NCBI GenBank assembly: GCA_965242525.1
Contig: OZ251459.1
Location: forward strand, 1,609,214 to 1,673,213
Length of the DNA: 64,000 nt
Source of the DNA: an uncultured Candidatus Binatia bacterium
GTDB taxonomy: Bacteria; Desulfobacterota; Binatia; UBA9968; JAJDTQ01
Direction of reading: 5' to 3'
Part shown: positions 1 through 64,000 of the stretch, piece after piece
Layout: the number at the start of each line of letters is the position of its first letter
Position numbering within the stretch: position 1 is the first letter of the stretch
Translations under genes and position numbers: made by a program
Notes under the pieces: generated by a model
What the model saw: the letters and a program-made list of their open reading frames with translations, nothing else
Told to the model about the DNA's origin: nothing
The model's database searches: none

Positions 1-788
1 TTGAGGAAGATGTCCACGGCTTCCTGCGGGTTCTCCACCGACCAGGCGATGCCCTTGTAGGTGGCGGCCAGGAACCGCCTCACCAGGTCGGGCCTCTCCT
101 TCGAGGTCTTGCCGGACACCATCAGGCCGTTGCCGTAGGTGCTCATGCCGTAGTCCGCGTACAGCATGTACACGGGCTTCTTGCCCACAGTGGCGGAGGC
201 TTTGTCCACCGTCGGCTTCTCCGTGTAGAAGATCAGGATGGCGTCCACCCGGCCGGCCATGAGGCTCGGGGTGGTGGCGGGCACCGTCATGTTCACCCAC
301 GTGACCTTGTTGTGGTCGAACTCGTTGATGCTCGCGAAGGCCGGGAAGATGACGCGGGAGGCGTTGGCCTCGGGGGAGCCGATGCGCTTGCCTTCCAGGT
401 CCGACGGCTTGGAGATCTTGTTGGCCGCCAGCGTGGCCACGGTCTCCAGGGTCTTGTCGTGGATCATCCCGACCATCCTGAGGTCGGCGCCCCGGGACTT
501 GGCCGCGATCATGTTCCCCACGGACGCGAAGCCGAAGTCCTCGGTGCCCGAGGCCACCCGCTTCACCGTGTCGCCGGAGCCGAAACCGCGGGTCATGGCC
601 ACGTCGAGCCCGGCCTCCTTCCAGAACCCCTTGTCGATGCTGGCGTAGAACATGGCGTGCTTGCCGTAAGGGATCCAGTCCAGGGCGAACTTCACCTTGT
701 CCTGGGCCGACGCTCCGCCGACCCACGCCCAAGACAGCAGCAGGGCTGCGAGCACGACACGCAACGATACCTTGTGGATGCGCTTCAT
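1..788 (-). CDS. ABC transporter substrate-binding protein, NMT1/THI5-like (aliphatic sulfonate/nitrate/taurine family); 3' end cut by window edge
   Basis: The reverse translation begins MKRIHKVSLRVVLAALLLSWAWVGGASAQDKVKFALDWIPYGKHAMFYASIDKGFWKEAGLDV. It has a signal peptide followed by an SsuA/TauA-like fold, and a GGAGG-type SD upstream. Its stop lies beyond position 1. Confidence 0.8.
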   Translation of the reverse strand, partial: MKRIHKVSLRVVLAALLLSWAWVGGASAQDKVKFALDWIPYGKHAMFYASIDKGFWKEAGLDVAMTRGFGSGDTVKRVASGTEDFGFASVGNMIAAKSRGADLRMVGMIHDKTLETVATLAANKISKPSDLEGKRIGSPEANASRVIFPAFASINEFDHNKVTWVNMTVPATTPSLMAGRVDAILIFYTEKPTVDKASATVGKKPVYMLYADYGMSTYGNGLMVSGKTSKERPDLVRRFLAATYKGIAWSVENPQEAVDIFL

Positions 789-876
789 TTCCGTACCTCC
801 GAAAGTTTTCGTGACAACCCCTATATCGAAAGAACCGCGCCCGCGCAACGCGCTTCCCCGCGCCGGGCCGCCGCTC

Positions 877-1650
877 CTACAGGTATTGCAGCCCGATGGT
901 CTTGCCCACCTGCCGCACGCATTCGGTGAACTCCGCGGACAACCGCATCTCCGGCGTCCGGGGCCGCGGCAGCCCGATCTCGATGATGTCGGTGATGTGG
1001 CCCGGCCGGGGCGTCATGACCATCACCCGGTCGGCCAGGAACACCGCTTCCGGTATGCTGTGGGTGATCAGCAGGCTGGTCTTCTTCTTCTCGCTCCAGA
1101 TGCGCTGCAGCTCCATGTTCATCTCGCCCCGGGTCATGGCGTCGAGGGCGCCGAAGGGCTCGTCGAGCAGGAGCAGCGAAGGCTCGTGCACCAGCGCCCG
1201 GCTGATGGAGACCCGCTGCTGCATGCCGCCGGACAACTCCCGCGGGAACTTCTCCCTGAACTCCGAGAGGCCGGTCAACTCCAGCATCTCCAGCGCCTTG
1301 GGATAGTACTCGGCCTTGGACAGCCCCAGGATCTCCACCGGCAGCATCACGTTGTCCATGACCGTGCGCCACTGGAACAGCACCGGCGTCTGGAACACGA
1401 TCCCGGTGCTGGCCTTCGGTCCGGTCACCGGGGCGCCGTTCACCAGCACCTCGCCCGCGGTCTTGTCCAGCAGGCCGGCGATGATCTTCATGATCGTGGT
1501 CTTGCCGCAGCCGCTGTGCCCCACCAGCGACACGAACTCCTGCTCGTGGACGTCGAAGGTGGCGTCCTCCAACGCGACGATGGGCGCGTCCTTGGAGGGA
1601 TACACCTTGGTGAGCTGCCTGACCTCGATGGCTTTCCCGGCTTCCGTCAT
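877..1650 (-). CDS. ABC transporter ATP-binding protein (SsuB/TauB/NrtD-like)
   Basis: Walker A GHSGCGKTT, ABC signature LSGGMQQRV and Walker B LLLLDEP are present, and the gene sits in an operon with the permease and substrate-binding protein. Confidence 0.9.
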   Translation of the reverse strand: MTEAGKAIEVRQLTKVYPSKDAPIVALEDATFDVHEQEFVSLVGHSGCGKTTIMKIIAGLLDKTAGEVLVNGAPVTGPKASTGIVFQTPVLFQWRTVMDNVMLPVEILGLSKAEYYPKALEMLELTGLSEFREKFPRELSGGMQQRVSISRALVHEPSLLLLDEPFGALDAMTRGEMNMELQRIWSEKKKTSLLITHSIPEAVFLADRVMVMTPRPGHITDIIEIGLPRPRTPEMRLSAEFTECVRQVGKTIGLQYL

Positions 1651-1704
1651 CCGATACCGTCCCGGTCCGTTGCGCCGACTCCCGCTGGCCCGAGCCGCCC
1701 GCGG

Positions 1705-2487
1705 CTACATGCCGAAGCCCGAGGGCTGGTCTTCCTCCCCGATGCTCCACGGGATCAACCAGAGCTCCAGCAGCACCAGGACGCCGTAGAGGACCAGGCC
1801 CAGGACCGACAGCACGATGAGGGCGGCGAACATGAACGGCGTGTTGACCTCGTAGTTGGAAACCATGACCAGGTACCCGAGGCCGGTGTTGCCGCCCACG
1901 AACTCCCCGATGATGGCGCCAATGACCGCCAGCGTGATGGCGATCTTCAGGCCGCCGAAGAAGTGCGGGAGAGCGTTGGGCAGGCGGACCTTGGTGAAGA
2001 CCTGCCAGTCCGTGGCCTGCAGCGACTTCACCAGGTCGAGCATCTCGGGCTGCACCATGCGCATGCCGCTGACCGTGGTGACGATGATGGGGAACCAGGA
2101 CACCAGGAACGCGATGAGCACCTTGGAGATCTCGCCGTACCCCACCCACACCAGCAGCAGCGGCGCGATGGCCACCTTGGGGACGATCTGGGCCACCAGG
2201 ATGAGCGGATAGAGCAGGTTCTGGAGCAGCCGGGAATAGACGATCATGATGGCCGAGACCACCCCCAGCACCAGCCCCATCAGGAACCCGTACACGGTTT
2301 CCCGGAAGGTCACCAGGGAGTGCTCCAGGAGCGGGCCGATGCGAAGGAACAGCGTCGCGATCACCTTGGACGGCGCGGGCAGGAGGAACTCGGAAACGGA
2401 GAACAGCCACACCGACAGCTCCCACAGCACGGTGAAGAGCGCGAGGCTGAAGGCGATGGTGCCGAGCTCCTTGAAACGTTCGACCAT
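1705..2487 (-). CDS. ABC transporter permease (SsuC/TauC-like, BPD_transp_1)
   Basis: The protein is 260 aa and hydrophobic with multiple TM segments (ALIVLSVLGLVLYGVLVLLELWLIP), and lies immediately upstream of the ATPase. Confidence 0.85.
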   Translation of the reverse strand: MVERFKELGTIAFSLALFTVLWELSVWLFSVSEFLLPAPSKVIATLFLRIGPLLEHSLVTFRETVYGFLMGLVLGVVSAIMIVYSRLLQNLLYPLILVAQIVPKVAIAPLLLVWVGYGEISKVLIAFLVSWFPIIVTTVSGMRMVQPEMLDLVKSLQATDWQVFTKVRLPNALPHFFGGLKIAITLAVIGAIIGEFVGGNTGLGYLVMVSNYEVNTPFMFAALIVLSVLGLVLYGVLVLLELWLIPWSIGEEDQPSGFGM

Positions 2488-2676
2488 TCGTTCCCCTCGT
2501 CCGGCAGGCGGTCCGGGGAGTCGGCGCGAGCGGGCCGGAGGGAGGCCCCTGCCGCCTCCCGCGGCGCGCCCGGACGGGTCCCGATCCAGCCCGCTTCATA
2601 CCACAAGTTCCGGCGCAAGGAACCCCGGAACGGAACTTTTTGCGCGGGCGGCCGGGGCCACGGCCAAGGCGGCCGA

Positions 2677-3681
2677 TCAGCGGTCCGAAGGGGGCCGCGC
2701 GCTGTCCGGGTCGGCGCTCGACCGGACCAGGGCCTCGACGCAAGAAGCGGTGTCGAGCATGGCGCACCCGAACCCGACGCTGGGTGGCGCCGGCGGCAGG
2801 GGTCCCTGCCAGTAGCGGTGCTGCGGCCAGCTTCCGTCGGAGCGTTGCCGGCCCAGGATCCGCTCCAGCGTGGCCCACAGCTCTTCGCCCTCCGGCGGGG
2901 CGCCCAGCACGTGCAGCGCGGAAAGGGCGCGGGCGGTGCGGAGGGTGTCGCCGTAGCCGCCGTCCGCGCCGCGGCGGGCGCGGATCCGGTCCGCGAGCCG
3001 GTCGCCCATGTCCCGGAACGCGGGCACGCCCCGCTGCCGGGCGCGGGCCACCGCGTCGTAGAGGTCCATGGCGTCGGGGTAGTAATGGGACGTCCCCTCG
3101 AAGTTCCCCTCGGTGACCAGGCCGGCGAGCCACGCCGCGGCCTGCGCGCCCAACTCGTTCCGGCCCTGTATGGCGAGGTAGCCCACCACGTTGGCGTTCA
3201 CCACGCTGTCCGGGACGTTGCCTTCGCCGGGCGGGGCGAGCCAGGTCCGGAACCTTCCCCTGTCGTCCCGGGCCGCGGACACGAGTCCCAAGTTCTGTCC
3301 GAACAGCACCCAGGGGTGCCACAGGATCGCCAGGGAGCAGACGCTGAGGCTGTCCAGGTCCCGCGGAAGCCGCGGCCAGTAGCGCCACGCGCCCGGATGG
3401 CTCATGGACCGGACGATGAACTCCCCGGACCGGTCCCGGACCGCCCGGGAGCGGGGGTCGTCGCAGACCTCCAGGGTGAGCGCGCCGAGAGCGGCCACGA
3501 AGGGGGGATGCTCCTCGTTGGACGGGCCTTGGAGGTCCAGGCTCGGGTAGCTCCACGAGGTCCATGCCCCGTCGCCGCGGATGGAGGCATGGAGGAAACC
3601 GAGGCCCCGGTCCACCGCGCCGCGCACCGCCTCCCGGAGGTGCGCCGGGACGGCGCCGTCGTTGTAGGATGAATGCTGCAT
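2677..3681 (-). CDS. Prenyltransferase / squalene-hopene-cyclase repeat (alpha/alpha-toroid) protein
   Basis: QW-type repeats RQRSDGSWPQH and RRGADGGYGDT are present, there are no LanC-type Cys/His motifs, and GC3 is high. The start was placed at MQHSSY because the longer ORF (to 3753) runs into the MITE cluster. Confidence 0.5.
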   Translation of the reverse strand: MQHSSYNDGAVPAHLREAVRGAVDRGLGFLHASIRGDGAWTSWSYPSLDLQGPSNEEHPPFVAALGALTLEVCDDPRSRAVRDRSGEFIVRSMSHPGAWRYWPRLPRDLDSLSVCSLAILWHPWVLFGQNLGLVSAARDDRGRFRTWLAPPGEGNVPDSVVNANVVGYLAIQGRNELGAQAAAWLAGLVTEGNFEGTSHYYPDAMDLYDAVARARQRGVPAFRDMGDRLADRIRARRGADGGYGDTLRTARALSALHVLGAPPEGEELWATLERILGRQRSDGSWPQHRYWQGPLPPAPPSVGFGCAMLDTASCVEALVRSSADPDSARPPSDR

Positions 3682-3699
3682 TGCAAGAGTTCCCTCTCC

Positions 3700-4080
3700 C
3701 TGTGGGGGCGCTTCAGGAATTCGTGTGGGTTGCGACACTTCCCATCCCGTCATCCCCGCGAAAGCCCCGTCTCGTCATTCCCGCGAAAGCGGGAATCCAT
3801 CCACTTTCCTCGCTCTTGTTGTAAAAACCTCTCATACAGGGCGCTATGGGGTTTGCTCGCAGGGTCTGGATTCCCGCCCCCGCTTCCGCGAGGACATGCT
3901 TTCGCGGGAATGACGGCGTGGGCGTCTGTGGAGCAATGACGGCGTGCCCCCTGTCGCTCCCCCTTTCCCTCTTGCCTTGCCCACACGAAAGCCGGAAGAG
4001 CCCCCTATGGGAAAGCGCGTCCTTCGACTTCGCTTCGCTCAGGACGAACGGGGTTCGTAGTTCAGGGTTTCCAAATCCGG
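3700..4080. repeat. MITE cluster containing family 2 (TIR CCGTCATTCCCGCGAAAGCGGGAATCCATC) and a partial family 1 copy (GCGTCCTTCGACTTCGCTTCGCTCAGGACGAACGG)
   Basis: Palindromic GTCATTCCCGCGAAAGC / GCTTTCGCGGGAATGAC arms are present, and the same units recur at about 11.2, 24.3, 25.1, 29.2, 42.3 and 45.9 kb. Confidence 0.8.
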
Positions 4081-4084
4081 CTTT

Positions 4085-4111
4085 ATCCAGTATAGTATAA
4101 AGGCATAATTT
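4085..4111 (+). promoter_or_regulatory. AT-rich putative promoter (CCAGTATAGTATAAAGGCATAATTT) upstream of the tandem repeat and HlyD gene
   Basis: This is a conspicuous AT island in a 70% GC background, with TATAGT/TATAAA -10-like hexamers, about 215 bp upstream of the HlyD start. Confidence 0.35.
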
Positions 4112-4238
4112 CGTCAGGCCCGTCAGGCCCGTCAGGCCCGTCAGGCCCGTCAGGCCCGTCAGGCCCGTCAGGCCCGTCAGGCCCGTCAGGCCCGTCAGGC
4201 CCGTCAGGCCCGTCAGGCCCGTCAGGCCCGTCAGGCCC
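4112..4238. repeat. Perfect 9-bp tandem repeat (CGTCAGGCC) x ~14
   Basis: The repeat is read directly from 4112 to about 4238. It translates as a (GPD)n artefact on the minus strand, and lies between the AT-rich element and the HlyD start. Confidence 0.95.
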
Positions 4239-4325
4239 GGTCTTCCGGCCGTGGTGGCGTCCCGCCCGGTCGGAACCCGGGCGCGCGCCTCCGGCGCCGG
4301 CGGGCATCCCGGAGCATTGACGCAC

Positions 4326-5228
4326 GTGTCCCTGTTCTACAACAAACTTTTCCGGGAGGAAGCCGTCGCCCGTCGGGCGAGCGGGGACCCACTGGACGAA
4401 CGGCTCCAGGTCACGGCCCGGCACGAGTGGATGGTGCTGGCGGGGCTCGGCTTGGCGCTCCTGCTGCTGCTCGTCTGGGGGGTCTTCGGAAGCGTGGAGC
4501 GCAGCCTTTCGGTCAAGGCCGTGCTGGTCCAGCCGGGCGAGCGCTACGCGGTGCTGTCACCCGTGTCCGGCAACGTGGTCGAACTCCTGGCCGAGGTCGG
4601 AGACACCCTCCAGGCCGGACAGGGCATCGCCCGGGTCCGTCTCCCGGAAGCCGAGCGCCAAGTCCGGATCACCCGGAGGATCCTGGACGCCGTCCGGGAC
4701 GGGACGGGAGGCGCCGCAACCGCCGAGATCCGGGCGGCGCTGCTCACCGCGGCGCGGGCCGAGGTCGAAGCCGTCGAGTCCCGCGCCGCGGAATCCATCG
4801 TGGCCCGGCGCGAGGGCCGGCTCGTGGCGCATCGCCTGGTCCCGGGCCAGCCGGTGCGCACCGGCGAGACCGTGGCCCAGGTCCGGGGCAGTTCCGATGA
4901 GCCGTGGCAGGCGCTGGCCTTCGTGTCGGCGCGGGACGCCGGGAAACTCGAAGCGGGCATGGAGGCGGAGGTGCGGGTGGCGCTGCCCGGGCGGCCGGGG
5001 ACCAGCCGGTTGGAAGCCCGGGTCCTGGAGGTGTCGCCCCGGACCGTGGCCGCCCCGCAATGGCTTGCGGACCTGGGCCTTGCCGCGCCCGCGCCGGCGC
5101 ACCTGCTGCGGCTGGTCCTGAGCGACCGGCCGCGCCTGCCGCTCGCCGACGGCGCCGGCGGACACGTGCGGATCGTGCTGGGGAACCGGTCCCCTGCGGC
5201 CCTGCTGCTGGCCAACACCGACCTCTGA
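4326..5228 (+). CDS. HlyD-family secretion adaptor of an NHLM/NHLP-type bacteriocin export system
   Basis: GTG start followed by [51 protein letters not shown] (N-terminal TM) and then a coiled-coil/beta-barrel-like region. The gene immediately precedes the C39-ABC gene. Confidence 0.75.
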
Positions 5229-5268
5229 TGCCTGCCGCGGTCTCGAACACCTGGGAGGAAACGCCGGC

Positions 5269-7482
5269 TTGAACGCGACGCCGAAGCGAGGGCGCGCTGC
5301 GCCGGAGCGGCGCCGGGCGCGCACGCCCCTGATGCTGCAACTCACCGAGACCGAGTGCGGGGCGGTGTGCCTCGGCATCGTGCTTGCGCACTTCGGGCGC
5401 TGGGTATCCGTCGAGGAGTTGCGGGAAACCTGCTCGGTGGGCCGGGACGGGTGCTCCGCGGCCGACATCTTCCGCGCGGCGCAGCGGTACGGCCTGGAGG
5501 CCCAGGGATGGCGCAGGCAGCCGAAGCACCTCCGCGGCATGCCGTTGCCCATGATCATCTTCTGGGAGTTCAACCATTTCGTGGTGCTGGAAGGCTTCCG
5601 CGGGGACCGGTTCCTGATCAACGACCCGGGCAGCGGCCACCGGACGGTCAGCGCGGAAGAGTTCGACCGGGCGTTCACGGGCGTGACGCTGACGCTCCGA
5701 CCGAAGCCCGAGTTCCGTCCGGGCGGCGTCCGCCCCGGTCTCCTGCACCGGATCCTGCCGTGGCTGCGCGACGTGAAGGAGCCGCTCGCGTTCGCCATGT
5801 GCTGCGGGCTGCTGCTGACCCTGCCCTCCCTCGCCATGCCGTTCCTGGTGGGCCTGTTCGTGGACTTCGTGCTGTCCGGGCGCGAACCGTCCTGGAGCGC
5901 GGCGCTGACCGGGAGCCTCGTGGGGGCCGCGGCCCTGCTCTACCTCCTGACTTGGCTCCGGGAACGCTGCCTCCGGCTGCTCTCCGTGCGCCTCGCCATC
6001 GACCACGGCGCGCGCTTCATGGAGCGGCTGTTCCGGCTTCCCATGGGGTTCTTCACCCACCGGCTGTCCGGCGACCTGACCTCCCGGATACAGCTCCTCG
6101 ACACGGTCTCGAACGTGGCCGCGCACCACCTGGCCGGCATCTCCATCGAGATCGTCACCAGCATGGCGTTCCTTGGGCTCATGCTGGCGTACGACCCGCT
6201 GCTCTGCGCCGTGGTGGTGGGACTGGGCGCGCTCAGCGCGGTGGCCATGCGCGTCCTGGCCCGGGTCCGGGTGGACGAGAACCGCAGGCTCAGGCGCGAG
6301 CAGGGCATGCTGTACGGCATCGGCATGTTCGGGGCCGGCAAGATCGACGCCTTGCAGGCGTCCGCCGCGGAGGACGACTTCTTCTCCCGCTGGACGGGAT
6401 ACCAGGCGCGGGAACTGGCCGCCCGGCAACGGTTCACCGAGCTCGGCCACCTCAACGCGGCCCTGCCCCTGCTGTTCCTGATCGCGGGCAACGCCGCGGT
6501 GCTGGGCATCGGCGGCTGGCGGGTGATGGCGGGCGACCTGACGGTGGGCATGCTGACGGCCTTCTACATGGCGGCGGTGAACTTCCTGCAGCCCATAGGA
6601 CGGTTCATCCAGTTCGCCGACATGTTCCAGATGCTGGAGGCGGACCTGCAGCGCCTCGACGACGTGTTCGACGCGTCCGAGGACCGCACCTTCCATCCGG
6701 CGGCGCCCTCTCCCCAGGGGGAGGAGGGGGAAGTCTCGACGTTGGCCGGGCGGCTGCGTCTGAAAGGCCGGGTCGAGCTGCGCAACGTCACCTTCGGCTA
6801 CCAGAAGAACCGCGAACCCCTGATCGAGGACTTCAACCTGACCATCGAGCCGGGCCAGCGCGTGGCCGTGGTCGGCCCCAGCGGCTCCGGCAAGTCCACG
6901 CTCTCGGCGCTGGTGGCCGGCCTCCAGCAACCGTGGTCCGGGGAGATCCTCATCGACAGGCACCCGCGCAGCGCCATCCCGCGGGAGGTGCTGACCAGTT
7001 CCGTGTCCCTCGTGGACCAGCACATCTTCCTGTTCGGGGGCACCGTGCGCGAGAACCTGACCATGTGGATCCCCGAGGTGCCGGACCAGATCCTGGTGGC
7101 GGCCGCCCAGGACGCGGCCATCCACGCGGAGATCATCTCCCGGCCCCTGGGGTACGACGCGCCGGTGGACGAGGGAGGACGCAACTTCAGCGGCGGCCAG
7201 CGGCAGCGGCTGGAGATCGCCCGGGCCCTGGTCAACAACCCGTCGGTCCTGATCCTGGACGAGGCCACCTGCTCCCTCGACACCATCACCGAGGTGCGCA
7301 TCGACGACGCCCTGCGGCGCCGGGGATGCACCTGCCTCATCGTGGCCCATCGGCTGAGCACCATCCGTGACTGCGACCTGATCGTGGTCCTCGACCAAGG
7401 GCGCGAGGTGCAGCGCGGCGCCCACGAGGAGTTGATGCGGGACACGGACGGACTGTACCGCCAACTCGTGGAGTCGTCTTGA
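5269..7482 (+). CDS. Peptidase C39 domain / permease / ATPase ABC exporter (NHLM bacteriocin system)
   Basis: The N-terminus LQLTETECGAVCLGIVLAHFGRW carries the C39 catalytic Cys, followed by 6 TM segments and an NBD with GPSGSGKST, FSGGQRQRLEIARAL and ILDEAT. An alternative start is MLQL at about 5332. Confidence 0.9.
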   Translation: MNATPKRGRAAPERRRARTPLMLQLTETECGAVCLGIVLAHFGRWVSVEELRETCSVGRDGCSAADIFRAAQRYGLEAQGWRRQPKHLRGMPLPMIIFWEFNHFVVLEGFRGDRFLINDPGSGHRTVSAEEFDRAFTGVTLTLRPKPEFRPGGVRPGLLHRILPWLRDVKEPLAFAMCCGLLLTLPSLAMPFLVGLFVDFVLSGREPSWSAALTGSLVGAAALLYLLTWLRERCLRLLSVRLAIDHGARFMERLFRLPMGFFTHRLSGDLTSRIQLLDTVSNVAAHHLAGISIEIVTSMAFLGLMLAYDPLLCAVVVGLGALSAVAMRVLARVRVDENRRLRREQGMLYGIGMFGAGKIDALQASAAEDDFFSRWTGYQARELAARQRFTELGHLNAALPLLFLIAGNAAVLGIGGWRVMAGDLTVGMLTAFYMAAVNFLQPIGRFIQFADMFQMLEADLQRLDDVFDASEDRTFHPAAPSPQGEEGEVSTLAGRLRLKGRVELRNVTFGYQKNREPLIEDFNLTIEPGQRVAVVGPSGSGKSTLSALVAGLQQPWSGEILIDRHPRSAIPREVLTSSVSLVDQHIFLFGGTVRENLTMWIPEVPDQILVAAAQDAAIHAEIISRPLGYDAPVDEGGRNFSGGQRQRLEIARALVNNPSVLILDEATCSLDTITEVRIDDALRRRGCTCLIVAHRLSTIRDCDLIVVLDQGREVQRGAHEELMRDTDGLYRQLVESS

Positions 7483-10418
7483 ACGGGAAGCACCGAACCG
7501 GGGACGTGCGGAAGCCGGCGCCGGGCAGCCTCCGGGAAATCGCCCTCGCGCACGGCGAGCCGTTCATCGGAGGCGGCAACCGCCCCATCCGCCTGTCCGA
7601 CCCCGAGACCCTGTGGTACGTGGTCAAGGGCACCATGGACGTATTCACCGCCCAACATTCCGCGGACAGGGAGACGTCGGACTTCAAGCATCTCCTGCGC
7701 GCGGGCGCCGGCCGGTGGATCTTCAGCATCGCCAACGAGGAGGACGCCTCCACGTCCCTGTACATCGCCAAGGGGCTCCCCGACACCGAGCTCCGCTGCG
7801 TCCCCCGGACCGCCCTGACCGGACCCGGGACGGCCGGACTCCTGGCCGAACAGGCGGACGCCTGGATTGCCGACCTCGCCGCGGCCATCGCCCGGGAAGT
7901 GGAGCCGCGCCCGCGCCCCCAGCGCTTCCTGACCCCGGGCGAGGACGTCGAGGCCGCGGCCGAGAACGTGCTGTCCACCCGCCGCGGCGTGGTCTGGGTC
8001 TCGACCCAGGTGGGGAACGCGGCTTTCCTCGACACCGGCGAGCCTACCGGCAGCGGTCCGGGCTTCATCCCCGTCTCCGCGGGTAGCTGGATACGGCTGT
8101 TCCACCCCTGCCGACTGGCCGTCACCACGTCCGCGGCCCTCGAAGCCGACGGCCTGCTGTTCTCCGCCCTGGCCGAGTTCCATCGACTGGCGCTGTCCGC
8201 GGAGGAAATCAACCGGCGCCTGGTGCTCGTGGACATGGCCAACTTGCAGCGGGCCCACGTCCAGCGCCGGAGCCGGAGCGAAGAGCGCGCCCGGGACAGC
8301 CTGCTCGGCGTGCTGAACGAGCGGCGGTCCCCCGCGGGGGACCGCGGGACCGGCCTGTTGCGCGCCCTGGAGCAGGTGGGCCGCCACGAAGGCATCCGGT
8401 TCCGCACTCCGCCCCGCCGGCGGGGAACGGACGAGGACGCCCCCGACCTGACGGAGATCCAGCGCGTGTCGGGGGTCCGCGCGCGCAGGGTCAAGCTCGC
8501 CGTCGAAGACCATTGGTGGCGCGGCGACAGCGGCGCGATGCTGGCGTTCCGGCGCGAGTCCGGGAACCCGGTGGCGCTGGTCCCGGGCGTGTGGGGCCGT
8601 TACCAGATGATCGACCCGGAGACGGGCCGTTCGGAGCGGGTGGACGAGGGCCTGGCCCGGGACCTCGCTTCCGAGGCGTACTTCTTCTACCGCCCGCTGC
8701 CGCAGGAGGAAACGGTCCGTCCCGGCGCCCTGTTCCGCTTCGCGTTCCGCGGGCTCGGAAAAGACCTGGCGCGCTTCATCCTGGCGGGACTGCTGGTGGG
8801 CCTCATGATGCTGACGCCGCCCATCCTGCTCGGCGCCCTGGTGGACCGCGTGATCCCCAGCGGGTCCGGCTGGCAAGTCCTGGAGCTGTCCCTGTCCCTG
8901 GTCCTGCTGGCGGTCCTCACCGCGCTCCTGCATCTCCTCCAGGGAACCGCCCTGATGCGGCTGGAGGCCGCAGCCGCGGCCCGGGTGGGCGCGGCGCTCT
9001 GGGACCGGCTGCTCGGCCTGCCGCAGCGGTTCTTTCGTCGCTTCTCCTCCGGCGACCTGACCATGCGCACCATGGCCTTCCAGGGACTGCGCGACCAGGT
9101 CTCGGGGGTGGTCGGCAACGCCCTCCTGTCGGTGGTCTTCCTCCTGCCCACCTTCCTGCTGCTGTTCGTCTATGACACCGGGATCGGCTGGCTCGGCCTG
9201 GGGCTGGGACTGTCCTCCCTGGGGGTGACCGCGGCCATCGGCGTCCTCCAGCTACCCCACCAACGGCGCCTGCTCGCCATCTCGAGACGGCTTGCGGGCA
9301 GGCTGGTGCAACTGCTGAACGGCGTCAGCAAGCTGCGGTCCACCGGCTCCGAAGGCATCGGGTTCGCCTTGTGGGCGCAGGACTACCGGGAACAGAAGCA
9401 GACCGAGATGCGGCTCGGCAGGCTGAACGAGCACCTGATCGCCTTCCTGGCGGCCGCGCCCCTGCTGGCCGCGGCCGCGGTGTTCGCCGCGGCCATGCAC
9501 GACGGCCGCGCGGTCCTTCCGGTCGGGGACTTCCTCACCATCTACGCAGCGTTCATGGTGTTCTATTCCGCGGTGGCCAGGCTCGGCGCTTCGTTCTCCG
9601 CGGTGGCCGCGGTCATGCCCGCGTACGAGCAGGTGACCCCGATCCTGGAGTCGAAGCCGGAGACGGGCGCCAAGGGCGAGCCGCCGCCGGAGCTCAGCGG
9701 CGAACTCCACGTGGACCACGTGAACTTCCGCTACACGGAGGACGGTCCCCTGGTCCTGCAGGACGTCTCCATCCACGCACGGGCCGGCGAGTTCGTGGCC
9801 ATCGTGGGGGAATCCGGCGCGGGCAAGAGCACCCTGTTCCGGCTCGCCCTCGGACTCGAGGCGCCGCTGTCGGGGGCCGTTTACTACGACGGGCGCGACC
9901 TCGCGCGACTCAACAAGCGGGCGGTGCGCAGCAGGATCAGCATGGTGGTGCAGGACGTGTCGCTGCACCCCGGCACCGTGCTGGAGAACATCGTCGGAGT
10001 GTCCGGGAACCTCACCGAGGACGACGCCTGGCGGGCCGCCCGCCAGGCCAGCGTGGACGAAGACATCGCCGCCATGCCCATGCAGATGCACACCCCGACC
10101 GGAGACAAGTCCGCGACTTTCTCGGGCGGGCAGATCCAGCGGATCATGCTGGCCGCGGCGCTGGTCCGGGACCCGAGCGTCCTGTTCCTCGACGAGGCCA
10201 CCAACTGGCTCGACAACAAGAGCCAGGCGCAAGTGATGCACAACGTGGCCGAGCTTGCCGTCACCCGGTTCGTGACGGCCCACCGCCTGTCCACCATCCG
10301 CATGGCCAACCGCATCTACGTGCTGCAGGACGGCCGGGTGGTCCAGACCGGAACCTTCGACGAGCTGTTCGAGATCGACGGCCCCTTCCGCAACCTGGTG
10401 CGGCGGCAAATGGCCTGA
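7479..10418 (+). CDS. Second large ABC transporter of the NHLM tripartite system, with an N-terminal non-transporter domain
   Basis: The protein is 979 aa, and the start overlaps the upstream stop (ATGA). The N-terminal ~400 aa are not TMD-like, followed by a TMD (LLVGLMMLTPPILLGALV) and an NBD with GESGAGKST, FSGGQIQRIML and LFLDEAT. Confidence 0.85.
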   Translation: MNGKHRTGDVRKPAPGSLREIALAHGEPFIGGGNRPIRLSDPETLWYVVKGTMDVFTAQHSADRETSDFKHLLRAGAGRWIFSIANEEDASTSLYIAKGLPDTELRCVPRTALTGPGTAGLLAEQADAWIADLAAAIAREVEPRPRPQRFLTPGEDVEAAAENVLSTRRGVVWVSTQVGNAAFLDTGEPTGSGPGFIPVSAGSWIRLFHPCRLAVTTSAALEADGLLFSALAEFHRLALSAEEINRRLVLVDMANLQRAHVQRRSRSEERARDSLLGVLNERRSPAGDRGTGLLRALEQVGRHEGIRFRTPPRRRGTDEDAPDLTEIQRVSGVRARRVKLAVEDHWWRGDSGAMLAFRRESGNPVALVPGVWGRYQMIDPETGRSERVDEGLARDLASEAYFFYRPLPQEETVRPGALFRFAFRGLGKDLARFILAGLLVGLMMLTPPILLGALVDRVIPSGSGWQVLELSLSLVLLAVLTALLHLLQGTALMRLEAAAAARVGAALWDRLLGLPQRFFRRFSSGDLTMRTMAFQGLRDQVSGVVGNALLSVVFLLPTFLLLFVYDTGIGWLGLGLGLSSLGVTAAIGVLQLPHQRRLLAISRRLAGRLVQLLNGVSKLRSTGSEGIGFALWAQDYREQKQTEMRLGRLNEHLIAFLAAAPLLAAAAVFAAAMHDGRAVLPVGDFLTIYAAFMVFYSAVARLGASFSAVAAVMPAYEQVTPILESKPETGAKGEPPPELSGELHVDHVNFRYTEDGPLVLQDVSIHARAGEFVAIVGESGAGKSTLFRLALGLEAPLSGAVYYDGRDLARLNKRAVRSRISMVVQDVSLHPGTVLENIVGVSGNLTEDDAWRAARQASVDEDIAAMPMQMHTPTGDKSATFSGGQIQRIMLAAALVRDPSVLFLDEATNWLDNKSQAQVMHNVAELAVTRFVTAHRLSTIRMANRIYVLQDGRVVQTGTFDELFEIDGPFRNLVRRQMA

Positions 10419-10436
10419 CCGTCGTTCGGGCAGGCC

Positions 10437-10486
10437 GTCGTTCCCGCAGGCGCCCGCCTCCGTCGTTCCCGCAAGCACGCGCCCGC
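10437..10486. repeat. Three degenerate direct repeats CCGTCGTTC(G/C)CG(G/C)CA(G/A)G (MITE-TIR remnants)
   Basis: Read directly; the repeats resemble the family-2 TIR CCGTCATTCCCGC and lie between the convergent ABC gene and precursor A. Confidence 0.6.
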
Positions 10487-10499
10487 GGAAGCGCCGGGA

Positions 10500-10787
10500 T
10501 TACCAATCGTCGACGATGCTCCGCCCGCTCGGGTTTGGCTGCCATCCGTACACGCCGCCAGCGACCGCCTGCAGGTCGCCGTCGCCCAGCCGGCTGTCGG
10601 GGGGCAGGACCAGATGCGCAGCCTCGCCGCTCTCTTCGTGGACCTCGATGGACAGGGACGCCGGAATGGTGACGCCCAATTCCTGCTCCACCGCCCCCTT
10701 CGGGTCGCTGAGAAGCCGGGCGCGGAACTCCGCGTCCTCCATCGCCTTGCCCACGATCTTCGCCTGCATTTCCTTCGCCGTTTCCAT
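10500..10787 (-). CDS. NHLP (nitrile hydratase leader peptide) family RiPP precursor A
   Basis: Full sequence METAKEMQAKIVGKAMEDAEFRARLLSDPKGAVEQELGVTIPASLSIEVHEESGEAAHLVLPPDSRLGDGDLQAVAGG|VYGWQPNPSGRSIVDDW. It carries a classic NHLP leader, a double-Gly C39 cleavage site, a 17-aa core and a GGAGG SD. Confidence 0.9.
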   Translation of the reverse strand: METAKEMQAKIVGKAMEDAEFRARLLSDPKGAVEQELGVTIPASLSIEVHEESGEAAHLVLPPDSRLGDGDLQAVAGGVYGWQPNPSGRSIVDDW

Positions 10788-10823
10788 GGCTCGTCCCTCC
10801 TCGACAGACTGATAACTACGTGC

Positions 10824-10853
10824 AATTTACGATACCGCTTCATCCAATGTCAA
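10824..10853 (-). promoter_or_regulatory. Sigma70-like promoter for precursor A (TTGACA-N18-TAAATT on minus strand)
   Basis: The reverse complement reads TTGACATTGGATGAAGCGGTATCGTAAATT; a homologous block lies upstream of precursor D. Confidence 0.45.
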
Positions 10854-10984
10854 GGCCATATGCACGAAAACCAGTGTTATCAGGGATTTTCGTGGAACCC
10901 GGCCTTCCGTTCATCCACCTGCCCGATTCCATCGCCATCCGCTCCAAGCTCGACCGCCGAACCACCGGGCGTCCGCCTGGCCGG

Positions 10985-11090
10985 AGTCGCCGCCATGCCC
11001 ATGCAGATGCCCACCGCGACCGGAGGCAAGTCCGCGACTTTCTCGGGCGGGCAGGTCCAGCGGATCATGCTGCCGCAGCGCTGGTCCGGG
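10985..11090 (+). pseudogene. Duplicated ~105-bp fragment of the ABC gene signature region (AAMPMQMPTATGGKSATFSGGQVQRIML)
   Basis: The fragment is about 90% identical to 10070-10175 of the 7479-10418 gene, is out of context, and ends in a MITE-TIR-like CCGTCATTCC. Confidence 0.8.
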
Positions 11091-11149
11091 GCCCCGTCAT
11101 TCCTGCAAGCGTGCCCTCGTCCGCAGGCACACACATCCGGAAGGTCTGA

Positions 11150-11625
11150 ACAATGTCATACCTCCCTTGGGAATGCGCGTCCTTCGACTTCGCTACGCTA
11201 CGCTCAGGACGAACGGAATGGTTGTTCAGGGTTTCCTTGAAAACCTCTGAACAATCGAAACATCCGGGATGGATTCCCGATTCCCTCACCCTGACGCCCC
11301 TGTCCCCGTTCGTCCTGAGCGTAGCGAAGCGAAAACCTCCGTTCGTCCTGAGCGTAGCGTAGCGAAGTCGAAGGACGCGCTCATGCCCCCTGTCTGTCCC
11401 GATTGTTCAGAGGTTCCCTCGGTCATTCCCGCGAAAGCATGTCCTCGCGGAAGCGGGGGCGGGAATCTCGTCGTACAAGCCTCGATGGATGGATTCCCGC
11501 TTTCGCGGGAATGACGGAGGTGCGTGCCCGCGAACGGGGTGCGTGCCCGCGAACGGGGTGCGTGCCTGCAGGAATGACGGAGGTGGCCGCCGCGGGAACG
11601 ACGGGGTGTGCTTTTGGGCGTTTCG
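11150..11625. repeat. MITE cluster (families 1 and 2)
   Basis: Contains GCGTCCTTCGACTTCGCTACGCTACGCTCAGGACGAACGG, GAACAATCGAAACATCCGGGATGGATTCCC, GTCATTCCCGCGAAAGCATGTCCTCGCGGAAGCGGGGGCGGGAATC and a GATGGATTCCCGCTTTCGCGGGAATGACGG arm. Confidence 0.85.
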
Positions 11626-11627
11626 GG

Positions 11628-12749
11628 CTAGTCCCGGGCGAGGGAACAGATCAGGCCGGCGTATGCCTTGGCGGCGACCCCGGCGTCCGTGACCGTGAGC
11701 TTGACGTGGTTGACCCCCTTGTAAACGAGGAACACGCCCCGACGGTCGTACATCCTGTCGAGCGCGCACCACTGGAGCAGCCCCTGCGCCTTCGCCGCCA
11801 GGCACCAGCCGCGGAGCGCCAGCCGCTCCACCACCGGCCGCCAGGCGCTCCGCCCCGTGGTCAGCCAACTGTCCATGGCGTCGTCGCCCCACGACCCCGC
11901 ATGGTACAGTTCCAGGCCGATCCTGGGCAGCAGCCCCGAGTCGGCCACGTCCACCGACAGCCGGAAGCGGGGCAACACGTCCCCGAGGTCGGCCAGCAAC
12001 TCCGTGGCAGGGCGAACCGCAGCGCTCCGGCCCAACCGCTCCAGCACCCCGGCAACCTCGTCGCGCCCGATCTCCTGAACCACCAGCCGCACCGCCCGCG
12101 GCGTCCGGCTCGGCAACGCTCCGACATGGGCGACCCTGGCGTCCGGCGGCAGCGCCGCCAGCGCCCGCGCCACCCACCGCAGCGCCTCGTCCTCATCGGT
12201 CCAGCCCACCGCGCCGGCCAGCGCCGCGATCGGCAAGGGCTGCGGACGGTCATGGGGCCCGGATTCCTCCGTGCGCCGTATCTTCAAGAAGACCCCCGGA
12301 TCCGGGCGCGGGTCGGCCGGCGCCTCGGCCAGGTCGTATTCGAGCATGGTTCCGGCGATGCAAGCGTGCAACTCGGAGTCGGCCTGCCCGATCCGGGCGA
12401 GGTACCGGGACAGCGCCGCCGCCGCCGAGCCCGGACGGGCGGCTTCGCCCCTGCGGATGAAGTGCCGCGCGAGCGGGCTCCCCGACCTCACCACCACGAA
12501 CAGGTCCGCCGCCGGCGTCTCCTCGCCGAGCCGGAACTCGCAACCGAGGAACGCCGACGACCCGGCGTCCGGCAGCTCCGCGGCGCAGGCCGTCAACCGG
12601 TCCCATCCGAGGCCGTCGAGCAAGGAACGCGGTATCAGCGGGCGGAGCCCCGCGAGCACCGCCTCCGGCGCGCGGCGCGCATCGTGGGTCGATGCAGCAA
12701 ACGCGGGCTCGGCAGCCTCAACCAAGGGAAACGGGCTCGACGCCACCAT
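11628..12749 (-). CDS. Hypothetical protein (373 aa) nested between NHLP precursors; candidate RiPP maturation/immunity protein
   Basis: The ORF is long with strong GC3 bias, starts 37 bp downstream of precursor B on the same strand with a GGAGG SD, and has no recognisable motifs. The competing frames are Gly/Arg-rich. Confidence 0.5.
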   Translation of the reverse strand: MVASSPFPLVEAAEPAFAASTHDARRAPEAVLAGLRPLIPRSLLDGLGWDRLTACAAELPDAGSSAFLGCEFRLGEETPAADLFVVVRSGSPLARHFIRRGEAARPGSAAAALSRYLARIGQADSELHACIAGTMLEYDLAEAPADPRPDPGVFLKIRRTEESGPHDRPQPLPIAALAGAVGWTDEDEALRWVARALAALPPDARVAHVGALPSRTPRAVRLVVQEIGRDEVAGVLERLGRSAAVRPATELLADLGDVLPRFRLSVDVADSGLLPRIGLELYHAGSWGDDAMDSWLTTGRSAWRPVVERLALRGWCLAAKAQGLLQWCALDRMYDRRGVFLVYKGVNHVKLTVTDAGVAAKAYAGLICSLARD

Positions 12750-12785
12750 CGCGCCTCCGCGGGAGCGCTGGGAACCCCGGCGGGG

Positions 12786-13067
12786 TCACCAGTCCAGAAC
12801 GCCCTTCCCCTGCTTGAAGTCCTCCCAGCTATATCCTCCCGCAACCGCTTGCAGGTCGCCTTCGTTCAGCTTGCTGTCGGGGGGCAGGACCAGATGCACA
12901 ACCTCGGCGCTCTGTTCGTGGACCTCGATGGACAGGGACGCCGGAATGGTGACACCCAACTCCTGCCCGATGGCTCCCTTCGGATCGCCGAGCAGCCGGG
13001 CGCGGAACTCCGCGTCCCCGGCCGCCTTGCCCACGATCTTCGCCTCCAATTCCTTTGCCGTTTCCAT
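12786..13067 (-). CDS. NHLP family RiPP precursor B
   Basis: Full sequence METAKELEAKIVGKAAGDAEFRARLLGDPKGAIGQELGVTIPASLSIEVHEQSAEVVHLVLPPDSKLNEGDLQAVAGG|YSWEDFKQGKGVLDW. A GGAAGGAG SD is present, and the ORF-track N-terminal extension was discarded. Confidence 0.85.
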   Translation of the reverse strand: METAKELEAKIVGKAAGDAEFRARLLGDPKGAIGQELGVTIPASLSIEVHEQSAEVVHLVLPPDSKLNEGDLQAVAGGYSWEDFKQGKGVLDW

Positions 13068-13119
13068 TGGTTTGCTCCTTCCTGGAGAGAGTGACGGCCA
13101 AGCGCGACCCACGGCGGGA

Positions 13120-13410
13120 TCACCAGTCAAGCAATCCTCCGCCTTTCGTGGCTTCGTGGTAGTCATCCCAGGTAAGCCCGCCGGCGACCCCCTGCAGGTC
13201 TTTTTCGCTCAGCTTGCTGTCCGGGGGCAGAACGAGATGCGCGGTCGCGGCGCTATCCTGGTGGACTTGGATGGACATGGACGCCGGAATGGGGACGCCC
13301 AACTCCTGCCCGATGGCTCCCTTCGGGTCACCGAGCAGCCGGGAGCGGAACTCCGCGTCCTCGGTCGCCCTGCCCACGATCTTCCCCCGCATTTCCTTCA
13401 CGCTTTCCAT
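13120..13410 (-). CDS. NHLP family RiPP precursor C
   Basis: Full sequence MESVKEMRGKIVGRATEDAEFRSRLLGDPKGAIGQELGVPIPASMSIQVHQDSAATAHLVLPPDSKLSEKDLQGVAGG|LTWDDYHEATKGGGLLDW, with a GGAGGAGG SD. Confidence 0.85.
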   Translation of the reverse strand: MESVKEMRGKIVGRATEDAEFRSRLLGDPKGAIGQELGVPIPASMSIQVHQDSAATAHLVLPPDSKLSEKDLQGVAGGLTWDDYHEATKGGGLLDW

Positions 13411-13510
13411 GTTTCGTTCCTCCTCCATCGAGCGATGGTTGCGCACGCCCCACGTTCACGGGCAACCTGCGATACCGGCTCACCGGATGAAGCGACACGG
13501 TCCGGCGGTA

Positions 13511-13810
13511 CTACCAGTCGGCCACGACATTCCAACTGTCATCCACACGCACACCGTTTTCGTCGTACACCGCGGCGGCGCCGGCGACGGTCTCCATCTC
13601 GCTTTCGCTCAGCCTGCCGTCGGGGGGCAGGACCAGATGCGCAGCCTCGGCGCCCTCTTCGTGGACCTCGATGGACAGGGACGCCGGAATGGTGACGCCC
13701 AATTCCTGCTCCACCGCCCCCTTCGGGTCGCTGAGCAGCCGGGCGCGGAAGTCCGCGTCCTCCATGGCCTTGTCCACGATCCTCGCCTGCATTTCCTTTG
13801 CCGTTTCCAT
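13511..13810 (-). CDS. NHLP family RiPP precursor D (VAGA cleavage-site variant)
   Basis: Full sequence METAKEMQARIVDKAMEDADFRARLLSDPKGAVEQELGVTIPASLSIEVHEEGAEAAHLVLPPDGRLSESEMETVAGA|AAVYDENGVRVDDSWNVVADW. The leader is about 85% identical to precursor A. Confidence 0.85.
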   Translation of the reverse strand: METAKEMQARIVDKAMEDADFRARLLSDPKGAVEQELGVTIPASLSIEVHEEGAEAAHLVLPPDGRLSESEMETVAGAAAVYDENGVRVDDSWNVVADW

Positions 13811-13846
13811 GCCTCGTCCCTCCTCCATAGAGTGCCGAACACGTGC

Positions 13847-13876
13847 AACCTACGATACCGGCTCGCCCAATGTAAA
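13847..13876 (-). promoter_or_regulatory. Promoter-like block upstream of precursor D (TTTACA-N18-TAGGTT), homologous to precursor A promoter
   Basis: The reverse complement reads TTTACATTGGGCGAGCCGGTATCGTAGGTT. A conserved CGAAAATCCCTGATA box lies further upstream in both copies. Confidence 0.4.
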
Positions 13877-13993
13877 GTCCCCATGCATGAAAAATGAGTC
13901 TATCAGGGATTTTCGGGGAACCATGCCTTCCGTTCGTCCGCCCGCCCGATTCGGTCGCGGCCCGTTCCGGGGCGGGCGCCGGACGCTTCGGGT

Positions 13994-15358
13994 TCACCCA
14001 TGCTCCGGCCCGGAGGACGGCGGCGCCGCGCAAGCGACCCCCCGGATGACCAGGAGCTTGAGGAACTCGTCCGCCGACCCTGCCGGAGTTCCCTCGGGGA
14101 CCGTTTCCCGGAAAGCCCCCACGCGCACGGTCCCTCCCCGCAGGAGCGAGGCCAGCAACTCCATGCACCGGCCGTCGAAGGTCCAGCGGTAGCCGTGGGC
14201 CTCCAGCACCGCCTCCCCGTCGGCGTTCCGCTCCAGGGTCGCGTGCCGGGCGCCCCGGAGCCGGACCCCGTAACTCTCCCAGTCCGGAGAGTTCCAGGGG
14301 TCGATGCAGGGGCCAAGGCTCGTCCGGGGGCTCTCGGACCACGTGGAGCGCAGGTGGTCGCGGAACTTCCGTCCGACGTCCCCTTGCAGCTCCCGGAGGA
14401 CCAGCTCCCTGAGCGCCGTGTAGTGGGCGGCGCCGGTCCGGTCCGTGGGGTGGGGGAGGTCCCGGCGGAAGGTCTCGTGGCGAGCGAGCCTGCCGGAGAG
14501 CCACTCCATGAATTCCAGCCCGGTGACCGGGAGGACGCTGCAGGTGAGGTGCAGGCTGCCCGAGCCGCCCTGCCCTCCTTCGTCCTGGGTACGGGCGTCG
14601 TGCCACCACCCCCGCGGGACGTAGAGGACGTCGCCCGACCGGACCACCTCGCTCCACACCGGCTCCCGAGGCGGCTCCACGTTGGGTTCCGAGTCCCGAC
14701 CCAGGGGAAAGCGCCGCGTTTCGCCGTAGAGCCGCCAACGCTTTGCGCCGGCCGCCTGCAGCACGAACACGTCGTGGTCGTCCCAGTGCACGGAAAAGCC
14801 CCGGGTGGCCGTCCAGGAGGCGTAGAGGTTGATCCCGGTGTAGCCGCCCAGGGTCTCCTCGATTGCCTCGGCCACGGGGCGGAGAGGGGGATGGATTTCG
14901 TTGACGCCGTGCATGGCCACGCTGGCGCCCGTACGGAGGAAGGTCGCCAGCCGCGCGTCGTCGATGCAGGTTTCCTCCGGGCCTCCCCTTCTCCCCCTCC
15001 ATCCGTGGCCGAACTGCGGCGTCGTGTAGTAGTTCGGGGCAACCGTCTTGCCGTCCTGCACCAGGTGCATCCGGTTGCGCCACGCGCCCGACGACAGCAG
15101 CCCGTTGAGCGCTTCCCAGGTGCAAAGGGACGCGAAACGCGGACCCTTCGCCCGGAACAGCACCGGCCGTTTGTCCCGGTAGCGGGTGTCCAGGAACTCC
15201 TGGGTGGCGAGGGGCCGGACCAGGCTCTCGAACCCGGACTCCGGTCCGTACGGCGCCGCATCGGCCGCCAGCACCTCCACCGGGCCGGCGCCGGGGGGGA
15301 CGGTCCGTTCGGGGCGCGTTTCCGCGCCGGGGCCTCCCGGCGAGGCGGGGCCGGTCAT
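13994..15358 (-). CDS. Cupin_4 / JmjC-domain Fe(II)/2-oxoglutarate-type oxygenase (RoxA/YcfD-like)
   Basis: HxD motif in VHWDDHDVFVLQAAGAKRWRLY with a distal His in GSLHLTCSV. The start was set at MTGPASPGG, which overlaps the upstream ORF's stop (ATGA), and the Arg/Pro-rich N-terminal extension was rejected. Confidence 0.7.
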   Translation of the reverse strand: MTGPASPGGPGAETRPERTVPPGAGPVEVLAADAAPYGPESGFESLVRPLATQEFLDTRYRDKRPVLFRAKGPRFASLCTWEALNGLLSSGAWRNRMHLVQDGKTVAPNYYTTPQFGHGWRGRRGGPEETCIDDARLATFLRTGASVAMHGVNEIHPPLRPVAEAIEETLGGYTGINLYASWTATRGFSVHWDDHDVFVLQAAGAKRWRLYGETRRFPLGRDSEPNVEPPREPVWSEVVRSGDVLYVPRGWWHDARTQDEGGQGGSGSLHLTCSVLPVTGLEFMEWLSGRLARHETFRRDLPHPTDRTGAAHYTALRELVLRELQGDVGRKFRDHLRSTWSESPRTSLGPCIDPWNSPDWESYGVRLRGARHATLERNADGEAVLEAHGYRWTFDGRCMELLASLLRGGTVRVGAFRETVPEGTPAGSADEFLKLLVIRGVACAAPPSSGPEHG

Positions 15359-15696
15359 GCTTCGCCCTTCTTTCCCGAGGCCTTCGCGGGTTCCCGTTCC
15401 TCCACCGCGGCGTCCGGGGCGGTCGGGTCCGGGACGATCTTGACGCTGATGCGCGGAACGGGCCTGGAGGCGCCCCCGGACAGGACCCGAAGGTAATCCG
15501 CTTCCTGCTCGAAGACCCTGCGGGAGGCGAGGCACACGATGGGCGTCCCGTCCCGCAGCAGACTCCCCATGTCCGCGGCGCCCGGGAGCGGCCGGCGGTC
15601 GATTTCCCGGTCGTCGGCGCCCGGGGGACACGCGGACGCTTCGGGGACGGAGGCGCCGCCTGCGTCCCCCGCGGGCGGGCGTTGGTCCGTGCTCAT
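15355..15696 (-). CDS. Small hypothetical protein translationally coupled to the cupin_4 oxygenase
   Basis: The ORF is 113 aa (or 72 aa from MGSLLRDG), its stop overlaps the JmjC ATG, and it has no known motif. Confidence 0.4.
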   Translation of the reverse strand: MSTDQRPPAGDAGGASVPEASACPPGADDREIDRRPLPGAADMGSLLRDGTPIVCLASRRVFEQEADYLRVLSGGASRPVPRISVKIVPDPTAPDAAVEEREPAKASGKKGEA

Positions 15697-15872
15697 GTGC
15701 GACCTCCCTCTTCGAGGCCGTTGCGGAGTCCCTCGACGCCCATGGAACCCCTCCCGGTTGCGGCGATGCCAACGACCTGACGGGAAGATAGCGGACCTCT
15801 ACCCCAATGTCAAAACAGTGACGCCCAAAAAGTGGATTATCCGGGTTTTCCGTGGGAAGCGGCCGTGCGCTT

Positions 15873-16631
15873 TCAGGAGCGGAGGCGCGCCCGGCTTCCG
15901 CGCGCGCCGTACTTGGCCACGAGGGGGAACAGGTCGTAAACGATCCTGGCCTGGGGGCAGTGGCGCCGCACCTCCGGTTCGTAGGCGCTGTTCATGTCCA
16001 TGGCCACCGCCTCGATGGCCTTGCAGCCGTCGGCGCCCAGGCTCTCGAAGAACGGCCGCACGTCTTCGCGGCTGCGCCCCTTGCCCACCCACAACACGCG
16101 CCGGGTCACCGCATCGGTAATCACCGTGGCCAGCTTCTGCACGGTTTGCAGCGCGAACTCGTCCATCACCAGCCGGGTCACCCCGCGCAAGTCCATGGGC
16201 CCCACCGCGCGCTGCAGGTACCCCCTGTCCAAGTCCCTCACCGCGTCCCACCCCAGCCGGTAGTGCTGCGCCACCTGCTTGATGGTCATCACCGTGCACA
16301 AATGCGCCACGTTGTCGGCCAGCCGTTGCGTCACCCGCGCATAGCGGGCCAGCCAGCTCAACCGTTCCAGCTTGGGACCGCACCGCGGACACGCCAGCCG
16401 CCGACGCCGCAGCACCAGGGTCGTGGGCGCGTCGAAGATGGGCAGGTCGCGCACCCGACGCCGCTCGTACCCGTGGACGGCCGCCACTTCCCGGCCGCAG
16501 CCGACGCAGACCCCGGGCCGTCCCGCCACCGGGTCGAGGTCGATCTCGACCATGCCGCGGTTGCGCCTGGCCGCCACCGCTTCGTAGCCTTCCCAGTCTC
16601 CGAGAACTTCGTCGATTCCGATCTTCGCCAA
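15873..16631 (-). mobile_element. ISL3-family transposase gene, 3'-truncated (pseudogene/remnant)
   Basis: A zf-ISL3 region (CVGCG...RDLPIF...RRRRLACPRCG) is followed by a DDE_Tnp_ISL3 start (LVMDEFAL...AVAMDMNSAYEPEVRRHCPQARIVYDLF). The coding region stops after about 250 aa against an expected ~420, and no TIRs were identified. Confidence 0.75.
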
Positions 16632-16718
16632 GCCGTCTCCTCCCGTGGTCCGTGGCCGCCGTCCGACCCTTCCCGGTCTGGCCGCCCCTTGCCAGTCTAG
16701 CGGCCCTTCCGCGGCCCA

Positions 16719-19700
16719 TCAACCCGCGGACGGCAGCGGGAGCGAGCCGCCTTCCGCGGGGGGCGGCGCCGCGTCCCCGGCGGGAGGGGCCGCGGCCACT
16801 TTCTCCGTCAGTCCGAGGTCGTCGAGGATGGCGTACAGCGCCGGCACCAGGAACAGGATCTGGAAGGTGGACGCGGCGAGGCCGAAGGCGAGGCTCGCCA
16901 CCAGGGGCACGAGGACCTGGGCCTGGAGGCTCGTCTCCATGAGCAGGGGCAGCACCCCCGCCACCGTGGTGAGCGAAGTGAGCAGGATCGCGCGAAAGCG
17001 CTGCCGGGCCGCCCGGCGCGCGCCCTGGGCCGCGGACTCCCCGCGGCGCCGGTGGAGCTTGATGAACGCCACCAGCACGATGGCGTTGTTGACCACCACC
17101 CCGGCCAGGGAGACGAACCCCACGACGCTGGGCATGGAAAGCTCCAGGCCCATGGCAAGGTGGCCCGCCACCACCCCCACCAGGCCCACGGGGATGGAAG
17201 CCATCACCACCAGGGGCTCCACGTAGCTGCGGAACTGGAAGCTCAGCAACAGGTAGATGGCGGCGAGACCCACCAGGAAGTTCCGCGCCAGCGAGGCCCC
17301 GAGGGTGGACCCCTCCCTGGCCGAGCCGCCGAACTCCACGGTGACCTCCGGGTACCGGGCCGCCAACTCGGGCAGCAGCCGGGCTTGGGTGTCGGCGACC
17401 ACCTCGCTGGCGTTGGCCACCTGCGGGTCCAGGTTGCCCTCCACCCGCACCGCCCGGCGCCCGTCGATGCGGCGGATGCGCGCATAGCCGCGGCCCGGCT
17501 CCAGGACCGCCACCGCGTGGAGGGGCGCCTGCCCGCCGTCCGGGAGGGTGATCGTGAACTGGGTCAGGTCGGCCAGGCTGTCCCGGTCCGGTCCGGTGAG
17601 GCGGACGTTGACCTCGTAGTCTTCCGGACCCACCTGCATGGTTCCCGCGTTGCGGCCGTGGAAGGCCGCCCGCAGTTGCCGCGCCACCGTGGCCGCGTCG
17701 AGCCCCAGGGCCAGCGCGCCCTCGCGCAGGCGCAGACGCATCTCCGGCTTGCCCGGACGCAGGTCGTCGGTCAGGTCGAACACGCCGCGGTAGTTGCCGA
17801 GCCACTGGCGGATCTCGGTGGACGCGGCCTTGAGCTTTTCCAGCTCGCCGCCCGCCAAGCGGACGCTGATGGCCTTTCCGCCGGGGCCCACCTGGTCCTG
17901 GGTGAAGTTCAGCGAGACCACGTCCGGGAGGTCCCCCACCTCCGTCCGCCACCGGCCCACTACGTCGTCCAGCAACACGCGGCGGGCCTCGGAGTCGATC
18001 AGGTCCACGACCACGGTGGCCACATGGGCGCCGGACTCGCCGGCGTCCGGGTTCCGGTTGAACTGGACCACGACGTTCCGCACCAGCCTCCGGCCGTCGG
18101 CCCGGCCCGCGGACAACTCATCATCTACTTTCCGGACCGCCTCCACCACATGCCCGACCACCGCCTCGGTGCGCGCCAGGGGCGTCCCCGGGGGCAACAG
18201 CAACCGGGCCTCCATCGTGTTGCCCTCGAGGGTGGGGAAGACCCGGAACTTGAGCATGCCCGCGGCCAGCGTGGACGCGGCCACGAAGAACAGGGCCGCG
18301 ATGACCGCGCACGCGAGGTAGCGCGACTGGACCGCGGCATCCACGCACCGCCCCACGCATGCTTCGGTGAAACGCCCCAGGCCCGCGTCGAACCGCGCCC
18401 GGAGTCCCCGGGCCGCCGAACCCTCGCGGGCGCGCAGGGTCCCCATCAGGTGGTGGGGAAGGATCAGGAACGCCTCCACCAGGCTCAACGACAAGGTGAG
18501 GATCAGGATCACCGGCAGCACCGCCAGTATGGTCCCGAGGTTCCCCCGGAGGAACGCGAGCGCTCCGAACACCGCGAGGGTGGTGAGGTACGAGGCGAGC
18601 ACCCCCGGGGCCACCTCCCGGGCGCCTTCCACCGCGGCCTCCAGGGGAGGGCGTCCCGCGGCGTGGTGGCGCGCGATGTTCTCCGAGATCACGATGGCGT
18701 CGTCCATCATCAGGCCCACCGCGATCATCAGGCCCACCATGGTGACCATGTCGAAGGAGTAGCCGGTCATGGCCATGGCCGCGATGGTCCCCATGAAGGC
18801 CACCGGCAGCCCCGCGGCCACCCAGAACGAGTAGCGCAGGCCGAAGAACAGCCACATGACCAGGAGCACGAGGCCCAGCCCCTGGACTCCGTTGCGCAGC
18901 AGCATGGTCAGGCGGTCCCGCACCACCGAGGCCACGTCGCGGGTGACGTCCAGGACCACGCCCGGGGGCGCCCGCTGGCGCTCCTCCTCGACCCATGCGG
19001 TGATGGCGTCGAAGACCTCCAGCAGGTCGTCGCCCTTCCCCTTCTCCACCCCCAGGAAGGCGGTGCGCTGGCCGTTGAAGAAGTCCTTGGCCTCGTCCTT
19101 CTCGAAGCGGTCGGTGACGACCGCGATGTCGCCGAGCCGGACCGCGGCGCCGCTCTCCGACGCCACCACCACCAGGTCTTCGAACTCCCGGGAGTCCCGG
19201 CGTTCGTCGTCGAACCGGACCAGCACCGTGGCGTCCCGGGTCTCCACCGCGCCCGCGGGCAGTTTCAGGCTCTGGGACGCCACCGCGTTGGCCAGGTCCC
19301 GGACGCCGAGCCCGAACTGGCGCAGGGTGGACGCCGGCGCCTCGATGCGGATCTGGCGTTGGGAAAAGCCCTCCACGCTCACCCGGGCGACTCCGGGAAC
19401 GCCCAGCAGGCCGCGTTTCATGCGCTCCGCATAGGCCTTCAGGCTCCGGGGATCCATGGGGCCCGCCACCGCGATGGCCGCCACCAAGTCCGAAGGCTGG
19501 CGCAGGCGCACCAGCGGGGTCTCCACGTCGTCGGGAAAGTCGTCGATGGCGGCCACCTGGGTCTTCACGTCGTCGAGGAAGCGGTCGAGGTCGCCGCCGT
19601 CGCGCATCTTCAGGACCGCGGAAGCCAGGCTCTCACGGGCCTCGCAGTCGGTTTCGTCCAGGTCGTCGATGCTGCTGACCGCTTCCTCCACACGCTGGCA

Positions 19701-19883
19701 CAGGGCCTCTTCCACCTCCTGGGCCGCTGCGCCCGGGAAGGGGATGCTGACTTGCACCGAGTTCGGGGGGATCTCCGGAAACGTCTGGCGCTTCACCGCA
19801 GGCGCGAACACGAACCCCACCGCCAGAAAGGCGAGCATCAGCAGGTTGGCGGCCGTGGGATGGCCGGCGAAGAAACGGATCAT
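16719..19883 (-). CDS. RND efflux transporter permease (AcrB/CzcA family)
   Basis: The protein is about 1054 aa from MIRFFAGHPTAANLLMLAFLAVGF, with 12-TM topology, two large periplasmic loops, and the conserved MDDAIVISENIARH region. Confidence 0.9.
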   Translation of the reverse strand: MIRFFAGHPTAANLLMLAFLAVGFVFAPAVKRQTFPEIPPNSVQVSIPFPGAAAQEVEEALCQRVEEAVSSIDDLDETDCEARESLASAVLKMRDGGDLDRFLDDVKTQVAAIDDFPDDVETPLVRLRQPSDLVAAIAVAGPMDPRSLKAYAERMKRGLLGVPGVARVSVEGFSQRQIRIEAPASTLRQFGLGVRDLANAVASQSLKLPAGAVETRDATVLVRFDDERRDSREFEDLVVVASESGAAVRLGDIAVVTDRFEKDEAKDFFNGQRTAFLGVEKGKGDDLLEVFDAITAWVEEERQRAPPGVVLDVTRDVASVVRDRLTMLLRNGVQGLGLVLLVMWLFFGLRYSFWVAAGLPVAFMGTIAAMAMTGYSFDMVTMVGLMIAVGLMMDDAIVISENIARHHAAGRPPLEAAVEGAREVAPGVLASYLTTLAVFGALAFLRGNLGTILAVLPVILILTLSLSLVEAFLILPHHLMGTLRAREGSAARGLRARFDAGLGRFTEACVGRCVDAAVQSRYLACAVIAALFFVAASTLAAGMLKFRVFPTLEGNTMEARLLLPPGTPLARTEAVVGHVVEAVRKVDDELSAGRADGRRLVRNVVVQFNRNPDAGESGAHVATVVVDLIDSEARRVLLDDVVGRWRTEVGDLPDVVSLNFTQDQVGPGGKAISVRLAGGELEKLKAASTEIRQWLGNYRGVFDLTDDLRPGKPEMRLRLREGALALGLDAATVARQLRAAFHGRNAGTMQVGPEDYEVNVRLTGPDRDSLADLTQFTITLPDGGQAPLHAVAVLEPGRGYARIRRIDGRRAVRVEGNLDPQVANASEVVADTQARLLPELAARYPEVTVEFGGSAREGSTLGASLARNFLVGLAAIYLLLSFQFRSYVEPLVVMASIPVGLVGVVAGHLAMGLELSMPSVVGFVSLAGVVVNNAIVLVAFIKLHRRRGESAAQGARRAARQRFRAILLTSLTTVAGVLPLLMETSLQAQVLVPLVASLAFGLAASTFQILFLVPALYAILDDLGLTEKVAAAPPAGDAAPPPAEGGSLPLPSAG

Positions 19884-19890
19884 CGGAGGT

Positions 19891-21252
19891 TCACCGGACC
19901 GGGGTCGCCCCCACCGCCTCGGCCACGAGGCTCTCCGCGGCGTCCCGGTCCACCACCGGACGCACCCGCATGCCCTCCACCGCGAACGGCAGGTCCGAGA
20001 CCACCACGCGTTCCCCGGGCGCAACCCCCGACCGGACCACCACGAAATTGCTCTGGGCGAACTGCGTCTCCACCTCGCGCCCGTTCAGGCGGTCGTCGGG
20101 GCCGGCCACGTAAACCCGTTTGCCGTCCAGGGCGGCGCGCGGGACCACCACCGCCCTGGGCCGGGGCGGCCCCCGCAGCTCCACTTCCACGTACATGTTC
20201 TTGACCAGGGGCGGTCTCCCGCCCGACTCCGCCTGCCGGTAGGGATGGTCCACCGCCACGATGACCCCGACCGTGCGGGTGCGCGGGTCCACCGTGTCGC
20301 TCATCCGAAGGAAGCGGGCGGGCCACTCCACCGCCACGTCTCCGGTGCGCAGACGCACCACCGCCTCGACGTCCGTGACGCCGCGCAGCCGCGGCATGGC
20401 CGCGCCCGGTCCCGCGGGAGTCCCGACCTCCGGGGGCAGCAGCGTCAGCATCTTGTCCATGGGCGCCTGGGCGATGACTTCGGCCGCGTCGAGGCCGTCC
20501 GCCTCCACCAGGACCTGGCCCCTGGCGGCGAACTGGGAGAGCTCCACGTGGACCGCGGCGATCCGGCAGGTGAAGGGAGCGACGATGCTGGTGCGGGCCA
20601 AGTCCCGCCGCGCCGTCTCCAACTGGGCCTTGAGCCGGTCCCGCGCGGCTTCCTGCACCGAGCGCTCCGCGGGGAGCAGCCTCATGGCGTTGCGCAGGTT
20701 CTGCAGCGCCTGCTCACCGGCGAGCACCGAACGCTCTTCCTGCTCCACCTCCGACTGGGAGATGGCGCCCCGGCGCAGCAGCTCCCGCTTGCGCTCCAGT
20801 TGCTTGCGGCCCAGGTCCAGGCGCCGCTCTTCGATGGCCAGGGACCCTTCCGTGTTGCGCGCCCTCACGTCCAGCACCCGGACCTGGGCCTCCACCGAGC
20901 GGATGTTGGCCTCGATCTGGGCCACCGACAGGCGGTAGTCGGCCGGGTCGATGCGCAACAGCTCCGTCCCTTTCCGGAGGATGGCGCCTTTCCGGAGCTC
21001 CGGGTGCCGATACACGACGGCGCCGCCCACCTGCCCCACCGCCTCCCAGACCCTGCCGGGCTTGACGTTGCCGTAGCCCAGGACCCGGGGCACCACGTCC
21101 ACCGCGGGCGCCTCCACCACGCGCACCGGAGTGACCCGTTCTTCCAGCGGGACGCGCTTGGGGGCCTCCCGCGGCTTCATCAGGATCAGGGCCGCCAACC
21201 CGCCCAGGGTGACGAGCAGCAGGACGAGGATCTTCCTTGCGTGTCGGAGCAT
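19891..21252 (-). CDS. RND efflux periplasmic adaptor (membrane fusion protein)
   Basis: N-terminal TM anchor (KILVLLLVTLGGLAALILM), a coiled-coil (LERKRELLRRGAISQSEVEQEER), and a beta-barrel domain; located directly upstream of the RND pump. Confidence 0.85.
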   Translation of the reverse strand: MLRHARKILVLLLVTLGGLAALILMKPREAPKRVPLEERVTPVRVVEAPAVDVVPRVLGYGNVKPGRVWEAVGQVGGAVVYRHPELRKGAILRKGTELLRIDPADYRLSVAQIEANIRSVEAQVRVLDVRARNTEGSLAIEERRLDLGRKQLERKRELLRRGAISQSEVEQEERSVLAGEQALQNLRNAMRLLPAERSVQEAARDRLKAQLETARRDLARTSIVAPFTCRIAAVHVELSQFAARGQVLVEADGLDAAEVIAQAPMDKMLTLLPPEVGTPAGPGAAMPRLRGVTDVEAVVRLRTGDVAVEWPARFLRMSDTVDPRTRTVGVIVAVDHPYRQAESGGRPPLVKNMYVEVELRGPPRPRAVVVPRAALDGKRVYVAGPDDRLNGREVETQFAQSNFVVVRSGVAPGERVVVSDLPFAVEGMRVRPVVDRDAAESLVAEAVGATPVR

Positions 21253-21437
21253 GGTTCCGTGAAGGAACGGATACTATGCGAAAGAGGGTGTGGCAAGGAA
21301 TACCCACCTTTCCAGACGCCCGATCCGACGGGAGGGCCTGCACTCCGCCGCGGAGAGGGGGCGGCGCAAGCCGTTGCCATGAGCCGCGTTTGGCGGTACA
21401 GATGTTCCTTGATGACCCCTCCCGGAAAGGACGAGCC

Positions 21438-21653
21438 ATGCCGGACACTGTGCTGATCTTCGGCCACGACCTCTGACCCTATACTTCGAGTGCCCGGAGG
21501 GACTACTCGGACCGAAACGTCCCCGTCGAGTACGTCAACGTGCTGGACGACGAGGACGGCCTGCAGCGCATGCTGGAGCTGAACCCCGGCAGCCGCGAGA
21601 TCCCGGTGGTGGTCGAGGGAGGCAGGGTCACCGTGGGCTTCGGCGGGAGTTGA
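21438..21653 (+). CDS. Glutaredoxin/NrdH-like small redox protein with in-frame TGA at the active-site Cys position (candidate selenoprotein; otherwise pseudogene)
   Basis: Sequence MPDTVLIFGHDL[TGA]PYTSSARRDYSDRNVPVEYVNVLDDEDGLQRMLELNPGSREIPVVVEGGRVTVGFGGS. The TGA replaces the first Cys of a CPYC motif, the frame continues for 58 more codons with Grx-like features, and a possible hairpin CGAGTGCCCGGAGGGACTACTCG lies 9 nt downstream. Confidence 0.45.
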
Positions 21654-21736
21654 ACGGTGTAGCGGCCGAGGTCCTCGGCCCGACCCCCCCTTCCCCGTCG
21701 AACGTCCCCGTCGGACGAACCATTGCGGAGGACGCC

Positions 21737-22699
21737 ATGATCAAGCACGTGGTCCTCGTGAAGCTCAAGGCAGACGCGTCCCGGGAGCAGATCGACCGGA
21801 TGCTGGAAGGCTACGACTCCATGAAGGACGCCATACCGGACCTGCTGGGCTGGTCCATGGGACCCAACCGGCGGCGGGACGGGGAGTTCGACTACGCCAT
21901 GGTGGCGGTGGTGGAGGACGAGGAGAGCCTCCGGCGCTACGTGGAACACCCTCTCCACCGGCAGGTGGCCCGGGATCTCGGGCGGCCCATATTCGAGAAG
22001 CGGGAGATCGCCGACTACGAGTTCGACCCCGAAGCCGAGCTGTGGGAGCCCCAGGTGCAGGAGGTGTGGACCGAGCTCGCGGACATGGTGCGGCCCGAGC
22101 ACACCGCGCTGGTGGTGGTGGACGTGCAGAACGACTTCTGCGCCCCCGGGGGCGCGCGCATGAAGGGCGACCTGAGCTTCGTGGAGGCCATGCGCGAACC
22201 CCTGCGGCAGATGGTGGAAGCGGCCCGGGCCGCGGGGACGCCGGTGGTCTATACCCAGACCTCCAACGACGAGGAGCACGACAACGGACCCATCCTCGCC
22301 CGGCGCGCCCGGGTGGGGCTGGCCAACGCCAAGTACACGGTGCCGGGCACACCGGGTTGGGACGTCTGCGATTTCGTAGCCCCGGCACCGGGGGACGTCA
22401 CCATCAAGAAGTGGCACCACAGCGGCTTCACCAACCCCAAGATGGACGCCGCCCTGGGACGCCTGGGGGTCAAGACCCTGCTGTTCACCGGCGCCGCCAC
22501 CAACGGGTGCGTCGAGGCCACGGTCCGGGACGCTTTCGCACGGGGCTACTACAACGTGGTGCTGGAGGACTGCGTGGCGGCTTACGACGCGGACTTGCAG
22601 CGCTACTCGCTCAAGAACATGGCCACCCACTTCGCCCTGGTCAGCACAAGCCGCGAGGTCCAGCGCGCGTGGGCGGAACGGGGAACGCTGGCGGGATAG
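21737..22699 (+). CDS. Dabb (stress-responsive alpha/beta barrel) domain fused to isochorismatase-family cysteine hydrolase
   Basis: N-terminus MIKHVVLVKLKADASREQIDRMLEGY (Dabb), followed by TALVVVDVQNDFCAPGG with a catalytic Cys in FTGAATNGCVEAT. Confidence 0.75.
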   Translation: MIKHVVLVKLKADASREQIDRMLEGYDSMKDAIPDLLGWSMGPNRRRDGEFDYAMVAVVEDEESLRRYVEHPLHRQVARDLGRPIFEKREIADYEFDPEAELWEPQVQEVWTELADMVRPEHTALVVVDVQNDFCAPGGARMKGDLSFVEAMREPLRQMVEAARAAGTPVVYTQTSNDEEHDNGPILARRARVGLANAKYTVPGTPGWDVCDFVAPAPGDVTIKKWHHSGFTNPKMDAALGRLGVKTLLFTGAATNGCVEATVRDAFARGYYNVVLEDCVAAYDADLQRYSLKNMATHFALVSTSREVQRAWAERGTLAG

Positions 22700-22761
22700 C
22701 GCGGACGGGTCCGGGACCGCCCGCGCAGGGAACCGGAAGGCCGGAACACACGGAGGACGCC

Positions 22762-23592
22762 ATGGCCACAGCCGCAGCCGAGAACCTCGAAGACGTCGTC
22801 GAAGCGAGTTTCCACTACCTGGTCCACACCGGGCCGAAACCCGTGACCGACTCCAGCCGGCCCGGCTTCCTGCAGCCCCGGCACACGGGCGAGTACGAGA
22901 CCCGGCGGGCGCCGGTGCGGAACGCCCGGCAGGTCCCGGACATCGCCATGGAGCGCCAGGGCTTCGTGCTGAGGCCCCAACCCACGAAGATGACCGACTT
23001 CTACGACGAGGACGAGTTGCGGTCCGTGTACTATCCCGAGGTGGAGGCCCTGGTCCGGGAGACCACCGGGGCCTCGCGGGTGCTGATCTTCGACCACACC
23101 CTGCGTTCCGGGCGCCAGGAGACTCAAGAGGAAAAGGGCATCCGGGGTCCGGTTCGGCGGGTCCACAACGACTACACCGAGTGGTCTGGACCGCAACGGG
23201 TGCGGGACCTGTTGCCGGAGGAGGCGGAAGCGCTGCTGCGGCGCCGCTTCGCGGTCATCCAGGTCTGGCGCGGCATGCTCACCCCGGTGGTGCGGTCGCC
23301 CCTGGCCCTGTGCGACGCCCGCAGCGTCGCCCCAAAGGACCTGATCCCCACCGAGCGGCGGCACCCCGACCGGGTGGGCGAGACCTACCACGTCACCTAC
23401 GACCCCGGGCACCGCTGGCACTACTACCCCGAGATGCAGCCTGACGAAGCCCTGGTGTTCAAGTGCTACGACTCGGAGCGGGACGGACGCGCGCGCTTCA
23501 CCCCCCACTCAGCCTTCGACCACCCCGACGCCCCCGCGGACGCGCCGCCCCGGGAAAGCATCGAGACCAGGACCCTGGCCTTCTTCGGGTAA
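22762..23592 (+). CDS. CmcJ/NvfI-like oxidoreductase family protein (tentative)
   Basis: The protein is 276 aa with LIFDHTLRSG, RRVHNDYTEW and SAFDHPDAP segments. Family assignment is from memory and is only moderate. Confidence 0.45.
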   Translation: MATAAAENLEDVVEASFHYLVHTGPKPVTDSSRPGFLQPRHTGEYETRRAPVRNARQVPDIAMERQGFVLRPQPTKMTDFYDEDELRSVYYPEVEALVRETTGASRVLIFDHTLRSGRQETQEEKGIRGPVRRVHNDYTEWSGPQRVRDLLPEEAEALLRRRFAVIQVWRGMLTPVVRSPLALCDARSVAPKDLIPTERRHPDRVGETYHVTYDPGHRWHYYPEMQPDEALVFKCYDSERDGRARFTPHSAFDHPDAPADAPPRESIETRTLAFFG

Positions 23593-23846
23593 CCGGGCAA
23601 CCGGGAGACGGTCCCAGGCCGTGCGGCCGCCCCCGGGCGCGTATGGATTGCGTCGTGGGTCCCCTGCGCCGTGCGGCCGCCGGCGGTGCGGCGCCCCAAG
23701 CCGTCTTCCCTGGGGCTTCCTTTCGTCGCACCAACGTGCAGCCGCTGGCGGTGCAGCCGCCTCAAGCCGCCGGAAACCGGGCCCCGGCTGCAGGACCGCG
23801 GCGAGCCGCGCAGCGGCCGCACCTTCCGCGCTCCCCAGCCCCGGTC

Positions 23847-24260
23847 CTAGCCTTCGTCGAACCCGCGGCGGAAGCGGCGGCGCCAGTAGGCGTCCAGGGC
23901 CTCGTACAGGCCCGGGTCGGCCTTCCTGTTCTTGACGAACCAGTCCGCCAGGATGTCGATGCTGTGATCCATGTCCAGCACCGGATTGGCGGCGAACAGC
24001 ACCATCCCGGACAGGGCCTTGCGGCTGGCATTCTTCTCCAGCGCGTTGCCCAGCGCCGCCAGGAACACCTCCCGCTCGCTGCCCCGGAGCCCATGGTAGA
24101 GGCTCAGCAGCACCGAAGCGGCGCCGTAGCTCTCCACGTCCCTGGCCGTCTCCGGGTCGATCCCCAAGGCGATGCGGACGATGAGCCTCTCGTAGCCCCT
24201 TATGTCGTAGTAGTCGTACAGACCCGCTGACCCTCTACCGCTTCGGACCGCGCTCGACAC
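23847..24260 (-). CDS. Hypothetical protein
   Basis: The 137-aa ORF has balanced composition and GC3 bias, and the opposite-strand alternative is Arg/Pro/Ala-rich. Confidence 0.4.
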   Translation of the reverse strand: MSSAVRSGRGSAGLYDYYDIRGYERLIVRIALGIDPETARDVESYGAASVLLSLYHGLRGSEREVFLAALGNALEKNASRKALSGMVLFAANPVLDMDHSIDILADWFVKNRKADPGLYEALDAYWRRRFRRGFDEG

Positions 24261-24269
24261 GAACTCCCC

Positions 24270-24640
24270 GTGGGAAAGCGCGTCCTTCGACTTCGCTACG
24301 CTACGCTCAGGACGAACGGGGTTCGTTGTTCCGAGGTTCCCTCGAACGGGAACAGGTTGCGAGAGTTTCCTTTGGAACCTCTGAACAATCGAGACATCCG
24401 GGATGGATTCTCGATTCCCTCACCCTGACGCGCCTATCCCGTTCGTCCTGAGCGTAGCGAAGTCGAAGGACGCTCTCTCCCGATTGTTCAGAGGTTCCCT
24501 TTATCTGTAGGAATGTCGAACGATCAAGACAGGGAGGGTGGATTCCCTCGCCCTGACCCTCCTATCCCGTTCGTCCTGAGCGTAGCGAAGCGAAGTCGAA
24601 GGACGCGCTCTTCCTCTGGAATTGTCCAGAGTTTCTGTTA
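24270..24640. repeat. MITE family 1 copies (TIR GGAACCTCTGAACAATCG ... CGATTGTTCAGAGGTTCC)
   Basis: Read directly; the copies include the GCGTCCTTCGACTTCGCTACGCTCAGGACGAACGG core. Confidence 0.85.
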
Positions 24641-24655
24641 GATAGTAGCATTGAT

Positions 24656-24994
24656 ATGGTGGTTCCACGCATGGAGTACGAGGCGCTGCGCGAGGCCACT
24701 GATGAGGATGTCGGTGACGCCGACCTGGTCCGCCGCATGCTCGACGACCCCGAGGAGGAACTGGCGCCCTTGGAGTTGAGCGAGCGGATCGCCCAGGGCG
24801 AGCACCCGGTTCGGGTCTGGCGTGAGCACCGGGGAATGAAGGCCGGCATCCTCGCCAGACGAGCCGGAGTCGCAGCCTCCTACCTGTCCGACATCGAGCA
24901 CGGGAAGAAACCGGGCTCGGCCAAGACCCTCGCCGCCATCGCCCGAGCGCTGGACGTTGACCTGGACGAAATCGTCCGATCCGACGTCTCCTGA
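24656..24994 (+). CDS. XRE-family helix-turn-helix transcriptional regulator (HigA-like antitoxin fold)
   Basis: Segment VRVWREHRGMKAGILARRAGVAASYLSDIEHGKKPGSAKTLAAIARALDVDLDEI. Confidence 0.75.
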   Translation: MVVPRMEYEALREATDEDVGDADLVRRMLDDPEEELAPLELSERIAQGEHPVRVWREHRGMKAGILARRAGVAASYLSDIEHGKKPGSAKTLAAIARALDVDLDEIVRSDVS

Positions 24995-25600
24995 CTTCCC
25001 GCCTTTCCCGCGCTTTCGCCCGAACGGACAGACGGCCGACACGGTTGAGGCGGTCCATGTAGAGGCCCCATCCTCACAGCCTCGCCGTCATTCCCCACAG
25101 ACGCCCACCCCTCGTCATTTCGGCAAGCGCTTACCCCGTCATTCCCGCGAAAGCGGGAATCCATCCGGTTTCGTCGCTCTCGTTGTACAAACCTCTCCAG
25201 GTCGGATTACCCTTCTCGATCCACTCGATCTTCCTTGCCCGCTTCCATTTCCTGACCGCCTTTCTCTCCGGGTAGCGCTTTCCATGGGTTCAGGAACCTC
25301 GTATCCAACCAACAGGTGCACAGATGGATGGATTCCCGCTTTCGCGGGAATGACGGCATGGGTTTTCACAGGAGGAACCTCTGAACAATCGAGACATCCG
25401 GGATGGATTCCTTCACCCTGACCCCTATATCCGTTCGTCCTGAGCGTAGCGAAGCGGAGTCGAAGGACGCGCTCATGCCCTCTATCCCGATTGTTCAGAG
25501 GCTCCTCCCGTCATTCCCGCGAAAGCATGTCCTCGCGGAAGCGGGGACGGGAATCCATCTGCCTTCGATCTTTGCCACGGGATCGGTTCCCGTCGCTTAC
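24995..25600. repeat. MITE cluster: a family 2 element (~25133-25358), a family 1 element (~25373-25510) and a TIR fragment
   Basis: The family-2 copy here is about 95% identical to the copy at about 29226-29460. Confidence 0.85.
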
Positions 25601-28600
25601 CGCGGCGCCGCCAGCAGCATGGCGTCCAGCAGGCGCTTCTCTTCGCTCACCGGAGGGTACAGAGCGGACAGGGCGTTGGCAAGGCGCAGGAAGTCGGGGC
25701 CGCGCTCGTGTTCCGCCTTCAGCAGGTTGCGCAGGGCCTGGCTGCGGCCCGACGCCTGCAAGAGCATGGCCGCGTGGACCCGGTCCAGCGTGGTGGCGTC
25801 CGGGGCCTGCATCTCCGCGTCGTCCGCGATGAGGACCTTCCCACCGCGGCTTCGGGTTCGCTTCTTCTTGGGGGCGGCCTCCATTTCGGGGAAAAGCACC
25901 TGCTGCACGGTGACCCTCGGGTCGCGCTCCAACCATTCCGCGGCCGTGTCTGCGCCGTCTTCGCCGAAAAGCTGTTTCCCTCGTTCCGTGGCGTTTATCA
26001 GCCGCACCACGCCCTTGTCCGTCTCGATGATCCGCCCCTCCCACTTGGACAGTTCGATGCCCAGAGGCTGGGCCAAGCGGCGCGCCACGTCGAAGACGAG
26101 ACTGTAACCCCTAGGCTTGTCGCGGGGCGCGTCGTCCGCCTCCTCGTGGTCATCGTCCTCCGCAACGTTGTCATCGTCTTCGGAGGCGTCGTCTGCGCCA
26201 GTGCTTTGCAGGGTCCAGAGGAACAGGGCGGTCAGGCGGGTGTCCTCTTCCAGCGCCCCGGCCATGCCGTTGCGCGCCTTCGCCTCCGCGGCCCCGAGGA
26301 CGTTTTCGAGGGCGGTGCGCCCGACCACTTCCCACACCCGTTCCAGGTACTCCGGCAGGCCCACCTCACGCCCCTCCGCGGTCTCCACCTGCCGGTAGCG
26401 GCTGTATATCTCCAGGGCCGGTCCGATGCAGGCAAAGACCAGGTCCGCGCCCCGGACCCCTTCGCCTTGCAACCGTTCCATCCATTCGCCCACGCGGATG
26501 GGCAGTTCGCGCAGCACGTCCGCCCAATCGCCCACCGGCGCGTCGTCGGGGCGGGGACGGCAGACCAGGTGGACGCTGGTGGCCAGGGACGCGGTGTCAC
26601 GCGCATTGAGACGAGAACCCATCTCCGTTGCCACCGGCCACGAGCCGGTGATGGTCCAGCCGCCGCTGATCATCCCGGACAGCAGCGCTTCCCAGCCCTC
26701 GGTGGTCTTGTGGGCGAAGACGACCGATCCGATACCGTCCTGGCGCAGGATGCGCCGCCCTTCGGCAAAAGCCCGAACCATTCCCGATTCGTAGGTCCTT
26801 GCCGTCTTGGTCGAACTGCTGAGCCGATGCGGTCGGTCAACGACGATCTCTTCTTCCTTCGGGGTCAGGTCATGTGAATCGATGGAGTGGCAAAGAGCCA
26901 TCATCTGCTCTGGCAAGGCGCGCTTGAGCCATACGAAGAAGAAATCGGACAAGTGTGCATAGGGGACAGCGTCGTAGTAGGGCGGGTCGGTGAACCAGAC
27001 ACTGGCGGCGGCGTCGGGCAAAGGATAAGCCTTGGCGTCTGCGGGTTGCACTTGGCCAAGGTTGGATTCGGGCCATGAGTCAATAACATTGGCAATCCAG
27101 TCCAGCGCTCCGTCATAACCACCGGTGGATTCCGAAAAGGGATTGCTCTCGCTGTAGTCCCAGACCAGGGGGAGAGCCTGTCGAGAATAGACACCCTCAT
27201 GCTTCTCGCCTGATGTATGCCATCGGCATAGCGAGCATCCTGCATTGGCGGTTCGTGTCAACGCCAGCGCCAGAGGTTGTTTCGCCATGTCGTCGATCGT
27301 TGGGAACCTCTGAACGATCGGGACAGGGGGCGTGAGCGCGTCCTTCGACTTCGCTTCGCTACGCTCAGGACGAACGGAGGACTCCACCTCGCTACGCTCA
27401 GGACGAACGGGAGGCTCCGCTTTGCTACGCTCAGGATAAACGGGGATGGGACGGTCAGGGTGCGGGAATCCATCCTGGATGTCTCGATTGTTCGGGAGTT
27501 TCGTTGATGATTTCGTCAATTCCACCAGCGCCGCCTTCTGCCGCGCGGTGAACAGATCGCCCCATGTCGTCATTCCGTAGATTGGCACGCTGATGCGTCG
27601 AATCTCGTTCAGCGAAATCGGCTCGTCCGGCACAGGACACAACCCTTGCCTCCCGCCCCGCTCCCATTCGTCGAGAATCCCCGCCAGCCGTGCCTGCGCT
27701 TCATACACCGCCGCGTAATCGGCGTCCGTCGGCATCCGATAGTGCCGGCCCGGCTCGTTCTCCTTCAGCGTCACCACCGCGGTCATGCACGCGCCGCCCA
27801 TGCGTCTGCCTGCTTCGTCGAAGATCACGTCCGCGCCGCCGCGCTGCTCGGCAAGTTGCGCCCGCACCCGCTCCGGCGGTAGTACGGCGCCGCAACACAG
27901 GCAGGTCGCCTTGGCCCGCGTCACCGTGCCCGCACGCACGTCCTTGTCGGTCTCCGGCTCGAAAATCTCCAACTCCACACGCGGCGGCTCCTTGGCCGGC
28001 TGCACGACCTTATGGAACCTCTGAACAATCGGGACAGGAGGCATGAGCGCGTCCTTCGTCTCCGCTTCGCTACGCTCAGGACGAACGGGGATAGGCGTGT
28101 CAGCGTGAGGGAATCCATCCCGGATCTCTCGATTGTTCAGATGTTTCTTGTACCGGAGCGCCTGACGGCCCCGGACCTTCTTCCGCTTGCCGCCCTCCCT
28201 CTTGAACACAGCTTTCTTCGCCAACCACAGCGACCGCAGCAGCGGGACTTCCGCCCCGCAGTTCGGGGCCTCGCAGCGCACCGTGCGCGCCCACAGGTAG
28301 GCGATGGGCGTGCTCCCGTCCAGGTCCACCGGATACAGATCGGCCAACTCCCGTTCCGCGGCCTGCCTGACCTCGCCGCCGACCTTGCGCAACTCATCGG
28401 CCAGCCCCGAACCGTGGCGCGGGATGTCTTCCAGCATCACCTTGAGGATCAGGCAGGCCACCGGGTTCAGGTCGCTGGCGAACGCCTCGCAGCCCACCCG
28501 CAGGGCTTCCAACGGAATCGAGCCGCCGCCCGCGAACGGGTCCACCACTAGGGGCGGCTCCGCGCCGTGGGCCGCCCTCACCAGCGCCCGGGCCGTTTCG

Positions 28601-29037
28601 AGCCGGACGCCGTTTGCGGCAAGGTTCCAGTTGGCGAAGTCGGCGATGAACTTGAGCAGGACCCGCCGCAAGCCATCGTCCGGCTCGATGGCCTCGATCC
28701 ACCCTCCCGGCCGTCCGTGCATCCCCAAGAGGATCTGCCGCGTCTCCTTCTTGAAGGCTTCCGGGCAATGCGGGTCACACGGGTCCGGCAGCAGCAGCGC
28801 CATCAGCATCGCCCGGGAGGAAGCCAGCGGCCGCCGCGCCCACCACAGGTGCAGCGTGGAAGGATGCCCGTGCCGGATGGACTTCTCCCGCGCCGCATGC
28901 CGCGAAACCTCGGCAATGGGGAAGTCCACCTCCGCCAGACGCCTGCACTCCCTGGGAATCACAAATCGAATCCTTGTGAGCCTCGGATCAATCCCGGCTT
29001 GAACTCCCTCTCCCTGTGGGAAAGCGCGTCCTTCCAC
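25597..29037 (-). CDS. DUF1156-domain adenine-specific DNA methyltransferase (defence-island type), carrying two in-frame MITE insertions
   Basis: N-terminal hallmark KSIRHGHPSTLHLWWARRP, with methylase motifs VVDPFAGGGSIP and WFTDPPYYDAVPYAHLSDFF. Residues encoded by the MITEs at 28013-28150 and 27298-27500 ([34 protein letters not shown]) keep the reading frame open. Confidence 0.7.
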   Translation of the reverse strand: MEGRAFPQGEGVQAGIDPRLTRIRFVIPRECRRLAEVDFPIAEVSRHAAREKSIRHGHPSTLHLWWARRPLASSRAMLMALLLPDPCDPHCPEAFKKETRQILLGMHGRPGGWIEAIEPDDGLRRVLLKFIADFANWNLAANGVRLETARALVRAAHGAEPPLVVDPFAGGGSIPLEALRVGCEAFASDLNPVACLILKVMLEDIPRHGSGLADELRKVGGEVRQAAERELADLYPVDLDGSTPIAYLWARTVRCEAPNCGAEVPLLRSLWLAKKAVFKREGGKRKKVRGRQALRYKKHLNNREIRDGFPHADTPIPVRPERSEAETKDALMPPVPIVQRFHKVVQPAKEPPRVELEIFEPETDKDVRAGTVTRAKATCLCCGAVLPPERVRAQLAEQRGGADVIFDEAGRRMGGACMTAVVTLKENEPGRHYRMPTDADYAAVYEAQARLAGILDEWERGGRQGLCPVPDEPISLNEIRRISVPIYGMTTWGDLFTARQKAALVELTKSSTKLPNNRDIQDGFPHPDRPIPVYPERSKAEPPVRPERSEVESSVRPERSEAKSKDALTPPVPIVQRFPTIDDMAKQPLALALTRTANAGCSLCRWHTSGEKHEGVYSRQALPLVWDYSESNPFSESTGGYDGALDWIANVIDSWPESNLGQVQPADAKAYPLPDAAASVWFTDPPYYDAVPYAHLSDFFFVWLKRALPEQMMALCHSIDSHDLTPKEEEIVVDRPHRLSSSTKTARTYESGMVRAFAEGRRILRQDGIGSVVFAHKTTEGWEALLSGMISGGWTITGSWPVATEMGSRLNARDTASLATSVHLVCRPRPDDAPVGDWADVLRELPIRVGEWMERLQGEGVRGADLVFACIGPALEIYSRYRQVETAEGREVGLPEYLERVWEVVGRTALENVLGAAEAKARNGMAGALEEDTRLTALFLWTLQSTGADDASEDDDNVAEDDDHEEADDAPRDKPRGYSLVFDVARRLAQPLGIELSKWEGRIIETDKGVVRLINATERGKQLFGEDGADTAAEWLERDPRVTVQQVLFPEMEAAPKKKRTRSRGGKVLIADDAEMQAPDATTLDRVHAAMLLQASGRSQALRNLLKAEHERGPDFLRLANALSALYPPVSEEKRLLDAMLLAAPR
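27298..27500. repeat. MITE family 1 copy with triplicated central GCTACGCTCAGGACGAACGG, inserted in-frame in the DUF1156 methylase gene
   Basis: The TIRs GGGAACCTCTGAACGATCG and CTCGATTGTTCGGGAGTTTC flank the element. Confidence 0.85.
28013..28150. repeat. MITE family 1 copy inserted in-frame in the DUF1156 methylase gene
   Basis: The TIRs GGAACCTCTGAACAATCGGGACA and CTCGATTGTTCAGATGTTTC flank the element. Confidence 0.85.
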
Positions 29038-29039
29038 TT

Positions 29040-29660
29040 CGCTTCGCTACGCTCAGGACGAACGGGGATAAGGGGTCGGGGTGAGGGAATCCATCCTGGA
29101 TGTCTCGGTTGTTCAGAGGTTCCATAAATCGGCTCTTCCGGCTTTCGTGTGGGTAAGGTAGAAGGGAAAGGGGAGCGAAAAGGATCACACGGTCATTGCT
29201 CCGCGGACGCCCACTCCCGTCATTCCCGCGCACACCCACTTCCGTCATTCCCGCGAAAGCATGTCCTCGCGGAAGCGGGGGCGGGAATCCATCCGGTTTC
29301 GTCGCTCTCGTTGTACAAACCTCTCCAGGTCGGATTACCCTTCTCGATCCACTCGATCTTCCTTGCCCTATTCCATTTCCTGACCGCCTTTCTCTCCGGG
29401 TAGCGTTTTCCGTGGGTTCAGGGACCTCGTATCCAACCAACCGGTGCACAGATGGATGGATTCCCGCTTTCGCGGGAATGACGGAGATGAGGCTTTCGCG
29501 GGAATGACGGCATGGGCTTTCACAGGAGGAACATCTGAACAATCGAGACATCCGGGATGGATTCCTTCACACTGACCCCTATATCCGTTCGTCCTGAGCG
29601 TAGCGAAGCGAAGTCGAAGGACGCGCTCATGCCTCCTGTCCCGATTTTTCAGAGGTTCCA
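29040..29660. repeat. MITE cluster (family 1 at ~29040-29140 and ~29530-29660; family 2 at ~29226-29520)
   Basis: Read directly. Confidence 0.85.
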
Positions 29661-29811
29661 GGAATGACAGACCGACCCCTTTCCCTCCTGCCTTTCCCAC
29701 TCGAAAGCCTGGGGATACCGCTCTGCGGGCGTGCAGACGGCCAACCACAGGAATCCCTGCTCGCTCACGCTGCCGGTCCCGCTCTGCGGGTGGGTGTGCG
29801 GCCGGTTCCGG

Positions 29812-31596
29812 TCAGCGCCGCTGGGTCACGGTGTCCACCAGGGCGGGGGTTCCCTGCTTGACCTGCTCGATGGCGCGGTCCAGGGCGGGCCTCAGGTGGT
29901 CGGCGTTCTCGATGGGGCCTTCGCCGTACCAGCCCATGGAGCGCGCGAGGGCGGCGAAGTCGGGGTCCGGGCCGCACAGGTCCATGCCGATGTGCGCCCG
30001 GGAGGGGTCCGTGCCGCGGTTCCGCGCCATGACGATCTGGTGGTTCCAGTCGTTGTAGTAGGCGCGGTTGTTGTACATGACCACGAGCATGGGGATGCGG
30101 TACTTGGCCGCCATCCACAGGGCGCCGGCGTCGAACATCAGGTCGCCGTCGGGTTGCAGGTCCACCACCAGCCTCCCCTGCCCCTTGTGGGCCAGGGCCA
30201 CCCCCAGGGACAGGCCGATCTGGGTGCCGGTGCCCAGCTCGCGCCCGCCGTGGCGGTAGGGCCGGTCGAAGTTCCACAACCGGCGGGCCCAGTCGTGCAG
30301 CGTGCCGGAGGTCAGCACCCAGTCCTCGTCCCGGATGGCGTCCCACACTTCCAGCGCCAGCCGCGGCACGGTCATGGGAACCGCGTCCCAGCGGTCTTCC
30401 TCGGCCTGCCGGCGCCATTGGGCGCGGACCTCGGCGTGGCGCCGGCCGGTCTCCTCCGTGCGCCGGGCGATCTTCTCGGCCAGGCCCGGAGTCCGGGCGA
30501 TGCGGGCCTTCAGCAGCCGGGTGAGCGCCGGGGCCGCGGTCACCGGGTCCGCGGTCATGCGCTGGTGCGCATAGAAGGGCCGGGCGTAGGTCATGGCCCA
30601 CTTGCTGATCTCCACGTCGGTGTAGCCGATGTCGATCCAGGCGGCGTCCTCGGGCACCATGCTCACCACCGTGCGCGTGGCGATGTCGCGCACGTGGGTG
30701 GGCTTCTCGAAGTCCGCCACGTCCAGCGTCAGCACCGCGTCCGCGTCCTTGTAGCAGCCCTCGCCGTCCATGCTCAGGTTCAGGGGGTGATCGCTCGGGA
30801 AGTTCAGGCGGGAGTCGCAGTCCCACACCCGGGCGCCCAGGGTCTCGGCCAGATCCACCACGTGGTCCCAGCCGTGGGGCGGACGCGCGGCGAAGTCCGC
30901 CACGATGACCGGGCGCTCCGCCCCGGCCAGGGTGTCCGCGGCCTGCTCCAGGGCTGCGGGGTCCGCCATCACCGGGGCCGGCACGCGCGCGGCCTCCTCC
31001 GGCGGCATGGCCACGTCCCGTTCGAGGGGAGCCTCCTGGAGGCCCGCGTCGTAGCACATGTAGATGGGTCCCTGCTTGCCGCTCATCATCACCGAATAGG
31101 CCCGGGCAAAGGCCCCGGGCACCCCGTCGATGGTGGTGGGCTGGGAGTCCCACTTGACGTAGTGGCGGATGGCCTCGCCCTGGACGCTGGCCGAATGGAT
31201 CCAGTCGATGAACGGGCGGCGCTTGGGCTCCTCCATGGGGCCGGTGGCGCCGATGATGAAGACCGGCGCCCGGTCCAGGTAGGCGTAGTAGATGCCCATG
31301 GGCGCGTGCAGCAGCCCCACCAGGTTGTGGACGATGGCGATCATGGGCTTGCCGGTGGCCCGGGCATAGCCGTGGGCCATCTGCACCGCGATCTTCTCGT
31401 GGTTGCACAGCATCATGGGCGGGTCGTCCTCGCCGTAGTTCACCAGCGAGTCGTGGAGGCCCCGGTAGCTGGCCCCGGGGTTGAGGGTGATGTGCTCGAA
31501 CCCATACCGCTTGATCATGTCCACGATGACGTCCGACTGCCACTTGCGGTCGGACTTTTTGATGTCGGGAACTTCCGTCCCTGCCGCCTTGCTCAT
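29812..31596 (-). CDS. Thiamine-pyrophosphate-dependent enzyme (acetolactate synthase / benzoylformate decarboxylase superfamily), copy 1
   Basis: Start MSKAAGTEVPDIKKSDRKWQSDVIVDMIKRYGFEHITLNPGASYRGLHD, a TPP-binding motif region GTGTQIGLSLGVALAHKGQGRLVVDLQPDGDLMF...NNRAYYN, and about 595 aa in length. Confidence 0.8.
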   Translation of the reverse strand: MSKAAGTEVPDIKKSDRKWQSDVIVDMIKRYGFEHITLNPGASYRGLHDSLVNYGEDDPPMMLCNHEKIAVQMAHGYARATGKPMIAIVHNLVGLLHAPMGIYYAYLDRAPVFIIGATGPMEEPKRRPFIDWIHSASVQGEAIRHYVKWDSQPTTIDGVPGAFARAYSVMMSGKQGPIYMCYDAGLQEAPLERDVAMPPEEAARVPAPVMADPAALEQAADTLAGAERPVIVADFAARPPHGWDHVVDLAETLGARVWDCDSRLNFPSDHPLNLSMDGEGCYKDADAVLTLDVADFEKPTHVRDIATRTVVSMVPEDAAWIDIGYTDVEISKWAMTYARPFYAHQRMTADPVTAAPALTRLLKARIARTPGLAEKIARRTEETGRRHAEVRAQWRRQAEEDRWDAVPMTVPRLALEVWDAIRDEDWVLTSGTLHDWARRLWNFDRPYRHGGRELGTGTQIGLSLGVALAHKGQGRLVVDLQPDGDLMFDAGALWMAAKYRIPMLVVMYNNRAYYNDWNHQIVMARNRGTDPSRAHIGMDLCGPDPDFAALARSMGWYGEGPIENADHLRPALDRAIEQVKQGTPALVDTVTQRR

Positions 31597-31649
31597 GTCT
31601 CGTTCCTCTCCCGGCGCCGCGGCCCGGGTCCCGGCCGCGCCAAGGGCCG

Positions 31650-33416
31650 TCAGGCGTTGATGTCCCGGCGCCAGACGATGGGGTCCACCAGCGCGGGCTT
31701 GCCGGCCTTGACCTGCTCGATGGCCCGGCGCAGCGCGGGTCCCACCTCCGCGGGGTCTTCGATGGGGCCTTCGGCGTACCAGCCCATGCCCCTGGCGATG
31801 TGCGCGAAGTCCGGCGGCGGCCCCTCCAGGTCCATGCCGATCCAGGCCCGGGACGGGTCGGTGCCGCGCTGGTGCGCCATGTGGATCTGGTGCGCCCAGT
31901 CGTTGTAGTAGGCCCGGTTGTTGTACATGACCACGAGCATGGGGATGTCGTACTTGACCGGCATCCACAGGGCCCCCAGGTCGAACATCAGGTCCCCGTC
32001 CGGCTGCAAGTCCACCACCAGCCTCCCCTGCCCCTTGTGGGCCAGAGCCACGCCGATGGACATGCCGATCTGGGTGCCGGTGCCGAGTTCCCGGCCCGGA
32101 TGGCGGTAGGGCCGGTCGAAGTTCCAGATCTTCTGCACCCAGTCCTTCAGGGTCCCCGCGGTCAGCACCCAGTCCTCGCCCTCGATCTCCCGCCACACAT
32201 CCCATGCCAGCCGGGACTCGGTCATGGGCCGCCGGTCCCTCTCCGCCTGCGCCTGCTCCTGCCACTTCTCCCACTGGCGGTCGTGCTTCTCCGCCAGGGC
32301 GCGCTTGCGCCCCTCGATGCGCTCCCGCAGCGCCGGGTCGGCTTCGACCAGCGCCCGGCACGCCCGGGTGAGCTCGGGAATGGTGATGGCGGTGTCCCCC
32401 AGGACCCGCAGGTCCCAGTTGTGGTGCTTGTTGTAGTCGGTGGCCCACTTGCTGATCTCCACGTCGGCGAAGCCCGCGTCCACCCACTTGCAGTCCGGCG
32501 CGGTCACCACCGTGATCTCCCGGGTCCGGGTGTTGAGCCGGTGGGAGCCCCGGGTCCAGTCCACCACGTCCAGGGCCATCACCAGGTCCACGCCATCGAA
32601 GGCGTCCGGGTGGAAGCTCATGCTGAGGGGGTGGCGGTTGGGGAAGCCCAGCCGCTTGCAGATGTCGAACACCGACGCTCCCACGGTCTCCGCCAGCTCC
32701 ACCGTGGGACCGAAACCCGTGGGCATGCGCCCGGCGTACTCGGTGAGCAGCAACGGGTTGTCCGCCTGCATCAGCATCTCGGCCGCCCGGGCCACCGCCG
32801 CGGGCTCCGGCGCCATGCGCGACGGCACCTTCACCGCGGAAGCCGGCGGGAGCGCCGCCTCCTCGGTGAGCGGACTCTCCTGCAACGCCGAGTCGTAGCA
32901 CAGGTAGATGGGTCCCTGGGGCTCGCTCATCATGATGGAGTAGGCCCGGGCGAAGGAGTCGGGCACGCCGTGGATGCTGCCGGGCTGGTAGTCCCACTTG
33001 GTGAAGTTGCGCACCGCGTCGCCCTGGGCGAAGGCCGTGTGGATCCAGTCGATGAAGGGGCGCCGGTACTTCTCGTCCATGGGGCCGGTGGCGCCGATGA
33101 CGAACACCGGACAGCGGTCGATGTAGGCGTAGTAGATGCCCATGGGCGCGTGCAGCAGCCCCACCACGTCGTGCACGATGGCGATCATGGGCTTGCCCGA
33201 CGCCTTGGCGTAGCCGTGGGCGATCTGCACCGCGATCTTCTCGTGGTTGCACAGGAGCATCTCCGGGTCGTTCTCGCCGTAGTTCACCAGCGAGTCGTGG
33301 AGGCCCCGGTAGCTGGCCCCCGGGTTCAGGGCCACGTAGGGGATGTCGTAGAGCCGGATGAGGTCCACGATCACGTCCGACTGCCAGCGCTGTTCCGATT
33401 TCCTGATTTCCGACAT
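31650..33416 (-). CDS. TPP-dependent enzyme, tandem paralog (copy 2, ~75% identical to copy 1)
   Basis: Sequence MSEIRKSEQRWQSDVIVDLIRLYDIPYVALNPGASYRGLHD...GTGTQIGMSIGVALAHKGQGRLVVDLQPDGDLMF. Confidence 0.8.
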   Translation of the reverse strand: MSEIRKSEQRWQSDVIVDLIRLYDIPYVALNPGASYRGLHDSLVNYGENDPEMLLCNHEKIAVQIAHGYAKASGKPMIAIVHDVVGLLHAPMGIYYAYIDRCPVFVIGATGPMDEKYRRPFIDWIHTAFAQGDAVRNFTKWDYQPGSIHGVPDSFARAYSIMMSEPQGPIYLCYDSALQESPLTEEAALPPASAVKVPSRMAPEPAAVARAAEMLMQADNPLLLTEYAGRMPTGFGPTVELAETVGASVFDICKRLGFPNRHPLSMSFHPDAFDGVDLVMALDVVDWTRGSHRLNTRTREITVVTAPDCKWVDAGFADVEISKWATDYNKHHNWDLRVLGDTAITIPELTRACRALVEADPALRERIEGRKRALAEKHDRQWEKWQEQAQAERDRRPMTESRLAWDVWREIEGEDWVLTAGTLKDWVQKIWNFDRPYRHPGRELGTGTQIGMSIGVALAHKGQGRLVVDLQPDGDLMFDLGALWMPVKYDIPMLVVMYNNRAYYNDWAHQIHMAHQRGTDPSRAWIGMDLEGPPPDFAHIARGMGWYAEGPIEDPAEVGPALRRAIEQVKAGKPALVDPIVWRRDINA

Positions 33417-33480
33417 GGGAGCCTTTCCTGGTTGGACGAAACGGGTCTCACACACATGGAACCGCGGACGCGGCGGGGCT

Positions 33481-34977
33481 TCAAGGCAGGTCAGTGCCGT
33501 GCATGAGGTAGCGGTCCACCTCCCGGGCCGCGCCCCGTCCTTCGTGGATGGCCCACACCACCAGGCTCTGGCCCCGGCGCGCGTCGCCCGCGGCGAACAC
33601 GTTCTCCACGTTGGTGACGTACTTGCCGTATTCGGCCCGGGCGTTGGAGCGGGCGTCCCGCTCGACCCCGAGTTGCGCCAGGACCTGGTCTTCCGGGCCG
33701 GAGAACCCCATGGCCAGCAGCACCAGGTCCGCGGGCCATTCCTTCTCCGTGCCTTCCACCGGGCTGAAGGGCGCGCGCTCTCCCGGCCGGTCCCAGTCCA
33801 GGTCGATGGTCCGGAGGGCCTTGACCCGGCCGTGTCCGTCGTCGATGAACTTCACGGTGTTGGTGCAGTAGCGCCTGGGGTCGTCGCCGAAGCGCGCCTT
33901 GCCCTCTTCCTGGCCGTAGTCCAGCTTGTAGACCACCGGCCACTGGGGCCACGGGTTGCCGGGGGCGCGCTCGGGCGGCGGCTTCGGGATCACGTCGAAC
34001 TGCCGGATGGTGCGGCACCCGTGGCGCAGGGCCGTGCCCACGCAGTCGGTGCCGGTGTCGCCGCCCCCCAGGACGATGGTGTGCCGGTCCCGGGCCGAGA
34101 TGAAGCCGCCGTCCCCATGGCCCGAGTCCAGCAGGCTCCGGGTGTTGGCGTGCAGGAACTCCATGGCGAAGTGGACGCCCCGGAGGTCCCGGCCCGGAGC
34201 GTTCCGCAGGAAGTCGTTGGGCTTGGTGGCGCCGGTGCAGACCACCACCGCGTCGAACTCCCGGGGCAACTCCTCCCCGGGCAGGTCCTTGCCCACTTCC
34301 ACCCCGGTCTCGAAGACGACCCCCTCGGCCTCCATCTGCTCCAGACGCCTCCCCACCACCTTCTCCTTGTCGAGCTTCATGTTGGGGATGCCGTACATGA
34401 GCAGCCCGCCGGGCCGGTCCGACCGTTCATAGACCGTGACCCGGTGTCCGGCGCGGTTGAGCTGGGCGGCGCAGGCCAGGCCCGCGGGGCCGGAGCCGAT
34501 GACCGCCACGCGCTTCCCGGTCCGCTCGGGGGGCGGTTCCGGGCGGATCCACCCCTCCTCGAAACCCCGATCGACGATGGCGCATTCGATGGTCTTGATG
34601 GTCACCGGACTGCCGTTGATGCCCAGGACGCAAGAACCCTCGCAGGGCGCCGGACAGACGCGGCCGGTGAACTCGGGGAAGTTGTTGGTCCGGTGCAACT
34701 GGACCAGGGCCTCTTTCCAGTGGTCCCGGTAAACCAGGTCGTTCCAGTCCGGTATGAGGTTGTTCAGCGGACAGCCCGAGGCGCCCGGGCCTTTGCCCAT
34801 GGGCGCGCCGGTATGGCAGAAGGGGATGCCGCAGTCCATGCAGCGGGCGCCCTGCTCCCGCAGAGCTTCCGCGGGCATGGGGAGCACGAACTCGTTCCAG
34901 TCCTCCAGCCGTTCGAGCGGGTCCCGGTACGCGGTCTTGCCCCGCTCGTATTCCATGAATCCCGTGATCTTGCCCAT
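33481..34977 (-). CDS. gltD: Glutamate synthase (NADPH) small subunit
   Basis: Fe-S motifs CMDCGIPFC and CPAPCEGSC with Rossmann motifs [11 protein letters not shown] and IVLGGGDTG. The gene lies directly downstream of gltB. Confidence 0.9.
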
Positions 34978-35027
34978 ATGCCCGGAGCCGTCCCCTCCTT
35001 CGGTCCTCGGTCAACCCGTCCGCGGGC

Positions 35028-39599
<4,572 letters not shown>

Positions 39600-39948
39600 G
39601 GAGAGAACCCTCTGTACAGGAATACCCGCACGGCCTTCCGGGCGCCCGAAACAAGTCGGATACCACAAAGAGGACCGAGTTTCAGTAGCTGACGCGCTCT
39701 TGTCAAGGAAACGCTGCGCGGTCGTCGTCCCGACCGCCGCGCGGATCTCCCGAACGCTCTGAGGCGGGCTCGGCTCGTTCCGCCGACTTCGGCCCACGAG
39801 TCTAGCAACCTATGGACGCTTCCGCTACGCCCGCCGGGACCCCCGGGCCGCGGGGGCGTTCCCGGACCGCGGTTGCGGGGGCCGAGGGTCCGGGGGGTCC
39901 GGGCGCACCCGGTTCCGAAACCGCCGCGGGTTCGGTATAGAAAGGGGC

Positions 39949-42234
39949 ATGGAGCACCCTTCGATGAAATACGTGGGCCGGTCGGTGCGCAGCCTCGACG
40001 CGGACGAGAAGGTCACGGGAACCGCGGTGTACACCGCGGACCTCACGTTCCCGGGCATGAAGTTCGCCCGGCTCGTGGCGAGTCCCCACGCGCACGCGCG
40101 CATCGACGGGTTCGACCTGGAAGCCGCGCGCAAGGTCGAAGGCGTGCGCGCCATCGTGACCCACGACAACCTGGACCGGAGCCGGCTCGGGTGCCTTCGC
40201 GCCATCCGGCCCTACGGCCAGGCGGTCAAGGACCGCCCGGTGCTGGCCCACGGCAAGGTGCGGTTCCAGGGCGAGCCGGTGGCCCTGGTGGTGGCCGACA
40301 GCGAGACCGCGGCGGTCGAAGCCGCGGCCCGGACCCGGGTCCGCTACACGCCGCTGCCCCAGGTGGCGGAGACCAGGGCGGCCCTGGAGGGCGGCGTGCT
40401 GGTGCACGACCCGGACGCCGACTACGACCGGGAGGGCGCCGACGACTTCGAGTACGACTACGCGCACAACAACTGCGGCGGCACCCATTTCGTCCAAGGC
40501 GACCCGGAGCGGGCGTTCCGGGAGAGCGCCCGGGTCATCGAAGACCGCTTCTCCTTCCCGTCCCTGTTCCACTACCCCATGGAGCCCCATTGCGCGGTGG
40601 CGCTGGTGGACCGGGAGTCCGTCACGGTCCATACCTCTTCGCAGGCCCCCTTCCCGGTGCGGGACGAGCTCGCGCGCATGTTCGGACTCGACCCGGACCA
40701 GGTCGTGGTGAAGGTGCCCTACGTGGGTGGGGGCTTCGGCTCCAAGGGCCACATCAGCGTGGAGCACCTGGCGGTGCTCGCGGCCGCGGCTTCGGGGGCG
40801 CCCGTGCAGCTCCGTCTGTCCATGGAAGAGACCGCCTTCACTGCCCGGCGCCATCCCGCGGAGATCGAGATGCGCACCGGGCTCCGGGAGGACGGCACGC
40901 TGCTGTGCCGTGAGACCCGGATCTACCTGGACACGGGGGCGTACGCCGACTTCGGCATCCAGGTCACCCGCAAGGCCGCGTTCCGGTCCGTGGGGCCGTA
41001 CCGGGTGGACCACGCCCGGGCCGACTGCTACTCGGTCTATACCAACAAGGTCCCCGCGGGCGCGTTCCGCGGCATCGGCAGCGTGCAACTGGGTTGGGCC
41101 TGCGAGGCCCACACCGACCACATCTGTACCGAGCTCGGCTACGACCCTGTGGAGTTCCGCCTGAAGAACCTGCTGCGCTCGGGCGAGAGGTACGCCCTGG
41201 GCGGCCCCCCGCTGGACGGCGACCCCCGCGAAACCCTGCGGACCTGCCTGGACCGCTTCGAGAAGACCCGGCGACGCCGGGACCCCGAGTCCCTGGGCCG
41301 GGACGGGGAGCGCACCGGCGTGGGCGTCGCGTGCAGCATCAAGGACCTGTCCACCACCCAGTACCAGGCCCGGGTGGTCTTCGAGCGGGACGCCCAATTC
41401 ACCGTGCACGCCAACGCCCCGGAGATCGGCGGCGGCGCCAGGACCGTGCTGGCCCAGACCGCAGCCGACACCCTCGGTGTGGACCTGGGCAGGGTCGCCA
41501 TCGCCCCGTATGACACCAGCACGACGCCCGGGGCCTCCGGCGTCTATGGCAGCCGCATCACCGTGCTCATGGGCAACGCGGTGAAGCGCGCGTCCGAGGA
41601 GTTGCGGGAGGTCCTGCTGGAAAAGGCCGCGGCCCTGTCCGACCGGGACCCCCGGAGCCTTTCCCTGACGGACGACGCGTTCACCAGCGGCGGAGAGCCG
41701 GTGCTGAGCCTGGAGGAGTTGGCCGAAAGCGCCGCGGGCGCGCTGGCGGGCCGGGGCATGGACAAGGCCCTTACCCGTGAGCGCATCGACATCCGCACCT
41801 GGGAGATCAACGCGGGCATGGCGGTGGTGGCGGTGGACCCCGACTCCGGCCGCGTGCGCTGCCTGGGCTACGTGTCCGCGGCCGACGTGGGACAGGCCAT
41901 GCACCCGCTCCGGTGCGAGGGGCAGGAGCAGGGTTCGGTGATGTTCGGCATGGGCAACACCCTCACGGAGGAACAGGTGTTCGACGGCGCCCTCCTGCTG
42001 AACCCCAGCGCCATCGACTATGCGCTGCCCCGGTTCGAGGACCTGCCCCCGGTGTTCGACTCGGTGCTGATCGAGAACCGCGACGGCCCCGGCCCCTTCG
42101 GCAGCAAGGGCATGGCCGAGGGCGGCCTGGCGCCGGTGGCCCCGGCCATCGCCGCGGCCTTGCGCCAGGCCGTGGGCGTGGTGGCCCGGGAACTGCCCAT
42201 GAGCCCCGAGCGGGTCTATCGGCTGATGAAGTAA
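39949..42234 (+). CDS. Xanthine dehydrogenase / aldehyde oxidase family molybdopterin-binding large subunit (orphan copy)
   Basis: Sequence MKYVGRSVRSLDADEKVTGTAVYTADLTFPGMKFARLVASPHAHARI...GGGFGSKG. No adjacent small or medium subunit genes were found. Confidence 0.85.
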   Translation: MEHPSMKYVGRSVRSLDADEKVTGTAVYTADLTFPGMKFARLVASPHAHARIDGFDLEAARKVEGVRAIVTHDNLDRSRLGCLRAIRPYGQAVKDRPVLAHGKVRFQGEPVALVVADSETAAVEAAARTRVRYTPLPQVAETRAALEGGVLVHDPDADYDREGADDFEYDYAHNNCGGTHFVQGDPERAFRESARVIEDRFSFPSLFHYPMEPHCAVALVDRESVTVHTSSQAPFPVRDELARMFGLDPDQVVVKVPYVGGGFGSKGHISVEHLAVLAAAASGAPVQLRLSMEETAFTARRHPAEIEMRTGLREDGTLLCRETRIYLDTGAYADFGIQVTRKAAFRSVGPYRVDHARADCYSVYTNKVPAGAFRGIGSVQLGWACEAHTDHICTELGYDPVEFRLKNLLRSGERYALGGPPLDGDPRETLRTCLDRFEKTRRRRDPESLGRDGERTGVGVACSIKDLSTTQYQARVVFERDAQFTVHANAPEIGGGARTVLAQTAADTLGVDLGRVAIAPYDTSTTPGASGVYGSRITVLMGNAVKRASEELREVLLEKAAALSDRDPRSLSLTDDAFTSGGEPVLSLEELAESAAGALAGRGMDKALTRERIDIRTWEINAGMAVVAVDPDSGRVRCLGYVSAADVGQAMHPLRCEGQEQGSVMFGMGNTLTEEQVFDGALLLNPSAIDYALPRFEDLPPVFDSVLIENRDGPGPFGSKGMAEGGLAPVAPAIAAALRQAVGVVARELPMSPERVYRLMK

Positions 42235-42239
42235 CGCCG

Positions 42240-42545
42240 CATCCTGCGGCCGGACCCAAGCGCGGACGCCCGCACCGTCATTCCCGCGAAAGCATGTCCT
42301 CGCGGAAGCGGGGGCGGGAATCCATTTTCATCGACCTTCTCAATCCTCTTATACGGGGCGCCACGGGGTTTGCTCGCAAGGATGGAAACACAGGGGGTTT
42401 TCATAGGAGTCTATGGATTCCCGCTTTCGCGGGAATGACGAGAGTGGGGCCTTTGCGGGAATGACGGCGTGGGCTTTCGCGGGGATGAGGAAAGTGGGGC
42501 CTTGCGGGGATGTTGGGGCGGGCGTTCGCGGGTATTCGGATGGTG
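42240..42545. repeat. MITE family 2 copy (~42266-42445) followed by about four degenerate ~24-bp tandem units (GTGGGGCCTTTGCGGGAATGACG-like)
   Basis: Read directly. Confidence 0.75.
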
Positions 42546-42654
42546 GGGAGGGTCACTACCCACATGCAAGCCTGAAGCGCCCATCTTCCTTAGTGGCGGA
42601 CCCGGGACAACGCCGCCGTTTGGCGTTCTTGCAAAGAACCGCTAAAATGGCGGC

Positions 42655-42846
42655 ATGGCTCAACCACGAACCACGTTCGCCAAGCGGCAGCGCGAACGCG
42701 CGAAACAGGAGAAGAAAGAGGAGAAGGCCAAGCGGCGGGCCGAACGCAGGGAAGCGCGGCAAGGCCGGCCGGAGCGCGGCGACGAAGACCCGGACATCGC
42801 CGACATCGTTCCCGGTCCGCAACCCCGTCCCGACGACGACTTCTGA
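42655..42846 (+). CDS. Small highly charged Lys/Arg/Glu-rich protein (63 aa), hypothetical
   Basis: Sequence MAQPRTTFAKRQRERAKQEKKEEKAKRRAERREARQGRPERGDEDPDIADIVPGPQPRPDDDF. A Lys-rich ORF is atypical of spurious frames at this GC, and GCTAAAATGG lies upstream. Confidence 0.35.
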   Translation: MAQPRTTFAKRQRERAKQEKKEEKAKRRAERREARQGRPERGDEDPDIADIVPGPQPRPDDDF

Positions 42847-43106
42847 GTCCTGCGCCCCGCATGCAGTGGCCGACGCGCGATCCTCTCAACCGCCTCCCTT
42901 GCCCGTGGAGGCGCCGGGAACCGGTGCGGTTGCAGACCGCGCCCGCCATGGACGTTCCCGTCGAAGCATCCCGTCCCCCCTCATGGCCGCGAGCCGCGCT
43001 GACGAAGCACGCTGACGAAAGATGACGTCCGCGGAGGCCGCAGCGCCCCGGGCAAGGCAATCCAACCCTCTCATCACGGAAGACATCCGGCAAGGAACAT
43101 CCATTC

Positions 43107-44393
43107 ATGCCCACACCAGACACTTTCGAATCCTTCGGTCTATCCGATCCGCTGCTCGACGACTTGGCCCGGATCGGTTTCGTCACTCCCACCCCCATCC
43201 AGGCAAAGGCCATCGCCCCGGCCCTGCAGGGCCGCGACATACTCGGCTGCGCCCAGACCGGAACCGGCAAGACCGCTGCCTTCGTGGTCCCCATGGTGGA
43301 GCGGCTCGCAGGCTCCCCCGAAGGGCCGCCCCGGGGCCTGGTCCTGGCCCCCACCCGTGAACTGGCGTTCCAGATCCAGGAGACCATCGACCAGCTCGGC
43401 CGCTCGTCGCGGGTGTACGCCACCACTGTGGTGGGGGGCGCCGACATGCAGGCGCAGGTCCGGGGCCTCGGGCAGCGCCCGGAGATCATCGTGGCCACCC
43501 CCGGCCGCCTGCTGGACCTCATGTGGCACGGCGCCGCGGACCTCCGGGACGTGGAGGTGGTGGTGCTGGACGAAGCCGACCGCATGCTCGACATGGGGTT
43601 CGCGGATCAACTGAACCAGGTCATCGACGCCCTGCCCCCCGAGCGGCAGAGCTTCCTCTATTCGGCGACGCTGGCCACGGACCTGCGCGAGCTCGCGCGC
43701 ATGTCCCTGCGCGACCCGTTCCACGCGGTGGTGGCCAAGCCGGCCACTCCCGCGGACGGCGTGACCCACACGCTCCACGACACCACGCCCGGGGCCAAGA
43801 CGCCGCTGCTGCTGTCGCTGCTGGAGGAAGACCGGGAGTCGGTGCTGGTCTTCACCCGCACCAAGAGCCGGGCGGACCTCATCGGGGAGACCTTGCGGCG
43901 CAGCGGCCATCGAGCCGCGGCCATCCACGGGGACCTGTCGCTGGAGCGCCGCCGGTCCGCGCTGGAGGGGTTCCGGCGGGGCCGCTACAAGATCCTGGTG
44001 GCCACGGACATCGCCGCCAGGGGCCTGGACATCGACCACATTGGCCACGTGATCAACTACGACCTCCCCTACACGCCGGAAGACTACGTCCACCGCATCG
44101 GCCGCACCGCGCGGATGGCCGCGGTGGGCCGGGCCACGAGCTTCGCCACGGACGCGGACGCCCGCTCGGTGGAGGCCATCGAGACCATGCTGGGGCGTTC
44201 CATCCCGCGGCCTTCGACCCCCCGGCCGGGCAAGAAGCGGCGCACGGGCGCGGACGCGCCGGAACCGCAGAGCGCGCGCTCGGCCAACAAGCGCCGGCGG
44301 GCCAGGAAGCGGCCCGGCCAGCCGGGCCGACGCCCCGAGCGCCACGCGGAACCGGCATCGAGACAGGCCGCGCCGGTGGTCGAGCAGCCCTGA
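43107..44393 (+). CDS. DEAD-box ATP-dependent RNA helicase (RhlE-like)
   Basis: Q-motif and motif I AQTGTGKT, then PTRELA, DEAD ([14 protein letters not shown]), SAT, and HRIGRTAR, with a basic C-terminal tail. Confidence 0.9.
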
Positions 44394-44454
44394 CCCCGGG
44401 GCTTCCGGGACGATCGACCCCCGCGAGGGTTCCCCGCCCCTTCACGAGGAGACC

Positions 44455-44949
44455 ATGGAACACGCCGCAACGCCCATCAACGTCACCGTGAACGGAAAGG
44501 TCCACGCGGCCCGGGTGGAGCCGCGGCTTTTGCTCATCGACTTCCTGCGCGAGGACCTCGGACTGACCGGCTCCCACGTGGGCTGCGACACCAGCCAGTG
44601 CGGCGCGTGCACGGTCCACCTGGACGGCGCCGCGGTGAAGTCCTGCACCGTGCTGGCGGTGCAGGCCGACGGCGCAGCCGTCACCACCATCGAAGGGCTG
44701 GCGGACGGCGCGACCCTCCACCCCGTGCAGCAGGCGTTCCAGGAACAGCACGGGCTCCAGTGCGGCTTCTGCACCCCCGGCATGGTGATGACCGCGGTCC
44801 ACCTGCTGGAGACGAACCCGGACCCCGGCGACGACGACATCGCCCACGCCCTGGAAGGGAACCTGTGCCGCTGCACGGGCTACGTGAACATCGTCAAGGC
44901 CATCCGTTGGGCCGCGGCGCAGGAGAGGGAACGTCATGCATCCCGCTAG
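44455..44949 (+). CDS. (2Fe-2S)-binding small subunit of a xanthine-dehydrogenase-family enzyme (CoxS-like)
   Basis: Cys motifs [11 protein letters not shown] and CGFCTPGMV...CRCTGY. Confidence 0.9.
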
Positions 44950-45805
44950 GTTCGGATACCACGCGCCCGGGTCCCTGGAAGAGGCGTTCGACCTGTTGGA
45001 GCAACACGGAGAGGACGCCAAGGTCCTGGCCGGGGGGCACAGCCTGCTCCCGGCCATGAAGCTCCGGCTGACCCAACCCGACTACCTCATCGACCTGCGC
45101 CGGATACCGGACCTGAGCGGCATCCGGACGGACCGCGGCGCCCTGGCAGTGGGCGCCCTCACCACCCACACCCGGGTGGCTGCGTCGGAAACCGTGCGGC
45201 GCGCGGTTCCGGGACTGGCCGACACGGCCGCGGTCATCGGCGACTTGCAGGTGCGGAACCGGGGCACCATGGGAGGGAGCGTCGCCCATGCCGACCCGGC
45301 CGCGGACCTGCCGGTGACCCTCACCGCCCTGGACGCCGCCTTCGTCCTCGCCTCCCGGGCGGGCGAGCGCGTGGTGTCCGCGGACGACTTCTTCGTGGAC
45401 TTCTTCACCACCGCCCTGGATCCTCACGAGATCCTCACGGAGATACGCATCCCGACGCCGCCTGCGGGCGCGGGAACGAGCTACGCCAAGCTGCCCCACC
45501 CGGCTTCCGGGTACGTGGTGGTGAGCGCGGCCGCGGCCCTGCGGGTGGACGGGAACGGCGTCTGCTCCGAGGCCCGGGTGGTGCTGGGCGGCGTGGCCGG
45601 CACGCCCCGGCGAGCCGCGGCAACGGAAGCCGCCATCCTGGGACGGGAGCTGACGCGGGAAACCGCGGCCGCGGCTGCGGCCCGGGCCGCGGACGACATC
45701 GACCCCCACGCCGATTCCTACGCCGACGAGGAGTACAAGCGCCACATGGCGGTGGTGTACGCCGGCCGCGCCATTGAAGCCGCGGCCGGACGGATCCAGG
45801 GATAG
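44936..45805 (+). CDS. FAD-binding medium subunit (CoxM/XdhB-like)
   Basis: FAD-binding fold motifs [14 protein letters not shown] and [17 protein letters not shown]; the gene overlaps the coxS-like stop. Confidence 0.85.
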
Positions 45806-45819
45806 GGTCATGGGAACCC

Positions 45820-46147
45820 CATGGGAAAGCGCGTCCTTCGACTTCGCTTCGCTACGCTCAGGACGAACGGGCCGTTCGTATCGCTGCGCTCAGGACGAAT
45901 GGGGGGCTTTGCTTCGCGATCCGATTCCCTCCCCCTTGAGGGGGAAGGTCAGGGAGGAGGGGCTCGCACCGACGGACTCGGGGAACCTCTGAACAATCGA
46001 GACATCCGGGATGGATTCCCTCACCCTGAGACCTATATCCGTTCGTCCTGAGCGTAGCGAAGCGAAGTCCCCCGTTCATCCTGAGCGTAGCGAAGCGAAG
46101 TCGAAGGACGCACTCATGCCCCCTGTCCCGATTTTTCAGAGGTTCCT
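45820..46147. repeat. MITE family 1 copies (two units) inserted between coxM-like and coxL-like genes
   Basis: The insertion runs from GGGAAAGCGCGTCCTTCGACTTCGCTTCGCTACGCTCAGGACGAACGG, through GGGAACCTCTGAACAATCGAGACATCCGGGATGGATTCCC, to CCGATTTTTCAGAGGTTCC. Confidence 0.85.
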
Positions 46148-46282
46148 CATGGCGAACGGAGACGGTTCTTCCGAGTTTCCTCCACCGGGAAGCGACCCGA
46201 GGGCGGGCGGCTCGTCCGCGGCGCGGCTCCCTGTCGAGGGGAGCCACTGTCTCCGCGGTCGCAAACCTTCGAGGGATGATCC

Positions 46283-48601
46283 ATGAGCACAGAGCAAGAA
46301 AGCCCCCGCGGCCTCATCGGCGCTTCGGTCACGCGGGTCGAGGACCCGCCGCTGCTCACCGGCAAGGGATGTTACGTGGACGACGTGAAATTGCCGGGGA
46401 TGCTCCACGTGGCGTTCCTCCGCAGCGCCCATCCCAAGGCCAGGATACTCTCCATCGACACCGGCGAAGCCGAAGCCATGCCCGGGGTGGCGCAGGTGCT
46501 CACCGGCGACCACGTGGAGGGAGTCGCCATCCGGGTTCCCATGGCGGTGAAGGGCATGGCCGTCCCGCGCCATCCGGTGCTGGCCCAAGGCGCGGTCCAC
46601 GCGGTGGGGACGCCGGTGGCCGCGGTGGTGGCAGAGAGCCGGGCCGAGGCCGAAGACGCCGCGGCCGCGGTCCGGGTGGAGTACGAGCCGCAGCCCGTGG
46701 TCACCGACGCGGAAGCCGCACTGGAGGACGGCGCGCCCCTGGCCCACGACGAGCTCGGCACGAACCTGTGCTACACGCTCACGAAGGAGGGGGGCGACGT
46801 GGACAAGGCCTTCGCCGAGGCGGACCACGTCTGCCGCATGCACATACGGAGCCCGCGGCAGGTGGCCCTGTCCATGGAGCCCCGGGGCGTGCTGGCGAAC
46901 CCCGACCCCTTCCGCAACGAGGTCACCGTGTGGCTCTCGACCCAGGGCCCGCACCGGGCGCGGGCGGACCTCGCCAACTCGCTGGGGGTTCCGGAGAACC
47001 GCATCCGGGTCATCGCCCCGGACGTGGGCGGGGGTTTCGGCAGCAAGGGCTGCGTCTATCGGGAGGACCTGCTGGTCTGCCACTTGGCCATGAAGCTGGG
47101 CCGGCCGGTCAAATGGATCGCCACCCGCAGCGAGGACTTCCTCACCACCTGCCAGGGACGCGACCAGGCCATGACCTCCGAGCTGGCCCTGAGCCGGGAC
47201 GGCAGGATGCTGGGCCTGAAGGTCCGGGTGGTGGCCAACCTCGGGGCCTACCTGCACTCCGCCACCGCGGGTCCGCCCCAGCGCATGATGGTCATGGCCC
47301 CGGGCTGCTACCGGATCCCCAACGTGCGGGTGGAGATCGCGGGGGTCTTCACCAACACCGTGCCCACCGGGCCGTACCGCGGCGCCGGACGGCCGGAATC
47401 GGTGCTCAACATCGAACGCCTGGCGGACAAGGCGGCCCGGGATCTGGGCATGGACCGCCTGGAGATCCGGCGCAAGAACTTCATCCAGCCGCACCAGTTC
47501 CCGTACCGCACCGGCGTGGGCGTGGAGTACGATTCGGGCGACTACGAGAAGTCCCTTGCCGAGGCCCTGCGGCTGTCGGACTACGAGGCCCTCGTGCGGA
47601 TGCGCGACCAGGCGCGGGACCGGGGCGAACTGGTGGGGGTGGGCGTCTCCACCTTCGTGGAGCCCAGCGGCGGGGCCGGTTTCGAGAGCGGCGCGGTCCG
47701 GGTCGAGCGCACCGGCGAGGTCACGGTGCTCACCGGGTCCAGCTCCCACGGCCAGGGGCACGAGACCGTGTTCGCCCAGGTGGCGGCGGAGAAGCTGAAG
47801 CTGCCCATGGACCGGGTGGTGGTGCGGCACGGCGACACCACGGCCATCCAGCAGGGCACCGGCACCTTCGGAAGCCGCAGCGCGGTCATGGGCGGGGGCG
47901 CCCTGGGCCTCGCCGCGGAACGGCTGGTCCGCAAGGCCCAAGCCATCGCCGCCCACCTGCTGGAAGCGGACCCGGACGACGTGGTCCAGACCGACGGGGG
48001 CTTTGCCGTGGCCGGGGTGCCGGACCGGAACGTGGACTGGCGGCGGGTGGCCGCCGCGGCCTACGGCAAGGGGACGCCGGAAGGAATGGACCCGGGTCTC
48101 CAGGAGACCGCCTTCTTCGATCCCAACCGCGAGGCCTGGGGCTTCGGCGCCCACGTGGCGCTGGTGCGCATCGACGCCGACACCGGCGCATTGACCCTGG
48201 AGAAGCTCGTGCTGGTGGACGACATCGGCGTGGTGCTGAACCCCATGATCGTCGAGGCTCAGGTCCACGGGGGCGTGGCCCAGGGGCTGGGCGAGGCGCT
48301 GCGAGAGCAGATGGTCTTCGGCGACGACGGGCAGCCCCGCACCGGCGCCCTCATGGACTACGCGGTGATGCGCGCCGGCGACATGCCGCCCCTCCTCCTG
48401 GGCGAGACGGTGACGCCCAACCCCTTCAACCCCCTGGGCGTCAAGGGCGTGGGCGAAGCGGGCACCAACGGCGCGCCGCCGGCAGTGGCCAACGCCGTCA
48501 TGGACGCCTTGGCGCCCCTGGGCATCGACCACATCGACATGCCCTACACCGCGCCCAAGCTGTGGCGCGCCATCCGCGAAGCCCGCAAGGACGACGCCTG
48601 A
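46283..48601 (+). CDS. Xanthine dehydrogenase family molybdopterin-binding large subunit (CoxL-like)
   Basis: Sequence MSTEQESPRGLIGASVTRVEDPPLLTGKGCYVDDVKLPGMLHVAFLRS...GGGFGSKG...GQGHETVFAQV, 772 aa. Confidence 0.9.
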   Translation: MSTEQESPRGLIGASVTRVEDPPLLTGKGCYVDDVKLPGMLHVAFLRSAHPKARILSIDTGEAEAMPGVAQVLTGDHVEGVAIRVPMAVKGMAVPRHPVLAQGAVHAVGTPVAAVVAESRAEAEDAAAAVRVEYEPQPVVTDAEAALEDGAPLAHDELGTNLCYTLTKEGGDVDKAFAEADHVCRMHIRSPRQVALSMEPRGVLANPDPFRNEVTVWLSTQGPHRARADLANSLGVPENRIRVIAPDVGGGFGSKGCVYREDLLVCHLAMKLGRPVKWIATRSEDFLTTCQGRDQAMTSELALSRDGRMLGLKVRVVANLGAYLHSATAGPPQRMMVMAPGCYRIPNVRVEIAGVFTNTVPTGPYRGAGRPESVLNIERLADKAARDLGMDRLEIRRKNFIQPHQFPYRTGVGVEYDSGDYEKSLAEALRLSDYEALVRMRDQARDRGELVGVGVSTFVEPSGGAGFESGAVRVERTGEVTVLTGSSSHGQGHETVFAQVAAEKLKLPMDRVVVRHGDTTAIQQGTGTFGSRSAVMGGGALGLAAERLVRKAQAIAAHLLEADPDDVVQTDGGFAVAGVPDRNVDWRRVAAAAYGKGTPEGMDPGLQETAFFDPNREAWGFGAHVALVRIDADTGALTLEKLVLVDDIGVVLNPMIVEAQVHGGVAQGLGEALREQMVFGDDGQPRTGALMDYAVMRAGDMPPLLLGETVTPNPFNPLGVKGVGEAGTNGAPPAVANAVMDALAPLGIDHIDMPYTAPKLWRAIREARKDDA

Positions 48602-48780
48602 TACGTCGCGGATGGCGGCATCCGGCCGCGACTTGCCTTGAAGGTTATCTCGTACAGGCTTACCGGACTGTAGAAGACGTCGTTGTCGTCGTCGAGGATG
48701 AGGGCGCGCGCCTTGTCGGACAATTTCGGAGAATCGGCCATGGCCCACAACAGGGCGTGGCTGTCGAGAAGCAGCCGCAT
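48544..48780 (-). pseudogene. vapC: PIN-domain VapC-like toxin gene, apparently truncated
   Basis: Sequence MRLLLDSHALLWAMADSPKLSDKARALILDDDNDVFYSPVSLYEITFKAS, after which it degenerates. Only about 79 aa remain against an expected ~130, the distal acidic residues are missing, and the gene overlaps the coxL-like 3' end. Confidence 0.55.
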
Positions 48781-48793
48781 GAAGCTTCCGGCA

Positions 48794-49114
48794 CTACCGT
48801 GTGGCAATGCCGAGTGGGTCGGAGTGCTGGCCCTCGAGGGCGGCCTGATCGGCCGGCGACAGCGGATCTTCCACTGCCTCCACGAGCGCGGCAAGAGCCT
48901 GTGCGCTCATCAGTTCCTTGAGAACCCCCAGCCTGCGCCGACCCTTGCGCCGTAGCCCAACGAGTTTCGCCACAGGTTCCCGCCCTCGGGCGACCACGAC
49001 TTCTTCGCCCCGTTCGGCGCGACCGATCATTTCCGCAAGCCGTGCGCGAAATTCACTGACCGTGACGGGTTCGGCAGTCTGTCGCGCAGGACCGTGCAAG
49101 TTGGCGCCATCCAT
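48794..49114 (-). CDS. Type II antitoxin (Phd/YefM- or VapB-like) upstream of vapC
   Basis: Sequence MDGANLHGPARQTAEPVTVSEFRARLAEMIGRAERGEEVVVARGREPVAKLVGL; its stop lies 13 bp before the vapC start. Confidence 0.6.
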   Translation of the reverse strand: MDGANLHGPARQTAEPVTVSEFRARLAEMIGRAERGEEVVVARGREPVAKLVGLRRKGRRRLGVLKELMSAQALAALVEAVEDPLSPADQAALEGQHSDPLGIATR

Positions 49115-49253
49115 GATCGCTACCTCGTCGAGACGTGGACACCGGGAGCCTGTCCGAGTGCAACGGGAATCGTGGCACGAATCCGTTTGACGTGCAACGC
49201 GCGTACGAACGAGTCCGGACGTGTACGGGTGGAGGACGACCCGTTCGCGCCGG

Positions 49254-50279
49254 TCAGACGCCGCCGAATCCCCGGTCCTGGGCCTCGCCCACCAGCCACG
49301 GGTCCCTGATCTCGGTGGTGGGAGGCTCGCCCCTGAGCACCCGGGCCACTTCCCTGGCGGCGTGGGTCTGGCAGTCCACATAGGATTCGTCGGAGTTGGC
49401 CGCGGTGTGGCAGGTCACGATGACGTTGGGCAGGGTGAGGATGGGATGGTCCGCGGGCATGGGCTCGGGGTCGGTGACGTCCAGCGCGGCCCCGGCGAGC
49501 TCGCCCGCGGTCAGCGCCCGGTAGAGGGCGTCCGTGTCCACCAGCCCGCCCCGGGCGCAGTTGATGAGGTAGGCGGTGTCCTTCATGGCAGCGAACCGGT
49601 CCTTGCCGAACATCTTGCGCGTGGCCGGAACCAGCGGCGCGTGCAGGCTGACGACGTCCGAGGTCCGCACCAGTTCGTCCAGCGAAACCAGCGTTACCCC
49701 CATGGCCTCGGCGATGGCCGGGGCTACGTAAGGGTCCACCGCCTGGACCTTCATCTTCATGCCCTGGGCCCGGGGGGCCACCTGCCGCCCCACGTGCCCC
49801 AGGCCCACGATTCCCAGGGTCTGTCCCGCGATGCGCGACACCGGACCCCGGTAGGCGTGGAGCTCGGCGCTGTGGCGGCGCCAGCGCCCCTCCCGCACGT
49901 ACTGGTTCATGCGCACCAGCTTGCGGGACACCGCGATGAGCAGCCCGATCATCTGCTCGGCCACCTCGATGGAGTTGCAGCCCGCGGCGTTGCACACGAC
50001 GATGCCGCGCTCGGCCGCGGCCGCCAGGTCCAGCCGGTCCACGCCCACGCCGGTGCGGCACACCACCTTGCAGCGGTCCAGGCCGGCGATGATCTCACGG
50101 GTGAACGGGATGGCGCCGTGGAAGATCATGCCGTCGGCGCCGCGCCCCGCCTCCGCCACCTCCCGGTCGCTGGACGGCCTGGCCAGCACCAGCTCCGCAT
50201 CGGCCTCCCGCAGTATGGGCTCGATGAGGCTTACGGGGACGTCGTTGCTGCCGCAATAGACGACGCGGAACCTGGCCAC
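49254..50279 (-). CDS. D-isomer-specific 2-hydroxyacid dehydrogenase (phosphoglycerate dehydrogenase-like)
   Basis: GTG start VARFRVVYCG, an NAD-binding GIVGLGHVGRQVA motif, and catalytic CARGGLVD and CHTAANS segments. Confidence 0.8.
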   Translation of the reverse strand: MARFRVVYCGSNDVPVSLIEPILREADAELVLARPSSDREVAEAGRGADGMIFHGAIPFTREIIAGLDRCKVVCRTGVGVDRLDLAAAAERGIVVCNAAGCNSIEVAEQMIGLLIAVSRKLVRMNQYVREGRWRRHSAELHAYRGPVSRIAGQTLGIVGLGHVGRQVAPRAQGMKMKVQAVDPYVAPAIAEAMGVTLVSLDELVRTSDVVSLHAPLVPATRKMFGKDRFAAMKDTAYLINCARGGLVDTDALYRALTAGELAGAALDVTDPEPMPADHPILTLPNVIVTCHTAANSDESYVDCQTHAAREVARVLRGEPPTTEIRDPWLVGEAQDRGFGGV

Positions 50280-50281
50280 CC

Positions 50282-51415
50282 CTATGCCCCCAGCCCGTAC
50301 ATCTGCGCCGGGTTGTCCCACAGGATCTTGCGGCGGGTCTCGTCCGACAGCTTCTCGTTGGCGCTCAGGGCGCCTACGGTGAGGTCGGGGAACTTGTCGA
50401 TGCAGTCGCTGTGCGGATAGTCCGTGGCCATGGTCAGGCGGTCGTTGCCCAGGTGCTCCACGAAACTCGGCACCAGTTCCTCCCCGGCCTCGCAACTCAC
50501 CCAGCACTGGCGCTGGAAATAGAAGCTGGGGGCGTGCGGCGTGGTCCTGGCGGAGCCGTGGGACTCGTGCTCCCAGTGTTCGTCCATGCGCTCCAGCCAG
50601 TAGGGCACCCAGCCGCAGCCGGACTCCAGGTAGGCGACCTTGAGGGCGGGGAAGCGCTCCAGCACGCCGTCGGCGCAGAAGCTCAGGCACGCGAGCATCT
50701 GCTCCAGGGGATGGCAGGCCACGTGGCGCCCGAACTCGCTGTAGCGGTCGCCGCCCGCCTGCTCCAGGACCGTGCGCGCGCCCTCGTGCACGCACACGGT
50801 GACGCCCAGGTCCTGGGCGGCCTCGTAGATGGGGAAGTAGTCGGGGCTGGCCAGGGTCCTGCCGCAGAGCTTGTTGGGGCGCCAGAAGATCCCCACCAGA
50901 CCGAGCTTCTCCCGCGCGTGGCGCAACTCCTCCACCGCCCGGGCCGGGTCCTGCAAGGGCAGCAGCATGACGCCGCGGAGCCGCGACGCGTCGTAGCCGC
51001 AATACTCCGCGAGCCAGGTGTTGTAGGCGCGGCAGATGGCCGCGCTGAGCTCCGGGTCGATGTCCGAGCGCCACATGACGTACAGGCCCATGGTCGGGAA
51101 CAGCACGCTCAGGTCGATGCCCTCCCGGTCCATGTCGCGGAGGTTGGACGCGGGGTCGAAGCCCGCGGCAATGGCTTCCGCGAAGGTGTCGCGCCACCCC
51201 TCGTTGCTGGCGAAGATGAAGCCGTAGTCGGTGGTCTCTCGGTCGGGGCGCCGGTCGGAGTCCGACACCGGCTTGCCGTCCACGTAGCGGCCGGACTGGT
51301 TCGGTCCCGTGATCTTCACCCGCCCGCGGAACCTGGCGTCCATGTACCGGTCGTACACGTCCGAGGGCTCCATGATGTGCCGGTCCGAATCGATGACGCG
51401 GTATCCATCCTTCAT
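50282..51415 (-). CDS. Amidohydrolase_2 family protein (ACMSD-like metal-dependent hydrolase/decarboxylase)
   Basis: Sequence MKDGYRVIDSDRHIMEP...VCVHEG...TDYPHSD, 377 aa. Confidence 0.75.
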   Translation of the reverse strand: MKDGYRVIDSDRHIMEPSDVYDRYMDARFRGRVKITGPNQSGRYVDGKPVSDSDRRPDRETTDYGFIFASNEGWRDTFAEAIAAGFDPASNLRDMDREGIDLSVLFPTMGLYVMWRSDIDPELSAAICRAYNTWLAEYCGYDASRLRGVMLLPLQDPARAVEELRHAREKLGLVGIFWRPNKLCGRTLASPDYFPIYEAAQDLGVTVCVHEGARTVLEQAGGDRYSEFGRHVACHPLEQMLACLSFCADGVLERFPALKVAYLESGCGWVPYWLERMDEHWEHESHGSARTTPHAPSFYFQRQCWVSCEAGEELVPSFVEHLGNDRLTMATDYPHSDCIDKFPDLTVGALSANEKLSDETRRKILWDNPAQMYGLGA

Positions 51416-51554
51416 GGCTCAACTCCTTCTTCGGACAGCGGCTCGCCGCTGCCTCCTGCGGTCGCCAACGTCGATGCCCGCGGAGAGCCCCCCGGCCTGC
51501 CGGGGAGCCGTCTCCAGCGTGGCGCCACTATAGATCAAAGCACGGACCCCATCA

Positions 51555-51655
51555 AGGAAACTCCGAACAATCGGGGGAGCATGAGCGCGTCCTTCGACTT
51601 CGCTTCGCTACGCTCAGGACGAACGGGGATGGAAGGGTCGCGTGAGGGAGCTTGA
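51555..51655. repeat. Partial MITE family 1 copy
   Basis: Sequence CTCCGAACAATCGGG...GCGTCCTTCGACTTCGCTTCGCTACGCTCAGGACGAACGG. Confidence 0.8.
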
Positions 51656-51709
51656 CCGGGCGCAAGGCCGAAGATAACATCCCCGCGGACAAACACCACG
51701 GAGGGAATC

Positions 51710-52948
51710 ATGGGAGTCGAGCCGGGCGCGGAATTGTTCGAGTTCAGCGAGCCTTCGGTAACGGGCAAGGCCGGGTTCGGCAGGTGGAAGAACCCCCGGT
51801 CGCCCTACGACCGGTTCATGGAGGACCAGGGCCTCCCCATCCACAGGGACATCGGGGTCCACAAGGTCCAGGACCTGCCCCTGGCCCCGTGGAAGCGGCT
51901 GGGAGGACGCGGCACCGCCATCCAGCTCCTGGGCACCGAGCACCTGTGGGGCATGTACGTGGTGGAGGTGCCGGGGGCGGGCGCGTTGCACGCCGAGCGC
52001 CACCTCTACGAAGAGACTTGCTACGTGGTGGAAGGCAGGGGCACCACCGAGGTGTGGCACGAGGGCAGCGGCAAGAGGCAGACCTTCGAGTGGGGGCCGG
52101 GCTCGCTCTTCGGCATCCCGTTGAACGCATGGCACCGGGTGGTCAACGCCACATCCTCCCCGGCCATGCTCCTGGCCGCCACCACCGCGCCCAACATCAT
52201 CAACCTGCTCCGGGACCCGCAGTTCGTCATGGACTGCCCCTACGAGTTCACCCGGCGTTTCAAGGGCGACGACGACTATTTCAAACCCGTGGAGGACATC
52301 CGCGCGGACCCGGTGCGCGGTCTGGCCATGAGGCTCACCAACGTCATACCGGACATCGTCACGTGCGAGCTGCCGCGGGACAACCGGCGCTCGTTCAGCT
52401 ACCGGCGGGTGGAGCCGCACATGGCCGGGGCCAACTTCTACATGAAGATCGCCCAGTACGAGACCGGCCAGTACTCCAAGGCCCACAAGCACACCTCGGG
52501 CGCCATACTCGTGTGCATCGAGGGCAAGGGCTTCAGCTACACCTGGCCGGACCGCCTGGGCATGAGGCCGTGGCAGGAGGGGCGCAGCGACGAGGTCAGG
52601 CAGCAGACCTATGAGCCGGTGGGCATGATCAGCGCCGCGCCCATGGCCGGCGACTGGTTCCACCAGCACTTCGGCACCGACCCCGCGGGGCTGAGGCTGT
52701 TGATCTTCGACGGTCCGTACGGGCCGGGCTTCCGGCGCGGGGGCGCGCCCGGCGCCCAGGCCATGGACGTGGGCGCGGTGGACACCCGGGACGGCGGCAA
52801 CGCCATCGCCTACATGGACGAGGACCCGCAGATACGGAAGACCTACGAGGCCGAGCTGGCCGCCCACGGCATGGAGAGCCGCATGCCCCAATGGGCCTAC
52901 GAGACCCGGACGCCCCCCGAAGGCGCACTGGAGCCCGGCGGACTCTGA
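51710..52948 (+). CDS. Bicupin protein (gentisate/homogentisate-dioxygenase-like cupin pair)
   Basis: The protein is 412 aa with two cupin-like segments containing His/Glu clusters (HAERHLYEETCYVVEG and HKHTSGAILVCIEG). Confidence 0.55.
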   Translation: MGVEPGAELFEFSEPSVTGKAGFGRWKNPRSPYDRFMEDQGLPIHRDIGVHKVQDLPLAPWKRLGGRGTAIQLLGTEHLWGMYVVEVPGAGALHAERHLYEETCYVVEGRGTTEVWHEGSGKRQTFEWGPGSLFGIPLNAWHRVVNATSSPAMLLAATTAPNIINLLRDPQFVMDCPYEFTRRFKGDDDYFKPVEDIRADPVRGLAMRLTNVIPDIVTCELPRDNRRSFSYRRVEPHMAGANFYMKIAQYETGQYSKAHKHTSGAILVCIEGKGFSYTWPDRLGMRPWQEGRSDEVRQQTYEPVGMISAAPMAGDWFHQHFGTDPAGLRLLIFDGPYGPGFRRGGAPGAQAMDVGAVDTRDGGNAIAYMDEDPQIRKTYEAELAAHGMESRMPQWAYETRTPPEGALEPGGL

Positions 52949-52965
52949 GCCGGGGACGAGGCTCG

Positions 52966-53886
52966 TCAACTTTCCCACAGGTGGCGGAACTGCACGGCCG
53001 CCACCCGTTCGTACGGCGCCGGCCCCGACAGGTGCCCCACGGACCGGGCGAACCGGTTGAGATGGGACACCGCCGCCTCCGAGATGGCGGGGTCGTAGAA
53101 CGGCGCATCCCGCTCCACGATGCCGGCGATGAGCGCGGCCGCGTCCGGCGGGAAGAGTCCCTCCCCCACCCGCACCGCTTGGGCCGGGTCTGCGCGCAAC
53201 GCCTTCTGGGCCTTCACGACGGCGCGCACGGCCGCGGCGGCCTGCTCCGGCGCCCGCTCGATGAAGGCGTCGGTGGTGCCGAGACCGGCAAAGGTGCAGT
53301 ACCGGACCTCCCCGGGGTCGTCGCCCCGGCGCACGTCCACGTGGAGCTTGCCAGCGCCCAGGGCCGCGGCGGTGGCGCTGCCCATGGCGTTGGACCAGAA
53401 GCCGTCGATGCGGCCCGCGGCCAGACCCCGGGCCGCAAAGACGCCGAAGGAGACGTCCCGGGCCTCGGAACCCGGCAGATGCACCAACTCCACGTCCCGG
53501 TCCGGGTCGAGGCCCGCCTCCGCCAGCAGCGCCCGGAACACCAGGTCCGGTCCTTCGGCCGCGGTGAGGCGCAAGCCCCGGAGGGCCTCGAAGTCCCCCC
53601 TTTCCGCGGGGAGGTCGGCCCGCACCGTCAGGAGCCACGGCGTCCCCCGGGACAGCGCCACCAGCAGCTTGGCGCCGCTCCAATCGGGGAACTCCCGCAG
53701 CAGGTCGTGCACCGACCCGGCGATCATGGCGTCCGCGCTGCCGTCCCGGAGCGCCCGGGTGGCGCCGATCTGGGACACGAGGTCGATCTCCACCTCCAGC
53801 CCCTCGTCCCGGAAGAAACCCAGCTCCCGGGCGGCCAGGGCGGGGAAACAGGTGTTGCTGATCAGGTCCACCGCAGCAATGCGCAT
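52966..53886 (-). CDS. NMT1/THI5-like substrate-binding protein (SsuA-like), no signal peptide
   Basis: Start MRIAAVDLISNTCFPALAARELGFFRDEGLEVEIDLVSQIGAT. The ORF-track N-terminal extension was rejected. Confidence 0.6.
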   Translation of the reverse strand: MRIAAVDLISNTCFPALAARELGFFRDEGLEVEIDLVSQIGATRALRDGSADAMIAGSVHDLLREFPDWSGAKLLVALSRGTPWLLTVRADLPAERGDFEALRGLRLTAAEGPDLVFRALLAEAGLDPDRDVELVHLPGSEARDVSFGVFAARGLAAGRIDGFWSNAMGSATAAALGAGKLHVDVRRGDDPGEVRYCTFAGLGTTDAFIERAPEQAAAAVRAVVKAQKALRADPAQAVRVGEGLFPPDAAALIAGIVERDAPFYDPAISEAAVSHLNRFARSVGHLSGPAPYERVAAVQFRHLWES

Positions 53887-54023
53887 GTCGAGGTCACCTC
53901 CGGCCCGGGGTTCGGTCCCGCATGGGCATAACAGGGATTGCTTCCGCGCCGCAACGCGCCGGGGACGGAATTTGAGGAGTTGTTCCTGTGGGTGCGGTAA
54001 ATGGTTTACCAAAGGCGTCTGGC

Positions 54024-54049
54024 GTTAGAAACTCAAGGTTCTTTCTAAC
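54024..54049. promoter_or_regulatory. Perfect 8-bp inverted repeat GTTAGAAA-N10-TTTCTAAC (putative operator)
   Basis: The repeat lies in a low-GC intergenic stretch about 210 bp upstream of the AlbA_2/HATPase gene. Confidence 0.35.
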
Positions 54050-54257
54050 ACATGACGGCCGAAAGTCACCCATCAATGGAAAGGAATCCCGTTCGGCCTC
54101 GTCGTGCGGCAGCTTCGCCGCCCGGACCGAAGGGCCTCGGAAGTTGGAAACGTGACCGGCCGGTTCCTCTGTTCGACCCGGTGGGCGGGCCTGGGCGCGT
54201 TGTCGCTTCCGCGGCCGGATGGTAGATGTAGGGAACCGAACGAGGGTTCGACCGCCG

Positions 54258-55511
54258 ATGACGAAGTCCGAGCTACTGGAACTGATTGCCAACGGGGAAA
54301 ACTCCGGAACGGAGTTCAAAGGCGACGAACAGCGTCCGGAACAGGTCGCCAAGGAAATCGTGGCTCTGGCCAACTTCCGGGGCGGCCGACTGTTGCTGGG
54401 CGTGGAGGACGACGGGACCATTGCGGGTATTCGGCGGGATGACCTCGAACGCTGGATCATGGACACGGTGTTCGGCCGAAAGGTGCATCCGATGATCCTG
54501 CCTTTCTACGAAGAGGTCCGGGTCGATGAACGGCGCAGGGTGGCGGTCGTTACGGTCACCCAGGGCGCGTCCAAGCCTTACGTGGTCCGTCACAACGACC
54601 GGGAAGACATCTATGTGCGCATCGGGAGCACGTCACGGTTGGCTACCCGGAAACAGCAGGCGAGACTGCACGCGCTTGGCGGTATGCTCCACACGGAATT
54701 GCTGCCCGTATCCGGCAGTGGACTCCGCGACCTCGGCAAGGAAAGGCTGGAAGACTACCTCATTTCCATGGTCCACGACCGTGAAACGCCCGCCACCGAC
54801 GAGGCATGGGGCGAGCGCCTGTGCGGACTGGGTTTCATGGCCGAACGTCAAGACGGTCCGCCGGTGTGCACGATAGTGGGACTGGTGCTGTTCGGACGCA
54901 GACCGCGGCGTCTGCTGCGGCAGGCCGGCATTCGATGGATGGCCTTCAAGGGCGGCGCCAAGGCTTACGACGCACTGGACGACCAGGTGATCGACGGCCC
55001 GTTGACCGCTCTCCGGGGCGAGTTGTCAGGCCGCGGACGCGAGGTCCTGGAAAACGGAATCATCGAGCGGCTGGCCGACGCCATGCGTCCATTCGTTTCC
55101 GAAGAAACCGGTCGAATCGGCGAGTCCATGCGCCGGGAGCGGACCTGGCACTACCCTCTGGACGCGGTTCGGGAAGCGGTCGTCAACGCCCTCGGCCATC
55201 GAGACTGGACCCGCAACGAAGAGATCGAAGTCGTCCGTTACGCAGACCGGCTGGAAGTGCTGAGCCCCGGTGCGCTCCAGAACACCATGACGGTCGAGAA
55301 GATGATCGCCGGCCAACGTTCCCCGCGCAACCCGCTCATGGTCGAGGTATTGAAGGACTATGGCTATGCGGACGCTCGCGGCATGGGGGTCCGCAACAAG
55401 ATCATTCCCCTGCTGCGAAAAGCGAACGGCGTGGACCCGGAGTTCCAGGTGACCGAAGACCATTTGCGCCTGACCATGCGCAGGGGAGCGAACGCGCAAC
55501 GAGTCGCGTGA
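54258..55511 (+). CDS. AlbA_2 (Schlafen-like divergent AAA) plus HATPase_c_4 domain protein (putative DNA-binding ATP-dependent regulator, RecG-C-like)
   Basis: N-terminus MTKSELLELIANGENSGTEFKG...IVALANFRGGRLLLGVEDDGTIAGI, and C-terminus REAVVNALGHRDW...RNPLMVEVLKDYGYADARGMGV. Confidence 0.7.
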   Translation: MTKSELLELIANGENSGTEFKGDEQRPEQVAKEIVALANFRGGRLLLGVEDDGTIAGIRRDDLERWIMDTVFGRKVHPMILPFYEEVRVDERRRVAVVTVTQGASKPYVVRHNDREDIYVRIGSTSRLATRKQQARLHALGGMLHTELLPVSGSGLRDLGKERLEDYLISMVHDRETPATDEAWGERLCGLGFMAERQDGPPVCTIVGLVLFGRRPRRLLRQAGIRWMAFKGGAKAYDALDDQVIDGPLTALRGELSGRGREVLENGIIERLADAMRPFVSEETGRIGESMRRERTWHYPLDAVREAVVNALGHRDWTRNEEIEVVRYADRLEVLSPGALQNTMTVEKMIAGQRSPRNPLMVEVLKDYGYADARGMGVRNKIIPLLRKANGVDPEFQVTEDHLRLTMRRGANAQRVA

Positions 55512-55536
55512 CCCCGGCTGACGCCGGGCGCGCCTC

Positions 55537-58500
55537 TTACGGCGCCGGGACGCTTCCGCCTTGGGTCCCGGGTCGGTAGGTCTCCCGGAAGACGGTCTCG
55601 GAGAGCCATTTCTCGAACGACGGGTTGTCGCTGAACTGCTTGAACAACTCGGTGTGGTCCGCGAGCAGCTCGGTCATGGCGCGGCGCAGGGCCTTGTCGT
55701 GTTCGATGCGCGCGTTCTGCCGGTCGGAGTTGGCCATGGCGTTCCGGTACGCCCTGTCACCGGCCACCTTGGCGGGCAGTTCCTCGGCGATGACCTTGGC
55801 GATCTTGTCCTGGTCCTTCCACTCGATGTTGCCGAACCTGTCGTTGAACTCCTCCAGGATGCGGGAGAGCCGGTCCATCTCCGGTTCCGGCTTCTGTCCG
55901 CCGCCCTCGACGGACGCCGGCGGGACCTCCGCATCCTGGTCGGGAAGCTGGACGTCCTGCACCGCCTGCTTCTCGACCCGGTAGCTGTCCATGTCGATGG
56001 CGTCGAGTATCCCCCTGGACAGGTCGTCCTCGACCGGAGCCGGCAGCTTGCGGACGAGGAAGTTCAGGAAGATGGAGAGCTTCTCCCACTCGGCGTTGGT
56101 GTAGGGCAGGATGGCGCCCAGGAAATCGTAGGCCCGGAGGAACGCCTTGGCCTTGCCCTTGAAGTCCACCTGTCCGTCCTCGTCCAGGTTGTCCAGGTAG
56201 ATGGAGACGCAGGCGTCCAGGATCGGGTCGAGCCGGTCGCGGCCGGCCCCCGAGAGGTACTGCTCCACCAACTCGTCCACCTGCGACGGGCCATGGACCT
56301 GGTAGCTGTCGAGGGACGCCTTGAGGTCGTGGAGACGGTTCGGGTCGGTCTCGTCCGCCAGGAGCGTGGTCCGGTAATAGTCGGCGAAGGCGCCCCGTAT
56401 GGCGTCCGCATGGTTGGCGAAGTCCAGCACGAAGGCGTCGTGCTTCCCGGGGCGCGCCCGGTTGAGACGCGACAGGGTCTGCACCGCCTTCACCCCGGAC
56501 AGCGGCTTGTCCACGTACATGGTGTGCAGCAACGGCTCGTCGTAGCCGGTCTGGAACTTGTCGGCGCAGACCAGGAAGCGGTACGGGTCTTGCCGGATGC
56601 GGTCGGCGATGAGGTTCGACGAGAAGCCGTTGAGGGACGCCTCGGTGACCGTCGCGCCCTCGTACTCGTGCTCGCCGGAGAAGGCGACCATGGCCCGGTA
56701 GGGGCTCTTCCTCTCCGCGAGGTAGGCGCGGATGGCGTGGTAATAGCTCACGGCGCGCCGGACGCTGCTCGTCACCACCATGGCGCGCGCCTGTCCGCCG
56801 ATCTTCCGCAGGTCGGCCACCTGCTCGTGGAAGTGGTCCACCATGATCTCGGCCTTGAGGCGGATGGGGTGCTCGTGGTCCTCCACGTAGCGGCGCAGCT
56901 TCTTCCCGGCCCGCTTGGCGTCGAACACCGGGTCGCCCGCCACCGTCTTGACCAACTGGCAGTAGGCGTCCACCGGCGTGTAATGCTTCAGCACGTCGAT
57001 GATGAACCCTTCCTGTACGGCCTGCTTCATGGTGTAGGAGTGGAAGGGAACGTGCCGGGTCTTCCCGTCTTCGGGAACGGGCGCGCCGAAGATCTCCAGG
57101 GTCTTGTTCTTGGGGGTGGCGGTGAAGGCGAAGTAGCTGGCGTTGGGCAAGAGCTTCCTGGACTCCATCAGGCGGTTGATCTTGTCCTCCGCGGTCTCTT
57201 CCTCCCCTTCCGCGCCGGCCTCCCCCAGCGCCATGGACACCGACGCCGAAGCGCGTCCTCCCTGGCTCGAATGGGCTTCGTCGATGACAACGGCGAACTT
57301 GCGCCCCCGGTGCTCGTCGCCCATGGCCTCCAGGATATAGGGGAACTTCTGCACCGTGGTGATGACGATGCGCTTGCCCTCCCGGAGCAGCGTCCGCAGA
57401 CGGCCGGAGGTCTCGGCATGGCCCACGACGGCGCCCACCTGCGCGAACTGCCTGATGGTGTCCCTTATCTGCCCGTCCAACACCTTCCGGTCCGTGACCA
57501 CCACCACGGAATCGAAGAGCGCTCCACCGTCCCGCTCCAGACCGATCAACTGGTGGGCCAACCACGCGATGGAGTTGGACTTGCCGCTGCCCGCGGAGTG
57601 CTGGACCAGGTAGCGGGCTCCGACGCCGCGCTCGGACGCGTCGGCCAGCAACCGGCGCACCACATCGAGCTGGTGGTAGCGAGGCCATACCTGCACCCGC
57701 CTCTTGCGCCCCGTGCCCTCGTCCCTGGTCTCCAGGAGCTGGGCGTAGTTCTCGATGACATCGGTCAACCGGTCGCGGGTGAGGATCTGATTCCACAGGT
57801 AGTCGGTCTTGAGGCCGTCGGGGTTGGGCGGATTGCCCGCGCCATCGTTCCAGCCCCGGTTGAAAGGCAGGAACCACGACTCCTTGCCCCTGAGATGGGT
57901 GCAGAAACGGACCTCGTGTTCATCCACCGCAAAGTGGGCCAGGCAGCGGCCAAGCTCGAAGAGCTTCTCGCCCGGGCGCCGGTCGCGCTTGTACTGCTCC
58001 ACCGCGTCGTCCACCGTCTGCTTGGTGAGGCGGTTCTTCAACTCGAAGGTGGCCACCGGCAGGCCGTTGACGAACAGGCACAGGTCCAGGGCAAGCCGAG
58101 TCTCGTCAAGGCTGTACCGGAGTTGCCTCGTCACGCTGAACCGGTTCCGTGCGTAGAGGCTTTCGGCCCTCTCGTTCCCCGCAGACGGCGTGCCGTAGAA
58201 CAGGTCCAGGTGGTGCGGCCCATGCTTGACGCCCTTGCGCAGCAAGTCGATGGTCCCGCGCCTGCCCACCTGCCCTTGCAGCCGGGCCAGGAACTTGCGC
58301 CGCGCGGGGCCGTCCTGGGCCAGGTCCAGCGACGCGGCCGCCTCGGGCTGGGTGGCGCGGAGGAAAGCCGAAAGCTGGGCCAAGTCGACGCAGTACTCCC
58401 GGTCGTAGTCCCGCGGGTCCCCGCAAATCCAGCCCGCGCCGCAACCCGACCGCGGTTCGCGCCCCACGCCCTCCTGCGCCGGGTCGCACGCGCTCCCTGT

Positions 58501-58554
58501 CAGCGCCGTGCAGATGAGGCGCTCCAGGCCGCGCTCGGTGGTGTCCGTGGTCAT
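55537..58554 (-). CDS. hsdR: Type I restriction enzyme R subunit
   Basis: N-terminal nuclease region, then helicase motif I VQHSAGSGKS and motif II VVIDEAHSSQ, with a motif VI region QTLSRLNR. The start was set at MTTDTTERGL, because the longer ORF runs into a MITE remnant. Confidence 0.85.
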   Translation of the reverse strand: MTTDTTERGLERLICTALTGSACDPAQEGVGREPRSGCGAGWICGDPRDYDREYCVDLAQLSAFLRATQPEAAASLDLAQDGPARRKFLARLQGQVGRRGTIDLLRKGVKHGPHHLDLFYGTPSAGNERAESLYARNRFSVTRQLRYSLDETRLALDLCLFVNGLPVATFELKNRLTKQTVDDAVEQYKRDRRPGEKLFELGRCLAHFAVDEHEVRFCTHLRGKESWFLPFNRGWNDGAGNPPNPDGLKTDYLWNQILTRDRLTDVIENYAQLLETRDEGTGRKRRVQVWPRYHQLDVVRRLLADASERGVGARYLVQHSAGSGKSNSIAWLAHQLIGLERDGGALFDSVVVVTDRKVLDGQIRDTIRQFAQVGAVVGHAETSGRLRTLLREGKRIVITTVQKFPYILEAMGDEHRGRKFAVVIDEAHSSQGGRASASVSMALGEAGAEGEEETAEDKINRLMESRKLLPNASYFAFTATPKNKTLEIFGAPVPEDGKTRHVPFHSYTMKQAVQEGFIIDVLKHYTPVDAYCQLVKTVAGDPVFDAKRAGKKLRRYVEDHEHPIRLKAEIMVDHFHEQVADLRKIGGQARAMVVTSSVRRAVSYYHAIRAYLAERKSPYRAMVAFSGEHEYEGATVTEASLNGFSSNLIADRIRQDPYRFLVCADKFQTGYDEPLLHTMYVDKPLSGVKAVQTLSRLNRARPGKHDAFVLDFANHADAIRGAFADYYRTTLLADETDPNRLHDLKASLDSYQVHGPSQVDELVEQYLSGAGRDRLDPILDACVSIYLDNLDEDGQVDFKGKAKAFLRAYDFLGAILPYTNAEWEKLSIFLNFLVRKLPAPVEDDLSRGILDAIDMDSYRVEKQAVQDVQLPDQDAEVPPASVEGGGQKPEPEMDRLSRILEEFNDRFGNIEWKDQDKIAKVIAEELPAKVAGDRAYRNAMANSDRQNARIEHDKALRRAMTELLADHTELFKQFSDNPSFEKWLSETVFRETYRPGTQGGSVPAP

Positions 58555-58607
58555 GGTCCGGATTCCGGTCCTGCATGGAACGGGTTGATTACCCGCAGGC
58601 CGCCGCA

Positions 58608-58676
58608 AGGAAACCCTGAACAATCGTCCTCGTTCGTCCTGAGCGTAGCGAAGCGAAGTCGAAGGACGCGCTGACG
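58608..58676. repeat. Partial MITE family 1 copy
   Basis: Sequence GGAAACCCTGAACAATCG...CGTTCGTCCTGAGCGTAGCGAAGCGAAGTCGAAGGACGCGC. Confidence 0.8.
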
Positions 58677-58697
58677 GCGTAGAGCAGCACGCTGGTG

Positions 58698-59018
58698 TCA
58701 ACGAATCGCATCGGGTCCGTTCATCGCTTCATCGTACAGCTCTTCCCGGGTCAGCCGATCGGAGGCTTGCAGCCCCAGACGCCGCGCATCCAGATCCGCG
58801 AAGAACTCGTCCAGCCGCCTGCGCCGACGCTCCAACTCCGGCTCTCTCTCCCCTTCCGCACCCGGTTCGTTGGCCGCCATAGCGTCCTCGCCGCGGTCGG
58901 CCGCGAGGCCATTGAGATAGCCGCGCACCAGCGCCGAGACCGACGTGCCGGCCTCCGTAGCCTTGGCATGGGCGACGCGGTAGGTCTCCTCGTCCAACGA
59001 AACGGTGACGTTCTTCAT
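58698..59018 (-). CDS. Ribbon-helix-helix (CopG/StbC-like) antitoxin-type protein
   Basis: Sequence MKNVTVSLDEETYRVAHAKATEAGTSVSALVRGYLNGL. The ORF-track N-terminal extension was rejected. Confidence 0.6.
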   Translation of the reverse strand: MKNVTVSLDEETYRVAHAKATEAGTSVSALVRGYLNGLAADRGEDAMAANEPGAEGEREPELERRRRRLDEFFADLDARRLGLQASDRLTREELYDEAMNGPDAIR

Positions 59019-59218
59019 CCTTGCGACCTCACCATCAGCCTGACTCACAATATACCAGCAATCGACCCTCCGGCGCACCACGGTCTCGCGGGCTCCCTTT
59101 CTCCGGCAATCGGTGGTGTCGGTGGACGACTTCATTTCTTCAAGGGGCGAACAAGCCCTTCTTCGCCAGGACATCGACCGCCATCGGCATAGCCCGACCA
59201 GAGCGGTGCGCCCTGCCG

Positions 59219-59722
59219 TCATCTCGGAAATGTCGGTTGAAGGGTTGAGTCGCCGGGCCGCCGAACCTCCCACGGCTCGAACACCACCACCTTCAGATCG
59301 TGGAACTCCCCCAAGCTGGCCTCGATACGCGGCCGCACCGTAGCCCAGTCCAGGCCGCCCAATCCGCTGCCCAGCGGCGGCAGCGCAATGGAGCCGATAT
59401 TGCGCTCCCGGATCTCTCGGGTCAGGGTGGCAAGACCGGCTTCGATGTCCTCCATTCGGCTCTTGTCCCGCCAGTGGCGCTTGGTCGGGAAGTTGATGAT
59501 GTAGCGCGGGTATATCCGGCCGGTCTCGAAGACGAACAGCCGGCCAGGCTGAACCGTCCCCTGCCTGCATGCCGCGGCGTACGCGTCAAAGTTATCGGGA
59601 AACGCCTTCTTGAACTGCAAAGCAAGGCCGCGCCCCATGACGCCGACACACTTGACGGTGTTGACCAGCGCTTCGGCGTCTTCAGCGATGATGTCGCCTG
59701 TCTTGTATTCGATCATGGCCAA
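59219..59722 (-). CDS. Stand-alone macro-domain protein (ADP-ribose binding/hydrolase; DarG-macrodomain-like)
   Basis: Sequence MAMIEYKTGDIIAEDAEALVNTVKCVGVMGRGLALQFKKAFPDNF...INFPTKRHWRDKSRMEDIEAGL...ALPPLGSGLGGLDW. Confidence 0.7.
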   Translation of the reverse strand: MAMIEYKTGDIIAEDAEALVNTVKCVGVMGRGLALQFKKAFPDNFDAYAAACRQGTVQPGRLFVFETGRIYPRYIINFPTKRHWRDKSRMEDIEAGLATLTREIRERNIGSIALPPLGSGLGGLDWATVRPRIEASLGEFHDLKVVVFEPWEVRRPGDSTLQPTFPR

Positions 59723-59879
59723 CCTTCCTTCACCTCAACAATACCAGTCCAGCTTGATTGTGAGTCGCGGTTTATGCGGAGCAGATTGAAGAACTGCATG
59801 ACGCGATAGCACATCGGTAGCGACAAGGTGCCCCTTAGACCGGTTGTCCGCCTATCAAGTGACGCCTACTCTCAAACCC

Positions 59880-60590
59880 TTAATAACCCTTTTTAGAAGG
59901 TGAAAGCAAGGCAGGGAACTCTTTCATCCGGGCAATAACAGCGAACCGTATGTGTTCATTCAGGATGTCCGCTCGACGACATAAAATCCCTTTTTTCTCA
60001 CAGTGCCGTCTAGCAAAAGTCGTTTCTTCCTCCGTAAGAAACTCGGTGATCCTCACATAATCATCCACTTTCCACATTGGATCGCAAAGATCGTCGATGT
60101 CGTGAACTTCGTCGAGCGATTTTGATTTCTCCAAGAATTGCCCTGCCAACTCAGCTACATATAAGTCGAACTCTGGCCGATTGTAAATCATCCTGTAACG
60201 CCTGTAGGAGTCTTCCTCGTTTTTTCTGATACCTCGCATGATCTTCTGTCTTTTTTTATCATCCATGTCCCAAGACCGGTTCAGTTCTAGCGTCATAAAA
60301 TCCATCTCCAAGGTCCGGCAAAGCGCTTCTTTTTCGGCAAAGGAAAGGCAATTATCACCTCTCGCCCATCGATAAATACGCCAAGGCCTAATCTGAGGAT
60401 CACACTGGTAAGCGAGATCCGTCAACGTGCAGTTCTTATCCTTCAAATGCTCTCGAAGCCACTCCGGAGTTTTCCATTTCATACGAAGCTTGGTAATGAA
60501 CGATGCCAACGAGTTTCGCTGCACAAACATCATCACTATCGTTAAAACGCTCGCAATCACGGGGAGAATCACGGAGATTAAGTCTATCAC
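59880..60590 (-). CDS. Hypothetical membrane-anchored protein with XRE-like HTH segment; low-GC island
   Basis: N-terminal TM LISVILPVIASVLTIVMMFV and an HTH-like segment CTLTDLAYQCDPQIRPWRIYRWARGDNCLSFAEKEALCRTL. Lys/Asn/Ile/Phe-rich composition in AT-rich DNA is unlike the rest of the window. Confidence 0.5.
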   Translation of the reverse strand: MIDLISVILPVIASVLTIVMMFVQRNSLASFITKLRMKWKTPEWLREHLKDKNCTLTDLAYQCDPQIRPWRIYRWARGDNCLSFAEKEALCRTLEMDFMTLELNRSWDMDDKKRQKIMRGIRKNEEDSYRRYRMIYNRPEFDLYVAELAGQFLEKSKSLDEVHDIDDLCDPMWKVDDYVRITEFLTEEETTFARRHCEKKGILCRRADILNEHIRFAVIARMKEFPALLSPSKKGY

Positions 60591-60749
60591 TGTTCCGTCA
60601 CCCTTCAGGAGGCTATGTCTTTACCTTTCGATTAGGTTGGTGGGTAGATCCTATTTCGTAAACCATGTTCGGCTTGCAGATTACGCCGTGAGACCCCGCT
60701 CACACGAAAGACTGGAGAATCATCTTTGATTCGGCAGGAACAAGCATGT

Positions 60750-62135
60750 TCAATCTTCCACAGACACCTTGGCCGTTGCTCCACGCACGTCCAGCTTGCC
60801 GGTCACTGCATTGGCGACCAGGCGGGTGCGATACTCGCGGAGCAGGTCGATCTGCCGCCGGGTACGGGCGATGGTACAGTCGATGCCAGCGGTAACTTGG
60901 TCGAGATATAGGACGATAGCGTTTTGTTCCGATAAAGGAGGGAATGCAATTTTGATCTCCCCGATCTCAGCTTCGTTGATTGCAGGAACAGGACCAGGCT
61001 TGGTGATGACTGCCAAGTCGATACGCTGCAATAACGATAGTACGAAGTCAGGATTCCCCCGAGCAACAACGCAGCCCATCAAATTATTGTCGATGCTGGA
61101 AGGTTGTGTCAAGACGCGTCGTTTATTAGTTAGCATCGCACCGCCAACCTTGGGGAAGATAATGGTTCCGACCGGAAAGATTGCTGCTTTCAATGCCGCT
61201 GCTGTATTGTGAGAGACCGAATTATTCCAAGTTTTCACGAACTTGTCATTGCCAGGAAGATTCATGTCAGAGACTTTGAGGAAAGGAACTTCTTGATCTT
61301 GCTGGCCTTGTTGCTCTACAGGAAATCCACTCCCACTCTTGAATGTCCCCAGGTGTTTCAAAGCGAATACATCCCAATGCTCTGGTACATCACCTAGCCA
61401 CTCCACACCCGAAGGTTTGAGCGAGACGCTAGGATCAAGGCCACGGGTGACGGCTTGGGTCACGACGGCCTGTCGCTCATCCTCCAGCAGCGCGATGAGC
61501 CGCTCCTTGGCATCGACGTACCGGCGGATGCGGGCGTCCACGTGATCCAGGTACCGCACGATGGCCGACTGTTCCGATAGGGGCGGGAGAGGAATACGGA
61601 CGGATTTGATGCCAAAGTGGGTAAGACCGTACCGCGTAACGCCGTTCGCCCCTACGTGGAACTGGTAGGCAACCCCCCTGCTCTGCAAAGTCAGAGCCAA
61701 ATATGCCCCGAGTATCGCCTTGCAAGGCCGTAGCAGCGCCAGATGGTAGCCGGAAAGAAGGTCATCCGCTGACTCCGTTACCAGAGCCGGAACTCCAATG
61801 TCGTCCCACGTCTCGGAGTCCTTCGTGACGAGTACGTCGTCTCGCTCCAGCCGGAATCTTTCGATTTCGTCCGGCGATGCCGTTGCGCTCATGAAAGGCA
61901 GGTCCTGGGTTATCCGATCGTTCTTGTAAACATCGACGTAGTTGCACAGACGAACCGGAACTTCGCCCTCCCTCGTGTGCTTATCCACGTTGCTTACGCG
62001 CATTTCCGCTACGGTGCGAAGCCGCCGCACTTTCCAATGCTCCGGCACGTCGCCGAGCCACTCGACACCGGAGGGCTTGTAGGCTGGATAAGGGCGGAGC
62101 TTTTGGAATCTCTCAACAATCGGGACAGGGGGCAT
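60750..62135 (-). CDS. hsdS: Type I R-M specificity subunit; the start codon is possibly supplied by a MITE
   Basis: Two TRDs, each beginning KPSGVEWLGDVPEHW, with conserved PLPPLSEQSAIVRYLD and FPPLSEQNAIVLYLD segments. The second TRD is AT-richer. The ORF extends into the MITE (ALMPPVPIVERF). Confidence 0.8.
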   Translation of the reverse strand: MPPVPIVERFQKLRPYPAYKPSGVEWLGDVPEHWKVRRLRTVAEMRVSNVDKHTREGEVPVRLCNYVDVYKNDRITQDLPFMSATASPDEIERFRLERDDVLVTKDSETWDDIGVPALVTESADDLLSGYHLALLRPCKAILGAYLALTLQSRGVAYQFHVGANGVTRYGLTHFGIKSVRIPLPPLSEQSAIVRYLDHVDARIRRYVDAKERLIALLEDERQAVVTQAVTRGLDPSVSLKPSGVEWLGDVPEHWDVFALKHLGTFKSGSGFPVEQQGQQDQEVPFLKVSDMNLPGNDKFVKTWNNSVSHNTAAALKAAIFPVGTIIFPKVGGAMLTNKRRVLTQPSSIDNNLMGCVVARGNPDFVLSLLQRIDLAVITKPGPVPAINEAEIGEIKIAFPPLSEQNAIVLYLDQVTAGIDCTIARTRRQIDLLREYRTRLVANAVTGKLDVRGATAKVSVED

Positions 62136-62240
62136 GAGCGCGTCCTTCGACTCCGCTTCGCTACGCTCAGGACGAACGGGGATAAGAGAGTCAGGGTGAG
62201 GGAGTCTATCCCGGATGTCTCGCTTGTTCAGAGGTTCCTT
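62105..62240. repeat. MITE family 1 copy overlapping the hsdS 5' end
   Basis: The element runs from CTCTCAACAATCGGGACAGGGGGCATGAGCGCGTCCTTCGACTCCGCTTCGCTACGCTCAGGACGAACGG to CGCTTGTTCAGAGGTTCC. Confidence 0.85.
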
Positions 62241-62387
62241 TTTCAGGTCCGTCATCCTGCCGCACCGCTCATTTCGACTTCGAAGAAGCGTCGGCCCGAT
62301 TGGACTTGGCAAAGAACTCCCCGGCAGGGGTTCTCAGCGGATGGGGCCGCTCCACCGCGTACATGAAGATGTTGGTATCCACGAATA

Positions 62388-64000
62388 TCACGAACCGCCC
62401 TGTCCCCCGCGGCGGGACTTGTCCATGACCCTCAGGTGTTGCTCCCAATCCGGTTCACGCTCAGGACCTTCCCGAGCGTCGCACTCCCGAAAGAACTCGT
62501 CCAGTTGCGCCGGCGACTCGAAGGCGCCGGGGCGCGGCGCCTCTCCCACGATCTCTTCCAGCAACCCTTCGGTCTCCCGCTCCAACGCCAGTATGTCGGC
62601 CCGTATCTCATCCAGGGAGCGCAGGGGTTCCGGCTTGTAGAAGTAACGGGTGAAGCTGATCTCGTAACCGACCTTGAGGTTGCCGGGCGTGTACCAGGCA
62701 TCGGGCGCGTAGGGCAGCACCTCCCGTTTCAGGAAGGCGTCGATGCCGCCCTCTTCCTGGAACGGGACCTGCTCGACGTCGCGCAGGTCGGTGTCCGGCT
62801 CGTACTCCACCACCGCGGGCCTGCCGTCGATGGCGGCTGCGAACTTGCCGCATAGCGGGTCGGGCTCGGCGCCGCTCTCGTGGACTTTCCTGATGACCGG
62901 CGGCGCGGCCTCCGAACGCGGGAGTTCGTCCTTGAGCGCCCGGATTTCCCTGGGGGCGTAGGCCCGCTCGGGGTCGATGCCTTCCAACCTCAGGGGCCGC
63001 TCCACGACCACCTTCCAGTAGGCGAACGCCTCGTTGGGGAATATCTTCGACTCCTCGGTCTCCTCGAAGGCGAGGAAGACGTCGCAGATGCGTTGGATGT
63101 GGTCGCCCGAAAGTTCACAGTTCTTGTTGCCCAGGTTCTTGCGCAGGGGCCGGAACCATTGGGTGGCGTCGATGAGCTGCACCTTGCCCCGCCGCTGTTC
63201 GGCCTTGCGGTTGCTGAGCACCCAGATATAGGTGGCGATGCCGGTGTTGTAGAAAATGTTGAGAGGCAGCGCGACGACCGCTTCCAGCCAGTCGTTCTCG
63301 ATGATCCAGCGGCGGATGTTGCTCTCGCCCTGACCGGCGTCGCCGGTGAAGAGGGAGCTTCCGTTGTGGACCTCGGCGATGCGGCTGCCCAGGGGGGTGT
63401 CCTGCTTCCTCTTGCTCAGCATGTTGGCCAGGAACATCATCTGGCCGTCGCTGGACCGCGTGATCAGCGAGTACTCGCTGTCGCCGCTATGCTCCACCAC
63501 GAAGCGCGGGTCCTTGACGCCGGACTTGCCGCCCATGCGCTCCAGGTCGCTCTTCCAGCTCTTGCCGTAAGGCGGGTTGGAGAGCATGAAGTCGAACTCC
63601 CGGGTCGGGAATCCGTCCCCGGAGAGCGTGGAGCCGTACTGCATGTTGTCCGCCCCGACGCCCTCTCCCTTGAGGATGAGGTCGGCCTTGCTGATGGCGT
63701 AGGTCTCCGGGTTCACCTCCTGGCCGTACAGGTGCACCGACACTTCCTTGCCCTGTTTCCTCGCCAACTCCGTCAGCGTCTCCTCCGCGACGGTCAGCAT
63801 CCCGCCGGTGCCGCAAGCGCCGTCGTACACGAGGTAGGTGCCGGACTTGACCTGATCGGCCACGGGCCGGAAGACCAGGTGGGCCATGAGCTGCACCACG
63901 TCCCTGGGGGTGAAGTGCTCCCCGGCCTCTTCGTTGTTCTCCTCGCTGAAGCGGCGGATGAGCTCTTCGAACACCGTGCCCATGCCGTGGTTGTCCAGAC
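62388..64000 (-). CDS. hsdM: Type I R-M N6-adenine DNA methyltransferase subunit; N-terminus beyond window
   Basis: Motifs GEHFTPRDVVQLM, DGACGTGGML and NPPYG. The ORF reaches the window end. Confidence 0.85.
   Translation of the reverse strand, partial: LDNHGMGTVFEELIRRFSEENNEEAGEHFTPRDVVQLMAHLVFRPVADQVKSGTYLVYDGACGTGGMLTVAEETLTELARKQGKEVSVHLYGQEVNPETYAISKADLILKGEGVGADNMQYGSTLSGDGFPTREFDFMLSNPPYGKSWKSDLERMGGKSGVKDPRFVVEHSGDSEYSLITRSSDGQMMFLANMLSKRKQDTPLGSRIAEVHNGSSLFTGDAGQGESNIRRWIIENDWLEAVVALPLNIFYNTGIATYIWVLSNRKAEQRRGKVQLIDATQWFRPLRKNLGNKNCELSGDHIQRICDVFLAFEETEESKIFPNEAFAYWKVVVERPLRLEGIDPERAYAPREIRALKDELPRSEAAPPVIRKVHESGAEPDPLCGKFAAAIDGRPAVVEYEPDTDLRDVEQVPFQEEGGIDAFLKREVLPYAPDAWYTPGNLKVGYEISFTRYFYKPEPLRSLDEIRADILALERETEGLLEEIVGEAPRPGAFESPAQLDEFFRECDAREGPEREPDWEQHLRVMDKSRRGGQGGS

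Follow-up and report, generated by a model that had tools for sequence, protein, structure and literature searches.

Two interleaved repeat families in the window

The window, the whole stretch of 64,000 nucleotides that was analyzed, carries a DUF1156/HmaB-like DNA methylase gene of 1121 codons with a GTG start (25597..28962, minus strand; Pfam DUF1156, PADLOC HmaB), the restriction-modification genes hsdR and hsdS (60750-62255, minus strand), and genes for FAD-binding coxM-like (44936-45805) and molybdopterin coxL-like (46283-48601) subunits. Two repeat families are interspersed among them. Self-BLAST located these repeats at 12 sites (3741-4072, 11139-11603, 24261-24640, 25086-25559, 27303-27502, 28014-28147, 28977-29716, 42265-42548, 45812-46146, 51556-51650, 58606-58676, and 62105-62238), which cover approximately 3.3 kb, or 5% of the window. 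Both families are real and far exceed chance expectation. Within the window, the Family 1 (F1) end, GGAACCTCTGAACAATCG, was matched 18 times with three or fewer mismatches (0.07 expected), the 40-nt F1 core 14 times (0 expected), and the Family 2 (F2) end 6 times (0 expected). An earlier note on this DNA had counted 12 or more sites, and the self-BLAST and motif counts agree with it.

The repeats were not confined to the window. Both families were also found in L001/L006 (OZ241979.1, uncultured Ca. Binatia), in the syntenic relative L024 (~95% identical), and in L025 and L147, and their density was high in four independent contigs of related Binatia-like genomes. The source was placed in Binatia by the repeats that it shares with OZ241979.1. 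As described below, F1 and F2 are two mechanistically unrelated repeat systems, which are interleaved in the window because F1 copies insert into F2 arms.

Family 1: ends, target-site duplications and empty sites

F1 is a genuine MITE, as the earlier note had proposed, with terminal inverted repeats, target-site duplications (TSDs), and empty sites in a close relative. Its members are non-autonomous DNA transposons of 105-200 bp and form a heterogeneous family. The terminal inverted repeats are 16-18 bp long and of the IS5-family type, GGAACCTCTGA(A/T)CAAT, and the interior is a hairpin core that includes one to three copies of a 33-bp unit. Among 17 two-ended copies from the window and related loci, 9 were flanked by a perfect 4-bp TSD, for which the chance probability is 1/256 per copy, and 4 more matched at 3 of the 4 positions; the duplications that the note had suggested looking for were thus found. 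L024 contained exact empty sites for the copies at 28014, 24374, and 29528. Genomes that are ~95% identical differ in which copies they carry, so F1 has been recently active.

The F1 end matched the ends of IS5-family insertion sequences from other phyla at 18 of 18 positions. Those elements with F1-like ends are ~1.2 kb long, encode a transposase with DDE_Tnp_1 and DUF772, and are flanked by CTAA, TTAG, or CTAG duplications. In contrast to the CTAG/CTAA at IS5 copies with identical ends, the F1 duplications are T-rich 4-mers. Of the two transposase types that had been suggested, IS5 is supported by the match of the ends. No IS630/Tc1 features were found in F1; its duplications are 4 bp and not TA. 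The ~158 kb of available Binatia-like DNA revealed neither an autonomous IS5 element nor the cognate IS5-family transposase that the note had proposed to seek.

F1 resembles BrickBuilt of Porphyromonas gingivalis, an IS5-family-derived MITE (PMC4596501). Both are short and non-coding, have ends that match IS5-family insertion sequences, generate short target duplications, and contain an internal tandem repeat (minisatellite) of variable unit number, and many copies are partial. However, the sequences differ, and the F1 unit is 33 bp and frame-keeping compared with the 23-bp unit of BrickBuilt (PMC4596501). In addition, no parent insertion sequence turned up in the ~158 kb available from the lineage of F1, and the F1 4-mers are not of the YTAR type that flanks IS5 copies with F1-like ends.

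Many F1 copies lie outside genes. The short 125-bp form is intergenic (24374..24498, plus strand; TSD CTTT) and absent from L024. It is accompanied by a 141-bp F1c variant with diverged ends (24500..24640, minus strand), which is present in L024, and by an F1b-type fragment consisting of the core and right end (24261..24345, plus strand). Two adjacent copies at 11139..11417 comprise an F1b-like copy (11139-11236) and a 178-bp F1a copy with two core units (11240-11417). A chimera (28977..29123, plus strand), b-type in its left arm and a-type in its right arm, is also present in L024 and ends 14 nt before the GTG start of the methylase. The left half of an element, comprising the end and core (51556..51650, plus strand), is located between divergent amidohydrolase and cupin genes, and an F1b-type fragment (3998..4072, plus strand) abuts the outer arm of an F2 unit. 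Copies had previously been noticed between coxM and coxL and upstream of hsdR. The former correspond to an F1b-like fragment (45812-45923) and a 165-bp F1 (45982-46146), together 45812..46146, inside the 477 bp that separate the coxM-like gene from the coxL-like gene; the latter is a fragment of end-like sequence and core (58606..58676, minus strand) that lies 52 nt upstream of the ATG of hsdR (58554).

Two copies are 132 bp long. The copy at 29528..29659 (plus strand; TSD AGGA) lies within the right arm of an F2 unit, at a site that is empty in L024, and bears out the nesting of the families reported at 29.0-29.7 kb. The copy at 25374..25505 (plus strand; 132-bp subfamily, repeat family D6) lacks a TSD, with AGGA on one side and TCCC on the other. 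Its left flank is like that of copy 29528 and its right flank like that of L006 6976-7107; as the flanks match two different copies, it is probably recombinant. This copy with discordant flanks and a gene-cassette junction located exactly at an F1 end lend some support to the earlier suggestion that the repeats mark recombination hotspots.

In-frame Family 1 copies in restriction-modification genes

Three F1a copies are inserted within genes, all on the minus strand. The 200-bp copy at 27303..27502 (three 33-bp core units; TSD GTTG) lies in the methylase ORF and, together with its TSD, adds 68 codons in frame. This insertion is shared with the L024 protein P0003, which has one 33-nt unit fewer. 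The 134-bp copy at 28014..28147 (TSD TTAT/TTGT) adds 46 codons in frame to the same ORF and is missing in 9 of 9 aligned homologues; the empty site in L024 reads ACCTTGTATCG. The earlier note had overlooked both copies within this single 1121-codon ORF. In the protein alignment, the 46-aa insertion was found only in the window methylase, the second insertion was 68 aa compared with 57 aa in P0003, and most homologues lacked the F1 inserts.

The methylase ORF is intact despite the two insertions and is identical to the database protein P0002. Its dN/dS was 0.15-0.26 against the L024 ortholog, and the 15 substitutions inside the insert comprised 2 synonymous and 13 nonsynonymous changes. The host methylase is under purifying selection, and the inserted peptide, with a dN/dS based on these 15 substitutions, evolves neutrally.

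The third copy, of 134 bp (62105..62238; TSD TTTT), lies in hsdS. An overlap with the hsdS 5′ end had been described correctly, but the view that the only in-frame ATG is MITE-encoded was not upheld. An ATG at 62255 (MTDLKK) lies upstream of F1 and in frame. Since F1 is inserted after codon 6 and this upstream ATG is present, F1 does not supply the sole hsdS start. In the ORF, the match to a PADLOC HsdS profile begins at residue 52.

F1 has exactly one stop-free frame per orientation. All three copies within genes have the same orientation and the same stop-free frame, and their length including the duplication is a multiple of three: the 134-bp subfamily with its 4-bp duplication amounts to 138 nt, and each 33-bp unit adds 11 codons. 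That frame is broken in all five complete two-ended intergenic F1a-type copies. Because of this length and the stop-free frame, F1 insertions in genes can survive as in-frame peptides, and three persist in this form in restriction-modification genes.

Rickettsia palindromic elements (RPE) and Coxiella QMITE1 are MITEs that occur in frame in protein genes (reviewed in PMC10969869). Like them, F1 is a palindromic element of ~130-150 bp that lies inside ORFs, always in one conserved frame, and the host protein is apparently still functional. The likeness is one of behavior, and no relationship of sequence is expected. F1 differs from them in its clear inverted-repeat ends and target duplications and in having only three intragenic copies, all in restriction-modification genes, and its host is free-living with a high GC content.

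F1 copies could also be host-selected modules rather than selfish elements, serving as regulatory RNAs or terminators where genes adjoin, or as adaptive peptide linkers that tune restriction-modification enzymes. The confinement of all three intragenic copies to such genes in a common frame, the in-frame variation of 33-nt unit number among close relatives, the proximity of copies to the methylase (14 nt) and hsdR (52 nt) starts, and a fold on one strand that is more stable than shuffled sequence (z = −3.5) are consistent with such a role. However, the excess of nonsynonymous changes (13 against 2) indicates that the peptide is not conserved, the inserts are missing from most homologues, the repeats had no Rfam matches, and promoter-like or terminator-like sites were not enriched. 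We consider host selection of F1 quite improbable.

Family 2: NTS hairpins and a GIY-YIG nuclease remnant

F2, which had likewise been classed as a MITE, is not a classical one; its units are relics of NTS-ssn-NTS cassettes in mosaic arrays. Perfect inverted repeats of 30 bp delimit F2. Compared with the NTS motif published for Neisseria, of which dRS3 is a part, the ends agree at 27 of 28 bases, and six F2 hairpins fit this motif (one mismatch or fewer), the SRM pattern, and dRS3. The SRM pattern was found 6 times (0.62 expected), and the hairpin fold was −13.6 kcal/mol (z = −4.1). The interior is a frameshifted and truncated Ssn-type GIY-YIG nuclease gene. Its translation, ...LVGYEVPEPMESA, can be aligned to the C-terminal half of GIY-YIG proteins that are flanked by NTS and match Pfam PF01541 with E values of 1e-14 to 5e-15. 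Against GIY-YIG proteins, BLASTP gave 52% identity over 27 aa (E 5e-8), and tblastn gave E 1e-7 with a frameshift. A phmmer search of 1.84 billion representative proteins returned ~100-aa PF01541 proteins with a shared ...DLY...WIPAFAGMT tail. Matches of the 5′ ssn remnant in F2b were weak (E 0.27). The ~158 kb of available Binatia-like DNA yielded no intact ssn gene, and no TSD was definable for F2.

The units differ in completeness. The full long-arm unit (29135..29716, minus strand) consists of an outer arm, sub-repeats, a long hairpin (29243-29290), the ssn remnant (29283-29449, minus strand), an inverted NTS (29456-29483), sub-repeats with the nested F1, and an inverted outer arm. The unit at 25086..25356 (minus strand) contains half-site sub-repeats, a canonical NTS hairpin (25137-25164), a frameshifted Ssn-type GIY-YIG remnant (25155-25321, minus strand), and an inverted NTS (25328-25355). 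At 25509..25559 (plus strand), where L024 has only a single short NTS, there is an isolated hairpin of the long variant, in which 20 nt are inserted into the NTS loop. The F2b unit at 3709..4000 has an NTS (3773-3800), a short interior, outer arms, and a long hairpin in reverse-complement copy with its 5′ end at 3915; the interior keeps only the last ~20 ssn codons (74% identity over 23 aa with P0124 by tblastn, E 7e-9). A second F2b unit (42265..42548), between a coxL-like gene and a DEAD-box helicase gene, has a long hairpin (42276-42323), an inverted NTS (42413-42440), and decaying 26-bp sub-repeats to 42548. The minimal unit (11421..11603) has a long hairpin, 40 nt, an inverted NTS (11489-11516), and sub-repeats. 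Insertion or deletion between hairpins could explain the polymorphism observed at two F2 loci.

A classical MITE origin of both families, with either a single DDE transposase or two (IS630/Tc1 or IS5) responsible for their movement and with start codons donated to neighboring genes, would account for the 30-bp inverted repeats of F2 and for F2b-type units at several unrelated loci and in OZ241979.1, and F1 does behave in this manner. However, each F2 end is itself a hairpin identical to NTS/dRS3, the interior is a nuclease pseudogene with no transposase remnant, and F2 has no definable TSD. IS630-kind TA duplications are also absent, and an ATG belonging to hsdS itself precedes the insertion. 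We regard a common MITE origin as unlikely.

The inverted hairpin pairs resemble REPINs, dRS3 is a documented phage recombinase target (PMC11893778) and serves Neisseria filamentous prophages as an attachment site, and an 18-mer occurs in 99 IMG/VR stretches. These features would suit REP/BIME-type repeats spread by a RAYT (IS200/IS605-like Y1 transposase), or attachment sites of an IS110/Piv-type recombinase. The sequence enclosed by the hairpins is, however, GIY-YIG-derived, and no Y1 transposase or IS110 recombinase was present among the Pfam-scanned window ORFs, which are part of all ORFs. We find either origin hardly likely.

A close parallel is the Neisseria NTS-ssnA-NTS unit, in which NTS/dRS3 repeats accompany Ssn GIY-YIG single-strand nucleases (PMC11893778). 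F2 shares the hairpin (27 of 28 bases), the inverted arrangement around a small GIY-YIG gene, an ORF end that runs into the hairpin (…WIPAFAGMT), and intergenic repeat arrays. In contrast, the F2 gene is only a decayed remnant, a second hairpin form carries the 20-nt loop insert, and the host belongs to another phylum (Binatota-like). F2 is also like neisserial intergenic mosaic elements (NIMEs) and REP/BIME arrays, with short units separated by dRS3-type hairpins in mosaic arrays that occupy intergenic positions beside variable genes and that differ among close relatives. It differs from them in the sequences between the hairpins, in being interleaved with a DDE-type MITE, and in that no RAYT was found among the Pfam-scanned part of the window ORFs.

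We favor, with a probability of about 0.7, the reading that an IS5-type MITE and dead NTS-ssn-NTS cassettes are interleaved here. F1 would be moved in trans by a putative IS5-family DDE transposase. In F2, the NTS/SRM hairpin CGTCATTCCCGCGAAAGCGGGAATCCAT, with dRS3 inside it, would form inverted pairs around an internally deleted or frameshifted Ssn-type GIY-YIG gene, giving dead cassettes with satellite half-site repeats in mosaic arrays. By analogy with the published Neisseria system, the hairpins may be single-stranded-DNA binding and cleavage sites of a putative Ssn nuclease encoded elsewhere in the genome, and the F2 arrays may serve as substrates for recombination.

Distribution of the repeats in the window and related genomes

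The three motifs quoted in the earlier note were strongly over-represented in the window. The Family 1 end (GGAACCTCTGAACAATCG) was matched 18 times at ≤ 3 mismatches (0.07 expected), the 40-nt Family 1 core 14 times (0 expected), and the 30-nt Family 2 end six times (0 expected). Self-comparison located repeats at 12 sites totaling approximately 3.3 kb; about 5% of this region, with a G+C content of approximately 70%, is thus repeat DNA that generates spurious ORFs. On a gene map based on third-position G+C (GC3) and Pfam/PADLOC matches, the placements described in that note were reproduced: copies lie in the 477-bp spacer between the genes for a FAD-binding (coxM-like) and a molybdopterin (coxL-like) subunit, one lies 52 nt before the hsdR ATG, one lies within the hsdS 5′ end, and the two families are nested at 29.0–29.7 kb.

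The repeats are not confined to the window, the one outcome that, according to the earlier note, would have counted against it. A scan of one genome per species for the Family 1 end gave 23 matches, about the number expected by chance; among these, only OZ241979.1, an uncultured Candidatus Binatia chromosome, has the MITE itself, and several others are IS5 ends. Two loci of this chromosome (L001 and L006) were dense in both families. The DUF1156 protein encoded in the window is identical to the database protein P0002, whose homologues led to three further loci carrying copies: L024, which is syntenic with window 14.9–39.4 kb at 93–97% identity; L025, from a third genome; and L147, a fourth contig of unrelated gene content with eight Family 1 cores and nine heads of the Neisseria Transformation Sequence (NTS) hairpin in 17 kb. 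The Family 1 core was absent from all 22 JGI metagenome matches to the Family 1 end, and this end had no match in viral contigs. An assembly artefact was rejected, as the same insertions, duplications, and 33-nt in-frame length variant were present in independent assemblies.

A gathering search of the whole window against Rfam gave no matches, and an E-value search of 24.2–29.8 kb gave only a chance CRISPR-DR match; thus, a known RNA family is unsupported. Promoter-like and terminator-like sites at 24–30 kb did not exceed those in shuffled sequences.

Several other features were observed in the window. Fourteen perfect tandem copies of the 9-bp CGTCAGGCC (4112–4239) lie at the beginning of an HlyD-family gene (4251–5228) or immediately before it, and this frame-preserving array is a possible slippage tract. 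Four paralogous segments of approximately 300 bp (10500–10852, 12818–13132, 13120–13475, and 13511–13875; 74–88% identical) contain small ORFs of approximately 110 aa. At 4251–10418 they have as neighbours genes for HlyD, a C39-peptidase ABC exporter, and another ABC protein, and the whole resembles a set of bacteriocin/RiPP precursors encoded beside their exporter. Two tandem paralogous thiamine-pyrophosphate enzyme genes (29812–33455), approximately 80% identical over long stretches (D8, D10), are also present in L024. An ISL3-family transposase fragment (15873–16631; zinc ribbon, HTH, and partial DDE domain) is common to the window and L024 and is unrelated to Families 1 and 2.

Family 1, a MITE bearing IS5-type ends

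Family 1 has GGAACCTCTGAACAATCG as its terminal inverted repeats, and inverted GGAACCTCTGA(A/T)CAAT sequences delimit the complete copies. We collected 17 two-ended copies from five sequences (the window and related loci); nine were flanked by a perfect 4-bp duplication, and three of the four positions agreed in four more. Three window copies have an exact empty counterpart in L024, where each site retains one duplicated 4-mer. For the copy at 28014–28147, L024 reads ACC-TTGT-ATCG and the window TTAT[element]TTGT; for that at 24374–24498, the duplication is CTTT and L024 is without the element; for that at 29528–29659, L024 reads AGGG and the window AGGA[element]AGGA. The elements are 105–200 bp long and contain no transposase gene. 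Sixteen copies or fragments were found in the window, and four to eight core matches in each related locus. Given its terminal inverted repeats, target duplication of fixed length, precise empty sites, small size, many copies, and lack of a transposase gene, Family 1 is a MITE, as had been proposed.

The family is heterogeneous, comprising a 134-bp form, a 132-bp form, a "b" form of approximately 110 bp with a different left arm, and chimeras, and truncation is common. The core …GCGCGTCCTTCGACTTCGCTTCGCTACGCTCAGGACGAACGG is common to all forms, and a 33-bp unit that is part of it occurs in one to three copies. The right arm includes a stretch (for example, GGGAATCCATCC at 28106–28125) that is also found, without any difference, in the 3′ half of the Family 2/NTS hairpin and its flank; part of an NTS may have been captured by Family 1.

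The 18-mer end matched, at 18 of 18 positions, the termini of elements of approximately 1.2 kb in Dehalococcoidia MAGs and metagenome contigs. These elements are IS5-family insertion sequences, with CTAA, TTAG, or CTAG duplications at their flanks and a gene for a 317-aa transposase that has DDE_Tnp_1 and DUF772 domains. Ends of this type also occur on unrelated short MITEs. An IS5 relative had been suggested as the source of the transposase, and both the ends and the duplication length of 4 bp, which is that of the IS5 group, agree with this suggestion; the duplicated 4-mers of Family 1 are T-rich and not YTAR as in the insertion sequences. The alternative of IS630/Tc1 parentage was rejected, as there is no TA duplication. 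Family 1 would be mobilised in trans by an IS5-family transposase, none of which was found by tblastn in 158 kb of related Binatia-like DNA.

The same modular design occurs in another phylum. A MITE of approximately 190 bp in a Dehalococcoidia MAG (L018, 7540–7727) has the same IS5-type end with a CTAG flank; within it lie a hairpin of NTS-like sequence (CCGTCATTCCCGCGCAGGCAGGAATCCAG) and a core related to that of Family 1 (…CCTTCGACGAGCTCAGGGCGAACGG).

In-frame Family 1 copies in restriction-modification genes

An ORF of 1121 codons on the minus strand (25597–28962), which matches Pfam DUF1156 and the PADLOC HmaB-type methylase, reads straight through two Family 1 copies (28014–28147 and 27303–27502) that the earlier note had overlooked. 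In an alignment with nine homologues, a 46-aa insert was unique to the window protein. The second insert is 68 aa in the window protein and 57 aa at the same site in its L024 homologue (P0003), and this length gap equals exactly one 33-nt unit. Most of the homologues contain neither insert. In the L025 homologue (P0007), a third site in this gene family is occupied by a b-type element whose length was not reconciled with a clean 3n insertion.

The third intragenic copy in the window is that of hsdS. The element was thought to supply the only start codon of this gene; this was incorrect, as an ATG at 62255 (MTDLKK) lies upstream of it. Deleting the 134-bp element and one TTTT restores MTDLKKLRPYPAYKPSGVEW…, and the PADLOC HsdS profile starts at residue 52 of the ORF. 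The surrounding region (54219–64000) is a defence island that contains a Schlafen/AlbA_2 and HATPase_c_4 protein, a DarG-like macro-domain protein (59219–59722; PADLOC E = 2e-75), and type I hsdR, hsdS, and hsdM. The G+C content drops to 52% at 60–62 kb, over the hsdS target-recognition domains.

The element and its duplication add 134 + 4 = 138 nt or 200 + 4 = 204 nt, both of which are 3n. In the 134-bp form, a single frame in each orientation is free of stops. The same stop-free frame is used by all three intragenic copies and is broken in five of the five complete two-ended intergenic copies of the F1a subtype. Peptides predicted to span the junctions include …ALRYKKHLNNREIRDGF… and MTDLKKEPLNKRD…. 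A search of 5.8 billion proteins with the in-frame peptide returned one 50-aa match, indicating that it is not widespread in databases. In the comparison of the window with L024, the dN/dS of the methylase gene was 0.15–0.26 on either side of the insert, and the shared insert itself had 2 synonymous and 13 nonsynonymous changes. Purifying selection acts on the host gene but not on the insert, whose peptide is tolerated and drifts neutrally with its frame kept open, in keeping with the behaviour of Rickettsia palindromic elements (PMC10969869).

The central region of the methylase, approximately 90 aa encoded at 27054–27302, is unrelated to that of the 93%-identical L024 ortholog, and the sequences diverge exactly where the shared Family 1 insertion has its left end, a coincidence suggestive of a cassette having been exchanged there. 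The copy at 25374–25505 has no duplication; its left flank is that of the copy at 29528 and its right flank is that of a copy in OZ241979.1, which suggests that recombination between copies produced it. These two cases lend limited support to the proposal that the repeats mark recombination hotspots. As for nesting, the copy at 29528–29659 was inserted in the right arm of a long-arm Family 2 unit, and this site is empty in L024.

All three intragenic copies in the window are located in restriction-modification genes, an association that, with three events, is suggestive at most. On a weaker reading, the 134-bp form would be a coding-compatible MITE, being 3n with its duplication and having an 11-codon variable repeat and, in each orientation, one open frame; such a form would be retained preferentially in genes of restriction-modification systems and would mark a site at which a specificity cassette was exchanged. 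Family 1 resembles the Rickettsia palindromic elements (RPE) in being inserted within ORFs with the frame kept, always in one frame (PMC10969869), and this resemblance is functional only. Family 1 is therefore an IS5-type MITE, an element of a known kind, with RPE-like in-frame survival, and its intragenic copies in restriction-modification genes are modestly new. Three real proteins bear 46–68 extra transposon-encoded residues, and gene callers and homology tools will mis-set the starts of such genes or split them. Rickettsia is the best-known setting for MITEs that survive in frame within functional genes, and the present lineage, which is free-living, high-GC, and uncultured, is a further one.

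NTS-type hairpins and nuclease remnants of Family 2

The Family 2 end CGTCATTCCCGCGAAAGCGGGAATCCAT differs by one base from the NTS CGTCATTCCCGCGMAVGCGGGAATCYRG, which contains the dRS3 palindrome ATTCCC-N8-GGGAAT and serves the GIY-YIG nuclease SsnA as its signal for binding and cutting single-stranded DNA (PMC11893778). Using the definitions of the NTS and of the degenerate SRM pattern from that paper, we found six window sites that fit the NTS at ≤ 1 mismatch, the SRM pattern, and dRS3; the six SRM sites compare with 0.62 ± 0.72 in shuffled sequences. The hairpin folds at − 13.6 kcal/mol (z = − 4.1), and a second form has a 20-nt insert within the loop. The 18-mer NTS head occurs in 99 IMG/VR stretches with G+C contents of 41% to 71%, including 77-bp-period arrays typical of Neisseria mosaic elements.

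Decaying tandem sub-repeats of 25–26 bp lie beside every Family 2 hairpin (25086–25136, 29190–29243, 42441–42548, and 11517–11603). Each begins with the NTS 5′ half (CGTCATTCCCGC) without the 3′ half, and this layout of half-sites and full sites is also found in Neisseria-like IMG/VR loci. Conserved outer arms (TCTTCCGGCTTTCGTGTGGG…GGGAAAGGGGAGCGA) are inverted around Family 2 units (29135–29190 / 29660–29716 and 3709–3730 / 3950–4000). They often abut a copy of the F1b subtype, with which they may form a larger composite repeat unit.

Inside the 221-bp unit, the minus strand reads …VHLLVGYEVPEPMESA, followed by a frameshift and then a 44-residue peptide. The 52-aa remnant alone had no Pfam match, and a word-indexed search with the remnant peptide returned a single 57-aa match; GIY-YIG proteins were reached only by a full HMMER scan of 1.84 billion representatives. 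The scan identified PF01541 proteins of approximately 100 aa that share a …DLY…WIPAFAGMT tail with the remnant and whose ORF extends into the hairpin. Three NTS-flanked ORFs of approximately 100 aa in IMG/VR loci also encode GIY-YIG proteins (PF01541, E = 1e-14 to 5e-15), and the remnant aligns to their C-terminal half (BLASTP, 52% identity over 27 aa, E = 5e-8; tblastn across the frameshift, E = 1e-7). The variant F2b units retain just the last 20 or so codons of the nuclease gene ssn (E = 7e-9), and approximately 10 N-terminal codons matched weakly (E = 0.27). Between the window hairpins, only truncated, frameshifted remnants of GIY-YIG genes are present, and no intact ssn gene was found in approximately 158 kb of Binatia-like DNA.

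NTS-type ends around a GIY-YIG-derived, frameshifted interior indicate that Family 2 units are, as judged by homology, probably decayed NTS-ssn-NTS cassettes. The paper on Ssn has no mention of pseudogenes or remnants (PMC11893778). If the hairpins were instead REP/BIME sequences with a RAYT, a Y1_Tnp protein might accompany them; there was no Y1_Tnp match among the window ORFs scanned, which were part of all ORFs, and the sequence enclosed by the hairpins is GIY-YIG-derived. The claim that Family 2 is also a MITE does not hold in the classical sense: its ends are NTS/dRS3 hairpins, its interior is an ssn remnant, and no target site duplication was definable for the units or their long arms. 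Thus, the earlier note was right about the repeats themselves and about what Family 1 is, and its interpretation of Family 2 gives way to NTS/Ssn hairpins with dead cassettes.

Units of the F2b type occur at two unrelated window loci and in OZ241979.1, indicating that a deleted derivative has dispersed. L024 spans two of the Family 2 loci, and at both of them it shows either one hairpin or an arm of another type, a difference that could reflect insertion or deletion between hairpins. Alignment of the variants showed mosaic interiors, partly in opposite orientation, from which no single consensus could be built. We tentatively give about a three in ten chance that Family 2 and F2b are the first clear case of non-autonomous, internally deleted NTS-ssn-NTS derivatives that are dispersed over several loci and differ between close relatives.

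Family 2 thus appears to be the NTS/Ssn hairpin system with dead nuclease cassettes, of a known kind in a new lineage, and dispersed deletion derivatives of Ssn cassettes would be modestly new. The presence in a Binatia-like genome of the NTS/dRS3 hairpin system, described from Neisseria in 2025, alongside decayed nuclease cassettes bears on the mobility of Ssn cassettes, which was raised as a hypothesis only in the 2025 paper (PMC11893778). If the dispersal reading is true, these units would be direct genomic evidence that Ssn cassettes are or were mobile elements seeding their own hairpin repeats, seen in a candidate phylum outside the hosts sampled in that paper.

Follow-up and report, generated by a model that had tools for sequence, protein, structure and literature searches.

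Gene content of the locus

The 64-kb stretch of DNA analysed here (the window) contains a genuine NHLP-leader RiPP cluster, and the features named in a preliminary description were all found at or near the positions where it had placed them. These are four NHLP precursors, an NHLM exporter on the plus strand, and a Cupin_4/JmjC oxygenase coupled to a small ORF. The interval covered by that description (4085-15696) omits one gene of the cluster, located at 2677-3753, and the earlier interpretation of the locus is only partly supported. Its statement that rSAM, YcaO, LanM/LanC, and methyltransferase motifs are missing stands, with 0 matches among the GC3-supported ORFs from 1 to 64 kb, and a search for a canonical maturase elsewhere in the 64-kb window yielded none. 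Neither YcaO nor halogenase families are represented among the window ORFs, no polyprenyl diphosphate synthase gene is present among the ORFs of the 64 kb, and Rfam and tRNA scans of the same stretch were empty. Single-sequence searches of the 373-, 358-, and 113-aa proteins discussed below against Pfam, NCBIfam, and the PDB gave nothing useful, and information on them came only from predicted structures and family profiles.

Precursor peptides

All four precursors are encoded on the minus strand and match the NHLP leader model TIGR03793 above its cutoff of 50.9 bits. Precursor A (10500..10787, 73.2 bits) carries the core VYGWQPNPSGRSIVDDW after AVAGG. Precursor B (12786..13067, 72.8 bits), with the core YSWEDFKQGKGVLDW, lies directly upstream of the prenyltransferase gene, and is followed in coordinate order by precursor C (13120..13410, 65.2 bits) with the core LTWDDYHEATKGGGLLDW and precursor D (13511..13810, 73.4 bits) with the core AAVYDENGVRVDDSWNVVADW after the leader end TVAGA. 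The starts of precursors B, C, and D were set at the Met of a conserved ME(T/S)(A/V)KE motif. Each precursor combines a ~77-aa leader and a GG/GA site with a core of 15-21 aa, and the junctions found in the window (AVAGG, GVAGG, and TVAGA) are of the double-glycine type. In precursor D, the cut position relative to the GA site of TVAGA is approximate. The four peptides share 63-74% identity, with near-invariant leaders and divergent cores.

Every core in the window contains one internal and one C-terminal Trp, the last two residues being Asp-Trp ("DW") in 4/4, and Cys is absent from all four. Cores B and C additionally carry a W-[DE]-D-[FY] motif, which is similar to the JmjC-linked core motif described below. 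Among the 182 unique cores of the family loci, which are hypervariable, Trp occurs in 92% and a C-terminal Trp in 46%. In the family precursors Trp accounts for 9.4% of the residues in cores vs 0.09% in leaders, and Cys for 0.8%. The genes of precursors A and D share a 68-nt upstream element, and a promoter-like site, identified as a consensus match, is located upstream of precursor A at 10853-10824.

NHLM exporter

Three genes on the plus strand encode the exporter. The first product is a short form of the HlyD-type membrane-fusion adaptor (4251..5228; HlyD_3, E = 9e-12), which scores 86 bits with TIGR03794, below the 156-bit cutoff; the adaptor of relatives is likewise short and is found at the corresponding place in L001, L002, and many further loci. 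It is followed by the NHLM ABC1 protein (5269..7482), comprising C39 peptidase, permease, and ATPase, with 895 bits for TIGR03796 (cutoff 853). Judging from its family, ABC1 presumably cuts off the leader behind GG and exports the peptide. The third component is the ABC2 permease/ATPase (7479..10418), which reaches 748 bits with TIGR03797 (cutoff 709) and has an N-terminal extension of about 290 aa. A pseudogene fragment of ABC2 is present at 10987-11072.

A predicted ABBA-fold prenyltransferase

For the 373-aa protein (11628..12749, minus strand), the predicted structure points with high confidence to an ABBA-fold (DMATS-like) prenyltransferase, probably of a new kind, and the protein is annotated here as a putative peptide Trp prenyltransferase (PT) of the 'C-terminal Trp' clade. 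This assignment is made because of the predicted fold. The model (pLDDT 87) shows an ABBA/DMATS-like barrel of ten antiparallel strands in five alpha-alpha-beta-beta repeats, as in the ABBA superfamily, and the top PDB matches are all aromatic prenyltransferases. The invariant R, K, H, and Y residues of the family (R73, R221, H348/K350, and K361/Y363) are located on the predicted strands. At the sequence level, the protein has no match in Pfam or NCBIfam even at E <= 10 and falls outside the Trp_DMAT, PTase_Orf2, and LynF/TruF/PatF families, and a search of PDB sequences with the family profile found no prenyltransferase. The family comprises 3,423 representative clusters at 50% identity, with a Pfam domain in 0 of them.

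This lack of sequence similarity to any characterised prenyltransferase, together with an active site read from the predicted fold only, would also be compatible with a non-catalytic protein that has kept the barrel and serves as a leader- or peptide-binding scaffold, a chaperone, or an immunity protein. Such a role is considered improbable, and a catalytic prenyltransferase remains the preferred assignment. PT clades co-vary with the core type, and the clade of the window follows C-terminal-Trp cores in 19/21 cases. In L005 and L017, a PT of this clade is likewise preceded by the core type of precursor B, and in L019 by a close variant, YSWDDFTSGKGLLDW.

Terpene cyclase-like protein

The gene outside the original interval (2677..3753, minus strand, with a start perhaps at Met26) encodes a monodomain class II terpene cyclase-like protein, orf358. 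It shows an (alpha/alpha)6 barrel, QW-type repeats, and homology to squalene-hopene cyclase (SHC). The family consensus PpDLDDT aligns with PDVDDTA of SHC, which contains the DxDD general-acid motif. In the window protein the motif reads D132-L-D134-S135, i.e., DLDS vs DLDD, with the central Asp invariant and the third Asp replaced by Ser. The preliminary description had regarded the JmjC protein as the only recognisable tailoring enzyme, a view that is not supported given this gene and the predicted prenyltransferase.

The cyclase gene lies 7.9 kb from the PT gene, with the exporter in between, and we infer from the genomic context of its homologues that it belongs to the peptide cluster. Were it unrelated to the pathway and acting on a free isoprenoid lipid, a reading given little credence here, its homologues would not be expected to recur as neighbours of the NHLM exporter or of the PT, as they do in about 20 loci belonging to different phyla. 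Natural fusions also argue against an independent role: some cyclases carry an NHLP-like leader domain (P0342, P0339), others the small orf113 module at the C-terminus (P0253, P0304, P0306), and one is fused to the PT (P0410, truncated). P0410 is the sole PT-cyclase fusion found, and the best 150 profile hits include 0 such fusions of at least 650 aa. Finally, cyclase and JmjC genes co-occur across the loci (Fisher, p = 0.002, for loci that are not phylogenetically independent).

JmjC oxygenase and the 113-aa module

The minus strand further encodes a 454-aa Fe(II)/2-oxoglutarate-type oxygenase (13994..15358) that matches PF08007 (now JmjC_2, formerly Cupin_4) with E = 1.9e-24 and 86.1 bits (cutoff 22). 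Its start is the ATG at 15358-15356, the 592-aa maximal ORF being over-extended. The HxD...H triad is intact: homologues keep the HWD motif's His and Asp (>=90% conserved) as well as the invariant His of PRGWWH, with the single exception of P0178, which is apparently frameshifted.

The start codon overlaps the TGA of a 113-aa ORF (15355..15696, minus strand) as ATGA. This small ORF has a GGGAGG RBS and a GC3 of 0.86, and its conserved core of about 50 aa reads LLRxGTPIVCLA..AF.QEA..L...PVPRISI.IVPD. It has no match in Pfam or the PDB. Homologues are paired with JmjC in 11 other loci, the module is fused to the N-terminus of JmjC in P0152, P0153, P0160, P0163, and P0166, and an NHLP-like domain is also found fused to orf113-JmjC. 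The possibility that the ORF is an out-of-frame artefact of the 592-aa ORF was rejected; GC3, RBS, ATGA coupling, conserved homologues, and fusions identify it as a real gene. The ORF corresponds to an N-terminal module split off from the JmjC enzyme. On the metagenome contig L067, whose 373-aa protein falls into the same 90%-identity cluster as that of the window, an independent gene call yields 113-aa and 454-aa products of identical size. A sigma-70-like promoter candidate (15785..15813, minus strand; TTGACA-17-TATCTT) precedes the 113-aa ORF by about 90 nt; the region contains 2 sigma-70-like sites vs 0.2 expected, identified by consensus match only.

In related genomes, JmjC is usually accompanied by a clade-3 PT and FWDD-type cores, neither of which is present in the window, and a truncated ISL3 transposase adjoins the 113-aa ORF directly upstream. 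This combination suggests that the JmjC arm of the locus may be rearranged. In the stronger form of this reading, the window copy is partly decayed: PT, precursors, and exporter work, and the JmjC arm is an orphan of a rearrangement and inactive on the four cores. The ABC2 pseudogene fragment would fit such decay, as would the presence of two precursors between JmjC and PT in L067 vs three in the window. However, neither ORF is disrupted, GC3 is high, and an RBS, a promoter-like site, and the conserved triad are present; the W-[DE]-D-[FY] motif of cores B and C resembles the JmjC-linked motif, and a Binatia locus (L012) shows orf113-JmjC followed directly by a D-type precursor. An orphan arm is judged unlikely, albeit a more serious contender than the other alternatives weighed here. 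The reading in which JmjC acts in the pathway is retained.

Distribution of the family

The window cluster belongs to a large family that has spread horizontally and whose cores are hypervariable and multi-copy. The PT gene has NHLP precursors (1 to ~14 copies) and the NHLM exporter as its neighbours in 61 loci, which come from many phyla and mostly from MAGs, some of them with sponge-bin names. A precursor is located within 2.5 kb of 85 of 91 PT genes, and directly upstream of 60. Identities of 70-80% extend across MAGs of Alpha- and Gammaproteobacteria, Binatia, Spirochaetia, Acidobacteriota, Chloroflexota, and Nitrospirota. In L005/L023, the PT family adjoins a YcaO/ThcOx cluster.

JmjC is encoded in 22 of the 64 loci analysed. 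The core motif W[DE][DE][FYWI] is found in 14/22 JmjC loci vs 2/42 others (Fisher, p = 6e-7), although the loci lack phylogenetic independence, so that Fisher p-values overstate the significance. The oxygenase is difficult to regard as the main maturase, hydroxylating or oxidatively cross-linking the cores with the 373-aa protein as an accessory, since the other 42/64 loci lack it while keeping precursors, 373-aa gene, and exporter. In favour of this role, JmjC is the sole Pfam-matching enzyme on the minus-strand arm, its triad is intact, RiPP pathways with a JmjC peptide hydroxylase are known (PMC11575548, PMC12707348), and the two Trp residues of each window core could in principle be cross-linked. 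The confidently predicted prenyltransferase fold of the 373-aa protein and the terpene cyclase in the cluster, fused to the PT in P0410, speak against it, and it is assigned only a slight probability. The core enzyme conserved across loci is probably the 373-aa protein, and the JmjC oxygenase is probably an optional add-on, present in about one third of the loci.

Proposed pathway

Taken together, the locus encodes a proteusin-type (NHLP-leader) RiPP pathway in which the core modification, as predicted from the enzyme model, would probably be Trp prenylation. Its product is likely to be an exported peptide that is prenylated at Trp and possibly also terpene-cyclised and hydroxylated. Biosynthesis would begin with the four precursors, whose composition of leader, GG/GA site, and core can be read directly from the sequence. 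Based on fold, synteny, and core statistics, the 373-aa enzyme is then proposed to use a prenyl diphosphate as donor and to attach its isoprenyl group to an indole, the most likely target in the clade of the window being the invariant C-terminal Trp. In a third step, suggested by the fold, the aligned catalytic motif, and the fusions, the cyclase would protonate and cyclise the peptide-bound oligoprenyl chain. Cyclisation of an attached chain would therefore require a prenyl donor of C10 or longer. JmjC, together with its detached 113-aa module, may hydroxylate the peptide, or possibly the terpene, with the W-(D/E)-(D/E)-aromatic motif of cores B and C as the best candidate site. Finally, as expected from their families, the C39 peptidase of ABC1, ABC2, and HlyD would cut off the leader behind the double glycine and carry the product out of the cell.

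A broader proposal is put forward more tentatively, and is held to be possible rather than probable. The family may represent a multi-phylum, apparently sponge-symbiont class of terpenoid-peptide hybrids, in which arrays of hypervariable, Trp-terminated NHLP precursors are lipidated by a Pfam-less ABBA family (>3,000 sequence clusters) that had gone unrecognised, a separate MstE-like cyclase then cyclises the prenyl group and JmjC oxidises it, and the enzymes are recruited in a novel way via a detachable module of ~50 aa and, in some genomes, via cis-fused NHLP leader-like domains.

If these assignments are correct, a whole prenyltransferase family has been missed by annotation, with ~3,400 clusters at 50% identity and no Pfam or NCBIfam model. 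Tools of the antiSMASH type would rate such loci as proteusin clusters without an obvious maturase, much as the preliminary description did. PalQ, MppC, and SrpI are under development as peptide-modification tools, and leader-guided lipidation of hypervariable cores at a Trp, either C-terminal or internal, would provide biocatalysts that are wanted. The terpene-RiPP chemistry of NctPC/ChrPC, a recent discovery, would gain a much larger and more varied set of natural substrates through a stand-alone cyclase that works on a prenyl chain bound to the peptide. The 70-80% identity across MAGs of many phyla suggests strong selection for the products in one habitat.

Comparison with known systems

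The closest precedents of the window cluster are PalQ, NctPC/ChrPC, and the srp clusters. PalQ of Paenibacillus alvei (PalQ/PalX) attaches a prenyl group to the C-terminal Trp of its NHLP precursor (PMC10853753). Both systems share an NHLP-type precursor and a conserved C-terminal Trp, the prenylation of which is predicted in the window. PalQ has an isoprene-synthase fold (trans-IDS, ComQ-like) with a FARM motif, in contrast to the predicted ABBA barrel of the window enzyme, and the Pal cluster contains one precursor and a histidine kinase in a quorum-sensing-like arrangement, without NHLM exporter, cyclase, or JmjC. The PalQ-type enzyme was not found in the window, whose own enzyme is the predicted ABBA barrel and whose ORFs include no polyprenyl synthase-like one. 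Another ABBA enzyme, MppC, is the leader-dependent prenyltransferase of a Moorena lanthipeptide (PMC12715784).

According to the description in PMC13290415, NctPC/ChrPC are bifunctional fused enzymes that prenylate Trp (geranylgeranylation) and then cyclise the prenyl group. Compared on the basis of that description, both systems combine a Trp prenyltransferase, which is predicted for the window and in NctPC forms a barrel of the alpha-beta-beta-alpha type, with a MstE-like monodomain class II cyclase. The folds of both window proteins agree with that account. The two activities are fused in NctPC/ChrPC, whereas the window has separate genes, though the family includes the fusion P0410. As far as that account extends, the multi-copy NHLP precursors, the hypervariable cores, and the added JmjC module set the window apart.

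The srp clusters (Nguyen et al. 2021) encode sponge-derived RiPP proteusins and are described as combining a conserved LCCCW core with a YcaO cyclodehydratase and SrpI, a flavin-dependent Trp brominase (PMC10858898; bioRxiv 10.1101/2023.06.09.544420). By these descriptions, srp clusters resemble the window in having NHLP precursors with a C-terminal Trp as the modification site, which is predicted for the window, and, like the window family, they occur in many bacterial phyla and sponge microbiomes. As the window cores lack Cys and neither YcaO nor a halogenase is encoded, with prenyltransferase, cyclase, and JmjC instead, an srp cluster as described there was ruled out.

The preliminary description took a JmjC-tailored NHLP family to be an undescribed RiPP class, a claim that is qualified by prior art on two points. 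CzlI is a JmjC hydroxylase that converts Phe to Tyr in curacozole (PMC11575548), and BipG is the JmjC ornithine hydroxylase of biphenomycin (PMC12707348). Both are Fe(II)/2OG oxygenases in accessory tailoring of ribosomal precursors, as predicted for the window JmjC, but they belong to other RiPP classes with other leaders and have neither the detachable 50-aa N-terminal module nor an NHLP-like domain. Furthermore, Loureiro et al. 2022 noted uncharacterised NHLP + cupin-4 gene cluster families in sponge microbiomes (PMC9426513), which are probably the same kind of cluster as that of the window, pairing NHLP precursors with cupin-4 in sponge symbionts. That report is a one-sentence bioinformatic note that names no prenyltransferase or terpene cyclase and includes no core analysis or experiments.

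The protein with a predicted prenyltransferase fold

The conserved core enzyme of the cluster is probably a 373-aa protein (11628–12749, minus strand), which is predicted at fold level to be a prenyltransferase. Sequence searches of Pfam, NCBIfam and the PDB gave no match. A word-indexed search returned 180 homologues, and a full profile search of the family yielded 3,423 representative clusters at E ≤ 1e-3, of which 375 remain at E ≤ 1e-30; nearly all are single-domain proteins of 340 to 400 aa. The AlphaFold2 model, built from 52 homologues (pLDDT 86.9, pTM 0.86), consists of five alpha-alpha-beta-beta repeats. Its 37 best Foldseek matches in the PDB are without exception ABBA-type aromatic prenyltransferases, including EpzP, NphB, DMATS1, CymD, KgpF, PagF, and FgaPT2. 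The barrel strands of the model bear invariant charged and aromatic residues in i/i+2 patterns (H348/K350 and K361/Y363).

Scanning one genome per species revealed 61 loci with this prenyltransferase-fold protein (PT), nearly all in metagenome-assembled genomes. The hosts belong to the Alpha- and Gammaproteobacteria, Binatia, Spirochaetia, Vicinamibacterales, Dehalococcoidia/SAR202, and Nitrospirales, and Tectomicrobia and Latescibacteria are found among the protein matches. Names such as APA_bin, SB06xx_bin, COS3_bin, and SAR202 bin87 presumably denote sponge-microbiome bins. Identity holds at 70 to 80% across phyla, which suggests horizontal spread.

Gene neighbourhoods were mapped by six-frame phmmer. 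The PT gene nearly always adjoins an NHLM exporter and NHLP precursors in one to about 14 tandem copies. A precursor lies within 2.5 kb of 85 of the 91 full-length PT genes, and directly upstream on the same strand in 60 of them. The remaining gene content varies. In locus L001 the PT is accompanied by the exporter alone, in L002 by a FAD_binding_4 oxidase together with a Pyr_redox-like enzyme, and a YcaO/ThcOx cluster adjoins L005. The FAD_binding_4/cytokinin-dehydrogenase-like oxidase also follows the PT directly in the Dehalococcoidia/SAR202 loci L038, L050–L053, L058, and L059, and the same arrangement occurs in L002 and L004. In L046 (11094–11828) and L055 (11211–11978), an ORF directly after a prenyltransferase gene joins an NHLP leader and a short Trp segment to a C-terminal domain of approximately 200 aa, which begins with CFRPDALV and matches Hint_2 weakly (E 0.006–0.009, below cutoff).

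Precursor A and the PT gene are separated by 840 bp, and this gap contains an 86-nt, 95% identical copy (10987–11072) of a 3' coding segment of the exporter gene ABC2 (10066–10151). Comparable ABC2 remnants adjoin PT genes in L013, L029, and L034, suggesting that precursor-PT cassettes are shuffled beside the exporter.

Precursors and exporter

Spurious frames crowd the ORF lists owing to the G+C content of the window (about 70%), and real genes were picked by third-position GC. The four NHLP-leader precursors named in the preliminary description are all present on the minus strand, namely A (10500–10787), B (12786–13067), C (13120–13410), and D (13511–13810), each trimmed to a conserved Met. 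They score 65 to 73 bits against TIGR03793 (cutoff 50.9) and are also recognised by the Pfam model for nitrile-hydratase alpha. Their leaders are near-invariant and their cores divergent. A 68-nt element occurs with 82% identity at 10878–10945 and 13901–13968, approximately 90 to 160 nt upstream of precursors A and D, and may be a common promoter or regulatory element of the precursor genes. Because A and D have this element in common, precursor expression is suggested to be driven separately. Promoter-like sites are located upstream of precursor A and of a small 113-aa ORF discussed below.

The NHLM exporter assigned to the plus strand is borne out for its two ABC components, ABC1 (TIGR03796, 895 bits) and ABC2 (TIGR03797, 748 bits), both over the cutoffs; the HlyD adaptor, which is of a short form, scores below the TIGR03794 cutoff. 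As had been proposed for the cluster itself, no rSAM, YcaO, LanM/LanC, or methyltransferase family is matched by any supported ORF, here across the entire 64 kb.

The divergent intergenic region between the exporter operon and a cyclase gene contains the perfect 9-bp tandem repeat CGTCAGGCC (14.2 copies, 100% matches, 4112–4239), possibly a phase-variable promoter element subject to slippage. Its minus-strand translation is (PDG)n, within a spurious ORF that likewise measures 113 aa (4083–4424). GC-rich REP-like repeats, translating to typical 'IPAKAGIH', 'FRGNDG', and 'PAFAGMT' strings, flank the intergenic regions of the cluster at 3741–3990, where a 25-nt repeat is present twice (3741–3790), and at about 11150–11600. 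Elsewhere, a lower-GC stretch with a 1146-aa DUF1156 protein (25597–29037) and a type I restriction-modification system at the far end (55537–63983, with an HsdR-like protein at 55537–58701 and N6_Mtase at 62388–63983) resemble defence-island content with no relation to the peptide cluster.

Core peptides

The composition of the cores points to tryptophan, a residue found in 92% of the 182 unique cores and at the C-terminus of 46%, where it is most commonly preceded by Asp or Asn. Trp accounts for 9.4% of core residues versus 0.09% of leader residues, and Cys for 0.8%. The four cores in the window, VYGWQPNPSGRSIVDDW, YSWEDFKQGKGVLDW, LTWDDYHEATKGGGLLDW, and AAVYDENGVRVDDSWNVVADW, all terminate in Asp-Trp and contain one internal Trp each.

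The PT clades co-vary with the type of core directly upstream. In the clade of the window (26 genes), 19 of the 21 callable upstream cores end in Trp; the core type of precursor B precedes this clade also in L005 and L017, and the close variant YSWDDFTSGKGLLDW in L019. The sister clade (30 genes) is preceded by internal "(I)TFWDD[FW]" cores, and the Dehalococcoidia clade by "VDVNWDTVNIS" cores. The latter have an internal Trp, and the Dehalococcoidia/SAR202 loci in which they occur contain neither cyclase nor JmjC.

Predicted terpene cyclase

A 358-aa terpene cyclase-like ORF (2677–3753, minus strand) is divergent from the exporter and lies outside the interval of the preliminary description. 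This cyclase belongs to the peptide cluster, and in about 20 loci its homologues are neighbours of the exporter or of the PT. Some homologues contain PF13243, and the profile of the family matches squalene-hopene cyclase (SHC) with E = 1.5e-25. The AlphaFold2 model has a pLDDT of 91. The "PpDLDDT" motif of the family aligns with the catalytic "PDVDDTA" of SHC; the window cyclase reads D132-L-D134-S, with D134 invariant across the family.

JmjC oxygenase and the 113-aa module

The cupin_4/JmjC oxygenase proposed earlier (13994–15358, minus strand) matches PF08007 (JmjC_2, formerly Cupin_4) with E = 1.9e-24 and conserves the HxD...H triad. The coupling to a small ORF was likewise read correctly: the true start of the oxygenase is the ATG at 15358–15356, which forms an ATGA overlap with the stop codon (TGA) of the 113-aa ORF (15355–15696, minus strand). 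The small ORF is equipped with a GGGAGG ribosome-binding site. Gene prediction made independently for the metagenome contig L067 arrives at the same two products, of 113 and 454 aa, and the 373-aa protein of that contig falls into the same 90%-identity cluster as the PT of the window.

Maturation by the JmjC enzyme alone, as first suggested, is unsupported. A PT-fold enzyme is conserved with the precursors, a terpene cyclase is part of the cluster, and JmjC is confined to 22 of the 64 loci analysed and is absent altogether from distant PT-family members. Where present, it is associated with a W-[DE]-[DE]-aromatic core motif (14/22 JmjC loci versus 2/42 others, p = 6e-7) and with the cyclase (p = 0.002), p-values that overstate significance because related loci are treated as independent. 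A stricter [FIWL]W[DE][DGH] motif is found in 11/22 JmjC loci and 0/42 others. In the window, the relaxed motif is present in cores B (SWEDF) and C (TWDDY), and the usual companions of JmjC, a clade-3 PT and FWDD precursors, are absent. Directly upstream of the operon, a truncated transposase of the ISL3 family retains the Zn-ribbon, the HTH, and part of the DDE domain (15873–16631, minus strand), so that the JmjC arm may be rearranged. The same fragment is found in L067.

Next to this arm (16719–21252, minus strand) are genes for a 1101-aa RND efflux pump and its 453-aa membrane-fusion protein; in L004 and L067, too, JmjC has an RND pump as neighbour. The pump may serve in export of, or self-protection against, a lipidated product.

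Gene fusions tie together PT, cyclase, 113-aa module, JmjC, and NHLP parts. The C-terminus of a cyclase is fused directly to a PT domain in P0410. The 113-aa module is fused to a cyclase in P0253, P0304, and P0306, and to the JmjC N-terminus in P0152, P0153, P0160, P0163, and P0166. By itself, the 113-aa ORF had no detectable relatives in sequence searches; these fusions mark it as a split-off module with about 50 conserved residues, and one may speculate that it is a docking or leader-binding part. An NHLP leader-like domain precedes the cyclase in P0342 (TIGR03793, E = 4.5e-12) and P0339, and the 113-aa-JmjC fusion in P0166 (E = 1.5e-7). Either these enzymes bring their own 'leader', or the proteins are exporter substrates themselves.

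Proposed biosynthesis and comparison with known systems

The cluster is better read as belonging to a proteusin family predicted to prenylate Trp and cyclise the terpene, in which the JmjC module is optional, than as a case of JmjC-only maturation. The make-up of the precursors, the identity of the exporter, and the JmjC family of the oxygenase, triad included, are established by the sequence data. Fold, synteny, core statistics, and fusions suggest that the ABBA enzyme would prenylate the indole of Trp, specifically the C-terminal Trp in the clade of the window, and that the class II cyclase would then cyclise the attached oligoprenyl chain in a protonation-initiated reaction. JmjC-dependent hydroxylation may take place by analogy with CzlI and BipG. 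Judging from the protein families, the C39 ABC system would remove the leader after GG and export the product.

Several of these steps have precedents. Prenylation at the C-terminal Trp of an NHLP precursor is known from PalQ, whose isoprene-synthase fold differs from the ABBA fold predicted for the 373-aa protein (PMC10853753). MppC exemplifies an ABBA prenyltransferase that depends on the leader (PMC12715784). In NctPC and ChrPC, prenyltransferase and cyclase are fused; these enzymes geranylgeranylate Trp and cyclise the chain by an MstE-like domain (PMC13290415, citing Hubrich et al. 2024). JmjC hydroxylases are already part of RiPP pathways (PMC11575548, PMC12707348). Neither ABBA prenyltransferases nor terpene cyclases are linked to proteusins in any report found in the literature searched. 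Loureiro et al. 2022 listed four gene cluster families with NHLP and cupin-4 in sponge microbiomes, with no further analysis (PMC9426513). The srp clusters likewise encode sponge proteusins with a C-terminal Trp, but differ in their LCCCW cores, YcaO, and brominase (PMC10858898; bioRxiv 10.1101/2023.06.09.544420). The cluster is an attractive lead for genome mining. Its predicted chemistry is of known kinds and is carried by an enzyme family that has escaped annotation, and the system as a whole is not categorically new.

Follow-up and report, generated by a model that had tools for sequence, protein, structure and literature searches.

Short tandem repeats ahead of genes are a classic means by which host-adapted pathogens diversify expression without a regulator. 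Among bacterial VNTR/MLVA loci, some have intergenic units of 6–9 bp, such as the 9-nt SSTR9 of Francisella tularensis, and serve as typing markers in cultured pathogens. Loci of the SSTR9 type carry perfect 9-bp units in more than ten copies, change rapidly by slippage between near-identical strains, and often have no known function. To our knowledge, there are scarcely any reports of upstream short tandem repeats from uncultured environmental or symbiotic bacteria, or from DNA that precedes genes for natural-product export. Here we describe a perfect 9-bp array in a 64-kb stretch of DNA (64,000 nucleotides, hereafter the window) from an uncultured bacterium. The array is a member of the well-known class of unstable upstream repeats and, unlike the SSTR9-type typing loci, is found in uncultured bacteria, at a defined position in front of a RiPP exporter. 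We read it as a non-coding, slippage-driven VNTR that most likely forms part of the transcribed 5′ leader of an NHLP-type peptide export operon, and give this reading a probability of about 0.8.

The best-described counterpart is found in Haemophilus influenzae, where hmw1A and hmw2A are preceded by 7-bp repeats present in 9–28 copies among isolates, and where more repeats give less mRNA in a stepwise inverse relation that is graded rather than on/off (PMC2424069). The hmw loci and the window share a perfect short-unit array that varies in copy number and precedes the start codon of a secretion-related operon. They differ in that the 7-bp hmw unit is AT-rich and belongs to a host-adapted pathogen with many contingency loci, with an effect on expression demonstrated experimentally, whereas the 9-bp unit of the window is GC-rich and belongs to an uncultured high-GC host. 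In Moraxella catarrhalis, the 5′ UTR of uspA2 contains AGAT(n) in 6–23 copies depending on the strain, and expression varies with repeat length in a non-binary manner and with an optimum at an intermediate length of about 18 copies (PMC4679880, PMC7302503). The window’s array resembles this tetranucleotide repeat in its leader position, mapped experimentally for uspA2 and predicted from a conserved −10 box in the window, and differs from it in its 9-bp unit. Another upstream repeat of M. catarrhalis, GTTC(n), alters mRNA merely 1.2–1.4-fold (PMC7302503). Because hmw and uspA2 are tuned by their repeats whereas GTTC(n) has barely any effect, the precedents cut both ways.

A further comparison is offered by marine Beggiatoaceae, which carry intergenic arrays of the heptamer TAACTGA in the 5′ regions of genes and for which a regulatory role has been proposed (PMC4679880). 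That report counts 169 sets of this one unit genome-wide (PMC4679880), suggesting a dedicated recognition system. Both cases involve short direct tandem repeats in 5′ regions of environmental, non-pathogenic bacteria. Unlike the Beggiatoaceae heptamer, the window’s unit forms a single array in 64 kb; beyond this locus, the metagenome and viral collections contain its 27-mer only in unrelated runs of 3–5 copies, and nothing here suggests that it belongs to a mobile or dedicated recognition system.

The array and the export operon

Tandem Repeats Finder (TRF) reported the array at 4112..4239 with a period of 9, 100% matches, no indels and a score of 256. The first-pass annotation had described a perfect 9-mer array of about 14 copies and 127 bp; TRF and direct read-out of the sequence confirmed its perfection and copy number and corrected its length to 128 bp. 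An 18-mer probe spanning two units has 13 matches; dinucleotide-preserving shuffles lead one to expect 0.34, and none of 100 such shuffles reaches 13. Scanning the 64-kb window for perfect tandem arrays (period 2–30, three or more copies, length 24 nt or more) returned this array and no other. As in a VNTR, the short units at 4112..4239 run head to tail with high identity. A search of metagenome and viral collections for three consecutive units (27-mer) matched 63 metagenome contigs and a single viral one. The orthologous locus was not among these 63 + 1 matches, whose longest run was 5 copies and whose flanks were unrelated. Literature searches for the unit sequence and for the sample accessions found no match.

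The array sits in a divergent intergenic region of 644 bp (3682..4325), among the following features:

2677..3681, minus strand: conserved 334-aa gene, divergent from the operon and sharing the intergenic region (codon-position GC; GC3 0.89)
4112..4239, no strand: perfect tandem array (CGTCAGGCC)x14.2, a VNTR (TRF, sequence read-out, chance test, copy-number polymorphism)
4326..5228, plus strand: HlyD-family periplasmic adaptor, first gene of the operon (Pfam HlyD_3, 9.4e-12)
5269..7482, plus strand: ABC transporter of the NHLP bacteriocin export family; C39 peptidase domain at the N-terminus (TIGR03796, 894.7 bits, cut-off 853.3)
7479..10418, plus strand: second NHLP export ABC transporter, a permease/ATPase without a peptidase domain (TIGR03797, 748.2 bits against a cut-off of 709.4)
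10500..10787, minus strand: RiPP precursor of the NHLP leader-peptide family (TIGR03793, 73.2 bits against a cut-off of 50.9)
13511..13828, minus strand: second NHase_alpha-like small ORF

We fixed the gene map by codon-position GC, real genes here having a GC3 of about 0.9, and by family searches; the Pfam and TIGR matches bear out the HlyD/exporter context first proposed for the array. Both NHLP export families, the C39-ABC transporter of TIGR03796 and the peptidase-less ABC transporter of TIGR03797, are thus represented above their cut-offs, and Pfam recognizes Peptidase_C39 (2.8e-33), ABC_membrane and ABC_tran in the first of the two proteins. The nearby ORF at 10500..10787 scores as an NHLP-type precursor and is likely the operon’s cargo. 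Haft et al. 2010 linked the HlyD-ABC1-ABC2 cassette to NHLP/Nif11 RiPP precursors (PMC2887384), and the gene order in the window matches that of this bacteriocin export cassette. The HlyD gene itself (GC3 0.89–0.90) finds its best family match in the NHLP secretion protein TIGR03794 at 86 bits, under the cut-off of 156.2 bits at which it would count as an NHLP adaptor; the model has 421 positions, about 120 more than the protein has residues. We set its start at GTG 4326 by alignment with 300-aa orthologues (P0001, P0003 and P0004), which share the N-terminus MSLFYNK and an aligned TTG or GTG start. On the other side of the array, two ABC-importer genes also lie on the minus strand, and the divergent 334-aa protein has no match in Pfam, NCBIfam or PDB.

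Copy number among relatives

Relatives were found by searching ENA and Logan assemblies with the HlyD protein, and their contigs are syntenic with the window wherever they extend. Their alleles are listed below, HlyD percentages being protein identity to the window over 299 aa:

Window: 14 copies
L073, HlyD 97.0%: at least 7 copies, then a 100-N scaffold gap
L074, HlyD 95.3%: 1 copy; unique junction, with 8 nt of the right flank missing
L005, HlyD 92.0%: 3 copies plus a degenerate GAACAGGCC
L075, HlyD 92.0%: gap, then at least 7 (about 7) copies
L076, HlyD 92.0%: at least 6 copies, gap, at least 7 (about 7) copies
L006, HlyD 88.0%: 3 copies
L007/L008, HlyD 82.6%: 0 copies
L009, HlyD 78.3%: one degenerate unit CGTCAGGTC
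L001, HlyD 69% by tblastn: no repeat, very short leader

Nine syntenic loci with conserved flanks, the window included, hold 14, at least 7 (three loci), 3, 3, 1, 1 degenerate and 0 copies. The first-pass annotation had proposed a comparison of strains; carried out here, it finds that copy number does vary between closely related genomes at an orthologous site, as is typical of a VNTR. Among the genome-collection matches listed, the nearest species representative is an uncultured alphaproteobacterial MAG with 69% HlyD identity, and the 9-bp repeat is absent from relatives at or below that identity. In nucleotides, the HlyD genes of the window, L073 and L074 are 96.7–97.2% identical and those of L005, L075 and L076 are 98.3–98.7% identical, with the two sublineages about 94% identical to each other. 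Since short and long alleles occur in both sublineages, expansion and contraction have been recurrent. Apart from the degenerate units of L005 and L009, the units are perfect in all alleles, as expected if slippage turnover outpaces point mutation; this perfection fits ongoing slippage. The array is, beyond serious doubt, a real hypervariable VNTR.

Tandem repeats are error-prone in assemblies, and three related scaffolds (L073, L075 and L076) break exactly here, inside the array, so that their copy numbers are lower bounds; such gaps are compatible with either a long or a heterogeneous array. An origin of the array or of its length in mis-assembly, a concern raised in the first-pass annotation, is nevertheless barely conceivable. 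The unit occurs at the same position in six independent assemblies, and at least 6–7 perfect copies stand at contig ends beside the gaps. The independent assemblies exclude the array itself as an artefact, and only the exact count of 14 rests on a single assembly, that of the window. The short alleles come from short-read or k-mer assemblies. At 27–31 bp they are shorter than the k-mers at which an assembler collapses repeats, and where the array is long the same pipeline leaves gaps bordered by 55–63 bp of repeat; we therefore take the short alleles as real.

The relatives also bear on whether the array encodes protein, either as a collagen-like (Gly-Pro-Asp)n protein on the minus strand (ORF 4083..4424) or as a (Val-Arg-Pro)n extension of the HlyD N-terminus. 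The 9-bp unit is a multiple of 3, the 113-aa minus-strand ORF has a weak Pfam Collagen match (23.4 bits, E 4.9e-5), the HlyD frame is free of stops from 4101 to 4326, and two database gene calls (P0122 and P0125, 325 aa) begin HlyD farther upstream, at GTG 4251. The Collagen match (PF01391), however, is below the gathering cut-off of 27.2 bits, so that the ORF does not qualify as a collagen-like triple helix; moreover, its GC3 is 0.69 against about 0.9 in genes here, and it overlaps the HlyD start. The HlyD frame contains no ATG, GTG or TTG between the TAA at 4098..4100 and the array, and single-base indels between lineages disrupt every frame in the right flank. Relatives with 0–1 copies retain a normal 300-aa HlyD and normal genes on both sides. 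Taken together, the flanking 1-nt indels, the missing start codon and the poor codon-position GC lead us to treat a coding repeat as ruled out, its residual probability being exceedingly small. A leaderless upstream ORF from the sole upstream ATG of L005 was considered separately and rejected: this frame is out of frame with HlyD and is missing in the window.

Promoter-like site, probable leader and slippage

Two further features flank the array:

4068..4096, plus strand: promoter-like site with a −35-like TTTCCA (4068..4073), a 17-nt spacer and a −10-like TATAGT (4091..4096), from a sigma-70-like consensus scan and conservation
4240..4325, plus strand: right flank of the leader, GC-rich and non-coding, containing an SD-like GGAG (4311..4314), from alignment with relatives and its 1-nt indels

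The consensus promoter scan of 3400..4600 returned 2 sites against 0.1 expected. The −10-like box falls within the sole AT-rich patch of the intergenic region, an island with 9 G/C among 32 positions (4080..4111), where GC in 100-nt windows drops to 0.53–0.55 from 0.7–0.8 around it. The position of the −10 box is conserved in every relative examined: it reads GTATAGT in L005, L006, L073–L076 and L009, and TATACT in L001, while L007 has TTGATA-N17-TACAAT at the promoter-like site. From the consensus match and this conservation we infer that 4068..4096 probably acts as a promoter. The array starts 15 nt downstream of the −10-like box and ends 86 nt upstream of HlyD GTG 4326; coordinates and conservation thus uphold its initial placement, as non-coding DNA, between an AT-rich promoter-like island and the exporter operon. 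The span originally marked, 4085..4326, also takes in the AT-rich island on the left and the 86-nt GC-rich flank on the right.

A transcription start about 7 nt past the −10 box (around 4103), as predicted, would put the array 8–9 nt into the transcript, and we consider it probable that the array lies within the transcribed leader. Because it lies downstream of the −10 box, its copy number cannot change the −35/−10 spacing and can change only the length and structure of the leader. The initial proposal that slippage would shift promoter-to-start spacing or the 5′ UTR without a frameshift can, accordingly, apply only to leader length and structure and fails for −35/−10 spacing. A search of Rfam 15 gave no match at gathering thresholds anywhere in the window; the sole match, a plant miRNA on the repeat, was sub-threshold (28.5 bits against 90).

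The same stretch can be read as a set of DNA sites, with the units forming a regulator-binding array or the first unit serving as the −35 (CTGACG) of a leftward promoter for the 334-aa gene. The intergenic region is indeed divergent, and its minus strand has a promoter-like match, CTGACG-N17-TATACT (4117..4089), in which the first unit is the −35. On the other hand, a 9-bp period is out of helical phase, which disfavours cooperative binding, and there is no linked regulator gene. Only the first unit could be a −35, which makes copy number irrelevant. The divergent gene has syntenic counterparts of 332–337 aa in L006, L007, L009 and L073–L076, yet L009 does not preserve the spacing and L007 lacks the unit, although both have the gene. 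We regard a role as DNA sites as very unlikely.

For a slippage-driven VNTR in the leader, the distant relative L009 suggests a starting point: its leader holds a single CGTCAGGYC, from which the array appears to have grown as a resident motif. In the scenario we propose, the ancestral leader contained one CGTCAGGYC motif, this motif was duplicated, and slipped-strand mispairing afterwards made the array grow and shrink. Self-pairing structures promote slipped-strand mispairing at tandem repeats. Each unit contains the palindrome GGCC, so that the single strands can pair with themselves. Folding predictions for single-stranded DNA give a series of 4-bp hairpins on the plus strand (−27.3 kcal/mol, z −3.1) and a long quasi-hairpin on the minus strand, which is the template of the operon (−47.1 kcal/mol, z −7.5). 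A sequence-motif scan further found a G3N6 quadruplex motif on the minus strand that spans 4119..4238 and exceeds every other such region of the window in length; this strand has at least four runs of three or more G, 1–7 nt apart, and the quadruplex is predicted, with the hairpin as its competitor. Self-pairing of the array strands would favour slippage here. Each slippage step would insert or delete one 9-nt module, self-contained and pairing with itself, in the interval from transcription start to ribosome-binding site, and would leave both the reading frame and the −35/−10 spacing unchanged. Long arrays have been kept in two sublineages about 6% apart, which could hint at selection on length, something that pure neutrality does not predict.

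Possible effects on expression

A folding model of the 243-nt RNA leader gave −125.4 kcal/mol (z −4.2), with the array pairing mostly with itself. We then modelled the energy needed to open the region from the SD to the start codon for 0–25 units. This energy was 12.9–13.2 kcal/mol at 0, 1, 2 and all even copy numbers, and 1.6–4 kcal/mol higher at copy numbers 3, 5, 7 and 25; over 0–25 copies, the model shows no monotonic effect of copy number on SD/start accessibility. The rise at odd numbers arises from a leftover unit that pairs with UUGACG beside the start. Masking of the start by CGUCAG-UUGACG pairing was considered as a conserved mechanism and rejected, since the complement occurs only in the window’s sublineage and is missing from that of L005, L075 and L076, where long arrays are found as well, and since the modelled effect is a parity artefact of a few kcal/mol. 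In the right flank, a consensus fold predicts hairpins, one of which pairs the SD region with the first codons. A conserved RNA structure there was likewise rejected, with 2 of 33 pairs compensatory and a positive (unfavourable) covariation term among few sequences.

Our best estimate, guided by these models, is that any effect on expression would be graded and modest and would act via transcription through the array or mRNA stability rather than ribosome access. On/off action is not expected; a graded effect is the most that seems possible. A measurable effect is plausible at somewhat less than even odds, and neutrality is about as likely.

Beyond a measurable effect, the array might act as a contingency locus or ‘rheostat’, in which heritable, reversible changes in copy number tune the amount of HlyD/ABC/ABC, longer arrays lower expression and subpopulations differ in RiPP export. 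Such tuning could work, for example, through template-strand roadblocks made of hairpins or G-quadruplexes, or through a structured leader of greater length; we rate these means, like the tuning itself, as unlikely. Several observations are in keeping with such tuning: the hypervariable count lies precisely in the interval from the conserved −10 box to the start codon, long arrays are retained in two sublineages, the template strand is predicted to pair strongly with itself and carries a G4 motif, and hmw1A/hmw2A (PMC2424069) and uspA2 (PMC4679880, PMC7302503) provide precedents. Others weigh against it. The array is unable to alter promoter spacing or reading frame, the modelled SD/start accessibility is not monotonic with copy number, and the complementarity of the unit to UUGACG is missing from the long-arrayed L005/L075/L076 lineage. 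Some upstream repeats in phase-variable species, such as GTTC(n), barely affect mRNA, and the presence of only one such array in 64 kb gives no sign of a genome-wide contingency strategy. In our judgement the array is unlikely to have been selected as a contingency locus or rheostat.

The strongest form of this proposal, a selected, heritable ‘volume control’ for RiPP/bacteriocin export, is improbable. If it were true, the array would be the first repeat of contingency type known to control the exporter of a peptide toxin. A length-dependent roadblock on the template strand, in the form of a hairpin or G-quadruplex, or the stability of the leader mRNA would then mediate the control, and lineages or subpopulations with 0–3 units would export different amounts of NHLP-derived peptides from those with 7–14 or more. 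The relatives supply a natural allele series (0, 1, 3, at least 7 and 14 units, with conserved flanks) that is directly usable to test whether RiPP export is tuned. Should length not tune export, the slippage-driven VNTR would still be useful as a strain-level marker. In metagenome assemblies of this lineage, the array also repeatedly causes scaffold breaks and wrongly called start codons of HlyD.

Assembly breakpoints and start codons at the array

The perfect 9-bp tandem array between the promoter island and HlyD is a systematic assembly breakpoint in this lineage, since in three independent short-read scaffolds of relatives (syntenic loci L073, L075 and L076) a 100-N gap falls exactly within it.

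Gaps within the array, in locus coordinates
L073, 1389..1488
L075, 1272..1351
L076, 1254..1352

HlyD gene calls of 325 aa, made for the window's own product (P0122) and for two close relatives (P0125 and P0121), begin at a GTG 11 nt past the array (region 4251..4326); other orthologues are annotated from an aligned downstream start, giving 300 aa. The 325-aa call probably extends the gene too far, into the GC-rich leader. Immediately 5' of the -10 box, TTATCCAGT (4083..4091) resembles a DnaA-box 9-mer, TTATCCACA, at seven of nine positions, a likeness that is probably coincidental.

An insertion and dispersed repeats beside the promoter island

Comparison with the loci of close relatives L073, L076 and L006 revealed an insertion of ~305 bp in the window (3707..4011) that is missing from all three. 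It is flanked by the near-identical direct repeats CCCTGTGGG and CCCTATGGG, has 36-nt terminal inverted repeats (3694..3729 and 3980..4015, 78%) and contains inverted copies of GTCATTCCCGCGAAAGC. The insertion resembles a MITE-type element and has moved the divergent gene ~300 bp off the shared promoter island. Scattered copies of the palindromic, REP-like element GTCATTCCCGCGAAAGC / GCTTTCGCGGGAATGAC were found in the window as 25-26-bp and 49-50-bp tandem TRF matches.

REP-like copies (TRF)
3741..3790
29192..29255
29466..29521
42423..42532

A second scattered element, CTTCGACTTCGCTTCGCT(ACGCT)CAGGACGAACGG, was matched by TRF as a 5-mer (AGCGA/CTTCG) and a 33-mer.

Copies of the second element
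4020..4055
~24579
27343..27444
29597
45836
46039..46106
51592
58642

Where it adjoins the promoter island, its copy number varies among relatives: L006, L075 and L076 carry a tandem pair, and the L005 contig ends within the element.

The divergent gene and the precursor region

Searches of Pfam, NCBIfam and PDB gave no match for the 334-aa divergent protein, whose sole trace of a family was a faint SQHop_cyclase_C hit (E 0.21). Because the gene adjoins the exporter syntenically in all close relatives, it may be a component of the RiPP system.

Neighbouring genes
2677..3681, -, conserved divergent gene, 334 aa, syntenic with the exporter
10500..10787, -, NHLP/NHase_alpha-like precursor ORF
11628..12749, -, 373-aa ORF without a family match, between the two precursor ORFs
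13511..13828, -, NHLP/NHase_alpha-like precursor ORF
15873..16631, -, ISL3-family transposase ORF, 252 aa
16719..21252, -, AcrB-type RND pump with its HlyD-like adaptor, adjoining the transposase ORF

The two precursor ORFs lie one on either side of the 373-aa ORF (region 10500..13828), and near them TRF reported several imperfect 16-25-bp tandem repeats (10419..10483 and 11514..11608). The transposase ORF is probably truncated.

What the first reader, a model, noticed from the sequence alone, without database searches (positions are those of the whole stretch)
10500..13810. Four paralogous precursors share conserved NHLP leaders but have hypervariable 15-21-aa cores that all start near an aromatic residue and end in Asp-Trp
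The cores after the GG/GA cleavage site are VYGWQPNPSGRSIVDDW, YSWEDFKQGKGVLDW, LTWDDYHEATKGGGLLDW and AAVYDENGVRVDDSWNVVADW. The leaders are about 80-90% identical while the cores are unrelated, except for a Tyr/Trp within the first 4 residues, several Asp/Glu, and an invariant C-terminal D-W. This pattern suggests a leader-guided enzyme recognising a terminal DW, for example by a Trp/Tyr cross-link, Asp or Trp hydroxylation, or C-terminal modification. The cores lack Cys, Ser and Thr, which excludes lanthipeptide or thiazole chemistry.
Basis: seen in the sequence. Interest (0 to 1): 0.75.

Follow-up and report, generated by a model that had tools for sequence, protein, structure and literature searches.

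The report
Trp-ended peptides with prenyltransferase and cyclase
Four secreted-peptide precursor genes that all end in tryptophan sit beside two unannotated enzymes, a prenyltransferase-fold protein and a terpene cyclase, so the locus most likely makes peptides carrying a cyclised terpene on the last tryptophan, a kind of product first described in 2024.

Summary
The four NHLP precursor genes are real (minus strand: 10500-10787, 12786-13067, 13120-13410, 13511-13810), and all four cores end in Asp-Trp. Two details in the finding are wrong. The cores do contain Ser and Thr, and the leaders are 63-82% identical, not 80-90%.

Across 53 unique cores with the same leader type from related loci, the conserved feature is the C-terminal Trp (48 of 53). 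The residue before it is D in 19 and N in 18, so DW is not invariant.

- A 358-aa ORF next to the export operon (2677-3753) is a single-domain class II terpene cyclase that keeps the catalytic Asp motif.

The JmjC/cupin_4 gene is accessory. In related loci it occurs only alongside a second prenyltransferase paralog and a second leader type, and the window has neither.

Best reading: the leader guides prenylation of the terminal Trp, the prenyl chain is cyclised, and a C39 ABC transporter cleaves and exports the peptide. This is an unfused relative of the NctPC/steromaze system (Hubrich 2024). The chemistry is inferred, not shown.

The parts
2677..3753 (-). Single-domain class II terpene cyclase ('unk358'), divergent from the export operon
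   Evidence: The window protein has no Pfam hit. The AF2 model has pLDDT 91.6. Foldseek against PDB gives drimenol synthase, single-domain SHC-like 8pak and MstE, with TM 0.66-0.73. The family profile hits SHC at 8e-25 and drimenol synthase at 4e-20. The family motif PpDlDdt aligns to the SHC catalytic motif DVDDTA. The window reads D132-L-D134-S, and D134 is invariant. The gene co-occurs with the PT in L002, L004, L005, L007-L012, L017, L045, L047 and L048. The true start may be the internal Met near 3681.
4251..5228 (+). HlyD-type adaptor of the NHLP export system
   Evidence: Pfam HlyD_3. TIGR03794 scores 86 bits, below its cut-off of 156.
5269..7482 (+). NHLP export ABC transporter with an N-terminal C39 peptidase (leader cleavage after GG/GA)
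   Evidence: TIGR03796 scores 894.7 bits against a cut-off of 853.3. Peptidase_C39, ABC_membrane and ABC_tran domains are present.
7479..10418 (+). Second NHLP export ABC permease/ATPase subunit
   Evidence: TIGR03797 scores 748.2 bits against a cut-off of 709.4.
10500..10787 (-). Precursor A1, core VYGWQPNPSGRSIVDDW
   Evidence: TIGR03793 scores 73.2 bits. Sequence.
10824..10853 (-). Sigma-70-like promoter upstream of A1 (TTGACA-18-TAAATT). A related sequence lies upstream of A4.
   Evidence: The upstream regions of A1 and A4 are 86% identical.
11628..12749 (-). ABBA-fold aromatic prenyltransferase-like protein (PT1), 36 nt downstream of A2; the proposed Trp-modifying enzyme
12786..13067 (-). 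Precursor A2, core YSWEDFKQGKGVLDW
   Evidence: TIGR03793 scores 74 bits. Orthologous cores occur in L007, L012, L014 and L016.
13120..13410 (-). Precursor A3, core LTWDDYHEATKGGGLLDW
   Evidence: TIGR03793 scores 65.6 bits. Ortholog ITWDDYHEATKGGGLLDW in L012.
13511..13810 (-). Precursor A4, core AAVYDENGVRVDDSWNVVADW
   Evidence: TIGR03793 scores 73.7 bits. Orthologs A(R/T)YD(S/A)NGAR(V/I)DTDWIITADW in L009-L011.
13994..15361 (-). JmjC_2/cupin_4 Fe(II)/2-oxoglutarate oxygenase; accessory, possibly a remnant of a second module
   Evidence: PF08007 scores 86 bits against a cut-off of 22. It aligns to MINA53, NO66 and YcfD with HxD...H kept: VHWDD and SLHLT. It co-varies with PT2 and type-2 leaders, not with D-W cores. 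The start at 15361 is the first ATG after an Arg/Pro-rich stretch of the 592-aa ORF, so it is uncertain.
15873..16631 (-). ISL3-family transposase fragment bordering the cluster
   Evidence: Zn_ribbon_ISL3, HTH_Tnp_ISL3 and a partial DDE_Tnp_ISL3 (profile positions 1-91 of 240).

Best explanation
The locus is a RiPP gene cluster. Its shared chemical step is most likely prenylation of the C-terminal tryptophan of NHLP-led precursors, followed by cyclisation of the prenyl chain.

Proposed sequence of events:
1. A4, A3, A2 and the prenyltransferase gene are transcribed together. A1 is transcribed from its own copy of the same promoter region.
2. The conserved 78-residue leader brings each precursor to the 373-aa ABBA-fold enzyme. 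That enzyme transfers an isoprenyl group (probably C15 or C20) from a diphosphate donor made by primary metabolism onto the indole of the last residue.
3. The single-domain class II cyclase protonates the distal double bond through the central Asp of its D-L-D-S motif and folds the chain into a polycyclic terpenoid.
4. The C39 peptidase domain of the ABC transporter cuts after GG/GA. The HlyD/ABC1/ABC2 system exports 15-21-residue peptides that carry a bulky hydrophobic cap at an otherwise acidic C-terminus.
5. The JmjC oxygenase is an optional tailoring enzyme.

Shown here:
- the precursors and their family membership;
- the export and cleavage genes;
- the two enzyme folds and the conserved Asp motif;
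- the strong co-occurrence of the PT with Trp-ended cores.

Inferred: that prenyl transfer happens at all, which residue and which indole atom is modified, the chain length, that the cyclase acts on the peptide-bound chain, leader dependence, and the order of steps.
For: - Precursors: TIGR03793 above cut-off for all four.
- Export and cleavage: TIGR03796 and TIGR03797 above cut-off, with a C39 domain.
- PT conserved residues: invariant or near-invariant polar residues sit on predicted barrel strands with i/i+2 spacing (E71/R73, E137, R221, D267, R276/E280, H348/K350, K361/Y363). This pattern is expected for a diphosphate-binding barrel.
- Cyclase: AF2 pLDDT 91.6. Foldseek matches drimenol synthase, 8pak and MstE. 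The profile hits SHC at 8e-25, with the DxDD region aligned to the catalytic motif. DxD[S/D] occurs in 105 of 120 homologs.
- Association: NHLP precursors are adjacent in nearly all of about 46 loci carrying a PT homolog. Of 95 unique cores, 91 contain Trp. Of 53 cores with the window's leader type, 48 end in Trp. A 44%-identical branch (L045) again combines PTs, cyclases and 12 precursors, most of them ending in Cys-Trp.
- Precedent: NctPC is an ABBA PT domain fused to a MstE-like cyclase domain. It geranylgeranylates a RiPP Trp and then cyclises the chain (PMC13290415 sections 2.3-2.4, citing Hubrich et al., Chem 2024). PalQ prenylates the C-terminal Trp of an NHLP precursor (PMC10853753). 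MppC is a leader-dependent ABBA PT (PMC12715784).
Against: - There is no biochemical or mass-spectrometric evidence for any modification.
- The PT family has no detectable sequence similarity to any characterised prenyltransferase. Inactive ABBA proteins exist, PatF being a reported example (my own recollection, not checked here).
- No polyprenyl diphosphate synthase gene lies in the window.
- The cyclase gene is 8 kb from the PT, on the other side of the export operon. It was not seen within the fetched flanks of several loci, partly because the flanks end too early.
- The window cyclase reads DLDS rather than DxDD.
Confidence: 0.65

Rival explanations
1. One reading: the JmjC/cupin_4 oxygenase is the leader-guided enzyme that recognises the terminal Asp-Trp and hydroxylates Asp or Trp, or makes a cross-link.
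For: - The gene lies directly upstream of A4.
- It is a bona fide JmjC_2 protein with the HxD...H iron ligands kept.
- Its relatives (MINA53, NO66, YcfD) hydroxylate side chains of protein substrates.
- D or N before the terminal W is conserved. JmjC enzymes such as FIH hydroxylate Asn and Asp (general knowledge).
Against: - It is absent from L004-L008 and L019, which encode many D-W and N-W cores.
- Wherever it is present it is accompanied by PT2 paralogs and type-2 leaders, often directly downstream of a type-2 precursor (L012, L015, L047).
- The window lacks both partners and has an ISL3 fragment at that border. The cupin here may therefore be a leftover of a second module.
Confidence: 0.12
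2. Linear prenylation only. The PT lipidates the terminal Trp, as PalQ or ComQ do. The cyclase-like protein acts on something else, for example a free terpenoid, or serves as an immunity or binding protein.
For: - The cyclase is not adjacent to the PT.
- It is missing from the fetched flanks of several loci.
- Some homologs carry an NHLP-like N-terminal domain, which could point to another role, such as being exported itself.
Against: - Synteny is conserved: the cyclase is divergent from HlyD in the window and in L004, L005, L007, L008 and L009.
- It is again present in the distant L045, L047 and L048 clusters.
- The catalytic Asp is conserved.
- A fused PT-cyclase precedent exists (PMC13290415).
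Confidence: 0.15
3. The ABBA-fold protein is catalytically inert, acting as a scaffold or leader-binding chaperone in the way PatF is an inactive PT. The peptides would then be unmodified, or only hydroxylated, double-glycine bacteriocins whose terminal Trp matters for target binding.
For: There is no sequence similarity to active PTs. The export system alone can process NHLP peptides.
Against: - The family is large: 3393 representatives at E<=1e-3. About 25 positions are invariant, many of them charged residues on barrel strands.
- PT paralogs track distinct leader types. That is the pattern expected of enzymes with cognate substrates.
Confidence: 0.06
4. The terminal Trp is halogenated, as in the sponge srp proteusins where SrpI brominates the C-terminal Trp.
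For: The srp precursors are also NHLP peptides that end in Trp, and they occur across symbiont phyla (PMC10858898; bioRxiv 10.1101/2023.06.09.544420).
Against: None of the ORFs scanned in the window (all those with coding-type composition) is a flavin-dependent halogenase or a YcaO. The cores have no Cys, unlike the LCCCW core. A trans-acting halogenase encoded elsewhere in the genome is not excluded.
Confidence: 0.03

Closest known systems
NctPC / steromaze-type terpene-RiPP hybrids (Hubrich et al., Chem 2024, 10:3224; known to me only through PMC13290415 and PMC13647313)
   Same: An ABBA-fold prenyltransferase and a MstE-like single-domain class II cyclase act on a Trp of a ribosomal precursor. 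My recollection is that proteusin/NHLP and Nif11 precursors were among the predicted substrates; I could not read the paper to confirm this.
   Different: - Here the two activities are separate genes 8 kb apart, not a fusion.
- The target Trp is the last residue, with D or N before it.
- There are 4 (elsewhere up to 14 or more) hypervariable precursors per locus.
- Sequence homology to NctPC was not tested.
- The product is unknown.
PalQ/PalX of Paenibacillus alvei (PMC10853753)
   Same: An NHLP-type precursor whose conserved C-terminal Trp is the prenyl acceptor. The enzyme is strictly selective for the terminal position.
   Different: PalQ has the trans-isoprenyl-diphosphate-synthase fold, not ABBA. 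That system has one precursor, a histidine kinase neighbour (quorum-sensing-like), no cyclase and no NHLM ABC export set.
MppC, a lanthipeptide prenyltransferase (PMC12715784), and cyanobactin F-family PTs (PagF, KgpF)
   Same: ABBA fold. MppC needs the long Nif11 leader and geranylates a Trp indole.
   Different: - MppC acts on a lanthionine-cyclised core at an internal Trp.
- Cyanobactin PTs are leader-independent.
srp proteusins of sponge symbionts (SrpE/SrpI; PMC10858898)
   Same: NHLP precursors that end in Trp, a leader-dependent modification of that Trp, and spread across unrelated symbiont phyla.
   Different: srp uses a flavin brominase and a YcaO acting on an LCCCW core. None of these is present here.
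Drimentine-type indole sesquiterpenoid logic (own knowledge, not checked here)
   Same: The Trp indole is farnesylated and the chain is then cyclised by a class II-type cyclase.
   Different: The substrate there is a cyclodipeptide made by a cyclodipeptide synthase, and the enzymes belong to other families.

Membership tests
NHLP leader peptide RiPP precursors (TIGR03793) | Leader domain scores above the curated cut-off | tested here: met
   65.6-74.0 bits against a cut-off of 50.9 for all four. PF02979 NHase_alpha is also above its cut-off.
NHLP leader peptide RiPP precursors (TIGR03793) | Double-glycine-type cleavage site between leader and core, processed by a C39 peptidase | tested here: inconclusive
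   VAGG (A1-A3) or VAGA (A4) lies at the conservation boundary, and a C39 ABC transporter is adjacent. Cleavage itself is not testable here.
NHLM bacteriocin export system | TIGR03796 (peptidase/permease/ATPase), TIGR03797 (permease/ATPase) and TIGR03794 (HlyD) | tested here: met
   TIGR03796 scores 894.7 against 853.3 and TIGR03797 scores 748.2 against 709.4. The HlyD scores only 86 against 156.2, so that third component is below its cut-off.
ABBA (alpha-beta-beta-alpha barrel) aromatic prenyltransferases | Ten-stranded antiparallel barrel built of repeated alpha-beta-beta-alpha units | tested here: met
ABBA (alpha-beta-beta-alpha barrel) aromatic prenyltransferases | Sequence membership in a described PT family (DMATS, Orf2/NphB or cyanobactin F-family) | tested here: not met
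   No Pfam or NCBIfam hit at E<=0.01. No PDB sequence hit with the family profile at E<=10 other than chance PARP14 matches.
ABBA (alpha-beta-beta-alpha barrel) aromatic prenyltransferases | Basic and Tyr residues lining the barrel that bind the prenyl diphosphate; prenyl transfer activity | not testable with these tools
   Invariant R, K, H, Y, E and D residues lie on predicted strands. Their 3-D positions and the activity could not be examined.
Class II terpene cyclases (SHC, drimenol synthase, MstE type) | Alpha/alpha-barrel fold with sequence similarity to known cyclases | tested here: met
   Foldseek TM 0.66-0.73, E down to 2e-13. The profile hits SHC at 8e-25, drimenol synthase at 4e-20 over the full length, and MstE at 7e-4. 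The window protein alone has no Pfam hit, but many homologs carry PF13243.
Class II terpene cyclases (SHC, drimenol synthase, MstE type) | DxDD general-acid motif | tested here: inconclusive
   The window reads D132-L-D134-S135. The family shows DxDS in 63 and DxDD in 42 of 120 homologs. The central Asp is invariant and aligns to the SHC DVDDTA motif. The last Asp is replaced; I recall DxDTT-type variants in drimenyl synthases (own knowledge).
Fused PT-cyclase RiPP maturases (NctPC/ChrPC) | Prenyltransferase and cyclase domains in one polypeptide | tested here: not met
   They are separate genes at 11628-12749 and 2677-3753. None of the 120 listed PT homologs, the 150 listed representatives or the 120 listed cyclase homologs has fusion length.
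Fused PT-cyclase RiPP maturases (NctPC/ChrPC) | Sequence homology of the PT to the NctPC P domain | not tested
   The NctPC sequence and the primary paper were not available.
PalQ/ComQ-type Trp prenyltransferases | Trans-isoprenyl diphosphate synthase fold with a FARM motif | tested here: not met
   The fold is ABBA, not all-alpha.
srp proteusins | Cys-rich core (LCCCW), YcaO cyclodehydratase and flavin-dependent brominase | tested here: not met
   No Cys in any window core and none in the 53 type-1 cores. None of the scanned ORFs in the window is a YcaO or a halogenase.
JmjC/cupin_4 ribosomal-oxygenase-like hydroxylases | PF08007 above cut-off and the HxD...H iron triad | tested here: met
   86.1 bits against 22. 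The alignment to MINA53 keeps H-W-D (against H-Y-D) and the distal His. The substrate is unknown.

The most novel reading that the evidence does not exclude
The 373-aa protein founds a large, unnamed lineage of ABBA prenyltransferases (thousands of 50%-identity clusters). Together with a free-standing class II cyclase, it caps the C-terminal Trp of dozens of hypervariable secreted peptides with a polycyclic terpenoid. The same peptide 'library' (identical cores) is shared by horizontal transfer among Alpha- and Gammaproteobacteria, Binatia, Acidobacteriota and Spirochaetia living in one habitat, probably marine sponges. A second PT paralog plus the JmjC oxygenase forms a parallel module for a second leader type.
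Probability: 0.35. Interest if true: 0.8.

Novelty: new variant of a known kind. Interest (0 to 1): 0.6.

Why it matters
- If the inference holds, it links the two known ways of lipidating RiPP tryptophans (C-terminal Trp prenylation on NHLP precursors, and prenylation followed by class II cyclisation) in an unfused two-enzyme form.
- It would give a function to a very large protein family with no annotation: 3393 representative clusters and no Pfam model.
- It shows a natural combinatorial design. One leader and one terminal anchor residue are kept, everything between is free to vary, and individual cores are conserved across phyla.
- Enzymes that accept almost any sequence ahead of a terminal Trp would be useful for site-specific lipidation of peptides and proteins.
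- It also corrects the annotation-driven focus on the only enzyme with a Pfam name, the cupin.

Tried and rejected
- Sequence-based annotation of the 373-aa and 358-aa ORFs (Pfam, NCBIfam, PDB sequences) gave nothing for the window proteins. Only structure prediction identified them.
- An exact look-up of the window PT in the contig collection found no record.
- Papers mentioning both NHLP and JmjC: none.
- The primary paper on NctPC/steromaze and the 2026 prenyltransferase review are not held. Direct comparison with NctPC was therefore impossible, and that precedent rests on secondary citations.
- The AFDB Foldseek library was unavailable.
- A 2026 preprint on sponge halogenated peptides was read and found irrelevant, because it excludes RiPPs.
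- An attempt to confirm from the literature that the MAG bin names are sponge-derived failed. The sponge habitat therefore rests on my own recollection of those MAG sets.
- Cupin as the main enzyme: rejected on co-occurrence.
- Halogenation, azole or lanthionine chemistry: rejected because no such enzymes were found and the cores have no Cys.
- A polyprenyl synthase in the window as donor supplier: not found among the ORFs scanned.

Full report
**1. What is in the sequence**

Four short ORFs lie on the minus strand: A1 10500-10787, A2 12786-13067, A3 13120-13410 and A4 13511-13810. Each is preceded by a GGAGG-like ribosome-binding site. All four exceed the curated cut-off of TIGR03793 (NHLP leader RiPP precursor) and of PF02979.

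DNA similarity between A1 and A4 (86%) runs from about 150 bp upstream through the leader and stops at 10553, the leader/core border. The conserved-leader, variable-core contrast is therefore sharp at nucleotide level.

Three statements in the finding need correcting:
- The cores do contain Ser (A1, A2, A4) and Thr (A3).
- Leader identities are 63-82%, not 80-90%.
- The early aromatic residue is not a family feature: 20 of 53 cores have Tyr or Trp in the first four residues.

**2. The surroundings**

Upstream on the plus strand lies the canonical NHLP export set:
- a HlyD-type adaptor (4251-5228);
- a C39-peptidase ABC transporter (5269-7482; TIGR03796, 894.7 bits against 853.3);
- a second ABC subunit (7479-10418; TIGR03797, 748.2 against 709.4).

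Between A1 and A2 lies a 373-aa ORF (11628-12749) that starts 36 nt after the A2 stop codon. It has no Pfam, NCBIfam or PDB-sequence match.

Upstream of A4 lies a JmjC_2/cupin_4 gene (13994-15361). It keeps the HxD...H iron ligands when aligned to MINA53, NO66 and YcfD. It is bordered by an ISL3 transposase fragment.

Divergent from the HlyD gene is a 358-aa ORF (2677-3753), also without a Pfam match.

The remaining ORFs with coding-type composition across the window match housekeeping or defence families, or match nothing. No halogenase, YcaO, lanthionine synthetase or polyprenyl synthase was found among them.

**3. The two unannotated proteins**

*The 373-aa protein.* An alignment of 40 homologs gave an AlphaFold model with pLDDT 85.3, built of five alpha-alpha-beta-beta units.
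- The Foldseek top 38 PDB matches are all ABBA aromatic prenyltransferases.
- Invariant charged and aromatic residues fall on the predicted barrel strands with i/i+2 spacing. A diphosphate-binding barrel would show this pattern, but I could not inspect the coordinates.

*The 358-aa protein.* The model has pLDDT 91.6.
- It matches drimenol synthase, the single-domain squalene-hopene-cyclase-like proteins 8pak/8paj, and the meroterpenoid cyclase MstE, with TM 0.66-0.73.
- Its family profile hits SHC at 8e-25 and drimenol synthase at 4e-20 over the full length.
- The family motif P-D-L-D-D-T aligns to the catalytic DVDDTA motif of SHC.
- The window protein reads D-L-D-S. The central Asp is invariant, and DxD[S/D] occurs in 105 of 120 homologs.

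**4. Comparative evidence**

The PT family is large: 3393 representatives at E<=1e-3 in a library of 1.84 billion proteins. The 150 best hits are nearly all of stand-alone length (about 180-500 aa), and none has fusion length. None of the listed hits carries a functional name.

A genome scan returned 41 loci, all from metagenome-assembled genomes of many phyla: Alpha- and Gammaproteobacteria, Binatia, Vicinamibacterales, Spirochaetia, Dehalococcoidia/SAR202 and Nitrospinota. PT identity between phyla reaches 66-83%, which implies horizontal transfer. Several bin names match sponge-symbiont MAG sets as I remember them, but I could not verify this.

A leader HMM found 139 NHLP precursors (95 unique cores) within 10 kb of these PT genes, up to 14 or more per locus. 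Of the 95 cores, 91 contain Trp.

Among the 53 unique cores with the window's leader type:
- 48 end in Trp;
- the residue before it is D 19, N 18, H 3, T 2, S 2, G 2, I 1, V 1;
- none contains Cys.

The conserved element is therefore a C-terminal Trp with a preference for Asp or Asn before it, not a fixed DW.

Three of the four window cores have near-identical orthologs in other phyla: YSWEDFKSGKGLLDW in L007, L012 and L016; ITWDDYHEATKGGGLLDW in L012; ATYDANGARIDTDWIITADW in L009-L011. The cores are diverse among paralogs but individually conserved.

A more distant branch (L045, PT 44% identical) combines three PT paralogs, two cyclases and 12 precursors, most of which end in Cys-Trp.

The cyclase is found in L002, L004, L005, L007-L012, L017, L045, L047 and L048. 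It usually sits divergent from the HlyD gene, as in the window. In L006, L015 and L019 the fetched flank ends at that position.

**5. The cupin**

The cupin occurs in L009-L015, L047 and L048, and is absent from L004-L008 and L019. All of these loci encode D-W and N-W cores.

Every cupin locus also holds PT paralogs only 37-44% identical to the window PT. Each also holds precursors with a second leader type (…PDGF.I.VHED..DTSHLVLPP…). Their Trp is usually 1-10 residues from the end (FWDDF, EWMHI, GWR, IWDIPWPD). The cupin often lies directly downstream of such a precursor.

The window has neither the paralog nor the second leader type, and it has a transposase fragment at that edge. The cupin is therefore an accessory enzyme of a parallel module. 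In this window it may be a leftover, or it may have been recruited to the D-W cores. The data do not decide between these.

**6. Mechanism proposed**

Shown:
- precursor identity;
- the export and cleavage genes;
- the two enzyme folds and the Asp motif;
- the tight association of the PT with Trp-ended cores.

Inferred:
1. The leader presents the core to the PT.
2. The PT transfers a C15 or C20 isoprenyl group to the terminal indole.
3. The cyclase then protonates and cyclises the chain.
4. The C39 transporter cleaves after GG/GA and exports the capped peptide.

A chain of at least C15 is suggested only by the presence of a class II cyclase and by the precedent below.

**7. Comparison with what is known**

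- A 2026 review (PMC13290415, sections 2.3-2.4) summarises Hubrich et al. (Chem 2024). NctPC is an ABBA-fold PT domain fused to a MstE-like cyclase domain. It geranylgeranylates a RiPP tryptophan and cyclises the chain. ChrPC does the same with a trans-IDS-like P domain. PMC13647313 names the product steromaze as a terpene-RiPP hybrid with a cyclic isoprenoid.
- PalQ prenylates the conserved C-terminal Trp of the NHLP precursor PalX, but has the isoprenoid-synthase fold (PMC10853753).
- MppC is a leader-dependent ABBA PT acting on a Nif11 lanthipeptide (PMC12715784).
- SrpI brominates the C-terminal Trp of sponge srp proteusins, whose core is LCCCW (PMC10858898).

The present locus works like NctPC but fails its defining architecture, because the genes are separate. 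It shares the terminal-Trp logic of PalQ but has a different fold. It lacks everything that defines srp.

I could not read the primary paper. I therefore cannot say whether unfused clusters of this type were already listed there. If they were, this is only a new member of that kind.

**8. Verdict**

The interpretation points at the wrong enzyme. The best explanation (confidence about 0.65) is a terpene-capped, Trp-terminated RiPP system of the recently described PT-plus-cyclase kind. It appears here in an unfused, multi-precursor form shared across phyla.

Noticed in passing
window 10987-11094 (compare 10066-10174): A 109-bp stretch in the spacer beside precursor A1 is 94% identical to part of the ABC2 transporter gene about 900 bp away. 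It looks like a rearrangement or duplication scar linked to the insertion of A1.
   Followed up: partly
window 11160-11530 and at least 15 other sites (e.g. 4003-4072, 24267-24610, 25323-25555, 27302-27501, 29010-29659, 42277-42440, 45818-46146, 51556-51649, 58606-58672, 62105-62236): The spacer between A1 and the prenyltransferase gene is made of a dispersed intergenic repeat family (40-200 bp units, 82-100% identical, both orientations) that recurs throughout the window.
   Followed up: partly
window 15873-16631; L047 496-1722; L048 5785-6579: An ISL3-family transposase, truncated in the window, lies next to the JmjC gene in three independent loci. This hints that the element moves or breaks this module.
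   Followed up: partly
proteins P0219 and P0222 (homologs of window 2677-3753): Some cyclase homologs carry an N-terminal NHLP-leader-like domain (…HLVLPPKSRFSEEE…) fused to the cyclase. This could dock the enzyme to leader-binding partners or mark it for export. The possibility of a gene-call artefact was not excluded.
   Followed up: no
L045 5745-18566: A distant cluster has three prenyltransferase paralogs, two cyclase-like genes and 12 NHLP precursors. Their cores carry two Cys and mostly end in Cys-Trp (e.g. HVGGTTMCSTPDDVGGTACW), possibly disulfide-bridged variants of the same scheme.
   Followed up: partly
L027, L029-L041 (Nitrospinota and unclassified MAGs), precursor just upstream of the PT homolog: In this branch each locus has a single precursor with an almost invariant core (TQTWQDFANAWNSLNQNS and close variants). 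The Trp is internal and no export genes lie within 10 kb. This is the opposite of the hypervariable multi-copy arrangement.
   Followed up: no
L009-L015, L047, L048: A second precursor class with a distinct leader always accompanies a second PT paralog and the JmjC oxygenase. Its cores often carry W-D-D/H near the end (FWDDF, FWDHI, FWDDW).
   Followed up: partly
window 24000-30000 and 55500-64000: Lower-GC islands (62-64%, against about 70% elsewhere) encode a 1146-aa DUF1156 protein (25597-29037) and a type I restriction-modification pair (HsdR-like 55537-58728; N6_Mtase 62388-63998). These are probably acquired defence islands.
   Followed up: no
window 16719-21252: An AcrB-type RND pump (1101 aa) and a HlyD-like adaptor lie just beyond the transposase fragment. 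RND pump genes also flank the cluster in L002, L006, L008, L015 and L019 at about 33% identity. They could be a self-protection pump or a coincidence.
   Followed up: no
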